From positions 864,001 through 928,000 of the forward strand of contig OY970065.1 in NCBI GenBank assembly GCA_963705295.1: DNA of 64,000 nt, in the 5' to 3' direction. Below are positions 1 through 64,000 of the stretch, piece by piece (position 1 is the first letter of the stretch; each line of letters starts with the position of its first letter). The notes beneath the pieces were generated by a model that saw nothing but the letters and a program-made list of their open reading frames with translations, had not been told where the DNA came from and searched no databases. The position numbers were made by a program, and so were the translations under genes. Source of the stretch: Parachlamydiales bacterium. Lineage in GTDB: Bacteria > Chlamydiota > Chlamydiia > Chlamydiales > Rhabdochlamydiaceae.

Positions 1-78
1 GGAATCCTTCGTATTCAAGAATGTTATTCCTCGCGAGAATCAATCTGGCTTTGCCTCGCTAAGCCCTTTTGTAACCTA
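1..78 (-). repeat. Partial long-hairpin palindromic element (type B inner module with a different outer arm), cut off by the window edge
   Basis: The reverse complement of 1-59 is near-identical to 32885-32942. The outer arm TAGGTTACAAAAGGGCTTA begins at the TAG stop of the upstream ATPase gene. Confidence 0.85.
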
Positions 79-1401
79 TTTGACCATTGGGTTAATAAGT
101 CTCGGGATCTGTTCAATCATATAAAATGGAACATTTAAGATTTGATCCTGATAAGAAAGAGGACTCTGACAAATCCGAATTCCGAACGGCGATTTTTTTT
201 CTTTGATAAATTGTTTTAAAGAACGGAGACGTCCCGTTTTACCCGCTTTGACCTCAATAGGAATAATCTGAGTTCCATCAGTGATTACATAATCAACTTC
301 TGCCTGACTTCCTCGCTTTTCATTTTCCCAGAAGAAAAGCTCTTTTTGCTCATAAAATTCTCCATAGGCGATCAGTTCTTGTCCTACGAATTGTTCAGCC
401 ATCATTCCTGCATTGATTTGTGTTAAATCTTCAGTCCATATTTTTTCGGGATCAATCTGATTCACTTGCTGAATCAGACCCAAATCTAAAAACAAAAGCT
501 TAAATTTCTGTTCATTTTGGTGAAACTTTAGAGGAATCCCTGAGGCAGAAGTAGCATGGACTCGATGTAAAATTCCCGCTTGCTCTAACAAATGGACAGC
601 TTTTTTTAATTCTCTAGAACTTGTTTCCGAATCGATCTTTGAATATTTGAAATGTTGTCCGATGAGATTGGGGATTTTTTCGAAAAGCAATTGTAAGTAT
701 TTATGTTCACTCTTTTTTGCATATTTGCCAAAGTCATTTTGATAAGTTTGTAGGATGATGGCTTGCATCTCCCTGCTTCTTAAAAACGATTCGGTTTTCA
801 AAAACACAGCAATAGCAGCGGGCATTCCTCCTATTAAGAAATACTGTTTTACAAATGTAATCAGATGATCATGAATGGTGGAGTTGATAGTCTGATCCAG
901 ACTGCTATTTTCTATCAGATTGGATAATCGAGAGTTTTTCGCGATTAGGAATTCTTTGAAAGAAAGCGGTCTCACATAGATAAACTGTACCCTTCCAACA
1001 GGAAATGAAAAATCGGCATCTTCTAGTGTAAACTCCAAAAGGGATCCTGCACCGATCACATGGAGCAAGGGCATTTTTTCTTTGAAATAACGGAGAGCCA
1101 TGATGGCCCTTGGACAATTTTGAATTTCATCCAAAAATAGAAGTGTTTTTTCTGGAATAATGTTTTTGTTTGAGAGAAGCTCGATCTTTTGAATAATGGC
1201 TATAGGATCGAGGGTCTCAAAACAGGCGCAATATTCTGGATTTGCATCAAAGTTGACAATAACCAGAGATTCGAAATTTTCATTTCCAAATAGCTCAACA
1301 AGATAACTTTTCCCCACTTGCCTAGCACCACGCAGTAGAAGGGGCATCCGAAAAGGGTCGTCTTTCCAAGCCTTAAGTTTGTCCAATAAAAGTCTAAACA
1401 T
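76..1401 (-). CDS. AAA+ ATPase, AAA_14/DUF4143 family
   Basis: Walker A GARQVGKS, Walker B LFLDEIQ, GGMP motif and C-terminal EVDYV..IPIEVKAG nuclease-like motif. Confidence 0.9.
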   Translation of the reverse strand: MFRLLLDKLKAWKDDPFRMPLLLRGARQVGKSYLVELFGNENFESLVIVNFDANPEYCACFETLDPIAIIQKIELLSNKNIIPEKTLLFLDEIQNCPRAIMALRYFKEKMPLLHVIGAGSLLEFTLEDADFSFPVGRVQFIYVRPLSFKEFLIAKNSRLSNLIENSSLDQTINSTIHDHLITFVKQYFLIGGMPAAIAVFLKTESFLRSREMQAIILQTYQNDFGKYAKKSEHKYLQLLFEKIPNLIGQHFKYSKIDSETSSRELKKAVHLLEQAGILHRVHATSASGIPLKFHQNEQKFKLLFLDLGLIQQVNQIDPEKIWTEDLTQINAGMMAEQFVGQELIAYGEFYEQKELFFWENEKRGSQAEVDYVITDGTQIIPIEVKAGKTGRLRSLKQFIKEKKSPFGIRICQSPLSYQDQILNVPFYMIEQIPRLINPMVK

Positions 1402-1549
1402 ACTTTTATTGTATAAAATTCAGACATATTTTGCAAATTTCAGAACTCCTTGTTTATTAAAGCTTTACATTACTAATATACAATTATAAACAATAAATGT
1501 CTAAAAAACAGGGTTATTTTTATCAGATTTTGTCGAAAAAACAGACTTA

Positions 1550-1730
1550 TTAACCCTCCACACAAAAAAGAGACAACCTGCTGGCTGCACCCCTGACAGA
1601 TCGATCCTCCTCCTCGGCCTAGCCTATCGCCCTAACCTATCGATGGGATCCTCGTCGGTCGGACCGCTGACGCTTCGATCTGACAGGGGTTCGCTTACGC
1701 ATCTTGTCTCTTTTTTGCGTGTCGGGTTAA
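1550..1730 (-). repeat. Long-hairpin MITE-like element type A, copy 1
   Basis: TTAACCC...GGGTTAA ends, imperfect inverted arms, near-identical to 5215-5383 and (inverted) 46058-46238. Confidence 0.95.
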
Positions 1731-1769
1731 TGGTATTTTTATGATCGGTGTGTTAAAATGATGAGCATT

Positions 1770-4036
<2,267 letters not shown>

Positions 4037-4090
4037 CTAAGGGAAATTTACAAATAAGTCGAGAATCTCAATATCCAAATATTGAATTGG

Positions 4091-5188
4091 TTAGAAATAA
4101 ACCCTGGGGATGCGGTCATTGAGTTGGCAGAGGATTTCGTAGGGGATGGTATCACTCCAGGAGGCGACTTCTTGGAGGGTGATTTCTTGGGAGCCTTGTT
4201 TTCCGATGAGGACGACTTCGTCGTCGACGTAGACTTCAGCAGAGCCGACATCGACCATAAACTGGTCCATACAGACGGTTCCGCGAATGGGGAATTTCTG
4301 TCCGCGGATCAGAACAAAACCTTTATTGGAGAGGGAGCGGCGGTAGCCGTCACCGTAACCGACGGGAATGGTTACGATCCGGGTTTGGTGGGGGGTGATA
4401 TACGAATGACCGTAACTAATTCCTTCTCCTTCATCGACAACTTTGAAGTAAGAAATTTTTGCTTTCAGAGAAAAACACGGTGTTATTTCCTGCCAGGGAG
4501 AGGACGGTTTGGAGAGATAACCGAGGGTGACGAGGGATGGCCTGACCATGTCGAAATACGATGTCGGATAATGGAGTGTCCCACCCGAATTTGCGAGGTG
4601 TTTTAAGAGGGGTGCATCGAGCTGGGAGACGAACTGCTCGAAGGCTTCGATCTGTTGCAGAGCAAAAGGATGATCGGGGGTATCGGCTGTAGCCAAGTGA
4701 GAATAGATGCCGACGATTTCCAACCCTTCGAGCCCTCTCAAATAGGGAAAAATAGCCAGGGCTGTCGAGCACCGCATGCCGGTCCGGCGCATCCCCGTAT
4801 CAACTTCAAGGTGGACACGGCAGGTTCGTCCCATCTGTTTGCATTTTTTTGCCACGAGTTCAGCCTTGAATTTGGAGCTGATCGTGAATTCAAGTTGGAA
4901 TTGGATTAAGTCTTCGATCTGATCTTCATGGATGGCACCGAGGACAAGAATGGGCCGTGTGATGCCGGCTTCTCGTAATTTGATTCCTTCTTTCAAATGA
5001 GCCACAGCCAGATAATCAACCCCCGCCTCCTCGGCAGCCTTCCCCACAGGACATAGTCCATGTCCATAAGCATTGGCCTTGATCGGAAAACAAAACAAAC
5101 TTGTCCCAATATTCTTCCGTATGATCCCGATATTTTTTTTCAATTGTCCAAGATCAACTTCAATCCAGGCAGGATGAGGATAACCCAT
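4091..5188 (-). CDS. alr: Alanine racemase
   Basis: PLP-lysine motif IKANAYGHG, plus VDTGMRRTG, IPVGYGDGY and GTVCMDQ. Confidence 0.97.
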   Translation of the reverse strand: MGYPHPAWIEVDLGQLKKNIGIIRKNIGTSLFCFPIKANAYGHGLCPVGKAAEEAGVDYLAVAHLKEGIKLREAGITRPILVLGAIHEDQIEDLIQFQLEFTISSKFKAELVAKKCKQMGRTCRVHLEVDTGMRRTGMRCSTALAIFPYLRGLEGLEIVGIYSHLATADTPDHPFALQQIEAFEQFVSQLDAPLLKHLANSGGTLHYPTSYFDMVRPSLVTLGYLSKPSSPWQEITPCFSLKAKISYFKVVDEGEGISYGHSYITPHQTRIVTIPVGYGDGYRRSLSNKGFVLIRGQKFPIRGTVCMDQFMVDVGSAEVYVDDEVVLIGKQGSQEITLQEVASWSDTIPYEILCQLNDRIPRVYF

Positions 5189-5214
5189 ATTCCTCAGATT
5201 AAGTCATTGGCTTA

Positions 5215-5383
5215 TTAACCCTCCATGCAAAAAAGAGACAATCTGCTGGCTGCACCCCTGACAGATCGATCCTCCTCCTCGGCCTAGCCTAGCGGCTATG
5301 ATCCTCGTCGGTCGGACCGCTGACGCTTCGATCTCACAGGGGTTCGCTTGCGCATCTTGTCTCTTTTTTGCGTGTCGGGTTAA
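5215..5383 (-). repeat. Long-hairpin MITE-like element type A, copy 2 (shorter apical loop), overlapping the 3' end of the ankyrin gene
   Basis: Same ends and arms as 1550-1730. The apical segment is 12 bp shorter. Confidence 0.95.
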
Positions 5384-7373
5384 TATTTTCAGGTTGTTTT
5401 CTTTTTATCCCTTTTGTAAATGAATTCATAAATTCTTCCCGATTGGCGCTCAAAGATTCGAGTTTTCTATCTTTCATGATTTGTTGCCAAGAATTTTCTT
5501 TTAAAATCAGGCAGGCTGTTTTGAGAAGAAATAGGGAGTATTTTCGATGAAAATCAAGGATAGACTCAGCAGAGAGAGGATGATCGACTAATTTTTTTGA
5601 CATTTCTAAGAGAGTATTTAATTCATCTCGATTGGATAGATAGGGAATTAAATTTTCCAATCTTTCTTGGATATTACACCATTGTCCACAGAGTTCATTC
5701 CCAGAATTTCGAATACGAGAGCACAAAAAGCGGAGGGTGAATGTAATCCCTAGGACCCTGAGATCGGCTCCTGTGAGTATACCTAGTTCATAGAGTTCCG
5801 GAGGTTCAACGCCGATGAGGTTTACAAAGCTTTCTAACGGAGAAACGGGATTTCCATCATTAGTTTGCCCAACTCCAATTCCAAGCGTGGCTAAAAGACC
5901 AAAGACATCCGACTCATCGAATTCGGCTTCTGGATCCTCAGGTGTCAGGGAAGTTTGCTTGGAAATGCATGTATGAAGGAGTTGATCGTAAGATTCTATT
6001 AAAGAAGCCATCCTGTTGCAAAAAGTTGCTAAAAAAGGTTGTTGAAAGAGTTTCGGATAGAGTTTTCTTATATCTGAAAGGCAGTCGAGGATAGATTTCA
6101 GTTTTTCTTTGAGTTTTTCTAGCTCTTCGATGGAGTTTGCCTGCGATACTTTTTCACTCAGGATCTCTTTGAAACGTCCAATAGATCTCAATAAACTATC
6201 GGAAGAAAGGATGGGGTAAATTCCCATCGTATGGATTGAAAATTCTTCAGAATACGGGGACGCAGCATAAGCATCGTGCATCCATTCTTGCTCAGAAACC
6301 GTTCTTAGGGCGAGATCGATATTTTCTTCGGTCACTTCTTTTGAGAGGCATTCCATAACTTTCGCGAGTCGATCTTTTTGCCATTTTAGAAATAGTTCGA
6401 CTAAGTCTTGTCTGCGTAAACTATCATGAAAGGGGGTAGTTTTTTTCCCTTTTAGAATGGGAACATTATTATCTAAAAGATAACGGAGGGTGCTTAAGTT
6501 GTTACAGCGAAGTGCTTCATCAATGCCATTACGGCCATTGATATAAGTCTGGTCCAAACTAGCACCTTTCATTCTAAACTTCTCGAGTGTTTCAGCATCG
6601 AGTAGCTCGCACGCGAGAAGAAAAGGGGTCGACCCTAAATTATCTTTTACATCGTGCTGGGCTCCTCGATCTAAAAGAGCAATAACAACTTCTTTCTTAC
6701 GCATACAACAAGCCGTATGTAAAGGTGTGGTTCGCCCTTTGTCTGCTGTATTAATTTTCGCACCCGCTTGAATCAGGAAAAGAGCCGCTTCTGCACTGCA
6801 GTGACATGCTACATGAAGAGGGGTCTTTCCTGTATGTTCCGGGAAATCTAATAGAGAAGGATTTTTAGAAAGTAAAAATTCAAGTCCTTGCACATTCCCC
6901 CATGCGCAGATATGCATCGGCGTTTCACGCACCTGTATTTTAGTATAGTCGATCTCTGCACACGCTTCTAATAGAGCGACAATAAATTCTGATTTTTTGC
7001 CAACAATCAGAGACCAATTGATCATATCAGGCAATCCGGGATGTCCTTTTAACCTGATTAAGAGGTGTTGAAGAGTTTTTAGATCACGATCCATGATGTA
7101 TTGAAACAAATTACAATGACTCACTGTGATTGTTGGATCAGCCCCTTTTTCAAGGAGTGCATCGATGAGGGGGAGATTTCCAGTTCTGACAGCTATGTAA
7201 AGAGGATATTCCCCATTTTCTTCTTCTTTATTAACCGATGCGGAAGTCATTAAAGGTAAGAGTTTTTCTAAAGGTAAATTATCTCGGATCGCCTGATGCA
7301 ACGAATCCGCAGAACTCCAAGGTACTGGCAGTGAGATGGGTGCATCCGTAATAAGAGGAGGGGTGGTCGACAT
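5334..7373 (-). CDS. Ankyrin-repeat protein, candidate host-directed effector
   Basis: Repeated GxTPLHxA-type units (GEYPLYIAV, GKTPLHVAC, RTTPLHTAC, GSTPFLLAC) and a helical C-terminal region. Confidence 0.88.
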   Translation of the reverse strand: MSTTPPLITDAPISLPVPWSSADSLHQAIRDNLPLEKLLPLMTSASVNKEEENGEYPLYIAVRTGNLPLIDALLEKGADPTITVSHCNLFQYIMDRDLKTLQHLLIRLKGHPGLPDMINWSLIVGKKSEFIVALLEACAEIDYTKIQVRETPMHICAWGNVQGLEFLLSKNPSLLDFPEHTGKTPLHVACHCSAEAALFLIQAGAKINTADKGRTTPLHTACCMRKKEVVIALLDRGAQHDVKDNLGSTPFLLACELLDAETLEKFRMKGASLDQTYINGRNGIDEALRCNNLSTLRYLLDNNVPILKGKKTTPFHDSLRRQDLVELFLKWQKDRLAKVMECLSKEVTEENIDLALRTVSEQEWMHDAYAASPYSEEFSIHTMGIYPILSSDSLLRSIGRFKEILSEKVSQANSIEELEKLKEKLKSILDCLSDIRKLYPKLFQQPFLATFCNRMASLIESYDQLLHTCISKQTSLTPEDPEAEFDESDVFGLLATLGIGVGQTNDGNPVSPLESFVNLIGVEPPELYELGILTGADLRVLGITFTLRFLCSRIRNSGNELCGQWCNIQERLENLIPYLSNRDELNTLLEMSKKLVDHPLSAESILDFHRKYSLFLLKTACLILKENSWQQIMKDRKLESLSANREEFMNSFTKGIKRKQPENINPTRKKETRCASEPL

Positions 7374-7400
7374 AATCTAATATTATAAACTAATTAGAAT

Positions 7401-9602
7401 TTAAAATGTTGATATTGGATCAATATCGATGAGTAAATGAATGTGCGGGTTTTTCTTTATAGTTCTAAGAATTTCTGTAACAGGGCCGGTTGATTTTCCT
7501 TTGATGAGGAATTGGAACCGGAAGTGGTCTTTAATTTTGGCATAGCCGCAGGGGAGGACGGGCTGAAGTTCGTAGGAAGAGGGGAGCTTGGGGATGAGAA
7601 GGGACCGGATTTCTTGAGCATAGGAGAGGGTGGTTTGGGGTTTTTTGCCGCTGAAGGTGAGTTTGATGAGGTGGCAGAATGGGGGGAAGGAGAAGAGTTT
7701 TCGATTTTCAAGCTCTGCGGTGAAGAAGGCGAGATAATCGAGATGTGCTGCTTGCTCGATGATCGGATGGTGGGGGAGTTTTGTCTGGAGAATCACTTCA
7801 CCTTTGAGGGCACTCCGGCCGGAGCGGCCCGCAACTTGGGTGACGAGTTGAAAGACTTGTTCGGAGGCTCGAAAGTCGGGAATTTGAAGGGTCGCATCGG
7901 TGTTGAGAACGCCGACTAACGTGACGGAGGGAAAGTGGAGTCCTTTGGCGATCATTTGGGTTCCAATGAGGACATCGGCTTTGCCGGCTCGGAATTGTTT
8001 AAACAGTTTTTCGTGGCTTCCTTTATGGCGGGTGGTGTCGGCATCGATGCGCAAGGTTCGGATGTTGGGGAAGATGGCATGGAGAGTTCGTTCCACTTGC
8101 TCTGTGCCGACGCCTTTAAATTTGAATGAGTCGAAGGCTTTGCAGGAGGGGCACTCAGGCGGTGGGGCCCGCTGATGGCCACAAAGATGGCAGGAGAGGG
8201 TATTTTGTCCTTTGTGAAAGGTGAGCGTGATCGAACAATGAGGACAGCTCAACGCTTCGCTACACCCACTACAAACTGCCGAGGTATTGTAGCCGCGTCT
8301 GTTTAGAAATAGGAGAGATTGTTCTCCGACTTCGATCCTTTTTTTGAGAGCTTGCAAAAGTTGCTCCGAAAAAAGAGAAAACCCTTGCGCTTTCGCAAAT
8401 TCTGAACGCATATCGACAATATGAACGGTCGGTAAATGGGCGCTGTCGGCTCGGGTTGTCAGTTCACTGAGGATGTATTTGCCAGAGTGTGCATTGGCGT
8501 AGCTCTCTAAACTCGGTGTTGCGCTTCCCAAAATGACGGCGGCTTTGCAGATTTTTCCGCGCATGACAGCGACATCCCGTGCATGGTAGCAAGGGATTTC
8601 ATCGGTTTGTTTGTAGGCAGAGTCGTGTTCTTCATCGACAATGATGAGGCCGAGGTTCCGTGCGGGGCTAAAAAGGGCAGATCGGGGTCCCACCACAAGG
8701 GAATAATCGCCGCTATAAATCTTGTGCCACGTGTCCCTTCGCTCCCCATCACTGAGGCGGTGATGGAGGATAGCGACTTTTTCTTGGAATCTGCTCCGCA
8801 ATCTTTCGACAGTTTGGGAGGTGAGGGCGATTTCAGGTACAAGGAAGAGAGCGGATCTCCCCATCCTCAGCGCGGTATCGATTGCTTGAAGATAGACTTC
8901 TGTTTTCCCGCTTCCTGTCACACCGTGGAGCAGGTGGGTTTCGAAAAGATGGGCCTCAAGGGTTTGCTGGATTTTTTGAAGGGCTTTTTCTTGCTCATCA
9001 TGGAGGGTTTTATGTTTGGTCGGAAAGAAATCGTGGTCGCCTAAAATCGACCGATCTAGGGTGAGGGGAGAGAGGGTTATGATTCCTTTTTGAGACAATG
9101 TTTCCAAGGGGCTTCGGGAAGTTTCAGCGCGCTCGAGGAGTTCGCTTAAGAGAATTCCCTGCGGAAAGCGGAGCAACACTTCTAAAATCTTGGCTTGAGC
9201 GCCTCGGCTTTGGCTGCACACCTCCGCGAGCTGAGGACGGGACAGTACTGATTTGACAAAGAGTTGCTTTTTTTCCTCCATCCGTTTTCGGACGGGTGGT
9301 GGGAGAAATAGTTTGATGATTTTGAAAAAGGGTGTGCAATAATATTTCGAGAGCCATAGACCCAGCTTCAGCAAATCTTCGGGAATACTCTCCGAATGGA
9401 CTTCCAAGATGGGTAGAGTTTTTTTCGATTCGGTTTGATTTTTGAGCTCCAGAACGGTTGCAGTGCACCGGCGATTTTGAAGAGGAATGGTGACGCGCGT
9501 GCCAGGCTCTACCAGGCGTGCAAATTCTTCTGGGACGGAGTAATCAAGGGGTTTGTCGAGCGCTACGTCGACATAGACGGATGCGAAGCAACCATTTTCC
9601 AT
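7401..9602 (-). CDS. priA: Primosomal protein N' (replication restart helicase)
   Basis: GVTGSGKTEVY, DEEHD, LNRRGY, Cys-pair zinc-binding motifs, GTQMIAKGLHFP and QVAGRSGR. Confidence 0.98.
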   Translation of the reverse strand: MENGCFASVYVDVALDKPLDYSVPEEFARLVEPGTRVTIPLQNRRCTATVLELKNQTESKKTLPILEVHSESIPEDLLKLGLWLSKYYCTPFFKIIKLFLPPPVRKRMEEKKQLFVKSVLSRPQLAEVCSQSRGAQAKILEVLLRFPQGILLSELLERAETSRSPLETLSQKGIITLSPLTLDRSILGDHDFFPTKHKTLHDEQEKALQKIQQTLEAHLFETHLLHGVTGSGKTEVYLQAIDTALRMGRSALFLVPEIALTSQTVERLRSRFQEKVAILHHRLSDGERRDTWHKIYSGDYSLVVGPRSALFSPARNLGLIIVDEEHDSAYKQTDEIPCYHARDVAVMRGKICKAAVILGSATPSLESYANAHSGKYILSELTTRADSAHLPTVHIVDMRSEFAKAQGFSLFSEQLLQALKKRIEVGEQSLLFLNRRGYNTSAVCSGCSEALSCPHCSITLTFHKGQNTLSCHLCGHQRAPPPECPSCKAFDSFKFKGVGTEQVERTLHAIFPNIRTLRIDADTTRHKGSHEKLFKQFRAGKADVLIGTQMIAKGLHFPSVTLVGVLNTDATLQIPDFRASEQVFQLVTQVAGRSGRSALKGEVILQTKLPHHPIIEQAAHLDYLAFFTAELENRKLFSFPPFCHLIKLTFSGKKPQTTLSYAQEIRSLLIPKLPSSYELQPVLPCGYAKIKDHFRFQFLIKGKSTGPVTEILRTIKKNPHIHLLIDIDPISTF

Positions 9603-10183
9603 AGTTCACGCTTGAGGTCAGGATTTTTTAAATAACTTGAAACAGGTCTTAATATAACCGCAGGTGTTTCTTTCAGGAAGAACGATTGGGCCGTCGGGTT
9701 TTCACGGTAAAATCTGGAAAGTTGGAGATTTTTCCACTGCTGAAATGGGGGAGCAATTACCAATTTTAAATGGGTTGAGCTCAAGACTAAATCCCAACCA
9801 TTGTCTCTTTCAAGGCGTCTCATTTCTAGTAAACGGCAAGGGGCGAGGAGTCGATCGAGGGCGTGTGTGAAATTTTGCAGAAACTGGAGGTCGGCCCCTT
9901 GTTCTCCCAGAGAAAGGACGATGATGTGCGAAGAGAGATGGTGCTCTTTCCAAAGATTGCCCATTTTTTTTGCATGGGCGTCATCCGGAATCTTTGTCGC
10001 CAATTTCATGTCAGGCAAATGTTTCGAAACGAGCCCTCGAATGTCAGGCATCAGGTCGCATTCTTTGCTGGGCGGGGTGTTTTTTTTAGGCAAAAGAAAG
10101 GCATGCTCTTCCGGCGTCACGAGAATGACCTGATTTTTTTCTTTTTCGAGAAAATCAATGGCTTGACGAATTAAGGTATTCAT
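9563..10183 (-). CDS. Conserved hypothetical protein upstream of priA
   Basis: 206-aa ORF overlapping the priA start. The C-terminal P..YLKNPDLKRELW resembles the tail of uracil-DNA-glycosylase-like folds. Confidence 0.75.
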   Translation of the reverse strand: MNTLIRQAIDFLEKEKNQVILVTPEEHAFLLPKKNTPPSKECDLMPDIRGLVSKHLPDMKLATKIPDDAHAKKMGNLWKEHHLSSHIIVLSLGEQGADLQFLQNFTHALDRLLAPCRLLEMRRLERDNGWDLVLSSTHLKLVIAPPFQQWKNLQLSRFYRENPTAQSFFLKETPAVILRPVSSYLKNPDLKRELWKMVASHPSMST

Positions 10184-10478
10184 TAAACGGCTCTAAGAGT
10201 GCAATGAGTTGATGACAAGGTAGGTCCAACTGGCTTAAGAATTGTTTCCCTCTAGCAGCCAGATGAGGAAATGCATAGGGGAGGAGATGGGCATGTTCGG
10301 CCACTTTATTTTTGGTCCCTTGCTGGCATGTCCATCCAAAAGGGCCTTCTTGCTTAAGGGATTCTTTTAAAACCTCTCCTTTGGTCAGCTCGCGCACAAT
10401 GAATTGGAGGAGAAGAGTGGGCCCTGAGCCGTGAGCCACGGTCGATGGAGAGAAAGGAGAGTGGAAAAAGTAGTGCAT
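10155..10478 (-). CDS. Hypothetical protein
   Basis: 107-aa ORF filling the gap in a co-oriented operon-like run. Confidence 0.55.
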   Translation of the reverse strand: MHYFFHSPFSPSTVAHGSGPTLLLQFIVRELTKGEVLKESLKQEGPFGWTCQQGTKNKVAEHAHLLPYAFPHLAARGKQFLSQLDLPCHQLIALLEPFNEYLNSSSH

Positions 10479-10508
10479 GGTTCTTCGACGGTACCGATTT
10501 TTACCTTT

Positions 10509-11387
10509 TTAAACAAGGTCTCGGACATATTCTTTCGGATCGAAGGGTGCAAGATCGTCGACTTTTTCCCCGACGCCGACCCACCGGACGGGGATGCCGA
10601 GTTCGCGGTAAATGGGGAGGATGACACCTCCTTTAGCACTTCCATCGAGTTTTGCCAGGATAATTCCTGTCAGAGGGGTAAAGTCATTGAAGATCTTGGC
10701 TTGCTCGAGGGCATTTTGTCCAAGGGTCGCATCGAGGACCAAGATGATTTCATGGGGAGCTCCGGGAATCACCTTGTTACAGACACGCCGGATTTTTCCA
10801 AGTTCTTCCATGAGTTCGGTTTTATTTTGAAGGCGGCCAGCGGTGTCGACAAGAACGGCATCGATGCCGCGGCTTTTTGCGGCGGTGAGTGCATCGAAAG
10901 CAACGCTGGAGGGATCGCTGCCAGGCTGTGCTTTCACAATTTCCACCCCGATTTTTTCGGCCCAGAAGAAGAGTTGATCAATGGCTCCTGCTCGGAACGT
11001 GTCTCCGGCAGCCACCATGACTTTTTTCCCTTCTCTTTTGAGGAGATGGGCCAATTTGGCAATCGAGGTTGTTTTTCCACTTCCGTTGATCCCCACAATA
11101 AGAAAAACGGTCGGATGACCCTTCCCCGGCTCTGTCTTTGGCGGGAGTGAGAGGATCTCTTGTGCAAATGACCGTATTCTCTCTAAAATGTCATCGGGTG
11201 ATGCCGCGCGGTTTTTTAAGAGAAATTTCTTTAAATCATCGATAAATTCTTGTGTGACCTTGGTTCCAATATCGGCTTGATAGAGGATTTGCTCGAGCTG
11301 ATCGAAGGTCTCATCATTCCACGGCTTTCCGAAGAGGGATCGGATTTTAGATAGAGCACCTTTTATTTTCTTTAAAAATCCAAACAT
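10509..11387 (-). CDS. ftsY: Signal recognition particle receptor FtsY
   Basis: GINGSGKTTSIAKLA, DTFRAGA, DTAGRLQ and AKLDGSAKGG. Start placed at MFGFLKK. Confidence 0.97.
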   Translation of the reverse strand: MFGFLKKIKGALSKIRSLFGKPWNDETFDQLEQILYQADIGTKVTQEFIDDLKKFLLKNRAASPDDILERIRSFAQEILSLPPKTEPGKGHPTVFLIVGINGSGKTTSIAKLAHLLKREGKKVMVAAGDTFRAGAIDQLFFWAEKIGVEIVKAQPGSDPSSVAFDALTAAKSRGIDAVLVDTAGRLQNKTELMEELGKIRRVCNKVIPGAPHEIILVLDATLGQNALEQAKIFNDFTPLTGIILAKLDGSAKGGVILPIYRELGIPVRWVGVGEKVDDLAPFDPKEYVRDLV

Positions 11388-11439
11388 ATTGATTGAAATT
11401 CTATTGTAGCACATAAGAAAAAAAAGAAGAGAGCCAATT

Positions 11440-12603
11440 GTGAACCTGCACGAATACCAAGCAAAAGAAATTTTGAGAGGGGAAGGTATTCCCGTCCCTC
11501 CGTTCGGAGTTGCGAGCCATCACAAGCAAGTGGAAAAGATCATCAAAGATCTTCATTTGCAGAAAGCGGTGATCAAGATTCAGGTGCATGCGGGCGGTCG
11601 CGGGAAAGCGGGTGGGGTAAAGTTTGCTCAGAGCCCGGAAGAAATCGTGAAGATTTCCCAGCAATTGATTGGGATGAAAATCGTCAACAATCAGACGGGG
11701 CCAGAAGGTGTCATCGCACATAAAGTTTTGATCGCGGCTCCTGTCGAAATTGAGAGAGAATATTATCTCGGGGCTATTATCGACCGGTCTCGGGCGGAAG
11801 CGATTCTCATCGCATCCCCAGAAGGGGGTATGGACATCGAAGAGATTGCTGAAAAAAAGCCAGACCGAATTCTGAAAATCCCGATTGGGCTCGATGGATC
11901 GGTTAAACCGTACCACCTTCTCTACCTTTCTAAATTCATGGGGTGGAAAAATGGGGGGATGGAGATTGCGAGACGGCTGGCCAAAATTTTCATTGAAAGA
12001 GATGCTTCCCTCGTTGAGATCAACCCGCTTGTCGAAACGAAAGATGGAAAACTCTGGGCGCTCGATGCCAAAATGAGCATCGACGACAATGCTCTCTACC
12101 GTCAGCCCGATATGATGAGTTATTTCGACCCGGCGCAGATAGATCCGAATGAAGTGGCAGCAAAAAAACACGATCTTTCTTACATCGCCCTCGATGGAAA
12201 TATTGGGTGCATGGTCAATGGGGCAGGGCTTGCCATGGCGACGATGGATTTGATCAAATCTGCGGGTGGTAAACCAGCGAACTTTCTCGATGTCGGAGGA
12301 AGTGCGACGGCAGAAAAAATCGCCTATGGTTTTAAACTTCTCCAGTCTCATCCGAAAGTCAAAGCGATCCTGGTCAATATTTTTGGTGGCATCATGAATT
12401 GTACGACGATCGCTGAAGGGATTTTGACAGCTCATTCCGAAAATCCTTCTCAAATTCCGCTCGTTGTCCGGATGGAGGGAACCAATGTGGAAGAGGCGAA
12501 AGCGATGCTCGAAAAAGCGGAGATAAAGGTTCATTCGGTCGATAGCTTGGAAGAAGCGGCCGTCCGTGTCGTGAAGGAGGCAAATCATGCCCATTCTCGT
12601 TGA
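11440..12603 (+). CDS. sucC: Succinyl-CoA synthetase beta subunit
   Basis: [38 protein letters not shown] and NIFGGI. Confidence 0.98.
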
Positions 12604-13459
12604 TCAAAATACGAAGGTCATTACGCAAGGAATTTCTGGAAAAGCCGGCCGGTTTCATACGGAACAGTGTCTTCTTTATGGCTCTAAATTTGTCGGCGGT
12701 GTCACTCCTGGAAAAGGAGGACAAGAAGTCTTTGCTCTTCCTGTTTTTGATACCGTGCGGGAAGCAAAGCAAGAACTGAGACCTGATGCGACGATGATTT
12801 TTGTTCCGGCACCCTTCGCAGCCAATGCAATCCTAGAGGCAGAAGATGCCGAAATTCCGCTGATTGTCTGTATCACGGAGGGAATCCCTATCCGAGATAT
12901 GTTAGAAGTGAGCCAGGTGATGCGCCGTTCAAAAAGAAGTCGATTGATCGGACCCAATTGTCCTGGAGTTATCACACCAGGAGAATGTAAAATTGGAATC
13001 ATGCCTGGGTATATTCACAAAAAGGGGAAGATCGGCATTGTCTCTAGATCGGGAACACTCACGTATGAAGCTGTGTGGCAAACCTCTCTTTTAGATTTGG
13101 GGCAATCGACCTGTGTTGGAATTGGGGGAGATCCTCTCGGTGGGACGAATTTCATCGATGTGCTCGAACTTTTTGAGAAAGATCCTCAAACGGAGGGGAT
13201 TCTTCTCATCGGAGAAATCGGTGGAAATGCTGAAGAAGAAGCTGCCCATTGGATCCGTGAAAAGGGAACAAAACCGGTCGTTGCATTCATTGCTGGGATG
13301 ACAGCGCCTCCCGGAAAGCGGATGGGTCATGCCGGTGCGATTGTCTCTGGTGGAAAAGGGACCGCCAAGGATAAAATAGAAGCCCTCAAAAAAGCCGGTG
13401 TCACGATTGCTGAAACTGCGGCTGTTTTAGGCAAAACCATGCACGAGGTCATGAAATAA
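12587..13459 (+). CDS. sucD: Succinyl-CoA synthetase alpha subunit
   Basis: [15 protein letters not shown] and RMGHAGA. Confidence 0.98.
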
Positions 13460-13461
13460 CT

Positions 13462-14604
13462 GTGAAAATCCGAGGAAAAATTCCGATCACCATTCACCCC
13501 GGTTTTTGGATTTTAGCAGCACTGATTGCTATTTTGCTCGGTCAAGGCAACATCTTGAGCATGCTCGTCTGGGTTTTTGTGATTTTTTTCTCGGTCTTAT
13601 TCCATGAATTTGGACATGCTTTGACGGCGCTGGCTTTTGGGAGAAATCCACGAATAGAACTCGTTGCTATGGGAGGACTCACCTACCATGATGGTGATAA
13701 GCTTCCGTTTTGGAAACAGTTTCTCATTACCTTGAATGGACCTGTTTTTGGATTTGTCATTGTTGTGATCGCCTATTTCCTCCGAGATATCCCGGCTCTT
13801 AAGGCCGGATATGCCGGACAGCTGATGAATCAAATTCTGCTCGTGAATCTGATCTGGACCGTCGTGAATCTCGTTCCCATCCTTCCGCTCGATGGAGGAC
13901 AACTCCTCCGCATAGGCTTGGAAAAATTTTTCGCTTTCAAAGGGGTCCGTTATGCGTTTATGGCAAGCGCCGTTCTCGCGCTTCTTTTCAGCCTTTTCCT
14001 TTTCGTCACTCAAAATTTCCTCGCAGGTGCCATTTTTTTTCTGTTTGCCTTTGAGAATTTCGAAAACTTTCGAAAAAGCCGGTACGTTCGGGAAACCGAT
14101 CGGCGTGAAGATCTGAAAAAAGCCCTCATCGATAGTGAGATGATCTTGCGACAAGGAAATAAGGAAGAAGCCCTCCAAGCGTTTCAAAAAATCCGAGAGC
14201 AAACCAAAGAAGGACTGATCTACGATACAGCGACCCAATATGTCGCCTTTCTTCTCTATGATCAGGGGAAAAAAGACGAAGCCTATCCTCTCCTCCTGTC
14301 TGTGAAAGACCGTCTCGCTCCCGATGGGCTCGCTTTGCTGCACCGTCTGGCCTTTGAGCAAGGAAATTATCCCCTCGTCTTAGAACTCGCTGGTCCCGTT
14401 TTCCAATATGTTCCAGAGGCCGAAGTGGCTCTCAGAAGCGCCTACGCCGCCGCTTCTCTCAACCAAGCCGAACCATCCGTCGGTTGGCTCCAAACAGCCC
14501 AGCAATCGGGTGTTGACAACCTCAAAGAAATCATCCAAGAGAAAGTTTTCGATCCTATTCGAAACGATCCTTTTTTTGCTGAATTTACAGCCTCATTAAA
14601 CTAA
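13462..14604 (+). CDS. Site-2 (M50) membrane metalloprotease with TPR-like C-terminus
   Basis: HEFGH zinc motif, NLVPILPLDGG and multiple TM segments. Confidence 0.9.
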   Translation: MKIRGKIPITIHPGFWILAALIAILLGQGNILSMLVWVFVIFFSVLFHEFGHALTALAFGRNPRIELVAMGGLTYHDGDKLPFWKQFLITLNGPVFGFVIVVIAYFLRDIPALKAGYAGQLMNQILLVNLIWTVVNLVPILPLDGGQLLRIGLEKFFAFKGVRYAFMASAVLALLFSLFLFVTQNFLAGAIFFLFAFENFENFRKSRYVRETDRREDLKKALIDSEMILRQGNKEEALQAFQKIREQTKEGLIYDTATQYVAFLLYDQGKKDEAYPLLLSVKDRLAPDGLALLHRLAFEQGNYPLVLELAGPVFQYVPEAEVALRSAYAAASLNQAEPSVGWLQTAQQSGVDNLKEIIQEKVFDPIRNDPFFAEFTASLN

Positions 14605-16386
14605 AGCACTTTGCATGTTCCAGAACTGAGCGTACCTTCCGCTCCGTTCTAAAAGCTGTTGATGCGTTCCTTCTTCGATGATTTTTCCATGTTCGAAGAC
14701 GAGAATCCGGTCCATGTGGTGAAGGGTGGAGAGGCGGTGGGCGATGACGAGCGTTGTCCTTCCTTGCATCAAAAAGTCGAGACTCTCTTGGATTTGTTGT
14801 TCTGTGAACGAATCGAGGGCAGACGTCGCTTCATCGAGGATGAGAATGGGAGCGTCTTTTAAAATCGCCCGAGCAATGGCAATCCGTTGCCGTTGTCCAC
14901 CCGAGAGTTTGATGCCTCTTTCACCGACAAGAGTTTGGTACCCATCTTTCATCTGTTGAATAAAAGGATCGCAGTGGGCTTTTTTGGCTGCATCGATCAC
15001 TTCGTTTTCCGTGGCGGTCAATTTTCCGTAGTGGATATTTTCGAAAACGGTTCGATGGAAGAGAATCGAATCTTGCGGGATCATGGCAATGCTCTGCATC
15101 ACCGACTCGCGAGAAAATTCTTTAATGTCTTGCCCATCGAGTAAAATGCGGCCGCTGGAGACCTCGTAGAGACGGAGCAGGAGGTGGGCAAGGGTGCTTT
15201 TTCCACTTCCGGACAGACCGACTAATCCAACCTTTTCACCAGGACGGATTTTTAGACTGAGATCTTCAAAAATAGGCCGTCCATTGAAATAATGGAAAAA
15301 AACACGGTCGAACTCAATGCTTCCATGCTCGACACAAATGGCGGCCTGAGATTCTGGCTCTGGTTTTTGCTCAAGGAGCGAAAGAGCCTGTTTGCAGATT
15401 CCGACCTCTTCAGAAAATGAAATGAACTGCATTGCAAGATAGAAGGTTGAATTGACGATGCCCGTTGTCAACGTCAAAACCAAAGCAAAATCGCCAATGG
15501 TAATCCATTCTTGAAGGCGTGTGTAGATCAAAAGACCCATCATGACCATCAAAAGGCACGTGATCGAAAAACTTTGAAGAATTTTTAATTTTAGCAAATA
15601 CCAGTGAAACTTCTGCTCTTTTTGGACCATCTCGGAAAGATGTTTTTTTAAATAACGGTGTTCAAATGTTCTGGTTGCAAACAGTTTGATATTAAAAATA
15701 TTCGTGATGGCATCGACCACCTTTCCCATCACCGTACTGCGTGCTTCCGAATAATCGACGCTGTAACTCTCCGACTTTTTTGATAGAAAGAAACAGATCC
15801 CAAAAAATATGACCGACCAAACAATGAGGGCAATTGCAAAATATGGATGGACCCAGAATAAGGTGATCAATCCGAAGATGAAAAGAAGACCTCGAGAAAA
15901 GAAATCGTCAATAACCGACTGGAGGATCGAGACGATTCCCTTGGATAAATCAGAGATTTTATTCGATAAAGTACCCGCTAGGTGTGTCTGAAAAAAAGGG
16001 TACGAATAGGTTTGGAGGCGGGTCCCCACTTCTTCGATAACATCGGAGCGCATGCAAGGAAAAGTCTTTAAAACCAGATAATCATAGGCTGTTGTCAGAA
16101 GGAGTAAAAGAAAAGCCATTCCAAAGAACCCTAAAATCGGATCCCGTGCATAGTGCATGAACTGATCGGGATGATCGGCCATAGCATCAATAATGAGTTT
16201 GACCATGGTCGGTTCTAATGAAATATAGGCAGCCCAAATCAGTCCAATGCCAAATAGACCGAGCACACGAAACAGATACGGCTTGCTGAAGTGCCAAATA
16301 TACTTAGACAGGGATGTTTTCACGGTTAGTAATATATCCTTGTTTGAGTTCAGCGCCATAAACAATCCAAAGTCCCAAACAGACAA
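14596..16386 (-). CDS. ABC exporter, fused permease/ATP-binding protein (start uncertain)
   Basis: TM domain followed by GLSGSGKST, LSGGQRQR, LDEATSALD and IAHRLST. Confidence 0.93.
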   Translation of the reverse strand: MSVWDFGLFMALNSNKDILLTVKTSLSKYIWHFSKPYLFRVLGLFGIGLIWAAYISLEPTMVKLIIDAMADHPDQFMHYARDPILGFFGMAFLLLLLTTAYDYLVLKTFPCMRSDVIEEVGTRLQTYSYPFFQTHLAGTLSNKISDLSKGIVSILQSVIDDFFSRGLLFIFGLITLFWVHPYFAIALIVWSVIFFGICFFLSKKSESYSVDYSEARSTVMGKVVDAITNIFNIKLFATRTFEHRYLKKHLSEMVQKEQKFHWYLLKLKILQSFSITCLLMVMMGLLIYTRLQEWITIGDFALVLTLTTGIVNSTFYLAMQFISFSEEVGICKQALSLLEQKPEPESQAAICVEHGSIEFDRVFFHYFNGRPIFEDLSLKIRPGEKVGLVGLSGSGKSTLAHLLLRLYEVSSGRILLDGQDIKEFSRESVMQSIAMIPQDSILFHRTVFENIHYGKLTATENEVIDAAKKAHCDPFIQQMKDGYQTLVGERGIKLSGGQRQRIAIARAILKDAPILILDEATSALDSFTEQQIQESLDFLMQGRTTLVIAHRLSTLHHMDRILVFEHGKIIEEGTHQQLLERSGRYAQFWNMQSALV

Positions 16387-17239
16387 TCCCCGTTGAGGCG
16401 AAGATCATGAGCGAGAGCGATTCACCCAAGAAAAGCCATCCATGAAACGAAGCAAAAACAGGACTTAAAAGGCCGATGAAAGAGAGGAGCGTTGCGGTGT
16501 AACGCTTCAACATCATTCCGTATAAATTGTAGCAGACGATATTGGAAATAAATGCCATGAGAAGAGTCCACCCCAAGAAAGGAGCAAAGCTACCCACTGC
16601 GACAGGCGTCGGTTGCCACGATTCTATCAAAAACGAATGACCAAATGCCAAGATTCCGCCAATCATCATGCTGCTTCCATTTGCCATCAAAGGAGAAATC
16701 ATCTGATCTTTCACAATCAGGCGGAGAAGAACCCATCCGTAGACCGAGCATAGGGCCGCTCCCATGACCGCGAGTGTCGGCCATGAAAAGAAACTAAAAG
16801 CATGCAGCAGCTCTTCAGCTCCTGTCTGCAGAGTTAATATGGGTATAATACCTAAAAATCCAAGGCCGAGCCCCACAGCTTTCCGCCTGTTCATTTTCTC
16901 CCCAAAATGGAGATATGAAAAGAAGGCGGCAAAGAAAGGGGATAGGCTATAGATAAAACATGCTTTTGCAGCCGATAAATATTGGAGAGCCCAAAACTCT
17001 AGAACATTCGTCAAATAAATACTAAAAACAGCCAGAAGTCCGATCGAAACCCATTGTTTTCTAGTCAGCTTAAAAGACGACCGATTTCTCCAACCCAAAT
17101 AGGTCAAAAGAATCATACCTGCTAGGGCCATCCGAAACCCAGTCAGAAAAAAAGGGGGGCTGTATTGCAAGGCACATTTCGCTAGCGAAAACATGCTCGA
17201 CCAAACCCCGTACATGGCAATCACAATGAAAATAGACAT
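16304..17239 (-). CDS. DMT/EamA family transporter
   Basis: About 10 hydrophobic segments with the duplicated EamA pattern (SP..A......GE). Confidence 0.88.
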   Translation of the reverse strand: MSIFIVIAMYGVWSSMFSLAKCALQYSPPFFLTGFRMALAGMILLTYLGWRNRSSFKLTRKQWVSIGLLAVFSIYLTNVLEFWALQYLSAAKACFIYSLSPFFAAFFSYLHFGEKMNRRKAVGLGLGFLGIIPILTLQTGAEELLHAFSFFSWPTLAVMGAALCSVYGWVLLRLIVKDQMISPLMANGSSMMIGGILAFGHSFLIESWQPTPVAVGSFAPFLGWTLLMAFISNIVCYNLYGMMLKRYTATLLSFIGLLSPVFASFHGWLFLGESLSLMIFASTGIVCLGLWIVYGAELKQGYITNRENIPV

Positions 17240-17305
17240 TTCCGTCTATCATACCAGGGTAAATGTTGAAGTTCAATCTTAAGGAAGGAAAGAAAAGGAA
17301 TTTTT

Positions 17306-17417
17306 AACCACCGAGCACACCGAGAGCACCGAGAAAATGCAGAGGAAGAGATTCTTTTGCGGCGAAGCCGCCTCGGTGCTCTCGGTGTGCTCGGTGTGCT
17401 CGGTGTGCTCGGTGGTT
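17306..17417. repeat. Inverted array of 9-bp units (ACCGAG-NNC), 3 facing 5, around a GCGGC-GAA-GCCGC mini-hairpin
   Basis: Read directly from the sequence. It lies just downstream of the htrA stop. Confidence 0.9.
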
Positions 17418-17429
17418 TTCTCTTCTCTT

Positions 17430-18860
17430 CTATTCTATCCGGATTGAATAAAATCTTGTCATTTTTCCATGACGGATCAATAGGAGGACCCGTTTATTTT
17501 GGGATGATTCACTCACGGCCGCTTCATAATCGGAGATGTTAGAAACTTTTTTATGATTCACCGCTTGGACGAGGAAGCCGGGTCGTAGTCCTGCCATGCC
17601 TCCGGGGGATCCGGGTTTGACTTTGGTGATGACAACCCCTTCTTCGCTCGTGCTGTAGCCGAGTTGACGGGCGAGTTCAGGATTGAGATTTTCGACCTCG
17701 ATTCCCAATTTCTGAGTGACGACGGCCGGTGCATTCGACTCATCGGCAATCGATCCTAATGTGACAGGTACGACCATCGTTTTTCCTTTTCGGAGAACCT
17801 TCAGATTGACCTGAGTTCCAGGAAGCATCATCGAAATGTCGTAACGGAACGATTGGAGCGATTTGATCGGTTTATTGTTGTACTCGAGAATAATGTCACC
17901 TTGTTGGATGTCACTTTTTTCAGCCGGCGATCCTTTTTCAACCGAAGCCACGAGAACGCCTTCTGTTTTCTCAAGATTGAAGGCTGCTGCGAGATCTTTA
18001 TCCACGGGTTGGAGTCCAACGCCCATGAAGCCGCGCGTGACAGAACCTTTGTTGATCAATTGATCCATCACATTGCGTGCCATATTGCTGGGGATCGCAA
18101 ATCCAATTCCCATATAGCCGCCACTTCTGGAAACAATGGCCGTATTAATACCGACAGCGTTTCCATCGAGATCAAGAAGAGGTCCACCCGAGTTTCCAGG
18201 ATTAATCGCAGCGTCTGTTTGGATAAAATCTTCAAGATTGGTGATATTGAGGTTTTGCCGACCTTTTGCACTGACAACGCCAGCAGTCAGGGATGCTTGT
18301 AATTGGAACGGACTTCCGATTGCAAGAACCCATTCTCCGACTTCAAGTTCTTCTGAATCGGCGAGTGTCAGAAAAGGAAAATCTTTATCACGTTTTTCAA
18401 CTTGGATAATCGCGACATCGGTATACGGATCGGCTCCAATGAGTTTAGCGGAAAGAATTTCGCCGTCGTCGAGAGTCACTTCAATTTTATCCGCATCTTT
18501 GACGACATGAGCATTGGTCATGATGTATCCATCGCCCGATACAAAAAATCCCGATCCTTGGCCGAGTTGCGGCTGCGGTTGCTGTGGACGACCACCTGGA
18601 GTTCCGAAGAAATGGCGGAAGAAATCGTCTTGAAAAGGTGTAGGAGATTCAGGAAATCCAAAATTATCCATTTCAGGAGATTGGATTTCTACTTTGATAA
18701 AAACAACCGCAGGGGTCGCTTTTTTAGCTACAATGGTGAACGCTTTCTTAGAGAGACATCCGGTGCAGCAAGTGCATTCGTCTGTTTTTTTGTTTTTATC
18801 TTGTATTGCTGTCGCAAGGGGATATACAAGAAGAAGCGCAGCTACGAGAAGTGATTTCAT
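17430..18860 (-). CDS. htrA: Periplasmic serine endoprotease DegP/HtrA with two PDZ domains
   Basis: Signal peptide, TNAHVV, DVA and QTDAAINPGNSGGPL. Confidence 0.96.
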   Translation of the reverse strand: MKSLLVAALLLVYPLATAIQDKNKKTDECTCCTGCLSKKAFTIVAKKATPAVVFIKVEIQSPEMDNFGFPESPTPFQDDFFRHFFGTPGGRPQQPQPQLGQGSGFFVSGDGYIMTNAHVVKDADKIEVTLDDGEILSAKLIGADPYTDVAIIQVEKRDKDFPFLTLADSEELEVGEWVLAIGSPFQLQASLTAGVVSAKGRQNLNITNLEDFIQTDAAINPGNSGGPLLDLDGNAVGINTAIVSRSGGYMGIGFAIPSNMARNVMDQLINKGSVTRGFMGVGLQPVDKDLAAAFNLEKTEGVLVASVEKGSPAEKSDIQQGDIILEYNNKPIKSLQSFRYDISMMLPGTQVNLKVLRKGKTMVVPVTLGSIADESNAPAVVTQKLGIEVENLNPELARQLGYSTSEEGVVITKVKPGSPGGMAGLRPGFLVQAVNHKKVSNISDYEAAVSESSQNKRVLLLIRHGKMTRFYSIRIE

Positions 18861-18887
18861 ATTTTTCTCCTTCCCAAGATACTAACA

Positions 18888-19655
18888 TTAATTGAATTTT
18901 TTTTCGAAGAATTCTCGATGATTTTCGAGATGCTCGTTATGAGTGAGTTCATCCACACGGATTGGTACAACGGTGATATATCCTTGTTGTAGGAGGATAA
19001 TATCGCTATCATGAGCTTCGTCGGAATGTTCCCAACGTCCATCGAGCCAAAAATAAGGAGTCCCTTCACTCGGGTGAACTCGTTTGTCTGTATTGCTGAT
19101 CCAAATTCCTTGACCTTGGCGTGCTAATTTATAGCCACGGATGGGAGCTTCGGGAAAATTCACATTGAGAATGGTGCCTTTTGGCAAGGGATGTTCTAAA
19201 AAGTGTTTCACTAAAGATAAAATGTGGTGTTCGACACCACCATAATTAGGATTGAGATAATCTTCGCACGAAAAAGCGATGCCCGGAACACCGTTCATCG
19301 TTGCAGCAATAGCAGCACCGACCGTTCCACTCACCAAGACGGTCTTTCCAGAATTAGCCCCACGATTAATTCCTGCAACCACGAGATCGGGCTTTTCCTT
19401 CAAGATCATGCCCAAACCGAGCTTGACACAGTCGGCTGGTTTCCCATTGACTTTCCAGGCAGCAGTTTCACCCTCCCAGGCAACGGTATCAGCGCGCAAA
19501 GGAGTCTTCAAAGTGATTCCGACTCCAGAACCCGAAGCATCGTCCATGGGAGCTACGATACTCAGATCGGCATACTCAACAAGAGCTCTCCAAAGAGACC
19601 TCAATCCAGGTGCAGAAATTCCATCATCATTGGTTAGTAAAATTTTAGGTTTCAT
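18888..19655 (-). CDS. surE: 5'/3'-nucleotidase SurE
   Basis: ILLTNDDGI, G.PADCV, GINRGAN and SGTVGAA. Confidence 0.96.
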   Translation of the reverse strand: MKPKILLTNDDGISAPGLRSLWRALVEYADLSIVAPMDDASGSGVGITLKTPLRADTVAWEGETAAWKVNGKPADCVKLGLGMILKEKPDLVVAGINRGANSGKTVLVSGTVGAAIAATMNGVPGIAFSCEDYLNPNYGGVEHHILSLVKHFLEHPLPKGTILNVNFPEAPIRGYKLARQGQGIWISNTDKRVHPSEGTPYFWLDGRWEHSDEAHDSDIILLQQGYITVVPIRVDELTHNEHLENHREFFEKKFN

Positions 19656-19665
19656 AAGGGTGCAA

Positions 19666-21105
19666 TTATATCACCTCTTCGGCTTTTTGTCGCGTTGCAT
19701 AGGAGACCGAAATATTCAATAATAAACTTACAATAAAGCCTGGAATCATGGGTGAAATCGGGGTCTTGAGTAAAGGCCATAGTCCTGCGGCAATTCCTCC
19801 TCCTAAAATCCCAGCCCAAGCTCCTTGTTTTGTCACTCGGTTGGAATAGAGGGATAGAATGACCAGTGGACCAAAAGAAGAACCGATTCCTGACCAGGCA
19901 TAATTGACTAAATTATAAATTGTCGTTGTCTTTTTGAAAGCAATGAAAAAGGCGATCAATCCGACAGCAACAACTCCAAAACGGGAAATCATGAGAAGCT
20001 CTCCGGAAGAGGCTCTTGGCCGGAACATTTTCTTGTAAAAATCTTCTGTTAGGCTCGATGTCAGAACCAAAACTTGCGAACTCATGGCGTTGATCGTAGC
20101 TGCTAAAACGGCGCACAGAACAAAACCGACGATAAAAGGATGGAACGAATGTTGAACCATCTGGATGAAGACCTGCTCTGGGTCGGCTAAAAAACCATTA
20201 AAATAGGCGACACCTACAGCACCTACCAAGGTTGCACCTGTTAAAGAAAGGACCATCCACGTCATTCCGACCCATTTTGACTTGGAGATTTCTGTGACGT
20301 TTTTGATTCCCATGAATTTCGTAACAATATGAGGTTGCCCAAAATAACCGAGTCCCCAACCCAGGGCCATCGAAATGATCGATACAAACGTGTGCCTTGA
20401 AAAATCGGGAAAAAGCGATTTTGGCAAATGGTATATTTCAAAACTGTGTCCAACTCCGTGTATACCTCCGACTGTTCCCATTAAATAGAGCGGAACAAAA
20501 ATAATGACTCCGAGTAAAAAACAGCCTTGGAATAAATCGATCCAAGCCAGTGTGACGTATCCTCCTGTAAATACATAGGGGACAACGATCAAAATCCCGA
20601 TGAGAATCGCTTTCCAATACGAGATATCAAAGAGCGAGTTGAGCAAATCTCCCATTCCCATCAAGCCCGCCGAGATATAAATGGTATAAAAAACGATTAA
20701 AATCACGGCTGAAAAAAATCGAATGAGCCCTGTCGTGTCTCCCAGACGGCTTTCGAAAAAAGAGGAGAATGTCAAACTGTTGTATTGTTCTGTTGCGACC
20801 CGGATTTTTGGGGCAACAAACTGCCAGTTGAGATACATGAAAACAATCAGACCAATGGCAGTCCAAGCCCCCAAAAGTCCTTTACTAAAAATCGCAGCAG
20901 GGTAAGCAAGAAAGAGCCAGCTGCTCATATCACTCGCATGGGCAGCAAGGGCTGTCAGCCAGTAATTCAGGGACCTACTTCCAATGATGAAATCATCGGC
21001 CGATAAACTCTTCCGATACGAGAGATATCCAATGGTCAGCAAAATCAGAAAATAGATGACGATCGCTGACAGCTCAAACGTGTACATAAATAGGGATGAT
21101 AACAA
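19666..21105 (-). CDS. putP: Sodium/proline symporter (start may be 21087)
   Basis: ASDMSSWL and LGYFGQPHI motifs, with SSF-family TM pattern. Confidence 0.9.
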   Translation of the reverse strand: MLSSLFMYTFELSAIVIYFLILLTIGYLSYRKSLSADDFIIGSRSLNYWLTALAAHASDMSSWLFLAYPAAIFSKGLLGAWTAIGLIVFMYLNWQFVAPKIRVATEQYNSLTFSSFFESRLGDTTGLIRFFSAVILIVFYTIYISAGLMGMGDLLNSLFDISYWKAILIGILIVVPYVFTGGYVTLAWIDLFQGCFLLGVIIFVPLYLMGTVGGIHGVGHSFEIYHLPKSLFPDFSRHTFVSIISMALGWGLGYFGQPHIVTKFMGIKNVTEISKSKWVGMTWMVLSLTGATLVGAVGVAYFNGFLADPEQVFIQMVQHSFHPFIVGFVLCAVLAATINAMSSQVLVLTSSLTEDFYKKMFRPRASSGELLMISRFGVVAVGLIAFFIAFKKTTTIYNLVNYAWSGIGSSFGPLVILSLYSNRVTKQGAWAGILGGGIAAGLWPLLKTPISPMIPGFIVSLLLNISVSYATRQKAEEVI

Positions 21106-21123
21106 AAGAAAAATTCTTTAACT

Positions 21124-21858
21124 CTATTTTTTTAAAGCCTTCCTAGAACCATAAAGAAGACTTGCTTGAGCCAGATTGGCACGTGTATTCGGAAAAATCT
21201 CCTCTATTTGCCCCAAAAGATCTTTGACTTTTCTCCTGAGAGATTTTTGACCCACAGGACATTGACAGGTGATCCGAGCAAATCCATACATCTTTGCGAA
21301 CTCTTTGATTTCATCTTCCGCAATGAAAATGAGCGGCCGAATAATCGTAACACCATAATCGTGCATGGGAACTTTCGGTAGATTTCCAGCAAACTCAGCC
21401 TTATGCAATAAATTCATCAGCACCGTTTCAATATTATCTTCTCGGTGGTGACCAAAAGCGACCAACTTAAATCCCACCTCTTTCGCCACATCGAAAATCA
21501 GTTTTCTCCTCTCCCTCGAACAACTATAACATTCTAAATTTTCAAGCGTCCTCGAAGATGTCTTCACATAAAAAGGAACCCCCAGCTTCTCACAAATCGG
21601 CCTCAAAAATTTCTCCCCCACTGATGCCCCACACGAAAATTCACCCGCCACATGAACAGCTCGGATATCCAGTTCTGGAAACCCCCGTCCCGAAATCGCC
21701 TTCAGCAAATAAAGCAGCGTTAAACTGTCCTTGCCTCCACTCAAAGCCACTAAAATTTTATTTTCATTCTCCAAGAGATCAAACTCGAAAATCGCTTTCC
21801 GGCACATGCTTTCAAGCCTGCTACCCAACTTCGTCCAAGGCGGTGTTGCTATCATCAT
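21124..21858 (-). CDS. ttcA: tRNA 2-thiocytidine biosynthesis protein TtcA family
   Basis: PP-loop [21 protein letters not shown] and IIRPL. Confidence 0.88.
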
Positions 21859-21897
21859 ATATGCAAAAATTCTACCTCAATATATAATAATCTCCTT

Positions 21898-22086
21898 ATG
21901 GAAAAAGTTGGCCGAAACGATCCTTGCATCTGTGGATCCGGAAAGAAATTCAAGAAATGTTGTGAATCGAAGGCCGCTCGCAAGTCGATTGGCAAAGCCG
22001 AAATTATCACCGAAACCAGCAAAATGGCTTCCTTCTTCCAGCGACATGTAACACCAATATCTCCTCCCAACCCCGAACAAGTTTGA
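21898..22086 (+). CDS. SEC-C metal-binding motif protein
   Basis: [20 protein letters not shown]. Confidence 0.88.
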
Positions 22087-22129
22087 CTGGAGAGACCTTT
22101 TTTGATATAAAGATTCCGCTTTTTATTTC

Positions 22130-22201
22130 GCTGGTGTAGCTCAATGGTAGAGCAACTGACTTGTAATCAGTGGGTTGAGGGTTCAACTCCTTTCGCCAGC
22201 A
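22130..22201 (+). tRNA. tRNA-Thr(TGT)
   Basis: Cloverleaf with acceptor GCTGGTG/CGCCAGC, anticodon loop CT-TGT-AA and GGTTCAA T-arm. Confidence 0.96.
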
Positions 22202-22208
22202 TTCTTCA

Positions 22209-22290
22209 GGGGGTGTCGCATAGCGGCAATTGCAAGGGACTGTAAATCCCTCGTCTTCGGACTTCGTGTGTTCGAGTCACACCGCCCCCA
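22209..22290 (+). tRNA. tRNA-Tyr(GTA)
   Basis: Acceptor GGGGGTG/CGCCCCC, anticodon loop CT-GTA-AA, long variable arm and GTTCGA T-loop. Confidence 0.96.
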
Positions 22291-22304
22291 AATCCTCTAT
22301 AGAA
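22238..22304 (+). repeat. attL: 67-bp direct repeat (3' part of tRNA-Tyr plus 14 bp)
   Basis: Identical to 30969-31035. Confidence 0.96.
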
Positions 22305-22610
22305 ATTGATTCAAGCATTCACCAAAATCAGCCCTCTCAAAAATCTTAAATGGGGGGCCAGTGGGGTGATCGATCACAACATATCTCAACGCACTCATCC
22401 AGTTTTTGAAGTGTCTGAACATCGTTTAAGATAAAAAAATCCATAAGGTTTATTCTTTAAACACCCAAGATCCACCCATGCAATAAAAGATCTGGCTTAT
22501 ATTTGTTCATTTTCAAGGAGATATATAGAATTTAGCAGGGGATAATATATCCCTCGTTGTGAAAATTTCTCGGATTTTCTATGCTTCTCCATTTTCAAGG
22601 AAGGATAGCA

Positions 22611-23693
22611 ATGGCTGAAAGAGAGAATATTGAAAAACGAATTTCGAGTACTGGCAAAATCAGCTACAGAGCCAGAATTGAGCTCAAGGGATACAAAAGG
22701 CTATCTGCCACTTTTGCATCCAAAACAAAAGCTAAGCTTTGGAAGCAGCAGACCGAAGGTGCAATGCGAGAAGGGCGATATTTCAAAACGATTGAGTCAA
22801 GGAAGCATACTATTGGAGAACTAGCAGATAGATATATTCGCGATGTCCTTCCTACAAAACCCAAAAGCTATAATAAGCAGAAGGCTCAGTTGCTTTGGTG
22901 GAAAGATCAATTAGGGCATCGTCTTTTGTTTGACCTCACGCCTGCATTAATTGGAGAGTGTCGAGATGTTTTAGCTTCTCAAACCACGTATAGAGGTACG
23001 AAAAGATCCTCTGCAACAGTGGTGAGATATCTTGCTGCTCTTTCGCATGCCCTAAGTACTGCGCTCAAAGAATGGGGTTGGTTAGAAGACAGCCCCATGA
23101 GAAAAGTTACAAAACCAAAAGAACCTCGAGGACGTGTTCGTTACTTGAGTTCCGAAGAGCGACATGCATTATTAGAAGCATGTAAACAAAGCAGTTCTAG
23201 CTACCTTTATCCCATTGTAATTTTAGGTCTTTCAACTGGAATGAGACAGATGGAAATCCTGAATCTTAAATGGAAGGATATTGATTTGGAAAAGGGGATC
23301 ATAATTCTTCATGAAACAAAAAATGATGAAAGACGGTGTGTTCCATTAGCAGGGCATGCACTGGAACTCATCAAACAATTATCCGCTACACGTAAAAATA
23401 TTTCCCCCTTTCTTTTCCCTTCAAACAAGCTATCGAAGAACAAACCATATAATATTAGGTCTCCATGGGAAAATGCTGTTAAAATGGCTGGAATAAAGGA
23501 TTTTCGATTTCACGATCTAAGACACGATTTTGCCAGCCAACTTTTGGCTTCGGGAGCAAGCCTTGCACAACTTTCAGAAGTCCTAGGTCATAAAACTCTC
23601 CAAATGATCAAAAGATATGCACACCTTTGTCAATCGCAAGCAGCCGACGTAGTTGCAAAGATGAATGATAGGTTATTTGAAAGAATTGTATGA
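22611..23693 (+). CDS. Site-specific tyrosine integrase
   Basis: TGMRQMEIL, TKN, FHDLRH, LGHK and RYAH catalytic residues. An AAGGA SD precedes ATG 22611. Confidence 0.96.
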   Translation: MAERENIEKRISSTGKISYRARIELKGYKRLSATFASKTKAKLWKQQTEGAMREGRYFKTIESRKHTIGELADRYIRDVLPTKPKSYNKQKAQLLWWKDQLGHRLLFDLTPALIGECRDVLASQTTYRGTKRSSATVVRYLAALSHALSTALKEWGWLEDSPMRKVTKPKEPRGRVRYLSSEERHALLEACKQSSSSYLYPIVILGLSTGMRQMEILNLKWKDIDLEKGIIILHETKNDERRCVPLAGHALELIKQLSATRKNISPFLFPSNKLSKNKPYNIRSPWENAVKMAGIKDFRFHDLRHDFASQLLASGASLAQLSEVLGHKTLQMIKRYAHLCQSQAADVVAKMNDRLFERIV

Positions 23694-23815
23694 GCAATGT
23701 TGTTTCTGATTATCAAATTAACTAAAATATTTATTTAAATAAAGTTATTTATAATATTGATATAAAGAGCCAATATATTCTATTGTTTTCTTTATCAAAT
23801 TTTAAAAGGAATACT

Positions 23816-24172
23816 ATGAATCGCTCTATAATTTTTGGCATCTCATTTTTTTCTTATATCTGTTCAGTAAACGCCACCCAAATTCAAGTACTTCCTCCAG
23901 CCAGTAGTTTTGGTGGGCAAATGGGCGAAAAACTGGGTAAAGGATTTAGCGAGGGACTAGAACAAGGGATTAAAGAAAGGCGGAGGAGAAAAGAACAGGA
24001 GAAAAATACAAAACTTCTTCAGCAGCTTCTAAAGGATTATCACCCTTCGAGTAACTTTGAGTATGTAATCCGCATTTTGCAAAGCTCACTTCCTGAAGAT
24101 TTAAAAAAACTTACGATCAATGTGTTGAATGAGCAGCATGAGAGATATTTAAAAGAAAACAGGAGAAAATGA
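23816..24172 (+). CDS. Hypothetical exported protein (element cargo)
   Basis: Signal-peptide-like N-terminus after AAGGA SD, with ATGA overlap to the next gene. Confidence 0.65.
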   Translation: MNRSIIFGISFFSYICSVNATQIQVLPPASSFGGQMGEKLGKGFSEGLEQGIKERRRRKEQEKNTKLLQQLLKDYHPSSNFEYVIRILQSSLPEDLKKLTINVLNEQHERYLKENRRK

Positions 24173-24411
24173 TGAAAAAAGGACTTTCAAGTCTATTGCT
24201 GATATTTTTAACAACCTCCTCGCTTTATGGGGATTACTACTTAGATGAAAATGGCCAACTTGAAGGATTTGTTCAGGAGAACGGATCAAATGGATATATC
24301 ATCCTGGATAAGAATGGACATGTTGAATCATATATTCAAGAAAATGGTGATAGTGGGTCCATGATCTTAGATTCAGAAGGTCACGTAGAGGGTTTTTATC
24401 AAGAAGACTAG
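24169..24411 (+). CDS. Small acidic exported repeat protein (element cargo)
   Basis: Signal peptide followed by three ~20-aa LDxxGxxE..xQE repeats. Confidence 0.7.
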   Translation: MMKKGLSSLLLIFLTTSSLYGDYYLDENGQLEGFVQENGSNGYIILDKNGHVESYIQENGDSGSMILDSEGHVEGFYQED

Positions 24412-24419
24412 GGCTTGAT

Positions 24420-24692
24420 TTAGCAAGTGTTGAAAATGTACGTCTGCCTGGCTCTATTAATTAATTCTCTAGTAAGTTTCCTGTCTTTTAATGCTTCATG
24501 CGAATAAAAACCGTGCTTCCAATTCGCTTGTTGTGAATTTTTAAATCCCAAAAGCGTTTTTGGGCCTCTGCAATACCCTCCATGAAGACGACAGCGTCCA
24601 TTTTTCATAGCAGGCTGCTCACAAGGTTGACCTGCTTTGCGTTTTGATCTAGCACCGCAGAGGACAAGAGATCCATCCTCGGAATCAAACAT
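24420..24692 (-). CDS. HGGxSTG-domain protein
   Basis: CGARSKR..GQPC..PAMKNGRCRLHGGYCRGPKT...NWKHGFYS. Confidence 0.85.
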   Translation of the reverse strand: MFDSEDGSLVLCGARSKRKAGQPCEQPAMKNGRCRLHGGYCRGPKTLLGFKNSQQANWKHGFYSHEALKDRKLTRELINRARQTYIFNTC

Positions 24693-25251
24693 TCCCCCCA
24701 CCCCCTGAGAGAATATCTCCAATGATAGCTTTAGATTGATCATTGACATTGATATGTTGTACGACGACTTTCTGTTCACCTTTTCTGCGATACTGGATTA
24801 GCTTTTCAATTGTCTCATTTTTTAGACGAAGGAGTTTGACAGCAATGTTGATAGCACTCTCAACGTGGCAGAGCAGATTGTTGTCATTTTCAGCGCGGGC
24901 CAAATATCGCATTCCTTGAGCATTCAAAGCAATAATCTGCGAGCAAAGCATACCTTCCATCGAATCTTGAGGGGAGAGGTTCTTTAAAGCTCGAAAGGTT
25001 GTTTGCAGGGCAACATCTTGAGGAATGTTTTTAGGAAAGGCTTCACTGGTCGATTTAATGAGACTTAAACACAACTCCTCATTAAAAGTACCACTGATTT
25101 CTTTGCAGTTCTCATTATCTTGTTGAGTTTTTGTTGAGGTTGCCAAAGAGCTGGCTGTCTTTGTATGAATTTTGGAATTGCAAAAAGGATCTTCTCGATG
25201 ATTAGATTTACAACCATTTTGATCGTTATTTTTTAAATTTGATTGCTTCAT
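24685..25251 (-). CDS. Hypothetical protein typically found beside HGGxSTG genes
   Basis: PQDSMEGMLCSQ and C-terminal RRKGEQKVVVQHINV...AIIG (recognised from memory). Confidence 0.75.
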   Translation of the reverse strand: MKQSNLKNNDQNGCKSNHREDPFCNSKIHTKTASSLATSTKTQQDNENCKEISGTFNEELCLSLIKSTSEAFPKNIPQDVALQTTFRALKNLSPQDSMEGMLCSQIIALNAQGMRYLARAENDNNLLCHVESAINIAVKLLRLKNETIEKLIQYRRKGEQKVVVQHINVNDQSKAIIGDILSGGGGNV

Positions 25252-25304
25252 AGAAATACTGCTGCTCTCAATCGGATAAAATAATTATTCTATACCATAG
25301 CTTT

Positions 25305-26291
25305 TCATTTCATTCCTACCTCAACCCATTGACGTAGGTTGACCCCTTCTTTAAACGCATCACCAGGACTTTTACCTCTAGGTACTGGCCAAGGTTTAAT
25401 GTGAGGATAGGTATCCTTCCAAAATTTATATGCTTTTTTGCCTGGCTCATCGAAGTCCAATGCAAATAATATAAGGCGAGACTTCTTTAAGAGAGTGTCA
25501 GTCCGAATATCGGGTTTTTTCCCAACTCCTCCTATTGCTATACAGCAACACAGATCATTAGCAATTTGTTGAAGAAGCATTGCATCTAACTCCGATTCAA
25601 CTAAAACAATCACATCGAAGATATTTCCATAGATAGAGGGGGCCTTCATGCTGCCAGTTATTTCTGCATATTTCGGTAATGTGTCTTCAGGATGCCAATC
25701 GGTCCTCCTAATTTTCAATTTCACGAGTTGTCCATTTTCATAAGTTGGTATGACAATTCCACGGGGCAACCAAATCTTGCGTTTCTCTCCGGTTCTAGGG
25801 AAGCCCCATAAGTTCGGTGCTTCAAATTTATTTGATTCATTCCAGCCTAAGATAAAAGTTTGGGCGGTATGTATAGAGAAACCACGATTTTTAATGATAG
25901 AGAGGCCAAAGGGTGTGTTAAACATTCTTGTGTGAGAGTTCGATGCAAATCGCATCCCTTGTTCCTGCCATTCACGGGAAGGAATGCTAGCAGGTTGTGG
26001 TGTGAATATTTTATGACTAAATCTTTTCCCCAAATGCATTTTTGGTTCAGCACCAACCTTTTCACAAGCTTCGTGATAATCGAGGTTTAAAAAATCCCTG
26101 CAAAATTGGATTAAATCACCTTTACAGTTACATTGACGGCACCAATATCGACCGATTTTGTCCCAAATGATGAATCTATCCTTGCCTTGGCATGAAGGAC
26201 AAGGAGAGTGATATTCACCACCATTAGTAGAAGATGTGCGTTTCGGATGTAAGTTAACCTCTTCTGCAAGATCAATCAGGTTCATAGACAT
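25305..26291 (-). CDS. DNA primase: N-terminal zinc-binding domain (P4 alpha-like) plus TOPRIM
   Basis: CPSCQGKDRF...WCRQC..GD, VESELDA and DFDEPG. Confidence 0.85.
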   Translation of the reverse strand: MSMNLIDLAEEVNLHPKRTSSTNGGEYHSPCPSCQGKDRFIIWDKIGRYWCRQCNCKGDLIQFCRDFLNLDYHEACEKVGAEPKMHLGKRFSHKIFTPQPASIPSREWQEQGMRFASNSHTRMFNTPFGLSIIKNRGFSIHTAQTFILGWNESNKFEAPNLWGFPRTGEKRKIWLPRGIVIPTYENGQLVKLKIRRTDWHPEDTLPKYAEITGSMKAPSIYGNIFDVIVLVESELDAMLLQQIANDLCCCIAIGGVGKKPDIRTDTLLKKSRLILFALDFDEPGKKAYKFWKDTYPHIKPWPVPRGKSPGDAFKEGVNLRQWVEVGMK

Positions 26292-26293
26292 TT

Positions 26294-26908
26294 TCAGCTT
26301 AAGATTTCAGAGATGAGTTTAAACTTTTGTCGGCATATTTCCAAATCAGGGAAGCTGTATTCATCGTCCTCTCTTTTCAAAATCTTGTCCAAAAAGTTCT
26401 CTAGAATCTGTTCTGCAGCAAAATTCCAATATTTCCCGTTTTTTTGGCACCAAGCTCGAAAATCTATGAACAATGATTGGACATTATGACTACGTTCAGG
26501 CCAACCAATGATTCTACCGACGGAGGATTGAGATGGTTCGATATGACCTTCATTAAGCATGATACTGATCCAATCAAGAACATTTTCCATTGTATTGTTT
26601 TTTGCGTGTGGAACGTGTGGAAAGGTGAGAAATTCACATAACCCATTAGGAGTTAATTGGATATTGGTGGGATTGTTTTCTACACTTCCCTTTTTCATGC
26701 GTGTAGAAAGGTGAGAAAAATGCTCCGACAAATCTTTTTTTGTCTCACCATTCTCACCAATGATCATTGGTTCGTGTGGAAAAGTTTTAGAACTCTGCGA
26801 ACCATTTTTCTCTCTATGAAAAACTGTTGTAACACATTTTTTGTCGCACCTATTCTCACCATTCTCACCAGAAAAACGGGAGGGTTGTTCAGAAATTGGG
26901 TTGATCAT
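26294..26908 (-). CDS. Hypothetical protein whose 5' half overlaps a putative origin
   Basis: 204-aa ORF with ATGA overlap to the DUF927 stop. The DNA repeats translate as GENGE twice. Confidence 0.65.
   Translation of the reverse strand: MINPISEQPSRFSGENGENRCDKKCVTTVFHREKNGSQSSKTFPHEPMIIGENGETKKDLSEHFSHLSTRMKKGSVENNPTNIQLTPNGLCEFLTFPHVPHAKNNTMENVLDWISIMLNEGHIEPSQSSVGRIIGWPERSHNVQSLFIDFRAWCQKNGKYWNFAAEQILENFLDKILKREDDEYSFPDLEICRQKFKLISEILS
26605..26869. other. Putative iteron-containing replication origin
   Basis: Six TCTCACC/GGTGAGA copies in two orientations plus four CGTGT(G/A)GAA copies, directly downstream of the helicase gene. Confidence 0.65.
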
Positions 26909-28776
26909 TCTTCTATCCCCATTACATTGTCTGTAAATCGATAGACGCGTTTGGATTTTGCCATACCAGGTAGCTTTTCGCTACGGGTAGGCTTTCCCTT
27001 CGAGTCCGGCATCAAAAATCCATTTTTAATGCAGGTTTTGGCAACCTGAACAGGGTCTAAACCCCGACAAAGGTCGCTCTTAAAAACTTCCGTAAATAAA
27101 AAATATTCCGTTCCTCCTTCACCATCATTCTTACGAAATCCAGCTCGTTGGATTGTTTGATGGGAATCATGAGCATCCCATGGAGTGAATCGACTTGTTC
27201 CATGAGTTTGGAAGAAGTGCATCACCTGAGCAATAATTGTTCTCTCCTCCTGAGGGCCAAAAGTTCCCCGGTTTTTTAGCCATGCCTCAAAGCAGAATTT
27301 CACTGCGGCGGTCGCAGTACCAGATTCCCACCCTGTGATGCCAAAAAAAGAGGCGAGCTCCCCAGCAGCAGAGATAAGACCGAATCTTCGAGCAACACGA
27401 AAGACTTGCCCATCGGAAGCTTCAGGAACATAGCTAAACATGAAGTTTTCTATGTACTTTTTTATGAGCGGCTCAATTTCTGCCTTTTTCTCTACCAAGT
27501 TTCTTAAAAATTCTCGTGAGGGAACACCATATGTTTTTTTGGTTGCTTCACCTAGAGCGTTGCTGAAAGAAGATCCATTTTGATAACCGTGTAATTCTTC
27601 GAACATGCCATATTTCAGTCCCTCTGCTGGGATGTCTACAAGGCGCACTTCTTGGCCAGCTCTTGCCTTTTTGCCCGCTTCAACCATATGGGTAGCTAGA
27701 GATATTTCACCTGTTGAGAGGAAAACGAGCGACCATGATGATTTTTCTTTAGCATTCCCCGATTGCGTGGACCTTAACTTTCCTGATCCATTAGCGAGCA
27801 TGTAGGCAATTTCTCCCGCAGCTTCAGGGTTTACTTGAGAAAGTTCGTCGAGACACAAAAGTGCATCATTATGGTTAGAAGCACAAGCCTCTAGTCCATT
27901 GGAGGTAGCTCTCCAGCGTTGCATGTGTTCTGGACCGCCCCAGATCGAAGCTGCAACAAGTAACGTGGTTGTTTTGCCAGTCGAGCTTGCGCCTCTGAAG
28001 TGGAATCCGCCGCTTTCCATATTCAAAATTTTCAGAAGGGGAGGGGAGAATGCAGCGCAGACACTGAAGAGAAGTAGATTGTTTCTTTCACACAGTCTCC
28101 CAATTTGTTCTTTCCAATCGTCTAAAGATCCCTTTGTCTCGTATTCTATTGAACAGGGCGAGGTCGTTTGCAATATCACTTCTTCTTTTCCTTTTGGCCC
28201 GATTGTTAAATCAGGAAGAACGAAATACTCTCCTCGATGCCACCCCGTTCTATTTACACACCTTATTCGTTGTTTAGGGCGCGAAGATTGAATGTAGATG
28301 GTTAAAATCTGCCTTGCTCCTTTAGCGGGAGAAATCTCGAGTCCCATTGATAAAAGAACGGCTCTATACTGTGTTCCATCACCCGATAAAAGCTCCATAG
28401 GCATAGCCCATTTCTTGCGAATTCCATCGACGTCTGAAAATTCCAGCAAGCGACCGAAATTCTTATTATTGTCATCGCGAACAATAGCTCCTATTTCAAG
28501 CCTCTGACAAATGCGAATAGGAGAAGGTGGATCCTCTTGATCGGGTTTACCTTCTGGCTGGAACATCAAATGATTCCCGTGAAAATAGAAACCTTCAGGG
28601 AGTTTTGTAGATTCATATTCCTCTTCGAGCTCTGAAGCTCGTTTTATCGATGCTAAAGTATCTAAGTTTGTCTCAGTGGATAAGGAAATATCTATCTGAG
28701 GCTGTTCAGAAATAGGTTGTTCTGGAAAAACACAAAAAGTATTATTAGTCATGTTTAAGGTTCCTGTTATTATCAA
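26905..28776 (-). CDS. DUF927-domain putative replicative helicase (start may be 28752)
   Basis: RCVNRTGWH, ESGGFHFRGASSTGKTT, LDELSQ, YMLANGSGK and LSTGE. Confidence 0.92.
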   Translation of the reverse strand: MIITGTLNMTNNTFCVFPEQPISEQPQIDISLSTETNLDTLASIKRASELEEEYESTKLPEGFYFHGNHLMFQPEGKPDQEDPPSPIRICQRLEIGAIVRDDNNKNFGRLLEFSDVDGIRKKWAMPMELLSGDGTQYRAVLLSMGLEISPAKGARQILTIYIQSSRPKQRIRCVNRTGWHRGEYFVLPDLTIGPKGKEEVILQTTSPCSIEYETKGSLDDWKEQIGRLCERNNLLLFSVCAAFSPPLLKILNMESGGFHFRGASSTGKTTTLLVAASIWGGPEHMQRWRATSNGLEACASNHNDALLCLDELSQVNPEAAGEIAYMLANGSGKLRSTQSGNAKEKSSWSLVFLSTGEISLATHMVEAGKKARAGQEVRLVDIPAEGLKYGMFEELHGYQNGSSFSNALGEATKKTYGVPSREFLRNLVEKKAEIEPLIKKYIENFMFSYVPEASDGQVFRVARRFGLISAAGELASFFGITGWESGTATAAVKFCFEAWLKNRGTFGPQEERTIIAQVMHFFQTHGTSRFTPWDAHDSHQTIQRAGFRKNDGEGGTEYFLFTEVFKSDLCRGLDPVQVAKTCIKNGFLMPDSKGKPTRSEKLPGMAKSKRVYRFTDNVMGIEE

Positions 28777-28816
28777 AAGCCCCCTTAGAGCTGCTACTCA
28801 AGAGGGCAAGTTTGGG

Positions 28817-29044
28817 TTAAATTCTCAGATCAAATGCTAATCGCTTAATCCAGGTCTCATAATCTAGGGGATCTGGGGTTTTTTTGTTTAATTCATAGTC
28901 ATAATAAGGATTTCTTCGAGTAGATTGTGCTGATCGCTCTTTCATCCTCTTTTTTAAGAATCTATGATTGTGCATCGGCGCGGTCATTTTCATCACCTCC
29001 TTTGCGCAGGTTATGTTATTCATTGCATCCTCCATTTTTTTCAT
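28817..29044 (-). CDS. Small hypothetical protein
   Basis: 75-aa ORF in the co-oriented overlapping run. Confidence 0.5.
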   Translation of the reverse strand: MKKMEDAMNNITCAKEVMKMTAPMHNHRFLKKRMKERSAQSTRRNPYYDYELNKKTPDPLDYETWIKRLAFDLRI

Positions 29045-29237
29045 TTTGTTCTTTTACAAAACGAATAATCTCTCGAGGGAGAATATAGCGCCTTCTGCCA
29101 ACTTTTCTTGAGCAGCGACGTCTAAATTCATCATCTCTAAAGATCTTCCATGCAATAGCACTTTCAGTCATGAATGGGAGAATTTCTGGGCCTTGTTTGA
29201 TCGTTGCAATCTCGGGAATTTCTTCAGTTTCTTCCAT
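29016..29237 (-). CDS. Putative excisionase/AlpA-like DNA-binding protein
   Basis: 73 aa with a KVGRRRYI wing motif, at the head of the replication module after AAGGA SD. Confidence 0.6.
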   Translation of the reverse strand: MEETEEIPEIATIKQGPEILPFMTESAIAWKIFRDDEFRRRCSRKVGRRRYILPREIIRFVKEQNEKNGGCNE

Positions 29238-29472
29238 ATTTTTTCCTTTTTATGGTTGTTTAGGATTGTAGAGGCAAGCCTTTCAATGCGACGACTTGCT
29301 TTCGTCATTTTTGCAAACGCAAAGAATTTATTTTGAATTGCGGCGCTTTTTCTTAAAAATCCAGCCTAAGAAATAAAATGGTCGTAAATTTCTACAGAGA
29401 GAAAGGATGGTGAGCTATGAAAATGCCGCAAATGAATGCCGCAAGTAAGGTTTAGATAAAAAAGAAGTGTTG

Positions 29473-30162
29473 CTAATCTTTAATTTTAGCCGAGCATAAC
29501 TCATCAAATTCTGATGAAATGGTAAGGGCTATTAGCTTTTTTTTGACTAATTTAACAAGATTATCTTTACGATTTTTAGGAACATTTCCTTTCCCTTTTT
29601 CTAGGTATACTCTAGCAAAAGGCTGACAGTTTCGATTGCTTTCAATTTTGTTTGATATCATTCTCATTGTTCTTTGATCTAATAATTCAACATCTCGTGT
29701 ATCTCTATATTGTTTCATTATTTCAAGCACTTCTAAATCTGATTCGATCAGATTACGGGCTATATTGGAGGGGATTCCTGTTGGTTTTCCAATCAAATAT
29801 TTTTCAAGAAAACGATTCATATGTTGGCTGGGTTGTATATCAGAATGATATAACCAAAGAAGCCATTTCCCAAGATCAGATACCTTGATCCAATATCTAC
29901 GCTCTATATGAAGATCTGCGGAAGCTGGTAGTTTTCCACAATGGATAGCTTCAAGGGCTTTGTCGTAAATAATAAACTCTTCAGTAAAATGACTAAAATA
30001 TTCATACGATTCAAAATAAGATCCAGGAAATTTACCTGAAAATAAAGAAAATAGACCTGAAAGAGTCAACGCATCTTTTAGCAAAAATTTTTCAAAAACT
30101 ATGCTATCTTTTACTCCACTATTCGCAAATTGAATCATTACTTCAATGAAGCCGTCCGTCAT
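29473..30162 (-). CDS. Hypothetical protein translationally coupled to the antitoxin
   Basis: 229-aa AT-rich ORF whose ATG overlaps the antitoxin TGA. Confidence 0.7.
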   Translation of the reverse strand: MTDGFIEVMIQFANSGVKDSIVFEKFLLKDALTLSGLFSLFSGKFPGSYFESYEYFSHFTEEFIIYDKALEAIHCGKLPASADLHIERRYWIKVSDLGKWLLWLYHSDIQPSQHMNRFLEKYLIGKPTGIPSNIARNLIESDLEVLEIMKQYRDTRDVELLDQRTMRMISNKIESNRNCQPFARVYLEKGKGNVPKNRKDNLVKLVKKKLIALTISSEFDELCSAKIKD

Positions 30163-30455
30163 GCAGCGGCGGGTCTGATGGAGATGTCAAGATTACAAGC
30201 TTGCAAGATGGCTAAAAGGGATTGAAGACGAGGGTTGCCACGCTGTGATAGAGTGCGATATAAACTTTCTCTGTTTAGATCCGTCTCTTTGGCAAGCTTA
30301 GCAACGCCGCCATTTGCATCGGCGATGTCTTTTAAGGCGATAAGAAATACTTTTGGATCTTCATCTTCTAAAGCAGCATTTAGATAAGCTGCGGCAGCTT
30401 TAGGGTCTTGCAGACGTTTGAAAAGATGCTCTTTATAATTCCTGAATTTTTTCAT
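30159..30455 (-). CDS. Addiction module antidote protein (HTH; HI1420-like)
   Basis: AAAYLNAALE...ALKDIADANGGVAKLAKETDLNRESLYRTLS.RGNP, with ATGA overlap to the toxin. Confidence 0.92.
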   Translation of the reverse strand: MKKFRNYKEHLFKRLQDPKAAAAYLNAALEDEDPKVFLIALKDIADANGGVAKLAKETDLNRESLYRTLSQRGNPRLQSLLAILQACNLDISIRPAAA

Positions 30456-30796
30456 TTTTTTCTCCTTGATTTGCTTTGTAAGCAATCCTCCCAAAATTCT
30501 TTGGCCTTCTTGATATCCTTTTTTTGGGAGGACTTGTCCCCTCCACATAACAAAATCACAATTGTTTTTCCTCTCATGCCATAATAAATACGATAACCCG
30601 GGCCGTAATGGATTTTCAGTTCATAAACTCCATTGCCTACAGGTTCTCTATTACCAAAATTCCCGCCCCTTACTCGAGCTAATCGGGTGCTGACTATTGC
30701 TTGCGCATCTCTGCTTAGGCGCGATTCCCATTCTGTATAAGGCTCCTTCCCTGAAGGCAATGCGTATAGCTCAATCTCAATGGAGTCCATATACAT
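30452..30796 (-). CDS. Type II toxin, RelE/ParE superfamily (HI1419-like addiction module killer)
   Basis: RLARVRGGNFG..EPVGNGVYELKIHYGPGYRIYY...LLCGGDKSSQKKDI. Confidence 0.93.
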   Translation of the reverse strand: MYMDSIEIELYALPSGKEPYTEWESRLSRDAQAIVSTRLARVRGGNFGNREPVGNGVYELKIHYGPGYRIYYGMRGKTIVILLCGGDKSSQKKDIKKAKEFWEDCLQSKSRRKK

Positions 30797-30800
30797 TCAT

Positions 30801-30829
30801 ATGGTAGCAAATAAGCTACATTAGGTCAA
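30801..30829 (-). promoter_or_regulatory. Sigma70-type promoter with embedded operator for the TA operon
   Basis: TTGACC-17 nt-TACCAT, with palindrome GTAGC-N6-GCTAC at 30804-30819. Confidence 0.75.
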
Positions 30830-30968
30830 GCCTGTGGGGGATTCTTGGGGGAATAGATGGCAAAACGTCACAATTTTTGACAATGTATGCCAATCAGGAA
30901 ATTCGTCTAAGTTGCTAATCATACGGTTGTTAAGTGCTGTCTTTAATTGCTGATAGTTGGATTCTTAT

Positions 30969-31035
30969 GACTGTAAATCCCTCGTCTTCGGACTTCGTGT
31001 GTTCGAGTCACACCGCCCCCAAATCCTCTATAGAA
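30969..31035 (+). repeat. attR: 67-bp duplicate of the tRNA-Tyr 3' end
   Basis: Identical to 22238-22304. The tRNA 5' half is absent. Confidence 0.96.
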
Positions 31036-31043
31036 TTAGAGTG

Positions 31044-31068
31044 AAAAAGGGCCCATTTCTAGGCCCTT
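31044..31068 (-). terminator. Intrinsic terminator after hicB
   Basis: Minus strand reads AAGGGCCTAGAAATGGGCCCTTTTT. Confidence 0.65.
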
Positions 31069-31075
31069 AAATAAA

Positions 31076-31513
31076 CTAAACGATGCCTACTCGAATATGT
31101 TGATGTTGGGAGGGGTTTACAGCCATGAGCAATTCTTCATATTTTTCTAAAGTAACACTGAGATGACCTCTTTCATATTGAGCATAAGCATTTGGCGATT
31201 TTGAACCGAGTCGTTTGGATACATCTCTCACAGTCGAATTGCTTTTCTCTCGTTGTTTTATCAATGAAAGAGATAACAAAATCTTTGTATCTTTAGCGGT
31301 AATACCAATCACATCGTCTTCACGAAGAAAAGCTTTTACACCTAGTTTTTTTCCTACTTTATCTTCAAAATAGCATTCGATAAGACCAGTAACAGCATCT
31401 TCGATCATACGTAATGCATCTTTTCTGGATTTGCCTTGCGTCATTGCATCTAATATGGGTATTTCGACAAGCCAAAACTTTCCGTCTTTCCAAATTCTTC
31501 CTTCTAATTCCAT
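31076..31513 (-). CDS. hicB: HicB-family antitoxin with C-terminal HTH
   Basis: WLVEIPILDAMTQGKSRKDALRMIEDA, followed by the HTH-like VRDVSKRLGSKSPNAYAQYE. Confidence 0.85.
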   Translation of the reverse strand: MELEGRIWKDGKFWLVEIPILDAMTQGKSRKDALRMIEDAVTGLIECYFEDKVGKKLGVKAFLREDDVIGITAKDTKILLSLSLIKQREKSNSTVRDVSKRLGSKSPNAYAQYERGHLSVTLEKYEELLMAVNPSQHQHIRVGIV

Positions 31514-31520
31514 AAATCCC

Positions 31521-31705
31521 TCATCTTTTAGGCGGGTTATTTTTAGCCGTTTTTAAAATCTTTCTCGCCAGATTCTCATTTATCTCATTATGCCTTGGAA
31601 CAGATTCATGAATTTGGCCGTACGTCCAGTAATCATGACTTCCTCCATGCCTTTGCAGACACCAGCCTAGTTTCCGCAGTTCTCGTTCAAGGTCTTTTTT
31701 TTCAT
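31521..31705 (-). CDS. hicA: HicA-family toxin; the reading frame needs a -1 shift at A8G just after the start codon
   Basis: KDLERELRKLGW.LQRHGGSHDYW....ESVPRHNEINENLARKILK. The start reads ATG-AAAAAAAA-GAC. Confidence 0.82.
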
Positions 31706-31718
31706 CCCCGCTACTCTT

Positions 31719-31747
31719 ATTGTACATAGCACTATATACAAAGTCAA
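31719..31747 (-). promoter_or_regulatory. Sigma70-type promoter with operator palindrome for hicAB
   Basis: TTGACT-17 nt-TACAAT, overlapped by TGTATATAG-TG-CTATGTACA. Confidence 0.78.
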
Positions 31748-31890
31748 AGATTTCAGCAATTAGAATTTAAGTCATTGATCACCATCGTTCTAAAAGCCGG
31801 GCGTGACAATTTTGGTTAATGGTGTAAAAAGTACGAAATCAATTTCATACCGCAATTTTGACGCACTAGGCTAGATTAAACTGGCTGAAA

Positions 31891-32103
31891 ATGGACTCCA
31901 TCAAAGAACGGTTTGGCTTGGAGGTCGGAGGCATTCCGTCCTTCGGCAATCTTCTAGGCCTCGATGTCTATTTCGACATCACCATCCAAAATTGCAAGGA
32001 AGTCATCTTTAGCTGCGGTCTCGTGAATGAATCGGTGCGCATGAAGCTCGCCGACCTCATCCCCTTGGTCCACCCGCAATTTGCAAGGCTAGCTAAGGAA
32101 TAA
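31891..32103 (+). pseudogene. C-terminal fragment of a YbaK/EbsC-like aminoacyl-tRNA deacylase
   Basis: GLEVGGIPSFG...VYFD...FSCG....SVRM...DL. The N-terminal half is missing and an in-frame stop lies just upstream. Confidence 0.7.
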
Positions 32104-32219
32104 CGCTATTAAATAACTGGCTATAATAGGTCTTTGCTAGTGATCTCACGGAACCTTCTTTTTGAACCGTTCGGAAATTCCGAATAGTTGCTGTTTCAGA
32201 GATTTCCTTTTGCTCATAA

Positions 32220-32717
32220 TTAGTCCCACCATTGGTGGATTTTCTTATGCAGGTGGGTAAATAAATAGTCAAAGTCTGCTTTTTCCTTGGCTCGTTTGCG
32301 CTTATCCCATCGATTTCGGGCCTTTTTGCAATAAGGACATGAAAGATCGATCATCCGATACAGGTTCGGCTCTCCTGACTTACTAACCCGACGGTCAAAT
32401 TGCCAAATTTTTTCAGGGCAATGACACTTTCCTCTTTTTTCTTCGTCTTCCAATTGTTTTGAAAGATTCCAATAAAAATCGGTAAATCCCATTCGAGCTA
32501 AGAGAGTCTCAGCAATTTTCATATCGCGTACATGTTTTTCATAACCTTGGTGACGTTTATTTTTTTCTATTTCCTGACGCATTCGGGAAATCTTAAATCT
32601 AAGAAGTTCAAACAAATATGAATGATCCCAATCTTCATCTTTCCAGAGTATTGGAATCCATGCAACGATTCGCTTAATGCGACGATAACCATTTCTAAAA
32701 TAGCTTGGCAGGCCCAT
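32220..32717 (-). CDS. Hypothetical protein resembling a common phage protein family
   Basis: WIPILWKDEDWDHSYL..LLRFK and C-terminal IHQWWD (recognised from memory). Confidence 0.65.
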   Translation of the reverse strand: MGLPSYFRNGYRRIKRIVAWIPILWKDEDWDHSYLFELLRFKISRMRQEIEKNKRHQGYEKHVRDMKIAETLLARMGFTDFYWNLSKQLEDEEKRGKCHCPEKIWQFDRRVSKSGEPNLYRMIDLSCPYCKKARNRWDKRKRAKEKADFDYLFTHLHKKIHQWWD

Positions 32718-32849
32718 ACTATGTTTTCTTTTGGTAAATATCTAGTACACAGCGACCTCCATTAGAGAAAATTTTAGCATACTGTCCTGTATTTTTTTCC
32801 AATAAAACTGGCGTAAAAGAGCAACGGCTAGTAGAATTTCACATAATTA

Positions 32850-33006
32850 TTAACCCGAGGGGTCAAAAGGTGACAAGATGCGCTGCGAGGCAAAGCCAGA
32901 TTGATTCTCGCGAGGAATACATTCTTGAATACGAAGGATACCGAGCGAGAATCGATATGGCGAAGCCGCAGCAAGCAGGTTGTCACCTTTTGACCCCTCG
33001 GGTTAA
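32850..33006 (+). repeat. Long-hairpin MITE-like element type B
   Basis: Perfect 31-bp inverted repeat 32846-32876/32980-33010 with TTAACCC...GGGTTAA ends. The inner module is shared with 1-59. Confidence 0.95.
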
Positions 33007-33026
33007 TAATCTAAAGGAGATTCGAA

Positions 33027-33413
33027 ATGCGAATATGGTCTGATGTCATTGGACAGTGTATGGTGACTTGTGGTGTTAGTCTTTATTTGTGTTCTAGGTT
33101 TTTTCCTGTTCAACGGCCTTGGGATTATGCAGGGATGATCACTCTCAACTCGGCTATTAACACGGTAGCATTTTTGGCGCTGGCTCATACGAAATATTCT
33201 CCCTCTCATGGGTTGGGAAGCTTGGCCTATATGACCGTTTCTTTTCTATCTCCTTTGCTATGTCAGCAAATTGGAAGGAGGTGGGGAATCCAAACACCCC
33301 GCTATATTGAAATGGTGGGTTATACAGTTCTTACAGCGAGAATTAACACATCTATCATGAATTTAAAGGGTGTGAGTTGGAATTTCTTGCGACCTCAACA
33401 AGTTATCAGATGA
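33027..33413 (+). CDS. Hypothetical membrane protein
   Basis: 128 aa, AAGGAG SD, hydrophobic segments. Confidence 0.7.
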   Translation: MRIWSDVIGQCMVTCGVSLYLCSRFFPVQRPWDYAGMITLNSAINTVAFLALAHTKYSPSHGLGSLAYMTVSFLSPLLCQQIGRRWGIQTPRYIEMVGYTVLTARINTSIMNLKGVSWNFLRPQQVIR

Positions 33414-33922
33414 TAAGCAAATACTGGATTGGACTTTGTTTGATCTGTCTGGGTATGAATCATGAGGAAGGATTGAAATTTGTAGAGTTAAATGATTATG
33501 CGGAGTTCATTCCGGTGGTTGCACAGTGGCAGTACGACGATTGGCACGGGTATGACAAGTCATTGACTTTGGAGAAATTGATGGAAGGATTCAAAGATCA
33601 AACGACGATTGTCGCTTTTAATGATCAGGTGCCTATGGGGAGTATTTCACTGCAAAAAGAAGGGGAACCGGAGTTTTCTGATTTGGGGGATGTTCTATGG
33701 GTCGGGACTTTTCACGTGATTCCGAATGAGAGAAACAAAGGAATTGGTACGAAGTTGGGACTAGTCGCGCTTGAGATGGCACGCCGTTTGGGGTACCGAG
33801 AGGTCTATTTTTACACATCGGATGTTTCGAACGTTGCCAAATATGTCAAAAAAGGTGCCCAGGTCTTTGATTCGAGGCCTTTCCGAGGTCATACGATTAC
33901 ATTAATGAAGATCGGCGTCTAA
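33410..33922 (+). CDS. GNAT family N-acetyltransferase
   Basis: Acetyl-CoA motif VIPNERNKGIGTKL, with ATGA overlap to the upstream gene. Confidence 0.85.
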   Translation: MISKYWIGLCLICLGMNHEEGLKFVELNDYAEFIPVVAQWQYDDWHGYDKSLTLEKLMEGFKDQTTIVAFNDQVPMGSISLQKEGEPEFSDLGDVLWVGTFHVIPNERNKGIGTKLGLVALEMARRLGYREVYFYTSDVSNVAKYVKKGAQVFDSRPFRGHTITLMKIGV

Positions 33923-35599
33923 TTTCATCCACCGAATGTAGAGTTGTTCAAGTCTAGCTTCTGCAAGGCCTATTTGCGTGCAGATGTCATTAAGAAGAGA
34001 AGGATTTTGAGTACCTTCTAGGGAGAGATTGAGCTGCTGGATTTCTTTTTCTAGTTGGGTGATTTTTCCTTCTATTTCTTGAAATTCCTTTTTTTCCAGG
34101 TAAGACAATTTCTGTTTAGGTTTTGGAGTGTGTGTTTTCTCTTTGGGTTTTTGAGCTGGGGGAAGGGGATTGCCGAGGGGGAGAAAGGTGTTGCAAATCC
34201 GAGAGAGCATGCATCGATCATGGGTGATGAGCATGATGGCTCCTGGAAAATCGACGAGGCTTTCTTCGAGGGTTTCGAGGGTTGGAATATCGAGATCGTT
34301 TGTTGGTTCATCGAGGAGGAGGATGTCAGCCGGTTGAAGCATGAGGTGGGCGATGGAGATACGGGCCCTTTCACCACCGGAGAGTTTTTCAAGGGGCATG
34401 TCGAGAATATCAGGGGAGAAGAGAAACCGTTTGCACCATCCGTTGATGTGGATCTTTTGTCCGCGAAAGTTGACAAAATCTCCTGTGGGTGAGAGGGCTT
34501 GCCGGAGTGTGGTATCTAGGGGGAGTTGACTCCGATGTTGATCAAAGTAGACGATTTTTAGTCCGTCGACTTTTTTAAGGGTTCCAAGGTCTGGTTTGAT
34601 TTCTTCCGCAATGATTTTGAGCAGGGTTGTTTTGCCAGAGCCATTGGGGCCCATGAGTCCGATCCGTGTTCCTGGAGAAAGGATGAAATCGAGATGTTCG
34701 AAAAGAAGCCGGTCTCCGATCTGTTTGGAGAGATTTTTCGCAACAACGAGTTTGCGGGTTTCTCGCTGGGTTGCAGAAAAATCGATAGCGGCCCTTTTCT
34801 GACGATTTCTCCCTTTGACTTGAGATAGTTCCTGGAAGAGTTCATGAGCATCGCTCACACGCGATTTAGATTTGGAAGTCCGTGCTTTGGGCGATTGCCG
34901 GAGCCAATCGAGTTCCCGCCGGGCTTTGGAAGACAAAGATCTTTCTTGCTCCAGCTGTCCCTGGAGAAAATGTTCTTTTTTTTCGAGAAAATGGGAGTAA
35001 GAGCCATCGATCGCAAAAAGGCCTCCTGGATAGACAGGGTTGATCTCAACAACCCTATTAACCATATTTTGAAGGAAATACCGGTCGTGGCTCACCAGAA
35101 TGTAGGAGATGGCCTCGCGGATTAAAAATTTTTCTAACCATAGAATCCCTTCGAGATCGAGGTGGTTGGTTGGTTCGTCGAGAAGAAGGAGATCGGGGGA
35201 AGAGATGAGCGCCTCAGCCAAACTCAATCTTTTTTTCCATCCTCCTGAGAGTTGATCGGCTGTCGGTTCGTTTCCTGTAAACCCGAGCTTGCTGAGCCAC
35301 GTTTCAACGAGAAGCTCATTCTCAGGTGCCAATTTTAGTAGAATTTCTTTGGGAGATTCGGAGGGGAATTCGGAAGATTGAGGAACATAAGCCACTCGGA
35401 GTCCGCGTCTTGCAGAAAAAGTGCCGCTACTCGGTTGTTCCAACCCTGCAAGAATCTTTAATAAAGTCGATTTCCCAGATCCATTGGGGCCTATGAGTCC
35501 AACCCTGTCTTTCAAGAAAATACTAAACGAAAGTCGTTCAAATAGAAGACGATGACCGTACGATTTTGACAGAGATTGGCAGTTGAGAAGAAGGGTCAT
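33902..35599 (-). CDS. ABC-F family ATPase (Uup-like)
   Basis: Two ABC domains (GPNGSGKS/T, LSGG, LDEPTN), no TM segments, C-terminal coiled coil. Confidence 0.92.
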   Translation of the reverse strand: MTLLLNCQSLSKSYGHRLLFERLSFSIFLKDRVGLIGPNGSGKSTLLKILAGLEQPSSGTFSARRGLRVAYVPQSSEFPSESPKEILLKLAPENELLVETWLSKLGFTGNEPTADQLSGGWKKRLSLAEALISSPDLLLLDEPTNHLDLEGILWLEKFLIREAISYILVSHDRYFLQNMVNRVVEINPVYPGGLFAIDGSYSHFLEKKEHFLQGQLEQERSLSSKARRELDWLRQSPKARTSKSKSRVSDAHELFQELSQVKGRNRQKRAAIDFSATQRETRKLVVAKNLSKQIGDRLLFEHLDFILSPGTRIGLMGPNGSGKTTLLKIIAEEIKPDLGTLKKVDGLKIVYFDQHRSQLPLDTTLRQALSPTGDFVNFRGQKIHINGWCKRFLFSPDILDMPLEKLSGGERARISIAHLMLQPADILLLDEPTNDLDIPTLETLEESLVDFPGAIMLITHDRCMLSRICNTFLPLGNPLPPAQKPKEKTHTPKPKQKLSYLEKKEFQEIEGKITQLEKEIQQLNLSLEGTQNPSLLNDICTQIGLAEARLEQLYIRWMKLDADLH

Positions 35600-35670
35600 T
35601 AGATAAGTTTATCCGATCGGGAGCTTTAAAAGGGTATCTATTTTGGATGAGATCTGTCATACTTACTCAC

Positions 35671-36876
35671 ATGACAAATTTTGAAAGCCTCGGACTGCCC
35701 TCGGAACTGGTGGAGTCCCTTAAACGGATGCAAATCACGGTTCCGACACCGATCCAAACAGCAGCGATTCCTCCAGCTCTGAGGGGTGTTGATATTTTAG
35801 CTTCAGCCCAAACCGGGACTGGTAAAACAGTCGCCTATTCGATTCCTTTAATTATGAAATTATCGGGCAACCCCTTAGCGGGCAACAGGGCTTCAGCACT
35901 GATTTTAACCCCGACCCGGGAGCTCGCATTTCAGGTGCAGCAGATGTTGAATCAAATTCTTGGACCTTCATCCAGATTTAAAACTGTCCTCCTGATCGGT
36001 GGTGCATCGATGTCGAAGCAGATGAAAGATCTCAAGCAGAGGCCGCAGCTCATCATTGGGACCCCTGGACGTATCAATGACCATTTAGAGCGCGGCACTC
36101 TTATTTTGAGGGAGACCGGGTTTTTGATTATTGACGAAGCCGATCGTATGTTAGACATGGGATTTGGAGTTCAGCTCGAAAAAATCGTTGAGTTCCTTCC
36201 TCAAAAACGTCAAACGCTGATGTTTTCTGCGACCGTTCCGCCGAATATCGAAAGGCTGACAAGAAAATATTTGAAAGATCCCGAGAGGATTTCTATCGGA
36301 TCATCCGTCCAACCGATCTCGAAGATCAAGCAAGAAATCCTTCACACTTCAGGACCTGAGAAGTTCCCCGAGCTCCTGAGGCAACTCGATAAAAGAGAGG
36401 GTTCGATCTTGGTATTCGTGAAAACGCGGCGTGGAGCAGATCGGATGTCTCGAGAGTTACAAAAGAAAGGTTATAATGCAGATTCCATTCATGGAGATTT
36501 GCCACAGAGACGTCGAGAGAAAGTCATCCATGCGTTCAGAAGTGGAAAGAATCGGATTTTGGTTGCGACCGATGTCGCTGCTCGTGGTCTCGACATTCCT
36601 CATATCATGCACGTGATTAATCACGATCTGCCTCAGTGTCCCGAAGACTATATCCACCGTATTGGAAGAACAGCAAGAGCAGGAGCCGAAGGAAATGCGC
36701 TCTGTCTCATTTCACCCGAAGATGGCCAAAAATGGAGAGCGATCTGTTTATTAATGGATCCGACCTCAAAAGTTTCAGGAAGTAAACAGGTCCATAGAAA
36801 ATCCAAACCTCAGAGACGATTTTTCAAAAAATTCAACCAACGACATTCAAGAAAGCAAAAATCGTTCAACTCATGA
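35671..36876 (+). CDS. DEAD-box RNA helicase
   Basis: AQTGTGKT, PTRELA, DEADRMLDMGF, SAT and HRIGRTARAG. Confidence 0.96.
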   Translation: MTNFESLGLPSELVESLKRMQITVPTPIQTAAIPPALRGVDILASAQTGTGKTVAYSIPLIMKLSGNPLAGNRASALILTPTRELAFQVQQMLNQILGPSSRFKTVLLIGGASMSKQMKDLKQRPQLIIGTPGRINDHLERGTLILRETGFLIIDEADRMLDMGFGVQLEKIVEFLPQKRQTLMFSATVPPNIERLTRKYLKDPERISIGSSVQPISKIKQEILHTSGPEKFPELLRQLDKREGSILVFVKTRRGADRMSRELQKKGYNADSIHGDLPQRRREKVIHAFRSGKNRILVATDVAARGLDIPHIMHVINHDLPQCPEDYIHRIGRTARAGAEGNALCLISPEDGQKWRAICLLMDPTSKVSGSKQVHRKSKPQRRFFKKFNQRHSRKQKSFNS

Positions 36877-36940
36877 CACTTAAATTTTTCTTTTTCTGTT
36901 TATAATATTAGAAAATAATTTAACATGTTGCAAAAAGGAT

Positions 36941-38404
36941 ATGGATATGGACATATTTCTGCGCATGTTTTTTCTTTTGCTGCTAAGCTTTTCTTCTTTC
37001 AGTTATGCCTCTTCCGATGAGGTTGATCCCAAAGCTTACAAGCAACTCATGAGTCAATGCCACGATAAATCTAAAAGCGCGAGAAGAGCGCTTGATCTTG
37101 AACTGTCAGATGCAGTTAAGCGTGTATGTCAGTTTACATTGCCAAGCATTTCTGCTACTGGAGATCAGGTCTATATATTTTATGAAAATCCCGTAGGCTT
37201 TAATGCTGCAGAACTATTTAATAACGTTAATGGCAAATTGAAAACTGCTCGGACCTTGCCGGTTGATCCCAAGTTCCCCGTCTTGCTTTCGGGTTATGCT
37301 TCACCGGATTTTACTCGATTTTCAATCCTTGATCAACCTAACTCTGACACCCCTCATATAAAGTCTAGGATTCGTATTCTTGATCAGAACTTTAAGGTTG
37401 TTGCAAAACGACTGTTTTCTACCCCTGTACAAACTGTCTTTCCCTTTTCATCCTTATTTAGCGGGGGTGCTTTCAGTGATGATAGTAAACACGTTGTCGT
37501 TACTTATATCAATAATCCTCTTGCTGCTAATGCAATCTCAACCCTTTTGGTTCTACGTGCCTCCGACCTTACCACTGTTGCTGAAAATAATTCGGTGAGT
37601 GGCTTTGATGGTGCTCCCTTGCTTTTTAACCTGACTAAAAAATGTCGTAAAAGTCTCTATATTTCATTCACGAGTTCCCAAGGCCAAGATACTGAACAAC
37701 CTCTTGAAAGTATTGATAATACAAATTTACCCCCCTATTTTGATCAAGTATATAAAGTTGATCTCCATGCCGGTACCATCACATTGGTTGATGAATTGCC
37801 ACTGCCAAAATTTGCCGAGAAGGATGTTTTGTCTCGTGGTTCTGATGCTCTGATTGCCCATGGCGGCTTTGAATCTTCTTTTCCCAACTCAATATCCATC
37901 TACAAGCCACTTCCCTCTCAGCTTTTGACGCAACTACCTGGGGATAACTCTGAAGCTCGCGTCAGTCTATTCGATGGAAAAAAACTGAAAGTTGTCATTA
38001 AGCAAGCCCTAGATAATTGTAATGCTACGACCATCTATCCACCGGGTTTGGGGTGTTCTTATTGCTTGGGTCAGAATACGTATTTTACGGTCTTCCCTGG
38101 TAGTGATGACGATTTAAGTTTTCAAAGTGAATTCTATAGCTTGGTTGCTATAGAGAAGAATTCTTCTGGAAAGCTTGTCTTCAGACCTCAAAATCTGCCC
38201 AATCAAGAGGGAGCCCATAACGCAACTGTGTTTAGTGCCGACGGTAAATGGTTTTTGCGCACAGGCCCCTATGGCTTTAATGTTCCACCCAAGTATAAAC
38301 CGCATCCCGATCTTCTTGGCATAAGCAATATTATTTTAAAAAGGGTGACTTCCGATTCTTATACTCCCACTTGTAAAATCCGTAAAAAAAACTCAGAAGA
38401 CTAG
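36941..38404 (+). CDS. Hypothetical exported protein, possibly a beta-propeller
   Basis: Signal peptide and FSDDSK/FSADGK/ASPDF turn motifs. Confidence 0.7.
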   Translation: MDMDIFLRMFFLLLLSFSSFSYASSDEVDPKAYKQLMSQCHDKSKSARRALDLELSDAVKRVCQFTLPSISATGDQVYIFYENPVGFNAAELFNNVNGKLKTARTLPVDPKFPVLLSGYASPDFTRFSILDQPNSDTPHIKSRIRILDQNFKVVAKRLFSTPVQTVFPFSSLFSGGAFSDDSKHVVVTYINNPLAANAISTLLVLRASDLTTVAENNSVSGFDGAPLLFNLTKKCRKSLYISFTSSQGQDTEQPLESIDNTNLPPYFDQVYKVDLHAGTITLVDELPLPKFAEKDVLSRGSDALIAHGGFESSFPNSISIYKPLPSQLLTQLPGDNSEARVSLFDGKKLKVVIKQALDNCNATTIYPPGLGCSYCLGQNTYFTVFPGSDDDLSFQSEFYSLVAIEKNSSGKLVFRPQNLPNQEGAHNATVFSADGKWFLRTGPYGFNVPPKYKPHPDLLGISNIILKRVTSDSYTPTCKIRKKNSED

Positions 38405-38455
38405 ATTATCTACTCTAAACCAAGTAAACTTGTTTGAACCATTTCAAGGAGACTT

Positions 38456-39094
38456 ATGAAATTTAAACCGATTATATTGCTCTCTCTAGTCGCATGTTCA
38501 CTCGATTACGGGTATGCAAATGAACTCCTCCAAAAGATTCAGCCTGGTCTACAAGCTGCCGTTTCAAAAAACGATACCTTGAATAAAGATTTATTAGGGG
38601 AGCTTTTCCGTATGCGGCTCTTGCAGATTGTAGCAAGAAGTGATCATTTTGCTCTTGTCGACATGGAAATGATTGTTAAACTGAATAAAAAGCAGAATAC
38701 GCGGCTCAAAGAAATCATTGCAGAATTCGGATGGCCTGGAATACGGCTTTTGGGGCTAGATGGGTCTTCGGCTATGCGTAAATTAGTTCACTATCAAACA
38801 GGCGATCTCGAGTTTCAAAAAACTTGCTTAGAGCTTCTTCACGAAGCGGTGGAGAAACAAGATGCACAGTTTCGAGACTATGCTTTTCTTCTAGACGAGA
38901 TTCTTGTGTTGGAAAATAAACCACAGATTTACGGAACAAAATGGACATGCAAGGAGGGGAAATATACCCTCTATCCTACTCAAGATCTTGAAAATCTCAA
39001 CCAGCGAAGGCAGGAAGCAGGTCTATGCTCTTTTGAAGAATACAAAGAGTATTTCAAACAATCCTTTTTTCTAACCGATACAGATTTTGAGTGA
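38456..39094 (+). CDS. DUF6624-like exported protein
   Basis: LKEIIAEFGWPG, YAFLLD...PQIYGT and LNQRRQEAGL. Confidence 0.75.
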   Translation: MKFKPIILLSLVACSLDYGYANELLQKIQPGLQAAVSKNDTLNKDLLGELFRMRLLQIVARSDHFALVDMEMIVKLNKKQNTRLKEIIAEFGWPGIRLLGLDGSSAMRKLVHYQTGDLEFQKTCLELLHEAVEKQDAQFRDYAFLLDEILVLENKPQIYGTKWTCKEGKYTLYPTQDLENLNQRRQEAGLCSFEEYKEYFKQSFFLTDTDFE

Positions 39095-39106
39095 AGTTTT
39101 TTATCC

Positions 39107-40099
39107 TCATAGTAAGTTCGGATCAAGAACGACATGTTTGATGTTTTTACGGTTCCATGTATATGTGACGTGAATTTTTCCATCTTTGGTTTGGATCACG
39201 CAGGGGTATGAAAATTCTCCTCTCGAATCTTCTAATGTGACGTGCATTTTCCACGTTTCTCCACCATCTGTTGAAAGGGCAATGTTAAGAGGGGACCGGT
39301 ATTCCTTCGAGTGGTTATAAACAAGAAGGATGCGACCATCAACGAGGTTGATTGCATCAATGGCGGCGTTTGGATTGGGGAGGGAAGTGGGTTGAGCGGA
39401 GGACCATGTTTTGCCCAGGTCGTGAGATTCTGCAGCACAAATGGATCCGATTTGATGAGACCGGGCAAGCAGTTTGATGGTTCCATTTTTTGAAAAAAAT
39501 AGGGCAGGTTGGATCATTCCAAAGAGTTGAGAGGGAACATTAATCGGGGTGCTTTTATGCCATGTCAGGCCGTTATCCGTTGTGATATCGATCCAACAAC
39601 CCCACCGTTTCCAGCTCTCGATGGACGAACCGCAGAGCATTGTACCGTTGGGAAGTAAGAGAGGTCTGTTTTTGATGGGTCCCAAAATTCCTGCTGGTAA
39701 CAGTTCTGCTTCAGACCAACATTTCCCATGATCGTGAGACCGTTTTATAAATCCAGACCATTGTTCAGGATTTCGTCCTGCTTTATAAAATAGAATAACT
39801 TCTTTAGAAGGAAGTGTATACAAAACTGGATTCCAACAAGGAACGTCTTGCTCCTCCGCAACTTTACAGGGTAAACTCCATTCTTGATCGTGATTGGATA
39901 GCCAGATGGCAACATCAAGGGCGCCTTCTTCTGTCCCTCCAAAACAGGCACAGAGAAGAGATCCAGAATCGGTTTGTGTCAATGTAGATGCATGACATGA
40001 GGGGAATGGAGGATCATTAAAAATGAACTCACTTTTAATAATTGAAGGATGGGTCGCTTCTAAAATGGAGCAAATTAAAAGAAAGAATAAATATTTCAT
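39107..40099 (-). CDS. BNR-repeat sialidase-like glycoside hydrolase
   Basis: Asp boxes SHDHGKCW, SHDLGKTW and STDGGETW, plus SCHAST, EFSYP and a signal peptide. Confidence 0.88.
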   Translation of the reverse strand: MKYLFFLLICSILEATHPSIIKSEFIFNDPPFPSCHASTLTQTDSGSLLCACFGGTEEGALDVAIWLSNHDQEWSLPCKVAEEQDVPCWNPVLYTLPSKEVILFYKAGRNPEQWSGFIKRSHDHGKCWSEAELLPAGILGPIKNRPLLLPNGTMLCGSSIESWKRWGCWIDITTDNGLTWHKSTPINVPSQLFGMIQPALFFSKNGTIKLLARSHQIGSICAAESHDLGKTWSSAQPTSLPNPNAAIDAINLVDGRILLVYNHSKEYRSPLNIALSTDGGETWKMHVTLEDSRGEFSYPCVIQTKDGKIHVTYTWNRKNIKHVVLDPNLL

Positions 40100-40116
40100 T
40101 CAGGCCATTCTAATCT

Positions 40117-40290
40117 TTATTCAGCGGATTTGCAAGCTTCGGAGCATTCGTGGCAGATAGCAGCGCATTGCTGACAATGTTCGGCCTTTACTTTGGAACA
40201 CTCTTCTGCGCAGGCACTGCAGATGGTGAGGCATTTCAGCATGCTTTGCATGTGGCCATGAGAGGCACGAGGGAAAGCTGTATATGTCAT
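40117..40290 (-). CDS. 57-aa Cys-rich protein, half-size four-helix-bundle copper-binding (Csp/DUF326-like); absent from the ORF track
   Basis: AGGAG SD, then MTYTAFPRASHGHMQSMLKCLTICSACAEECSKVKAEHCQQCAAICHECSEACKSAE. Confidence 0.8.
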   Translation of the reverse strand: MTYTAFPRASHGHMQSMLKCLTICSACAEECSKVKAEHCQQCAAICHECSEACKSAE

Positions 40291-40374
40291 AGGGTCTCCT
40301 TTTGAGACTGTTATATAAAAAAATTATTTTAATTAAAGAGTGATCTCCTTATAGATAGGTAAAAAGAGGAGATT

Positions 40375-40737
40375 ATGTCGAAAAAAATTGTATCGCTCGC
40401 ATTGCTTGGAATTACAGCCAGCTTTGGATTGTCCATGCCCCTTTCAGGTTGGCAAAGAAAGGCAATGGATGATTGTAAAAAAGATGAAAAAAGTTGCAAG
40501 AAAGAAGCCGACAAAAAAGATCAGGAAGCTTGTAAAAAAGATGTTGAGGCTTGTCGAAAAAATGCCCCAAAGAAAGATTTGGCTTCCTTTGAATCGGAAT
40601 TAAGTCGTCATTCTCGCTCCATTTACAAGAAATTTTCTGATGATCAGAAGAGAAAAGCCATGGATTATGCCGACGGAACCAAGATGTCTCCCGATGACGC
40701 TGTCGGAAAAGTCGAGAGTGATCGTCTCAAATATTAA
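40375..40737 (+). CDS. Small exported protein with C(K/R)Kx heptad-like repeats
   Basis: GAGGAG SD, signal peptide and DDCKKD/SCKKE/ACKKD/ACRKN. Confidence 0.75.
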   Translation: MSKKIVSLALLGITASFGLSMPLSGWQRKAMDDCKKDEKSCKKEADKKDQEACKKDVEACRKNAPKKDLASFESELSRHSRSIYKKFSDDQKRKAMDYADGTKMSPDDAVGKVESDRLKY

Positions 40738-41705
40738 GGAGCATCCGCAGGGACGACGCGGTAAATCGCTTTTTCGTCCGAGTTAATTAGCTGTGTCATG
40801 ACATAGGTTTTCCCTGATCGGACCTTGATTTTCCACTGTTGAATTGCATTCTTAGCATGGGCGTTAAAATCACAATCGGGTACCGACTCAAACGAATTGT
40901 ATCGATAGAGATTATAAGGTGTATTGATTTTGAGACCAGAAACAATGATTTTCAAAATAATTGGACTTGGATGGGGTCTCACGGAAGATCCATTTTCTAT
41001 TTCAGGTTTTTCATAATTGATATTGGTTTCTAATCTCACGGGCAGAGTGTCTCCATCACGATCCATCACTCCGGTGATGGCAATCCCATGATTGGGGACT
41101 CGATCCGGAAGGGAATAGATGTGTCCTTTTTTTGCATTGGCTTGGCGTCGATCGGCTTGAAACTCCTTAAAATGGTAATGGAACAGAAACGGGGGATGTT
41201 TCGGATCACCCCAAAGTCCGTTGTCACTAAAGAAAAGGATGTCATTAGACTCAATTCCTGTTACGGACACGATGTGATCGTAGGTGGGGTCTCCGGCATT
41301 TGGGTTTTTGTTATGGTAGAATCGGTATTCATTGGTATAGACTCCGATCGCAACGGGATACCGTTTGATGACATTCTTTTTTACCCAAGCTAAAAATTCT
41401 GGAGCATTTTTCTCGCTCCATGGGATCGATTTTAAATGCATTTTGCTGGCAGCATATTGGTCGTTGACACCAAGAAGTAATTGACATGCGGGTTGGGGAG
41501 CATCATTGCAGGCAATGGCTCTCGCATCGTATTGAGAGACATACTGCCCGTAATAAAGACCTGCGCTGATCAGACAAACTTCCCCGCAATATCCGGAATT
41601 TTCATTCCATTCCAGTCTTGGAGGGATATCGTTATGAACTGATTTGGACGATGCAAAACCGATCGCCGAAAAAAGAAGAGACAAGATCAATACTTTTTTG
41701 TTCAT
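40734..41705 (-). CDS. Exported hypothetical protein with a papain/C39-like Cys-His-Asp pattern
   Basis: Signal peptide, then GYCGEV, YDHIVSVTG and FSDNG. Confidence 0.7.
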   Translation of the reverse strand: MNKKVLILSLLFSAIGFASSKSVHNDIPPRLEWNENSGYCGEVCLISAGLYYGQYVSQYDARAIACNDAPQPACQLLLGVNDQYAASKMHLKSIPWSEKNAPEFLAWVKKNVIKRYPVAIGVYTNEYRFYHNKNPNAGDPTYDHIVSVTGIESNDILFFSDNGLWGDPKHPPFLFHYHFKEFQADRRQANAKKGHIYSLPDRVPNHGIAITGVMDRDGDTLPVRLETNINYEKPEIENGSSVRPHPSPIILKIIVSGLKINTPYNLYRYNSFESVPDCDFNAHAKNAIQQWKIKVRSGKTYVMTQLINSDEKAIYRVVPADAP

Positions 41706-41734
41706 TAAAGCTCCTGTTCGATTATACTCCGGAT

Positions 41735-43069
41735 ATGAAATTTCGAAGTATACTCTTTTTTCTACTATTTTCAACCTATGCTTTATGTAAAGAGCTGGTG
41801 GGGGTATATGCTGTCCATCTTCCGACAGGACGGGTCATCATCGATGAAAACAGTGATCAAAGTCTCATGCCGGCTTCTTGTATGAAAATTATCACCACGG
41901 CTGCAGCTCTTCATCTACTGGGGCCTGACTACCGGTTTCCAACGGATCTTGAATACGATGGGATTTTAGAAGACGGAGTTCTAAGAGGAAATCTTTACAT
42001 CCATGGCGGGGGTGATCCGTGTTTAGGTTCAGAGAGGATTCCATCGTCGCTTTCTTGGCGCGATCAAATCGAATGTTGGGCTAAGGAAGTTCAAAGATTG
42101 GGGGTTCGAAAAATTGAAGGAAGGGTGATTGGCGATGCATCGAGATGGGAAAAAGGGCTCGCAGTTCCTAGTTGGTCTTGGGAAGATCTCGGAAATTATT
42201 ACGGAGCCGGTGCGTGTGCTCTATCTTTCCATGAAAATTCTTACACTCTTTTTTTTGAGCCAGGGAAAAATGTAGGTGAAAATGTCCGTATTTTACGAAT
42301 AGAACCGCAAATCGATGTGACATTTCATAACGAGGTGACGACGGGAGGTATCGGATCAGGGGACCTGGCCTGCATTTTTGGGTCGGAATTCTCTCTGCAT
42401 CAATTTATCCGAGGAACAATCCCTTCGGGGGTGAGTGAATTTGCTATTAAAGGAGCGATTCCAGATCCAGCCGCTGCCTGCGCACAGTTGCTGACTCGGG
42501 CTCTACAGAGAAAAGGAATTCCCGTAGAATCGTGTGACAAGCCCGGCAGTCAGAAAAGAATAACAATACACACAACTTATTCACCTCCATTGAAAGAGAT
42601 TGTGTTCTGGATGAATAAAAAAAGTATTAATTTGTATGCAGAACATTTGGTGAAAAAAATCGGCGAGGTGGTCTCAGGCAATGGCTCGACATATGCTGGT
42701 ACACAGGCGATCATGAACTTTTTAAAATCGCAGAAAATCGATCTCGATGGTTTTAACATGGTTGATGGGAGCGGTCTTTCAAGAAAAAATTTGGTGACTC
42801 CAAAACAGTTTGTGTCGATTTTGACAAAGATGAAACATTCAGAATTTTTCCCTATTTTTCTCCAATCTTTACCTGAAGACAAAGACAAAACCAGAGGAAA
42901 GTCGGGTTCGATGTCCCTCATCAAAGGGTCAGTCGGTTACTCTGGCCACGTTGTTTTCGCCATTCTCATCAATCAATGTACAGACCCCTCCATCATGAAA
43001 AATAAAATCCAAAGTTATCTCTCAAAAATCAATGCCTCCGATCTTCCTAGCCGCGTCTTATCTTACTGA
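41735..43069 (+). CDS. dacB: D-alanyl-D-alanine carboxypeptidase/endopeptidase (PBP4, peptidase S13)
   Basis: PASCMK (SxxK), SIN (SxN), DGSGLSR and KSG. Confidence 0.92.
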   Translation: MKFRSILFFLLFSTYALCKELVGVYAVHLPTGRVIIDENSDQSLMPASCMKIITTAAALHLLGPDYRFPTDLEYDGILEDGVLRGNLYIHGGGDPCLGSERIPSSLSWRDQIECWAKEVQRLGVRKIEGRVIGDASRWEKGLAVPSWSWEDLGNYYGAGACALSFHENSYTLFFEPGKNVGENVRILRIEPQIDVTFHNEVTTGGIGSGDLACIFGSEFSLHQFIRGTIPSGVSEFAIKGAIPDPAAACAQLLTRALQRKGIPVESCDKPGSQKRITIHTTYSPPLKEIVFWMNKKSINLYAEHLVKKIGEVVSGNGSTYAGTQAIMNFLKSQKIDLDGFNMVDGSGLSRKNLVTPKQFVSILTKMKHSEFFPIFLQSLPEDKDKTRGKSGSMSLIKGSVGYSGHVVFAILINQCTDPSIMKNKIQSYLSKINASDLPSRVLSY

Positions 43070-44048
43070 TCCGATCTGCAAGAGCCACGAGTTCTACCGA
43101 AGGATATATGTTGTTAATCATCTCGTGAAGAAGTTCTTTCTTCTCCTTGGAATCATCGCATGTTCTTGCCTGGCTTCTTTAACCACGGCGCCAGGAATTG
43201 CCCTGCGAGGTATTGCCTGTTATTTGCAGAAAAAGCCGTTTACTTGTAGAGAACGAAAAGCTGCTGCTGAAGCAAGTCGGACCTTTTCCTTGCTGTCTTG
43301 GAATATTTGCTGTGTGAATGGTGGTTATCCCATTTCGGATGGGGGTGTGATGCCATGGACCTTTCGGATCGACAAAATCATTCACAAAATTCTGGAAAGG
43401 AATGCCGATGTGAACTGTTTCTATGAGGTTTTTGATATTCAGACAGCTTTGCGTATTTGCAATGCTATGGAACCAAAAGGCTATACCCAATTTTATTTCA
43501 ATATCGGTCCGAAACCCATTGGCGTCTCTTCTGGAATGATGATTGCAAGTCGGTATCGGCTCTACAATCCTGAATTTACTCCTTTTCCACAAGAAACACT
43601 CGTCGGGAGAACGAAGTATGCTGCCAAGGGTGTATTTTCATTTGATGTTGGAAAAGTTGCCCATGTTTGTGCAACGCATCTTCAACATTCTGAGGAACCG
43701 TTTTATCCGACCAAAGAAGAAAAAATAGCTCGGAGAAAACAAATGGAAGTTGTCCTAGAAAAAAAGGCGCCAAATCAGTGCAACATTATTACAGGGGATT
43801 TCAATGAAGAGATTCCAACATCTCGTTTTACGGGAAAAACCTGGGGAGGTGATGCGTTTTGCGCTCAGATGGTTGGGAAAAGAGTTTCTCCTCCCATGAA
43901 TCTGGATGGTACATTGATCATGCATGGAACAATCATTCAAATGTCTCTTGTAGAAACAGGGTACGATGCCACGAGCTTTAAATCGGAAGCTCTATCGGAT
44001 CATGCAGGTCTCTATACGGTTATCGCTTCCGGTGAACAATCAGCGTAA
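43032..44048 (+). CDS. Endonuclease/exonuclease/phosphatase family protein (sphingomyelinase-like)
   Basis: LSWNI, CFYEVF, SSGMMIASR, AAKG, THL, GDFN and SDH. Confidence 0.8.
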   Translation: MPPIFLAASYLTDPICKSHEFYRRIYVVNHLVKKFFLLLGIIACSCLASLTTAPGIALRGIACYLQKKPFTCRERKAAAEASRTFSLLSWNICCVNGGYPISDGGVMPWTFRIDKIIHKILERNADVNCFYEVFDIQTALRICNAMEPKGYTQFYFNIGPKPIGVSSGMMIASRYRLYNPEFTPFPQETLVGRTKYAAKGVFSFDVGKVAHVCATHLQHSEEPFYPTKEEKIARRKQMEVVLEKKAPNQCNIITGDFNEEIPTSRFTGKTWGGDAFCAQMVGKRVSPPMNLDGTLIMHGTIIQMSLVETGYDATSFKSEALSDHAGLYTVIASGEQSA

Positions 44049-44307
44049 CGGCGCCGACAATTGTGAGGACAATCCCGCCAATGATACTTAAAAGAGTCTG
44101 CACATCGTAATCGGCCACTTTTTCTTGAGGCGTTCCCTTGAAGAGTTTGATGATCGGATTCCATAGGGGATTGTGGGTAAAAAAGTTCTTTAAGTCTTCA
44201 ATCAGGCCTTTAGTATGGGCAAAATCCCGTGTTGCATTGACGCCGTGAACAATGAGATAGATCCCAACACCCAAGGCCAAAATGCCTGCCACTTGTTTAA
44301 TTCTCAT
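44020..44307 (-). CDS. Small two-TM membrane protein
   Basis: Two hydrophobic helices, same layout as 52787-53083. Confidence 0.7.
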   Translation of the reverse strand: MRIKQVAGILALGVGIYLIVHGVNATRDFAHTKGLIEDLKNFFTHNPLWNPIIKLFKGTPQEKVADYDVQTLLSIIGGIVLTIVGAVTLIVHRKR

Positions 44308-45386
44308 TTTGTAACATCCTCAAAGACAAATTCTTTTGGTAGAGGGATTTGTCGCATTTTTTCTTTGGAAAAATCGATCTTTTTCAGATCGATCCTTTGT
44401 ATGTGAAGACTATCATAAGTCCGGAAATAAGTTTTAAGATCTGTTCGATCATGGACAATGATCCATTGTGTGGTATCGAGATGCACTGTAGATGGTTTTT
44501 CCTTGGCGGGTTCTTTGATAATGCCTGCAAAAATATCGAAGGTATTGAGGATATGAAACGCTGTTTTGACTCCTTCGACACCTGTAGCTGGTGTGTCAGC
44601 CCAATGAGAAAAGAAGACAGCCCGGATAAATCGAGAGGATGATGTATAATCACCTGGAAGGCCGAGCAGGCCACTTCCTTGTCCATAATTTTTAATTTTC
44701 CAATTGCTGAGGTCGAGCTGAGGAGCATTGTAAGGAGATAAATTCACATAATCTGCTAAATGGTTGAGATGCCAATCAAAGGGTGGAGAGTTGGTCAAAA
44801 CGCCCAGGGGATTATCATAGACATGACGCACTCCTTTCACAAATTCGACAACCATGACATTCCCAAAGTTATCTGCAACATAAAGGTGAAGGGGGATGAC
44901 AAAATGGTGAAAATCGGGAACGGGTTGCTGGGCGATGACAAGAGTGGGTAGCAGTTCTTTGACATCGTGGAGTGTGGCACACGTTGAGAGTAAAAGGGTA
45001 GGAAGTTCCCATATCCCGAGTGTCTGTTCTTGTTTCTGAGGATCGAACGGCTCATAGTGGGCAAATCCAGGAAGATAGAGAAGAGCTGCGACGACTCCTT
45101 TTTCGTTCATTCCATCGGATACTAAAGTTGGAGCGAACGTTTGATTCATTCCGACAAACCCGTATTTGGCTTTCCATTTGAATCCCGGTTTTTCCCGCGG
45201 TGCTGTTCCGGTGTAGGTGGTGGCTCGAGGAACAATTAAGAGCTTCGAGTCCAAAGGGAATCCAAACTCCATTGACCGTCCATAAATCCACGATCCATCG
45301 CCTGCCTTGATTTGGAAGGCTGTGCACCCTTCCACGTTTTCAAAGAAAAAAAAGATGCTAATGAAATAACAGAGAAAAATGCGCAT
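44304..45386 (-). CDS. Choloylglycine hydrolase / penicillin V acylase family Ntn-hydrolase
   Basis: Signal peptide then CTAF nucleophile, GRSMEF, DGMNEKG, LTNSPPF and GLPGDYTSSSRF. Confidence 0.93.
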   Translation of the reverse strand: MRIFLCYFISIFFFFENVEGCTAFQIKAGDGSWIYGRSMEFGFPLDSKLLIVPRATTYTGTAPREKPGFKWKAKYGFVGMNQTFAPTLVSDGMNEKGVVAALLYLPGFAHYEPFDPQKQEQTLGIWELPTLLLSTCATLHDVKELLPTLVIAQQPVPDFHHFVIPLHLYVADNFGNVMVVEFVKGVRHVYDNPLGVLTNSPPFDWHLNHLADYVNLSPYNAPQLDLSNWKIKNYGQGSGLLGLPGDYTSSSRFIRAVFFSHWADTPATGVEGVKTAFHILNTFDIFAGIIKEPAKEKPSTVHLDTTQWIIVHDRTDLKTYFRTYDSLHIQRIDLKKIDFSKEKMRQIPLPKEFVFEDVTK

Positions 45387-46029
45387 GGAGGTCTCGGACA
45401 TAATTTTGAATATTTTCTTGGTTGACTAAGAGGGGAAGCTGATCACTCCACGTTTTGACCGTCTCGTGCGGAACATTGAGAAAGGGGCGGTCTGATTCGG
45501 CCAAGAAGGAAAGGAGCTTGCTCGGTTTTTGATTCAAATATCCCACGACGAAAAGGTGCCATTTTTGAGCTTGGGGAGAAGTGATGCCAAATTCGGTTTC
45601 ATTTTCGTCGATCTGGTAGAAAAGGGGAAGGAAATCGGAAACATCGACTCGATCGTAGAGAATTTCATCTTCGATGAGCTTGAGGAGGGTGGCGTGGTGT
45701 TTTCCTTCAACATCTTTTAAAATATCGTAGATTTTCCACTGGGTGACCAAATTTTCTCGGATTTCATCGACAAAAGAATGGAGTTTCATTCCGGCACGAA
45801 AAGAGGAGGCGCACTCGGAAATATCGGTCAGGGTGAGTCCAAATTCGTGGGTTTCACTCCGCGTCACATTTCCTAAATACCGGATATCTGGAAATACTGT
45901 ACCGACAAGGAAAGCTTTTCTCTCCATTTCGGGATGGTGCGCGAGGTATTCTTCAGCGATTACAAGATGGGTCAAAGGAGCAGCGGCAAACCCCAGGATG
46001 GGAAGTAAAAAAAGGAGAAAAATCAACAT
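45358..46029 (-). CDS. Exported hypothetical protein, zinc-dependent phospholipase C-like
   Basis: THLVIA, GTVFPDIR and GMKLHSFVD. Confidence 0.6.
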   Translation of the reverse strand: MLIFLLFLLPILGFAAAPLTHLVIAEEYLAHHPEMERKAFLVGTVFPDIRYLGNVTRSETHEFGLTLTDISECASSFRAGMKLHSFVDEIRENLVTQWKIYDILKDVEGKHHATLLKLIEDEILYDRVDVSDFLPLFYQIDENETEFGITSPQAQKWHLFVVGYLNQKPSKLLSFLAESDRPFLNVPHETVKTWSDQLPLLVNQENIQNYVRDLHAHFSLLFH

Positions 46030-46057
46030 GGAAAAAATCTAGCATATCCAATAACTA

Positions 46058-46238
46058 TTAACCCGACAAGCAAAAAAGAGACAAGATGCGTAAGCGAACC
46101 CCTGTCAGATCGAAGCGTCAGCGGTCCGACCGACGAGGACCCCATCGATAGGTTAGGGCGATAGGCTAGGCCGAGGAGGAGGATCGATCTGTCAGGGGTG
46201 CAGCCAGCAGGTTGTCTCTTTTTTGCGTGGAGGGTTAA
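46058..46238 (+). repeat. Long-hairpin MITE-like element type A, copy 3
   Basis: Reverse complement of 1550-1730 with only a few substitutions. Confidence 0.95.
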
Positions 46239-46263
46239 TACATTCGAATGTAAAATAGTTTCT

Positions 46264-47538
46264 ATGACATCTCTATCTTATCTTTTAGATCGGTTGGAAC
46301 CACAAATCCCATGGCTCGGTGGTCGGAGATTTGTGGGAAATCAAACCCATGTATGCCTGAATGATCTGGTTCGTCGTTTCATGGAAATCAAGGAAACAGA
46401 TCCACAAAAATTGCGAGAGATTTTGGATAAAATCGATCGTCTCGATCGAAAAGGGAGTGAAGCACTGCGACGAGTCAATTGGGTGACACGGGTTTTGACA
46501 CGGATTCGGCAAATTCTTGGAAACTGGACATTTAAGCGGGAGCCGTTTCTACAGCAAATGGCAATTTCTACTGCAAAACAGCTCGCTAAAACGATGCTCG
46601 AAAAAGAAATCGAATTGGGTTGGTTTTTAGGAAGAAAAATCGTGAGTTATTCTGGTAATGAAGCGAGTTTTAGACTTTCCGATTATCCAAACTTAATTTT
46701 TCATTCGAGTCCAGAAGCCTTGAAAGGGTTACTGCCCCTTTCTGGAAATGAGGCGAGCGAGCATGTTTTTAATCTGATGGTGAATATAAAAGAGGCGTGT
46801 CTTGCCTTGCGCACAAGGCAGGTCGATGTTCCTTCTTCAAGGCTTGTCACACGGATTAGAAATGGAAAAGAAACGACGTTAATTGTGCAAAGATATGACG
46901 AGCCGGGGACTCTACAAGATTTGCCTTATCACGAGTTGGTGGCCGTCATTCAGAAAACAGGATGGAGCGATGTTGTCGGTCATTTAACGTTTTCAGGGAG
47001 TAAAATGTGGGTGATTAATCCCGGGGAGGAGCGGGGGTTTGAAGAGGGGATTTGTGGATGGAAGGGGCTCATCGCCTGGTGTCAGTCGGTCAAACAGATC
47101 GACGGTGTGATTGCTGAAGCGTCCCGGTATCAAAAGCTTCCTTTTGAACAAGCAAAGCAACAAAGAATGCGAGCTCTCGAGCATATCAGAGGATGTCTTC
47201 AATTTTATGAAAGGAAGGGTCTCACCGATCCGTTCAAACCCATTGTTGTCGATGTTGAACAATTGGGATTAAATCTCAATCTGGAAGGGAAAATCACGAT
47301 GCGAGAGCTGGTTTCTCATGTGATTCAACAGATCAATTGGGCGATTGATGCGAGCAAAACAAAGAAGAAATCGATGCAAGAAACACGGTATGTCTCTGTC
47401 AGTGTGTTTGGTGCGGGTGGTTTAAGTCCCTATAATGAACTAGAACCCTGGATTGTGGAGATTTTTAAAGCTCTGCAGCGGAAAGAAGAGATTTTTTCAT
47501 TTGAAAAAAGTGGACCTTTTTATCGAATCCAGGCATGA
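46264..47538 (+). CDS. Hypothetical protein (orphan, effector-like)
   Basis: Long ORF. Start moved to ATG 46264 because the tracked N-terminus derives from the repeat. Confidence 0.75.
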   Translation: MTSLSYLLDRLEPQIPWLGGRRFVGNQTHVCLNDLVRRFMEIKETDPQKLREILDKIDRLDRKGSEALRRVNWVTRVLTRIRQILGNWTFKREPFLQQMAISTAKQLAKTMLEKEIELGWFLGRKIVSYSGNEASFRLSDYPNLIFHSSPEALKGLLPLSGNEASEHVFNLMVNIKEACLALRTRQVDVPSSRLVTRIRNGKETTLIVQRYDEPGTLQDLPYHELVAVIQKTGWSDVVGHLTFSGSKMWVINPGEERGFEEGICGWKGLIAWCQSVKQIDGVIAEASRYQKLPFEQAKQQRMRALEHIRGCLQFYERKGLTDPFKPIVVDVEQLGLNLNLEGKITMRELVSHVIQQINWAIDASKTKKKSMQETRYVSVSVFGAGGLSPYNELEPWIVEIFKALQRKEEIFSFEKSGPFYRIQA

Positions 47539-47546
47539 GGTGAAGG

Positions 47547-48488
47547 ATGCTTGCAGCGTATATCGAATCGTTTGGGCCCATCCGAAAGGTCCAGGTTGGA
47601 GATCTTCCAAAACCGACAATGGAAGAGAATGAGGTTTTAATTAAAGTCGGGTGTGCCGGTGTCAATCCTGTCGATTGGAAGATTGTCGAAGGATTGTTAA
47701 AAACGCGCTTGCCTTTCAAGTTTCCCTTGATTCTCGGATGGGAAGCGGCTGGCACCGTCGAATCGTTGGGGAAAAACGTCAGCTCATTGAAAGTCGGCGA
47801 TGAAGTCTATCTTTATTGCCGCAAACCAACGATGCAATGGGGTAGTTTTGCTGAATATCTCACATACCCTGCAGAGCATGTGGCTCTAAAACCAAAGAAT
47901 CTCTCCATGCTCGAAGCTGCGGTTGTTCCTTTGGCTGGATTAACTGCCTGGCAAGCTCTTTTTGATAAGGTCCATCTCAAAGCCGGCGAAACGGTTTTAA
48001 TCCATGCCGGTGGGGGTGGAGTGGGCGGATTTGCGATCCAATGGGCAAAAATCAAAGGGGCGCGTGTGATCACGACGACAAGTCAGGCTAAGTTCGATTA
48101 TGTGAAACAATTCGGCGCAGATGTTCTCATTGATTACCATTCCAAAGATTTTGTCAAAGAGCTTCAAGGCTCCAAAGTCGATGTTGTTCTCGATCCCTTG
48201 GGTGGAGAGACTTACCGGAAAAGTTTTGACGTCCTTAAAAGGGGTGGGAGGATTGTCAGCCTTTTAGAACAACCCAATCCAGTTTTGGATATCCAATATG
48301 GGGTTAAATCAGAGTATATCTTCATGTCGCCAAGTCAAAAAAATCTCCAAGAAATCGGTCACCTTTTTGAATCAGGTAAAGCCAAGACGCCTCAAATTAA
48401 AGAGTACCCTCTCAAGGAAGTTAGGGAAGCTCTTGAAGAGGTCAAAAAAGGGCATATGACGGGCAAAATTGCGTTACGTATAAGCTGA
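47547..48488 (+). CDS. NADP-dependent oxidoreductase (MDR/quinone reductase-like)
   Basis: AGVNPVDWK, PLAGLTAWQAL, HAGGGGVG and GKI. Confidence 0.92.
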   Translation: MLAAYIESFGPIRKVQVGDLPKPTMEENEVLIKVGCAGVNPVDWKIVEGLLKTRLPFKFPLILGWEAAGTVESLGKNVSSLKVGDEVYLYCRKPTMQWGSFAEYLTYPAEHVALKPKNLSMLEAAVVPLAGLTAWQALFDKVHLKAGETVLIHAGGGGVGGFAIQWAKIKGARVITTTSQAKFDYVKQFGADVLIDYHSKDFVKELQGSKVDVVLDPLGGETYRKSFDVLKRGGRIVSLLEQPNPVLDIQYGVKSEYIFMSPSQKNLQEIGHLFESGKAKTPQIKEYPLKEVREALEEVKKGHMTGKIALRIS

Positions 48489-51113
48489 ATTTAAGAGAAA
48501 GAGGAGTTGTAGCTGGAGAAGGTTTTCTAAAAATGGATGGTCGATAAATTCTCCATACGACCACTGGACTCTGCCAATCAAAGTTTGCAGGGTCACTTCG
48601 TGACGATTGTCGGGATTGTAGCTCCAAAAAATGGGGTATCGAATGGGTGTAAATTTCTGAACACAAAATTCGATTTTGAGATTGCATAGAGAAATGTGTT
48701 TTTTTGCTTTTAGAAGGGTCGCCAGCTCAGGTATTTTCGTTAAGAGATCGTCAGAAAGAGCCGCGGAATTTTCTTTCGCTAAAGCTGCACGATGGAGTGT
48801 CAAAGGGTAAACAACCACTTCATGATCGATGATTTTTTTTGTGTCGTCCGGTTCTAGTAATCGATACGACCGATAAGCCGTTTCGATGTCTTTAACAAAA
48901 AGGGCGCAAGGGTCATCAACGGAGTCTGACATCTGTGACAAAGCAGATCGAAGCTGTTTATTCTCTCGCAAAGTAATAACAGGGATATTCAGGGAAAACT
49001 GACACATCCGTCCGGCAAGGTGAAGAGGATTTAAAACGACGAGTTGGAAAAGGGGAGCTTTTTGAACATCGGAAGGAACTATCCATTGACAGAGCATCAC
49101 CGGGCCAAAGGGGAGATCTGCATTGACTAGAAATAGTGTATTTAGTTGTGGTGAAGGAGACGACAAATGTAATCTTTCATCTTCAATAGAATCGATACTT
49201 AAAAATGGAATCCACGGTTGTGGATCGGGTTGTGTCTTATCGCGAAGCACATGGGCCAATCTTTTTACAAGAGGGTTATCAGCTTCTTCGAGTCCGTTTA
49301 AGGGCGGAAAGGAATAAAAAAGATGGTAGGCCAATTCTTTGCTTAAAGGGGATTTGACGAGTTCTTCAACGTCATAGATCGTTCTAGTAAAATTTCTCAA
49401 CATTTCAAGATCACGAGAGACAAACTGAAGAAATAACCGAAAGGTTTCAGGTTCGGTAAAACGGTATTTATTTCGAAGCCCTCTAGCTCTCTGATTGCAT
49501 TCAATGCCGACCGTCGGATCCAAAGTCTGAGGTATGGGCGGAAGAGGATGAGAGAAAAATTCGATTTTATCTCGTGCTGTGAGCAGAAAACAATCGAGAT
49601 CATCGAGCTCTTTCACGGTTTTATGGGAATATTCTCCTTGAATAAAACGGTGCAAGGCTCTGTAAACAGTATTTCCAGGCATTGGAACTAAGTCTGGACC
49701 TCTAAAAAGAGAAACAAATTCACTGACTTTTTCTTTTTTTCCTTCGGTTTTAATAGAGTAAGCAACTTCGAAAAAAAGAGTGTCGTCGGGTGGGGTTGTT
49801 AAGGGACACAGGTTTCCTATTTCTTTTTGCAAAAACATGAAAATCTCTTCGTAAGATCGGTAGTCCTGGATTGGAATTCGATTCTCTAGAAGGGTCAGGA
49901 GAAATGCATCGAGGTGGAAAATATATTTCTGTTTGAACATGGCGGCAGCAAATGAGACAGCCTCTTGTGGATGTGGATGGTCTTGCAAGAGAAGGAGAAT
50001 TTTCAAGAGAATCTCTCGTGAAAATGTTTGAAGATCTTGAACTTCTTTGACGAGATCGAATCGGATGGATGCGTTACTCTTCGCCAAGGTCTCCCGTGTT
50101 GTAGCATCGGCAAAATAAATCGACTCTAAAACGACACAATCTTGGGAGGCAATTTCTGGACATAGACGGGTGGCCAGGTTAACACACTCTAGAATTTCAT
50201 TAACGACGGTTGATCCATAATGAGTGGGTCCAGTTTGTGGACAAAGAAACATTTCCTGTCTGAGAAGCTCGTTGCCATAGAGTTCTTGTGAGAGAATTTT
50301 TACAATAGAAGCTGGGAGTTTAACACGAACTCTCTTCTCAAATATTTCAATCGTTTTAAGGACAGAATATTGCCGGAATTCACCAGGTGTTTTTTCGTTT
50401 TCTATACCGTTGATTGGATCGAGAGAAAATTTAAAACGGGTTAAAAGCTTCTCTTTCATCGAAGAACGGGTGTTCCAACCCAAGATAAAGGAAAGCCATG
50501 AGACATATTCGCCGTTTAAAATTCCCCAGCCTCGGTGGCAGAAACTTTCGAGCTCGTCCATGTGTTGTTCAGAAATGGTCAGCCAATCTCTTCCTCCTAA
50601 ATAATCGTAGAGTCTTTTTGAAAGTATCAGGGTTCTTTCCTCTAAACCTGTGATATATGCCGGTAGAACGCATTTTGATTTAAAAAATTGTGTTTCGACA
50701 ACGGGCATCGGAAGAGCATAAAGACAAAGGACGATCTCTCGCCGGATAATATCTTCTGCTGTTAGAGATGAAAAAATCGAAAAACTCTTTAATTTAGTCT
50801 GCATTGTAGGAAGAAGCCCGATCTCACGGAGCTCTTTTCCTTCTTTGAGGCCTGTATAAATCTCTTGCCAACAGGCGATTCTAGCGATAAACCTTTTTCT
50901 TAGATCACTATGCCCAATATACCGCTGAACGGTATTTGCCGATAAAACCCCGAAAAACTGAGCCAAAACCAAACCGATTCGTTCTAAAAGGGTATCTCGA
51001 GAACTCACACACGTTCTACGAAGAATCTCTAAATCTTCGGTTTTAAACTCTTCTCTTCTCAAGAGATTCGTTGCATAAATCCCACGCAGAAGGGTTGATT
51101 CCCAACTACTCAC
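48474..51113 (-). CDS. Large hypothetical protein (879 aa)
   Basis: Long ORF with GTGA overlap to the upstream gene and no recognisable motif. Confidence 0.8.
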   Translation of the reverse strand: MSSWESTLLRGIYATNLLRREEFKTEDLEILRRTCVSSRDTLLERIGLVLAQFFGVLSANTVQRYIGHSDLRKRFIARIACWQEIYTGLKEGKELREIGLLPTMQTKLKSFSIFSSLTAEDIIRREIVLCLYALPMPVVETQFFKSKCVLPAYITGLEERTLILSKRLYDYLGGRDWLTISEQHMDELESFCHRGWGILNGEYVSWLSFILGWNTRSSMKEKLLTRFKFSLDPINGIENEKTPGEFRQYSVLKTIEIFEKRVRVKLPASIVKILSQELYGNELLRQEMFLCPQTGPTHYGSTVVNEILECVNLATRLCPEIASQDCVVLESIYFADATTRETLAKSNASIRFDLVKEVQDLQTFSREILLKILLLLQDHPHPQEAVSFAAAMFKQKYIFHLDAFLLTLLENRIPIQDYRSYEEIFMFLQKEIGNLCPLTTPPDDTLFFEVAYSIKTEGKKEKVSEFVSLFRGPDLVPMPGNTVYRALHRFIQGEYSHKTVKELDDLDCFLLTARDKIEFFSHPLPPIPQTLDPTVGIECNQRARGLRNKYRFTEPETFRLFLQFVSRDLEMLRNFTRTIYDVEELVKSPLSKELAYHLFYSFPPLNGLEEADNPLVKRLAHVLRDKTQPDPQPWIPFLSIDSIEDERLHLSSPSPQLNTLFLVNADLPFGPVMLCQWIVPSDVQKAPLFQLVVLNPLHLAGRMCQFSLNIPVITLRENKQLRSALSQMSDSVDDPCALFVKDIETAYRSYRLLEPDDTKKIIDHEVVVYPLTLHRAALAKENSAALSDDLLTKIPELATLLKAKKHISLCNLKIEFCVQKFTPIRYPIFWSYNPDNRHEVTLQTLIGRVQWSYGEFIDHPFLENLLQLQLLFLLNSAYT

Positions 51114-52582
51114 GTTTGACCTGCATACGATTGCTCGACGAGTTGCCCCGATAAAAATTGCGTGATAGAAGGTGTCGAAATCGGCTCTTGCAGGACGATG
51201 GGGCTATTGAAACGAGCAGGACTATTTCCAACACTGGCTCCGAGGGACCCCCAAGCTAAATAGGCCAAAATTAGACGTAACCCAGTATCTTTTTTGAGAG
51301 CTTGGTCACCGATTTTCATCTGTTGATCAATGACGAAGAAAGCTAGAGGTAAAAAATCGGGAAATTTCACTAAATAGAATTGGAGAGAAGCGAGCCACTG
51401 ATTTGTCGGTTTTTTGCAAAAATGAGCATCGACAAAGCGTGTCAATAGATACGAGATATACGTATTGGCTCCAAAGGAGATGAGAGCGACTTTCCCTTCT
51501 AGGGGTGTCTCAAACATTTGCCACGTCAGATAACCTGCAACCCCTGCAGAGAGAGAGAGTTTTACCGCTATGGTAATTTTTTCATAGAGGCCGAACTCTG
51601 GTCGCCTAAGACGCAGGCTTCTAATATCTTCTGTAGTGAGGGCTAGAAATTTCTGCTGTGCAACAAATTTGCTAGAGCCATAAAGTCCGCCGATAAAACC
51701 GTAACACACATTTAGCGCAGGTTTAGGGATCTTATCGGCTATAAAAAGAGCACCGATGAAATTTCTACTGAGAATATCACAAAGAGCTGCGGTAACACGC
51801 ATGGTTTTTAGCCCAAAAGGAGGCTCTTCAGCTCCCGTCCGGTCCGCCACTTGTGCATCTCGGTATTTTTTTTCTGCATTTTGCCACTGATTCCACAAAA
51901 AACGAGTGAGAAGAGGAACCGCTCCATTTCCTATGAGAAACGATCCCATATCATCGAGAAGATCAAAAGCATTCATAGAGGGGCGGGTATAAGCAAAGGT
52001 GAGTAATGCACTCCCTGCACACGCCTCGGCAATCCGCGCTGCGTAAAAAGAAGCAGTCGAATTCGGTTCGACCATTTGTATCCCATGGGCGGGATCACGG
52101 TTAGACGATAAAGCTAGGAGTTCATCAGCTCTCGTCCTTCTGACCTGAGACAAGAGACTTCCTACAATCCATACGATGGCCATGGCTCTTAAAAAAATCC
52201 AAATCTCTTTCTGGATCTCTTCGCACGATTCATCATTAAAGGGGCAGTTGATATAGACCTGAGTAATCCCTAGAAAGATGGCGATCGACCATTCATTGTT
52301 AAAGTGTGTGACCCGGTTCCGCAATCCAATCGGCGTTGTCTCGAGTCCCACTTGAGCGAAAAAACCACACAAAAGAGCTGAGGTAATTCTCATGGTAGAA
52401 TCTTCGAAAAATCGGGCTCCGACAAACGTCGACACCGTTCCCACAACACAGAGAGCTCCCAGCAACGGTTTCGCCAGTTCTTGTGGGGGGCTTAGCCAAG
52501 AAAAACGTGGGTTGGTTTCTTCGCGGGGTGGTTCCAATGCAAAGCCGCTCGGTGGTTTCAGTCGTGTTGCTTCTGTTGCCAT
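51110..52582 (-). CDS. Hypothetical multi-pass membrane protein
   Basis: 490 aa, GGAGG SD, paired hydrophobic segments. Confidence 0.8.
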   Translation of the reverse strand: MATEATRLKPPSGFALEPPREETNPRFSWLSPPQELAKPLLGALCVVGTVSTFVGARFFEDSTMRITSALLCGFFAQVGLETTPIGLRNRVTHFNNEWSIAIFLGITQVYINCPFNDESCEEIQKEIWIFLRAMAIVWIVGSLLSQVRRTRADELLALSSNRDPAHGIQMVEPNSTASFYAARIAEACAGSALLTFAYTRPSMNAFDLLDDMGSFLIGNGAVPLLTRFLWNQWQNAEKKYRDAQVADRTGAEEPPFGLKTMRVTAALCDILSRNFIGALFIADKIPKPALNVCYGFIGGLYGSSKFVAQQKFLALTTEDIRSLRLRRPEFGLYEKITIAVKLSLSAGVAGYLTWQMFETPLEGKVALISFGANTYISYLLTRFVDAHFCKKPTNQWLASLQFYLVKFPDFLPLAFFVIDQQMKIGDQALKKDTGLRLILAYLAWGSLGASVGNSPARFNSPIVLQEPISTPSITQFLSGQLVEQSYAGQT

Positions 52583-52655
52583 ATTTCCTCCAAAATTCCG
52601 AGAAGTCTACAAAAGGAAAAGATTTTATGTTATAGAAAAAAATATGGAGTCTACT

Positions 52656-52790
52656 ATGAAGCGATTTTGGAGTATCTTAACTGTCTGCACACTGATTTCA
52701 GGATTATTACTGACGGGTTGTTCAAAAGAGGAAGAGGGAGATCTTAGATTTGGTCCTTCTCCCACTGATGAAAAATTTGAGAAAAACTAA
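52656..52790 (+). CDS. Small lipoprotein
   Basis: GGAG SD, MKRFW...LLLTG-C lipobox, 44 aa. Confidence 0.7.
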   Translation: MKRFWSILTVCTLISGLLLTGCSKEEEGDLRFGPSPTDEKFEKN

Positions 52791-53083
52791 CGTTTTTTTC
52801 TAGAACAACAGAAAATCATCAAACCTGCTCCAATGACTGCTAGAGCAATTCCGCCGATGAGAAGAATTCTCATGGGAGTTCTATATTCTTCAGCCTCTCC
52901 ACGGAGAATCCCTCCGACACCTTTGACAATCGGACTGACAATGGGTGTTTCTGAAACCAGGCCTGTTCCTTGATTAATATTAGACTCGGCTCCTTCGACT
53001 CGATACCGGATAACGAGCGCAATGACGATCATGGCAATACCGACAAGAAAAATTACCAAACCTGCTAACCGCTTCCTATTCAT
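52787..53083 (-). CDS. Small two-TM membrane protein
   Basis: GGAGG SD, two hydrophobic helices, similar to 44020-44307. Confidence 0.72.
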
Positions 53084-53157
53084 TTAGATTCCCTCCAAAT
53101 CTTTTTTCTAATAAAAATGCACGAGAAAGTAAAGAACAATTGTACTATTATTCGCCT

Positions 53158-53817
53158 ATGATAAATGTAAAAGAGGCTGAAAATCTTCAGAAGGAGCTAG
53201 CCGGACGTATTGTTTTGGAAGACTCGTTTTGCAAAATCGAGACAGTTGCAGGGATGGACGTGAGTAACACTTTATTTGATCCTGCCAAGATGATCTATGC
53301 TGCAGCTGTAGTGCTCCGATATCCTGGTTTCCAGAGAATCGAAGAAGCCACTGTTGCTCAGAAGCAGGAATTTCCTTACATTCCTGGACTCCTTGGTTTT
53401 CGTGAAGCTCCTGCATTGATCGAAGCTTTTAAAAACCTTCAAACGAAACCGGATCTTATAATGGTCGATGGACATGGGATCAGCCATCCTAGAAGACTGG
53501 GAATTGCAAGCCATATTGGAGTTGTCTTAGATATCCCCACCATCGGTGTTGCAAAATCGATTCTCGTGGGCGCTCCGGCTGAGCCCTTGGGAGAAGAACC
53601 AGGAAGCCAAACACCCCTTGTTTGGAACAATGAAACGATTGGGATGCTCCTCCGCACCAAAAGGAGAGCCCATCCCATCATTATTTCTTGTGGACACGAG
53701 ATCTCTTTAAAAACAGCAACAGCGTGGGTCCTCCAATCTCTGACAAAATACCGGTTACCTGAGCCAACCCGAAATGCCCACATAGCATCTAATCTTTTTA
53801 GAAAAAGGAGTCGATGA
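53158..53817 (+). CDS. nfi: Endonuclease V
   Basis: [40 protein letters not shown] and YRLPEPTR. Confidence 0.96.
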
Positions 53818-54323
53818 TGAATCTATATCAATTCATGACATCCATGATTTGGGCTTCTATAGTCTTTTTGGTCATTGGGGTTGCCCTCTATTTGATTTTG
53901 AGCGGAAGACTCAAATGGGTTGAGTACCAAACAATCCTTGGGAAAATTGGACTCAATATCAGTACAAATCTGGGCATCAAAGATCTAACACCGGATGAAA
54001 TTCTTGCTTTTGAGAGTTTTGTCTATCGGGATTTAGCTGCAATTGAAAGGGGAGCCAGGCTCGCCTACATTATTTTATTTATCGAAAAAGGGCTACTTGG
54101 TGCACAATTCGTCGATAACGTTCTGAAAATAGAATTGACAGACAAAGGAAAACTGCTGCATACGACTCTCATCGCAGAATGTGAAAAAAAGTTGTTGATC
54201 AGTCCCAAAACCGAAATACAGTGGGCAGCGGGTGAGAAAAAAATCGTAGCCAAAGCAGAAAATTTGAAAAAACAAGATTTGGAAGAAGCGTTAAAGAAAT
54301 TACAAAAGGAAGCGAAAACATGA
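53814..54323 (+). CDS. Hypothetical protein with N-terminal TM helix
   Basis: ATGA-coupled to nfi and to the next gene. Confidence 0.7.
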
Positions 54324-54865
54324 AAAAACTCGTCTGCGTCGTGATCTTAGGTTTTACAAGCTATATTTGGGGCGACAACACCCTCGGTGTTGAACAATTG
54401 AAAAAAGGAATCGAGCAAGCAAGTGATGCGCAAGACTATCTTGATTCTTACAATTGGAAACACCTCTTGGAAAAGAAACCGTATTCGAACGCCATTACGA
54501 TCACAGAGATCAAATTTAATGGGCATCCGTGTGGTGTGGTTGTGAAGCCGGGTGAGAAAATCGAGGGGAAGCTCCGTTTTGAACTCGATCGTAAGGAGTG
54601 CAGGGATATGAGGTATCACCGGATTATTCTTGGATTCAAAGATCTCGGTGCACAAACATCCATTGGTGCAGGGCTTGGTTTTTTTGCTCATAAGGATGGC
54701 AAGGAAAAATTTGAACTTACAGCTCCAAAAGAACCGGGTCTTTATCAAGTCCGATTCCGTCATGTTCAAGCGTTTTCCGAAGATGATGCTTTAGCAAAAT
54801 GGGTGGACTCGAAGAAAAGACAACCGTATTCCCGAACGACGTTGGGATTTGTCTTAGTTCGATGA
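54320..54865 (+). CDS. Hypothetical exported protein
   Basis: Signal peptide and Ig-like LTAPKEPGLYQVRF. Confidence 0.7.
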   Translation: MKKLVCVVILGFTSYIWGDNTLGVEQLKKGIEQASDAQDYLDSYNWKHLLEKKPYSNAITITEIKFNGHPCGVVVKPGEKIEGKLRFELDRKECRDMRYHRIILGFKDLGAQTSIGAGLGFFAHKDGKEKFELTAPKEPGLYQVRFRHVQAFSEDDALAKWVDSKKRQPYSRTTLGFVLVR

Positions 54866-55656
54866 AAAATGGAATCGAAACCTTTGAATTGACACATTAT
54901 TATAACACAAATCCAGCTGTGGATCGGTTGTCATTCCAAGTGCATGCAGGTTCCGTTTTCGGATTACTAGGGCCCAATGGAGCGGGGAAGAGCACCCTCA
55001 TCAAAATGTTAACCACGCTCCTTCCGCCCACCTCGGGAACAGCCTCTATCATGGGTTATGATCTGATCCGCGAGCCTGCTTCGATCCGGAAAAAAATTGG
55101 ATATGTTCCACAATTGATTTCCGCTGATGGTGATCTGACGGGATATGAAAATCTCCTTCTATCAGCAAAGTTGTATGGATTGAAGAGATCGTATCGAAAA
55201 AAAAGGATCCATGAAGTTCTCGATTTCATGGAACTCGCCCCTTTTTCCAATAAACTCGTGAGTCAGTATTCTGGGGGAATGATCCGCCGTTTAGAAATTG
55301 CACAAGCCGTACTCCATAATCCTGACGTCCTTTTTCTCGATGAACCGAGCGTTGGGCTCGACCCAGCTGCAAGGAAAGCTCTTTGGCATCGGATCCAAGA
55401 ATGGAGAAAACACTTTCGCACCACTCTTTTGATTACGACGCATGACATGGACGAGGCCGACTATCTATGCGATACCGTCGCTTTCATGTATCAGGGTAAA
55501 ATTGTCGCGCTCGACAAACCGGCCAAACTTAAAAGCGCCATAGGAGCGAAAGCGACACTCGATGATGTGTTCATTCACTTTACAGGTAGCTCAATAACAC
55601 AAGGAGAAGATTACCATAATGTCAGACAAGTTCGGCGCACGATCTCTCATCAATAA
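54862..55656 (+). CDS. ABC-2 type exporter ATP-binding subunit (DrrA-like)
   Basis: GPNGAGKST, YSGGMIRRLEIA, LDEP and TTHDMDEA. Confidence 0.93.
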   Translation: MKNGIETFELTHYYNTNPAVDRLSFQVHAGSVFGLLGPNGAGKSTLIKMLTTLLPPTSGTASIMGYDLIREPASIRKKIGYVPQLISADGDLTGYENLLLSAKLYGLKRSYRKKRIHEVLDFMELAPFSNKLVSQYSGGMIRRLEIAQAVLHNPDVLFLDEPSVGLDPAARKALWHRIQEWRKHFRTTLLITTHDMDEADYLCDTVAFMYQGKIVALDKPAKLKSAIGAKATLDDVFIHFTGSSITQGEDYHNVRQVRRTISHQ

Positions 55657-56422
55657 ATTACACTTAAGACAGATGTGGGCCATCATCGAAGCCGACCTGC
55701 GGAAGCTCATGCACGATCCTTCCGAACTCTTAACACGGATGATCCAGCCGATCATTTGGATTATGATTTTCGGACAAGCCATGACCCATGCCCAAATCAT
55801 GCCGACCGGCTCGATTCCTTATTTGGATTACATGATCCCGGGAGTTGCAGCTCAAAGTATTTTGTTTGTTTCGATCTTTTATGGAATTGCTCTGATTTGG
55901 GAAAAAGATTTAGGAACCCTGCACAAGATTTTAGTCACACCCGCACCTCGTGTCGTTCTCGTGATAGGGAGGGCTTGTGCTGCCGCCATCCGTGGCCTCT
56001 CTCAACTCTGGATTATCTATCTTTTATCTTTTTTTCTAGGAGTTCATTTGAGATGGGATCTTCTTTCCCTTCTCGGCGTGGGTGCCATTTCAGTCCTTAC
56101 AGCAGCCATTTTCTCAACATTTTCTCTCATCGTTGCTACAATTGTGAAAAAAAGAGAGAGATTCATGGGGATAGGACAAGCTCTCACCATGCCTCTTTTT
56201 TTCGCTAGCAACGCCCTCTATCCGATCGAGTTGATGCCGAAGTGGATCAAAATTCTCTCCCTTCTCAATCCCCTCACATATCAGGTCGATGCTCTGAGAA
56301 CCCTCATGATCCAAAATCAACCCTCCCATTTTGGCCTAGGACTCGACTTTTCCATCGGCATCGCCGTGTTCATTCTTCTCACTCTGATTGCTACAAAACT
56401 GTATCCCAAAATCTTGTATTAA
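55619..56422 (+). CDS. ABC-2 type exporter permease
   Basis: YMIPG, PLFFASNALYPI..MP.W and NPLTYQVDALR. Confidence 0.92.
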   Translation: MSDKFGARSLINKLHLRQMWAIIEADLRKLMHDPSELLTRMIQPIIWIMIFGQAMTHAQIMPTGSIPYLDYMIPGVAAQSILFVSIFYGIALIWEKDLGTLHKILVTPAPRVVLVIGRACAAAIRGLSQLWIIYLLSFFLGVHLRWDLLSLLGVGAISVLTAAIFSTFSLIVATIVKKRERFMGIGQALTMPLFFASNALYPIELMPKWIKILSLLNPLTYQVDALRTLMIQNQPSHFGLGLDFSIGIAVFILLTLIATKLYPKILY

Positions 56423-57582
56423 ATTGCTTCGACGTTGATTTGGAAGCCATTTCCCACGTCGCGGAGGGTGAAGGCGCGGCGGTAGGCAAAATTTGCGTGC
56501 TCGCGGAGGTATTTCATGGAGGCTTCTCGATCGAGGGAGTAGTCTGCGAGGTAAAGAGGGCGCAAAGCAGGCATGTATGTTGATGCAATCGAGGCTATTT
56601 TCTGCAAAAGGGCTGTCATTTTGGATTGATCGAGGGGCGTGGGAGTTTTTTTGATCTCTGCTTCGATGGCTTTTTGGATGAGGGGGAAGACTTCTTGTTT
56701 GGTGATCAGTTCTCCCGTCGGCATCCGGATCAACGCATTGTCCGAAATATGGGAAAGCTCATGGTTGCAAAATTCTTCAAGGTGAGTGAAGTGTTTCATA
56801 AAAGTCCCATCCGAACGGATTTTATATCCCCAATCGAAGATGAAACGAGCCTCTTTATTAGTAGGGGAACCAAAAATTGCCACAGGTAAAGATCCTTCTT
56901 GGGTTGTTTGTTCTCTCAAAATAGTATCTAAACCAGGAGGAATCAAAGCGACAGCATTCGCATGCTCAGGTGTTAAGATAAGGTTGCCGCACAGAAGATT
57001 TTCTTCGGGGATATCTAAGCCGTTTTTTCTCAAAGTATTGACAACTTTCGCAATAGGTGGAAGATTTTCTAAGACAGCTACGCAAGCTTGCCGAGGGAAA
57101 TATTTGCCGATATTTTGCATTCTCGATAGATAGACAATTCTATCTGGAGAGAGAGTCCGGCCAGAGAATTTTTGGGAGTAGATCCGTTCCATGAGACTTC
57201 TGAAATTGCTGAGTATCGGCTGAATTTCTTCCGGCTTTTCCAATTTATAGGCGATGTCGACCAAAAAAAATGAAATTTCGCTGAACCCTTGTTCAATGAG
57301 AGCTCGTCCGACGACGTATTCGACCAGTAGTTTCCCAGAGCCGAGAGAGAGTAGAACTACAGGTTTATCCCGTGGACACTGATGGACCATATTTTCAACC
57401 ATCTGTTGGATGAATTGTTTCCGGCTTTCCCATTCTCCAGCAGGGGAATCGACCATACAATATAAATGGGTATCTCTTAGATGAAGGACTCTGAGAGTTT
57501 TTTTAAACGTATCATCGCGAGAGCAACGTTCCTGAAGGGGTAATTTCCCGACCCATGTTAAATCTAAAGTTGGTATGCACAT
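56419..57582 (-). CDS. Hypothetical protein
   Basis: 387-aa ORF with a Rossmann-like LLSLGSGKL...LVD segment. Confidence 0.75.
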   Translation of the reverse strand: MCIPTLDLTWVGKLPLQERCSRDDTFKKTLRVLHLRDTHLYCMVDSPAGEWESRKQFIQQMVENMVHQCPRDKPVVLLSLGSGKLLVEYVVGRALIEQGFSEISFFLVDIAYKLEKPEEIQPILSNFRSLMERIYSQKFSGRTLSPDRIVYLSRMQNIGKYFPRQACVAVLENLPPIAKVVNTLRKNGLDIPEENLLCGNLILTPEHANAVALIPPGLDTILREQTTQEGSLPVAIFGSPTNKEARFIFDWGYKIRSDGTFMKHFTHLEEFCNHELSHISDNALIRMPTGELITKQEVFPLIQKAIEAEIKKTPTPLDQSKMTALLQKIASIASTYMPALRPLYLADYSLDREASMKYLREHANFAYRRAFTLRDVGNGFQINVEAI

Positions 57583-57660
57583 ATAAGAATGATTATAAAC
57601 AATTTATAATAAAAATAAAACCTTGTTGTTTAAATAAAAATGTATATAATAATAATTATT

Positions 57661-58098
57661 ATGATTTATACAAAGTATAATACAGCAGGGCAGCCAGAAA
57701 AGCTACTCCCTCTATTTCAAAGGGTTAAGATCCGTCTTAATTCCTTATTAGAGGCTATAACTCAGGTATTTAGAAATGCTTTCAAAGGGGTTGAAAAGGA
57801 ACCGGTTAGAAAGGTTAGTATATCTAAGGTCGAAAAAAGAAAGGAAGAGATGCAGGAAACTATTTTAGATTTATTGACGGCAAAGCCCCAATATCCTAAG
57901 TATCAATGGGCTGAAGAGCTGAAAGAAAGATTAGATATTATTCTCAAATCCTTAGAGGCTTACAATAAAGATATGAATCCCGAGGAACGGGTTAGTGAAG
58001 TGGTATTGCTCAGCTTGCGCAAGCTTCCATGGCGTGATATCACACATGAAGAGGTTTGCAAGAACGCCGATTTTCTTCTGAATTCTTATCGTAGATAA
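57661..58098 (+). CDS. Hypothetical protein
   Basis: AT-rich helical ORF. Confidence 0.6.
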   Translation: MIYTKYNTAGQPEKLLPLFQRVKIRLNSLLEAITQVFRNAFKGVEKEPVRKVSISKVEKRKEEMQETILDLLTAKPQYPKYQWAEELKERLDIILKSLEAYNKDMNPEERVSEVVLLSLRKLPWRDITHEEVCKNADFLLNSYRR

Positions 58099-58606
58099 GT
58101 TTTTTTCTGTAGATGCGCAAGAAAGGGGTCAAATGGTGGAGTTTGGCTGTCTTTCTACTTTGAATATGAAAGACTTTCCATTTCTGAGTAGTAAGGGCAT
58201 CTGCAACCAAACTCCGATGACATCGCCAAGGGACTGCCTCGCTGCATAGAAGAGCTGCCGTTTTTTTCAGAGCTATTTTTTCAGCTTTTGAGAGCCCCTT
58301 TTTAAAAGAGTCTGTTTCCATGTAATCGGCATATCCTCGAAACGAAGCATTCCTCCAACTTGTATTGACGGAATCTTTTCTCGCATGTCTGAGGCCACCC
58401 AATTCTTTCAGGTGCCTGTAACCGATTTTGGCTTTGGATAAAGACCGCTTGAGAGCGGCTTGATCAAATTGAGGACAGTAGCGTGAGCGAGGGATAGTTC
58501 GGATGTCTAAGACAATTTCTATTCCATGAGCTTTTAAGAGATCAATAAAGGTCTTAATGGGTCTTGTCGAATGGCCAATTGTGAAGATCTGTTTTTTTAT
58601 TGACAT
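58040..58606 (-). CDS. DUF488 family protein
   Basis: FTIGHSTR, DIRTIPRSR, LGGLR and LCSEAVPWRCHR. Confidence 0.92.
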   Translation of the reverse strand: MSIKKQIFTIGHSTRPIKTFIDLLKAHGIEIVLDIRTIPRSRYCPQFDQAALKRSLSKAKIGYRHLKELGGLRHARKDSVNTSWRNASFRGYADYMETDSFKKGLSKAEKIALKKTAALLCSEAVPWRCHRSLVADALTTQKWKVFHIQSRKTAKLHHLTPFLRIYRKKLIYDKNSEENRRSCKPLHV

Positions 58607-58640
58607 CTCTTACTTCGTCCTATCACAATGATGCTCATAA

Positions 58641-59417
58641 ATGCTATTGCAGGATATAGAGATTTCTTTAGACGATCCTCAAAAGACCCTGGCAAAATAT
58701 ACAGAAATCTTGGCTCTTACAGAAATCAGGGCTGGAGCTTTCGCTCGGTATTTACCTTTTTCTTTTTTGAATCAAATCTTTCTTCTTTCGAGATGCGCGG
58801 TGACGATTCCACCCCCCATGGTCAATCGAGCCCCCTTTTTGATCTCTTCCATTGCAGCTCTCATGAAGGGGCTTTCGCAAGGTGGAAAAAAATTGTCACC
58901 GATGGTGGCCCTTTGCATGCAGGGCCTTCTTTTTAACATCGGTTTTCTTCTCTTTGGAAAAAGAGCTTTGGGACTCCTCATGGGCTGTGTTTTAGCGTCC
59001 GTCTGGGGGAGTGTTCAAATCGGTATCGTGATGACCCTTTTCTTCGGTGGGCCGTTTTATAAAATTTTGATGGCTTATTCTTTGTTTAAAATGGTTGCAA
59101 GTATCGCCGTTTCTTTCTTATCCATGAAAATCTCTGAGGAACGATTCCGCCGTTATACTGATATTTTCCGCCAAAAAAAAATGGACCGAGGAACCAAACC
59201 TTTAAAGATCGTTTTGAATGCCGTGATCGAAACAGCTTTCGTTTTCTCACTAGGGTATTTCCTTTTTTCTTTCGAGTTAATAAAACCGATCGTCTTTTAT
59301 TTTGCGTGGGCCATTCTGAACCAACTCGTGCCGACACAGCGGTGGGTCAAATTCCTTGCGAAAAAATTTCCCTCTGTACAACAAACCTATCAAGATATTA
59401 AAGCATGGAAGAAGTGA
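58641..59417 (+). CDS. Hypothetical membrane protein
   Basis: Hydrophobic 258-aa ORF upstream of the SOD gene. Confidence 0.65.
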   Translation: MLLQDIEISLDDPQKTLAKYTEILALTEIRAGAFARYLPFSFLNQIFLLSRCAVTIPPPMVNRAPFLISSIAALMKGLSQGGKKLSPMVALCMQGLLFNIGFLLFGKRALGLLMGCVLASVWGSVQIGIVMTLFFGGPFYKILMAYSLFKMVASIAVSFLSMKISEERFRRYTDIFRQKKMDRGTKPLKIVLNAVIETAFVFSLGYFLFSFELIKPIVFYFAWAILNQLVPTQRWVKFLAKKFPSVQQTYQDIKAWKK

Positions 59418-60046
59418 TGAGAAAATTAATTTTTCTGCTTGCAGTAACGTATGTAGGAATGGTGGCTGGTTATCAAGCCAAAAACTATTCCCATCTTGTG
59501 GGAATGCCCGGTTTCAGTCAAAAGGCCTTAGAAGCTCATTTCAAACTCTATCAAGGGTATGTGACCAATACGAACCTCCTTTTGACCACTTTGGAAAAGC
59601 TCGCTGCCGATGGGAAAAATAAAACTCCTGAATATGCTGAGCTAAAGCGCCGTTTTGGATGGGAGTTCGATGGGATGAGGCTGCACGAGTATTATTTTGA
59701 TAATTTAGGCGGAAAAGATTCTGCTTTGGATTCTAAGCATGCTCTTTATGTCCAGATCGAGAAAGATTTTGGGAGCTATGAAAAATGGAAAGCCGATTTC
59801 GTTGCAACAGGATCGATGCGAGGGATAGGTTGGGCCGTACTCTATCAAGATCCTGCAACGGGACGTCTCATCAACACATGGATCAATGAACACGATGTCG
59901 GACATTTAGCCGGTGGAAAACCGATCCTCATCATGGATGTTTTCGAACACGCCTATATGATCGATTATCTTTTGGATCGAGCTTCGTATATCGATGCTTT
60001 TTTCAAAAATCTCAACTGGGACATCATTCAACACCGGTATCAATGA
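59417..60046 (+). CDS. Fe/Mn superoxide dismutase with signal-peptide-like N-terminus
   Basis: LEAH, LHEYYFDNL, GIGWA and DVFEHAY metal ligands. Confidence 0.92.
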   Translation: MRKLIFLLAVTYVGMVAGYQAKNYSHLVGMPGFSQKALEAHFKLYQGYVTNTNLLLTTLEKLAADGKNKTPEYAELKRRFGWEFDGMRLHEYYFDNLGGKDSALDSKHALYVQIEKDFGSYEKWKADFVATGSMRGIGWAVLYQDPATGRLINTWINEHDVGHLAGGKPILIMDVFEHAYMIDYLLDRASYIDAFFKNLNWDIIQHRYQ

Positions 60047-60999
60047 AATTATACCGAAACAACTTGAAGAATCGGGAATTTGACAAGGAGGCTCCTCAGA
60101 ATTTTTGTTTGGAGCGAGCGACCATTGCCGAGAGGCAAGGCGCGAGTGAAAACAAAAATTCTGAGGTAAAGCCGACGCCGTCAAAACCCGATTCTTCAGG
60201 TTGTTTTGGTATACCTCTTTTAGGCCTAGGAACTTCGGATCTTCGTGGACGAGAATGTACCGAAATCGTCGCTGAGGCCCTTGAACTCGGTTACCGTCAC
60301 ATCGATACTGCCCATGATTATGAAAATCATAAGGCCATTCAAAAGGGAATGAAAGATTTTGATCGAGAGAAAATTTTTCTAACGACCAAACTCGAATTGA
60401 ATCAGGTCGATCTGCGTGACATTTCCGGCTCAGTTGAAAAAGCTTGCGATCTAGCATTGAAGGAACTTGGAACCGATTATCTCGACCTCTACCTCATCCA
60501 TTGGCCTGATCATAATTTTTCAATGTCAAACATTTTCAAAGCAGTGAAAAAGTTAATCCAGAAAAGAAAAATCAAGAAAGCCGGTGTCAGTAATTTCACA
60601 ATCCACCACTTGAAAGACCTTTTGGAAGAGGATGGCAAACCAATTGCCAACCAAGTCGAATTTCATCCGTATCTCTATCAAAAAGAGCTTCTAAAGTTTT
60701 GCATTGCACACCGCATCCAGCTCATCGCGTATAGACCGTTTGGAAAAGGTGCTCTGTTGAAAGATCCCGTCTTCAAAAAGATCGGCAAAAACTACAATAA
60801 AACCGCAGGGCAAGTGATCTTACGGTGGCTCATTCAGAAAAATATTCCGACAATTCCCAAAGCTTCCTCTTATGAACATCTCAAAGAAAACATCGAAATT
60901 TTTGACTTTGCTCTCACAGCCAAAGAAATGAAAGAAATCGACCAGCTCAATAAGAACAAACGTTTTTGCGGAGCCGAAAATCCAGAATTTAACTATTAA
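60043..60999 (+). CDS. Aldo/keto reductase carrying an in-frame 54-aa palindromic-element insert
   Basis: PLLGLGT, GYRHIDTA..Y, TTK, YLIHWP, GVSNF, NQVEFHP and IPKAS. Confidence 0.93.
   Translation: MKLYRNNLKNREFDKEAPQNFCLERATIAERQGASENKNSEVKPTPSKPDSSGCFGIPLLGLGTSDLRGRECTEIVAEALELGYRHIDTAHDYENHKAIQKGMKDFDREKIFLTTKLELNQVDLRDISGSVEKACDLALKELGTDYLDLYLIHWPDHNFSMSNIFKAVKKLIQKRKIKKAGVSNFTIHHLKDLLEEDGKPIANQVEFHPYLYQKELLKFCIAHRIQLIAYRPFGKGALLKDPVFKKIGKNYNKTAGQVILRWLIQKNIPTIPKASSYEHLKENIEIFDFALTAKEMKEIDQLNKNKRFCGAENPEFNY
60050..60213 (+). repeat. Long-hairpin palindromic element type C (RPE-like), inserted at TA
   Basis: TATACCGAAACAACTTGAAGAATCGGG ... CCCGATTCTTCAGGTTGTTTTGGTATA, with inner CCTCAGAATTTTTGTTT/AAACAAAAATTCTGAGG. 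Confidence 0.93.
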
Positions 61000-61010
61000 G
61001 AGAGGTATTA

Positions 61011-62006
61011 ATGGAATTTACTCAAATACAGCCACTCAAACAAAAAATTTCAAGAATTGGTCTCGGAACATGGGCCATTGGGGGATGGATGTGGGGTGGT
61101 ACCGACGAAAAAAATGCCATTGCAACCATTCATAAAGCCCTCGACCAGGGGATCAATTTGATCGATACAGCTCCCGTTTACGGATTTGGGGTTTCCGAGG
61201 AAATTGTTGGAAAAGCTTTGAAACAGTACGGGAAGCGAGATCGCGTTGTGATTTCGACCAAAGTCGGTCTAGTATGGACTGATCCTCAACATGTCTTTCG
61301 TGATTCGAGAAAGCAGATCCTCCAAAAACAGCTCGAAGATTCTTTAAAAAGACTCCAAACCGACTATATCGATATTTATTTTGTTCACTGGCCCGATCCT
61401 CAAACACCCTTTGATGAAACAGCAGAAAATCTCCTCCAATTACAAAAACAAGGCAAGATCCGTGCGATTGGAGTCAGTAATTTTTCTGTCGATCAAATGG
61501 AAGCTTTTCGAAAAGGGGGACCCCTCCATGTTCTCCAATCACCGTTTAATCTCTTTGAAGATGCCATCGAGAAAAATGAACTCGCCTACGCTCTCAAAAA
61601 CAAAATTGCCGTTCTGGGCTATGGTTCGCTCTGCCGTGGTATGCTATCGGGTAAAATGAGCAAAGAAAGACACTTCAAAGGGGACGACCTCCGCAAAGAC
61701 GATCCCAAATTCCAAGAGCCTCATTTTTCAGAATATCTCACTTGTATTGCAAGGCTGCAAGACTGGGTGAAGAAAAAATACAACAAACCTCTCATCGCTT
61801 TAGCCATCCGGTGGTCGCTCGACAAAGGGATCGATGTCGCCCTTTGGGGAGGCCGCAAGCCCGAACAAATGGAGGGAATCGATCCGATCTGGGGCTGGAA
61901 ATTAACCCGTCAAGATTTCGAAGAAATCGACCGAATCAAGCGAGAAACCCTCCTCACCCCGCTTCCGCAGAAGATGATGGCCCCCCCCGATCGTGAAGCT
62001 ATGTAG
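61011..62006 (+). CDS. Aldo/keto reductase (YhdN-like)
   Basis: IGLGTWAIGG, IDTAPVYGFG.SEE, TK, HWPD and GVSNF. Confidence 0.94.
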   Translation: MEFTQIQPLKQKISRIGLGTWAIGGWMWGGTDEKNAIATIHKALDQGINLIDTAPVYGFGVSEEIVGKALKQYGKRDRVVISTKVGLVWTDPQHVFRDSRKQILQKQLEDSLKRLQTDYIDIYFVHWPDPQTPFDETAENLLQLQKQGKIRAIGVSNFSVDQMEAFRKGGPLHVLQSPFNLFEDAIEKNELAYALKNKIAVLGYGSLCRGMLSGKMSKERHFKGDDLRKDDPKFQEPHFSEYLTCIARLQDWVKKKYNKPLIALAIRWSLDKGIDVALWGGRKPEQMEGIDPIWGWKLTRQDFEEIDRIKRETLLTPLPQKMMAPPDREAM

Positions 62007-62174
62007 TCGGTCCTGATTTAGTCGCTTTATCGGAGATTTACAATGGGTTTCGATGAGATTTTGCTTCCCACTTCGAGGACAATATGTGAGATCTGCATAT
62101 GGCCGAGAAATGGGAAGCAAAAGATCGCGAAACCCATGTAAAGATCCGATGAATGGATTAAATCAGGGCCGACT
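62005..62174 (+). repeat. Long-hairpin palindromic element type D between convergent genes
   Basis: AGTCGGTCCTGATTTA ... TAAATCAGGGCCGACT, with nested arms ATGGGTTTCG/CGAAACCCAT and TTTTGCTTCCCA/TGGGAAGCAAAA. Confidence 0.9.
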
Positions 62175-63209
62175 TGTAAGGTGATTTTCTTTATACCATT
62201 TGGCGGGATCTGCTTTGAGTCTTTCGATCATCGTTACGAGGGAGTTGTCGAGAGAATGTTTCGGCTCCCATTCTAAGTATTTCTTAGCTCTTGAAATATC
62301 GAGCTCGTAATGGTCATCGGCTATGTCGATCATCCACGGTTTGATAAACGGTTTTCTTTTTAAAGGAAGATGACACTCGATCCATGCACCGATTTTTGCT
62401 ACCCATTTAGGAATACGGTAAGTTTTAAATTCTTTCCCCCAAATCAGCCTGCTGATTTCTCTTTGTAATTGGTCATAGCTGAGGGTTTTTTCTTCAGCTA
62501 AATTCAAAACCAATTCTTGGGGCAATTTTTTTCTTAAATTGACCGCTTTTTCAATCGCATCCACCAGATCATCCATATGCAAAAAAGCTGCCCCATGTGT
62601 GATATTTCCTGAAAACAGCCGACTCTCCAGTTGTTTTTCATAAATTCTTTGGATTTGGTGGCTGAGTGGAATCGAATTACAGTTGTCATCATAAACACCC
62701 GCAATCCTCAAAATCAATGCAGGAATGTTTCCTCTTTTCTCATGGATAAGTTTTTCTGTTTTCACTTTTGAAAGTGGATAATCCCACTTGGGTTCAAGGG
62801 GAGAGTCTTCGTTTATTTTTTGCCCTGGATTACAGGGAGCATAGACCAACATCGAGCTCGAAAAAATAAATTGTTCTACTTCAAATTCTTGCAACGCCTT
62901 TAGAAGCCTTTCCGTCCCTTTCACCGTGATCAGTTCATATTTGTCCGAATGCTTCTCGTCAAAACTGTAATAAGCAGCCAAATGGATCACCGATGCAATC
63001 CGATTCCCATAAAAATGCCGAATGTGCATGAAAGCTTGGTGGACACTCTCATCAGAAGAGATATCCACAGGAATCAATTCTTCATTGGCAGAAGCATACA
63101 TAGCCTTCAAAAGTTCAAATCCGGCAATCCGATACTGCTCTCCGAGCCGCCGAACGACATTCGCCCCAATTTTTCCGCTACTTCCCGTGACAATGATAAT
63201 TTCCTTCAT
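62163..63209 (-). CDS. NAD-dependent epimerase/dehydratase (extended SDR)
   Basis: VTGSSGKIG, HLAA, SS and YPLSK. Confidence 0.9.
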   Translation of the reverse strand: MKEIIIVTGSSGKIGANVVRRLGEQYRIAGFELLKAMYASANEELIPVDISSDESVHQAFMHIRHFYGNRIASVIHLAAYYSFDEKHSDKYELITVKGTERLLKALQEFEVEQFIFSSSMLVYAPCNPGQKINEDSPLEPKWDYPLSKVKTEKLIHEKRGNIPALILRIAGVYDDNCNSIPLSHQIQRIYEKQLESRLFSGNITHGAAFLHMDDLVDAIEKAVNLRKKLPQELVLNLAEEKTLSYDQLQREISRLIWGKEFKTYRIPKWVAKIGAWIECHLPLKRKPFIKPWMIDIADDHYELDISRAKKYLEWEPKHSLDNSLVTMIERLKADPAKWYKENHLTSRP

Positions 63210-63235
63210 TTCTCTATTTCTATTATACTTAAGAA

Positions 63236-63646
63236 ATGATGACAAAAGAAAAAATGGAGGCATTAGAACGGAAAATGGAATCCCTCGGCCTCCACGAGTC
63301 CGATATCATTGAAAAATTCATCTTGGGTTCAGGAAGGGGAGGACAAAATCTTCAAAAAACCTCGTCGTGCGTCTATCTCAAGCACATTCCCACCGGCATC
63401 GAAGTGAAATGCCAGAAAGACAGATCCCGCGCGGTCAACCGCTACCTCGCTCGCCGTGAACTGTGCGAAAAATATGCATCCCAAATCCACAAAGTCAAAA
63501 CTGAAAAACAATCCCAGACCGAAAAGATCCGCCGTCAAAAACGTCGCCGGTCCCGCCGCTCTAAAGAAAAAATGTTAGAGAATAAAAAAGAAAAGGCCGA
63601 GACTAAAGAATTAAGAAAAACTCCCACTCGAAATGAATGGGAGTAA
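63236..63646 (+). CDS. Peptide chain release factor-like ribosome-rescue peptidyl-tRNA hydrolase
   Basis: [24 protein letters not shown] and a basic C-terminal tail. Confidence 0.88.
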
Positions 63647-63652
63647 AAAAAA

Positions 63653-63979
63653 TTAAGAAATGCGAGTGAAACGGGCTGGTACGAGTTTTGCAGCGAGTTG
63701 AAGCGGAGCCCAAGTCTCATTGCTAATGCGGACAGGTCCAAGCCATCTCAATACTTGGTTGTAAATTTGAGGTGCTGGTCCAAAAACAGCTTTAACAGCC
63801 TCGGCACCGAGCGCTCCAGCAGCACAATAAACAATACCACGATAAAGAAGTGTTTTATTAGAAGCTTCTTTGACTTGTCCTTTTCCTGCTACTTGAATAG
63901 GATCAACGAGATTTGCATACTCGAGTCCTGCATGAATTTTGTCAGATACATATTTAGTAAATTCACTTTTAGCAACCAT
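63653..63979 (-). CDS. Hypothetical protein
   Basis: 108-aa ORF with no recognisable motif. Confidence 0.55.
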   Translation of the reverse strand: MVAKSEFTKYVSDKIHAGLEYANLVDPIQVAGKGQVKEASNKTLLYRGIVYCAAGALGAEAVKAVFGPAPQIYNQVLRWLGPVRISNETWAPLQLAAKLVPARFTRIS

Positions 63980-64000
63980 TTTACTAATGATTCGGTTAAA

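Follow-up and report, generated by a model that had tools for sequence, protein, structure and literature searches.

Gene-less hairpin MITEs with IS630 and IS5 ends and a G.A-rich, one-strand interior in a member of the Rhabdochlamydiaceae

Known IS630-related bacterial MITEs include RUP, with IS630-Spn1, and the Correia elements; in the accessible part of a 2007 review, mobilisation of bacterial MITEs is called unproven (PMC2229807). ERIC is listed as MITEEc1, IS630, in the relevant entry of a further source (PMC11602168). A model for the cutting of such ends and their insertion at TA is provided by ISY100, an IS630/Tc1/mariner element studied in vitro, which needs duplex repeats only and duplicates TA; the accessible part of that report ascribes no role to a folded interior (PMC2170065). 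Rickettsia, also intracellular, carries palindromic elements, which are described in excerpts of two sources as in-frame hairpins of about 150 bp (PMC2229807, PMC10969869).

This analysis examines seven hairpin elements in a window of 64,000 nucleotides (contig OY970065.1, positions 864,001 to 928,000) from a Parachlamydiales bacterium of the Rhabdochlamydiaceae. Like RUP and Correia elements, they are shorter than 200 bp (160-185 bp), devoid of a transposase and predicted to fold into a long stem-loop, and types A, B and C are TA-flanked with ends that match full-length IS630. The difference is that of the three end types here, two lead to separate IS630 elements and the third to an IS5 element, and yet the interiors are related.

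All seven hairpins with facing CGAG motifs reported in the initial annotation are present where it placed them, and re-checking of the coordinates found those of the motifs exact (Table 1). The type B copy at 1-78 is indeed there, but it is not partial: the complete element (C1:863934-864097) ends at window position 97. The description of each copy as a single long nested hairpin holds as far as long rods are predicted in all six complete copies, but the type A core is often branched in RNAfold. Similarly, the four sequence types are not fully separate, types A and B having one terminal repeat in common. Rfam scans returned tRNAs only for the window, and nothing near the gathering threshold for the other element types.

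Table 1. Positions of the hairpin elements and of one host gene in the window.
Feature	Position	Strand	Facing motifs	Remarks
Type B MITE, right two-thirds	1..97	-		element begins 66 bases left of the window; the AAA_14/DUF4143 gene 76-1401 takes its stop codon from it
Type A MITE	1548..1732	-		IS630-type ends; G.A strand is the minus strand
Type A MITE, short apical variant	5213..5385	-		the 3' end of ankyrin gene 5334-7373 extends into its end
Type B MITE	32848..33008	+	CGAGG/CCGAG, 32911/32941	IS630-type ends; one tandem G.A, at the facing motifs
Type A MITE	46056..46240	+	CGAGG/CCGAG, 46134/46171	stacked tandem G.A, 46131-46138 / 46171-46180
Type C MITE	60050..60213	+	CGAGC/GCGAG, 60115/60142	TA-flanked; ERIC-like mid-arm motif; 162-bp in-frame insertion
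Aldo-keto reductase gene	60043..60999	+		host of the type C MITE, inserted after codon 3
Type D MITE	62005..62174	+	CGAGG/CCGAG, 62074/62103	IS5-family ends; 3-4 bp direct repeat flanks, no TA duplication; between convergent stop codons

The terminal repeats identify the insertion sequences to which these elements correspond, all of which sit in other genomes, of related chlamydiae. The terminal 28 bases of the type A copy at 46056 agree at 25 positions with L260, a complete IS630 element (NF033545, 209 bits) whose terminal repeats match both A and B. The type C end agrees at 22 of 23 positions with the IS630 element in L026 (NF033545, 200 bits); both proteins lie above the cut-off of this model. 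The type D ends agree at 18 of 21 positions with L311, a broken IS5 relative, and L295 encodes a 461-aa IS5 transposase between D-like repeats (NF033578, 458 bits; cut-off 275). Two further families of the genome, E and F, have ends like those of IS630 elements in L032 and L017. Types A, B and C thus combine the features of IS630-family MITEs, namely matching IS ends, insertion at TA, absence of a transposase and many dispersed copies. Type D does not belong there, since its ends match IS5 and it has direct repeats of 3-4 bp with no TA duplication; its terminal repeats match a full-length IS5 element, as in IS5-family MITEs. By their sequence, the four types are gene-less MITEs with IS630 (A, B, C) and IS5 (D) ends. 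The initial annotation had proposed that a folded strand is recognised instead of duplex terminal repeats, and had named beforehand, as evidence to the contrary, that the types map to the ends of unrelated IS families. This is what the ends show, with two different IS630 elements and an IS5 element as their counterparts, and the proposal is not sustained.

Target sites differ with the end type. Excising 162 bp of type C, which adds 54 codons to the aldo-keto reductase, restores the gene start seen in all 11 orthologues fetched, none of which has the insert. Ends of type A/B are flanked by TA in 122 of 132 cases (a search for an A/B empty site found none), and both type D copies have 3-4 bp direct repeats, the two partner IS5 copies having flanks that are not direct repeats and lying near contig ends. 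Overall, target duplication tracks the end type and not the core: C and F have TA, D has 3-4 bp, and elements with GAGAC ends have 3 bp. The latter are presumably IS5-like; a search for their transposase found none.

As the initial annotation expected, no mobilising enzyme is encoded within the window. Neither an IS630 nor an IS4/IS5 transposase was found in this genome, the assembly of which is 94.7% complete. The suggested HUH or reverse-transcriptase partner fared no better: the genome holds one broken Y1 fragment and one broken reverse transcriptase, neither near an element. A 1.1-kb stretch between B-type ends (C1:1949518-1950646), considered as a transposase carrier, encodes an acyltransferase. 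Among 66 metagenome loci with A/B ends, 48 are closed elements and 17 are open ends, with IS630 similarity in none; in viral contigs the end patterns matched 0, 0 and 9 times, by chance and within genes of phages.

Several other hairpin systems do not fit. REPIN and IS200-IS605 elements have no target duplication, and their HUH transposase lies beside the same hairpins; here target duplications are present and the sole Y1 is a broken fragment away from the elements. The attC sites of integrons have AAC/GTT consensus ends, which C and D lack, and the copies are not arrayed. A kink-turn has by consensus a 3-nt bulge 5' of the tandem G.A; such a bulge can be drawn in type A only, and B, C and D pair straight through. 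With Rickettsia palindromic elements the window elements share the hairpin form, a length of about 150 bp and, as verified for type C, in-frame insertion in protein genes; here most copies are intergenic, and the type C peptide, in one frame, matches none of the NCBIfam palindromic-element models.

The interiors do not follow the ends. The terminal repeats of A/B, C, D and G are mutually unrelated, and the MITE interiors are not derived from the IS adjoining their ends. Compared directly, the cores of the four window types show little similarity (z -0.2 to 3.2), so that kinship rests on intermediates, the cores being connected through G, H and D relatives (z 4-11). Of the claim that all types form one system, the relatedness of the cores stands, through these intermediates. 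Cores are found only inside terminal repeats. Within one copy, the two ends have 87.5% identity in the variable spacer of their terminal repeat, compared with 56.6% when shuffled (73 distinct pairs); the two ends of the IS630 element L260 differ in this spacer. MITEs are also inserted inside B-type arms and cores (L150, L169, L176). One MITE in L169 has an unrelated repeat as its core.

A further common property is the distribution of purines between strands. Among 51 representatives, transversion-type arm mismatches are purine-purine on one strand in 581 versus 84 cases (87%; 61% if neutral), a share of 89% when the core is excluded, and the chosen strand is the same in core and arms in 45 of 48. 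Twenty unrelated palindromes of the genome, as a control, reach 66%. Tandem GA/GA exceeds AG/AG by 58 to 12, with 8.9 expected. Because the representatives share ancestry, these strand statistics rest on about seven lineages. The G.A strand is lower in energy in 6/6 complete window copies under both RNA and DNA parameters, the difference being greater with RNA, and the type D fold has a z of -12 against 200 shuffles. In the C family, 41 of 55 pairs covary, a level reached in 0/500 shuffles, in support of the initial annotation. The accessible parts of two reports describe G..A loops closed by C-G, and CGAG blocks, as stable in DNA (PMC13037366, PMC10085684); 13 of 16 A-type apical loops are of this G..A kind, a hint in favour of DNA.

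The predicted one-strand, G.A-rich fold is thus common to the types, but the GA tandem itself is frequent and not universal. By an energy-free count it occurs in 34/51 representatives; it is absent from 17, including the abundant GAGAC-ended families and type I (A/B ends), and is not required for spread. Nor does the bare CGAG motif prove kinship, because a 6-base matrix of the CGAG core, used on its own, fails to tell elements from shuffles. Within the genome the pair is well kept, in 26/26 scored A copies and 36/39 scored B copies, the remaining three B copies having AA on one side.

The reading we prefer, with a probability of roughly 60%, is that these MITEs are moved in trans by cut-and-paste transposases and that the G.A interior aids their spread. 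Movement in trans is suggested by the match of the ends to full-length IS630 and IS5. By analogy with ISY100, the transposase would bind the duplex terminal repeat; the interior would act in a transient single-stranded state, slightly more probably as DNA than as RNA. Fold-back pairing would allow one arm to template the other and so keep both ends matched. A core might gain new ends when another element inserts in one arm and is then copied onto the other. The fold could raise copy number by protecting a transferred single strand, or by bringing together ends 160 bp apart. Arm matching could also arise without selection, by template switching at any palindrome. As to a footprint of single-stranded DNA, none was found: copies show no leading/lagging strand bias (34 vs 49 of 83, p = 0.12), and C>T changes are equally frequent on both strands (20 vs 20 for the G.A strand and its complement). 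RNA would suit as well, given that GNRA loops make up 6 of the 13 G..A loops in the C family and that in D, D relatives and ERIC the purine strand is also the one favoured by G.T wobbles.

More tentatively, and with the balance of probability against it, the G.A rod may be a transposase-independent, single-strand fold-back chassis common to numerous bacterial MITEs, those of chlamydiae and E. coli ERIC among them, that captures the ends of any available IS family (IS630, IS5 and others) through copying from arm to arm and boosts mobilisation in trans. ERIC/IRU resembles type C in its TATAC-type ends and in the same facing mid-arm motif, and ERIC has a tandem G.A core and, in 6/6 representatives, purine loops on one strand. 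A mid-arm matrix built from chlamydial C elements only gives these six 8-26 bits; five exceed all 60 pairing-preserving shuffles and the remaining one has p = 0.049, as against p < 0.05 in 4/34 other non-C elements. However, ERIC measures 127 bp against the 164 bp of type C, and its core is unrelated (z <= 0.5 for A-D). The C-family covariance model gives ERIC 19.2 bits (E 0.055), a score that an unrelated palindrome equals, and has no match in the whole E. coli chromosome. Length (160-185 bp) and core sequence do not allow the window elements to be classed as ERIC/IRU proper.

The strongest rival, although unlikely, is that these are ordinary MITEs whose one-strand fold is a feature of RNA, retained to the benefit of host or element: a stable rod in transcripts that cross the element, with G.A loops that influence mRNA stability or cutting by RNases. 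Such effects are reported for ERIC and Correia elements, and those of ERIC on RNA depend on orientation according to the accessible part of the review (PMC2229807). The larger strand difference with RNA parameters would suit it, as would the genomic setting. The genome holds 89 element copies or fragments, 76 of them A/B, and 68 of 300 genomes from the order contain C-type matches. Most copies in this genome are intergenic, six besides the type C window copy being read through by predicted genes. A stop codon lies at an element end in 34/82 copies, and convergent gaps are enriched among element sites (22/76 vs 92/886, p = 2e-5). The purine strand is favoured by G.T wobbles in D (4:1), in relatives of D (25:3) and in ERIC (24:6), but not in most A/B-ended representatives; as a strand marker over all 51, wobbles give 26 with the purine strand, 20 against and 5 ties. 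Against an RNA role, GNRA tetraloops number 0/16 in type A, and sense orientation is not favoured. The three window copies described as having the G.A strand as the sense strand do so, but the bias disappears genome-wide, with 28 sense and 20 antisense among 48 scorable copies on our own gene calls (p = 0.31), and directly after stop codons (18:19).

It is less probable still that the fold has no function, the purine loops being inherited from a few palindromes captured between IS ends, with imperfect arms avoiding palindrome instability and template switching producing the covariation. Cores without GA are abundant, an unrelated repeat serves as the core in the L169 MITE, the arms are fully matched in the copy at C1:686812, and independent lineages are few. 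However, avoiding perfect palindromes requires neither purines on one strand nor an excess of GA/GA. In addition, in 21 C-type elements from many families, compared by eye, stems vary and loops are kept (GA/GA in 15, G-to-A only in 4 more). Least probable, and very unlikely, is a single enzyme (HUH nuclease or reverse transcriptase) recognising the folded G.A core, with the ends incidental: related cores between unrelated ends, a strand-specific design and recent copies (23/66 with a neighbour at >=98%) in a genome where no IS630 or IS5 transposase was found would suit it, but for each end type there is a complete DDE insertion sequence with matching ends, target duplication goes with these ends, cores lie only inside terminal repeats, and both candidate enzymes are broken and away from the elements.

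The usual view of MITEs is that of insertion sequences that have shrunk and whose interior is of no consequence. In these elements the interior does not derive from an IS, is predicted to fold on one strand, and recurs with the ends of two transposase families. If the loops are neutral, this would be merely one further MITE family. The common mid-arm motif links the outcome to ERIC, and with L260, L026 and L295 each offering an intact transposase gene that pairs with a MITE, both movement in trans and the role of the G.A rod are testable in E. coli.

In the 2.13-Mb genome, a single contig (C1), a BLAST catalogue contains 89 copies or fragments of the hairpin elements: 46 of type B, 30 of A, 5 of E, two each of D and H, and one each of C, F, G and I. 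The seven elements in the window (C1:864001-928000) and their facing CGAG motifs lie where the initial annotation placed them; the copy at the window start, called partial there (1-78), is actually a whole element ending at 97. The CGAG pair is well conserved, with the tandem retained in 26/26 scored A and 36/39 scored B copies. Copies are enriched in convergent intergenic gaps. The sense-strand bias proposed for the G.A strand is absent genome-wide (28 versus 20 of 48 copies, p = 0.31, with gene orientation from our own gene caller), and leading and lagging strands are likewise used without bias (34 versus 49 of 83, p = 0.12).

Features in the genome (C1) and in the window
Feature	Position	Remark
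Type E copy	C1:1094674	read through in frame by predicted gene
Type B copies	C1:1098991, 1283334, 1454552	read through in frame by predicted genes
Type G copy	C1:1253552	read through in frame by predicted gene
Type F copy	C1:1731620	read through in frame by predicted gene
Type A copy	C1:1794475	within 3' part of malic-enzyme-like gene
Y1 transposase	C1:631488-631646	broken
Reverse transcriptase	C1:814460-815079	broken
IS110-like transposase	C1:1792665-1793696	split
Three lone B-type ends (L049)	C1:1948252-1950646	around thioesterase, phosphopantetheinyl transferase and acyltransferase genes
Palindrome array	C1:1984144-1984973	short-unit type
Palindrome	window 17306-17417	unrelated; short tandem units
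tRNA	window 22209-22290
77-bp direct repeat	window 22238-22314, 30969-31045	3' part of the tRNA; 8.7 kb apart

The element interior appears to be built for folding on one strand. Mismatches were counted in 51 representatives, from about seven lineages, of 186 elements (own genome, relatives, metagenome contigs and 13 Escherichia coli ERIC copies). When the two arms are compared, transversion-type mismatches fall 581 to 84 into one class (87%; neutral, 61%), or 332 to 40 without the core, and the strand preferred by the core is also that of the arms in 45/48; 20 unrelated genome palindromes give 66%. Tandem GA/GA occurs 58 times and AG/AG 12 times (8.9 expected after shuffling), with at least one GA/GA in 34/51 representatives. 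In the type C family (21 elements), 41/55 pairs covary by changes on both sides while loops remain purine; kin can, however, outdo every shuffle without any structure.

The terminal repeats themselves are insertion sequence ends. Of 41 relatives, 13 supplied IS630 loci; among these, the ends of L026 resemble type C (22/23), those of L032 type E and those of L017 type F. A protein search over 300 genomes matched in 8 and yielded a complete IS630 element, L260; its repeats agree with the A/B ends at 25/28. A D-end pattern, matched in 21/251 genomes, led to two elements of 1.5 kb that carry an IS5 transposase (intact in L295, broken in L311), and type D ends match at 18/21 (L311). No IS630 or IS5 transposase matching the ends was found in the own genome. 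The proposal that a folded strand is recognised instead of duplex terminal repeats is not supported, since the ends match IS630/IS5 repeats; for ISY100, duplex ends suffice, according to the accessible text of PMC2170065.

Target duplication type tracks end type. TA adjoins 122/132 A/B ends, and an F-type element within a B copy (L176) duplicates TA; direct repeats of 3-4 bp flank both D copies, and GAGAC-ended relatives have 3-bp repeats. All 11 fetched orthologues of the aldo-keto reductase gene begin where it would without the 162 bp of type C. Where TA deviates at A/B ends (genome and metagenome loci), 14 cases differ at the outer base, one at the inner and one at both; the cause could lie in copying from arm to arm or in a different boundary of the element. 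GAGAC-ended MITEs with 3-bp duplications are abundant in G310, G101, G240 and other genomes, with as many as 53 end matches in one genome; a search found no partner transposase.

Types A/B, C, D and G have mutually unrelated terminal repeats. Direct core pairs among A-D show weak similarity, and the E, I and ERIC cores no relation, but the G core is linked with those of A, B and C (z 4-8), the H core with C and A (z 4-7) and a D-relative core with D and A (z 5-11); related cores are thus carried by both IS630 and IS5 ends. The variable end spacer is matched between the two ends of one copy (87.5% versus 56.6%), which is not so in the IS itself. Three MITEs are inserted into B-type arms or cores, with duplications of 5-6 bp (L150), 3 bp (L169, its core an unrelated short repeat) and TA (L176). 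A new end would be inserted in one arm and copied onto the other by fold-back, which would account for spacer matching and end swapping.

ERIC, between aceF and lpd and in 12 further copies, has one-strand purine loops like the chlamydial elements. A matrix from the C mid-arm alone finds the ERIC mid-arm in 6/6 representatives, and a whole-element C model stays below significance on ERIC. Type C is not an ERIC; the two probably work alike, and their arms probably share ancestry.

Whether the folded form is DNA or RNA is finely balanced, with DNA slightly the likelier. RNA is favoured by G.T wobbles on the purine strand's side in D, its relatives and ERIC, and by GNRA in 6/13 G..A loops of C. 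DNA is favoured by the missing sense bias and by A-type apical loops, which are G..A on a C-G pair in 13/16 (one of the 16 probably a false match) and never GNRA; in the accessible text, GNA/GNNA loops have a higher stability as DNA than as RNA (PMC13037366), and sheared pairs arise in CGAG blocks of DNA (PMC10085684). Neither replication-strand nor deamination bias is seen in element copies.

One lone B-type end of L049 lies inside the transferase frame; the locus may be a composite element by which polyketide accessory genes were carried. The 77-bp tRNA repeats resemble att sites of an integrated island, and short-unit palindromes recur genome-wide.

Hairpin MITEs with TA ends are already known, as are their link to IS630 and the occurrence of copies in frame, as far as the accessible text goes (PMC2229807, PMC10969869, PMC3184786, PMC11602168). 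Literature searches, covering mainly openly accessible journals, gave no paper about MITEs of chlamydiae, nor any about a tandem G.A core common to MITEs of different IS families. The elements are real and their mobilisers would be ordinary; the shared interior, which probably aids their spread, is the unusual part.
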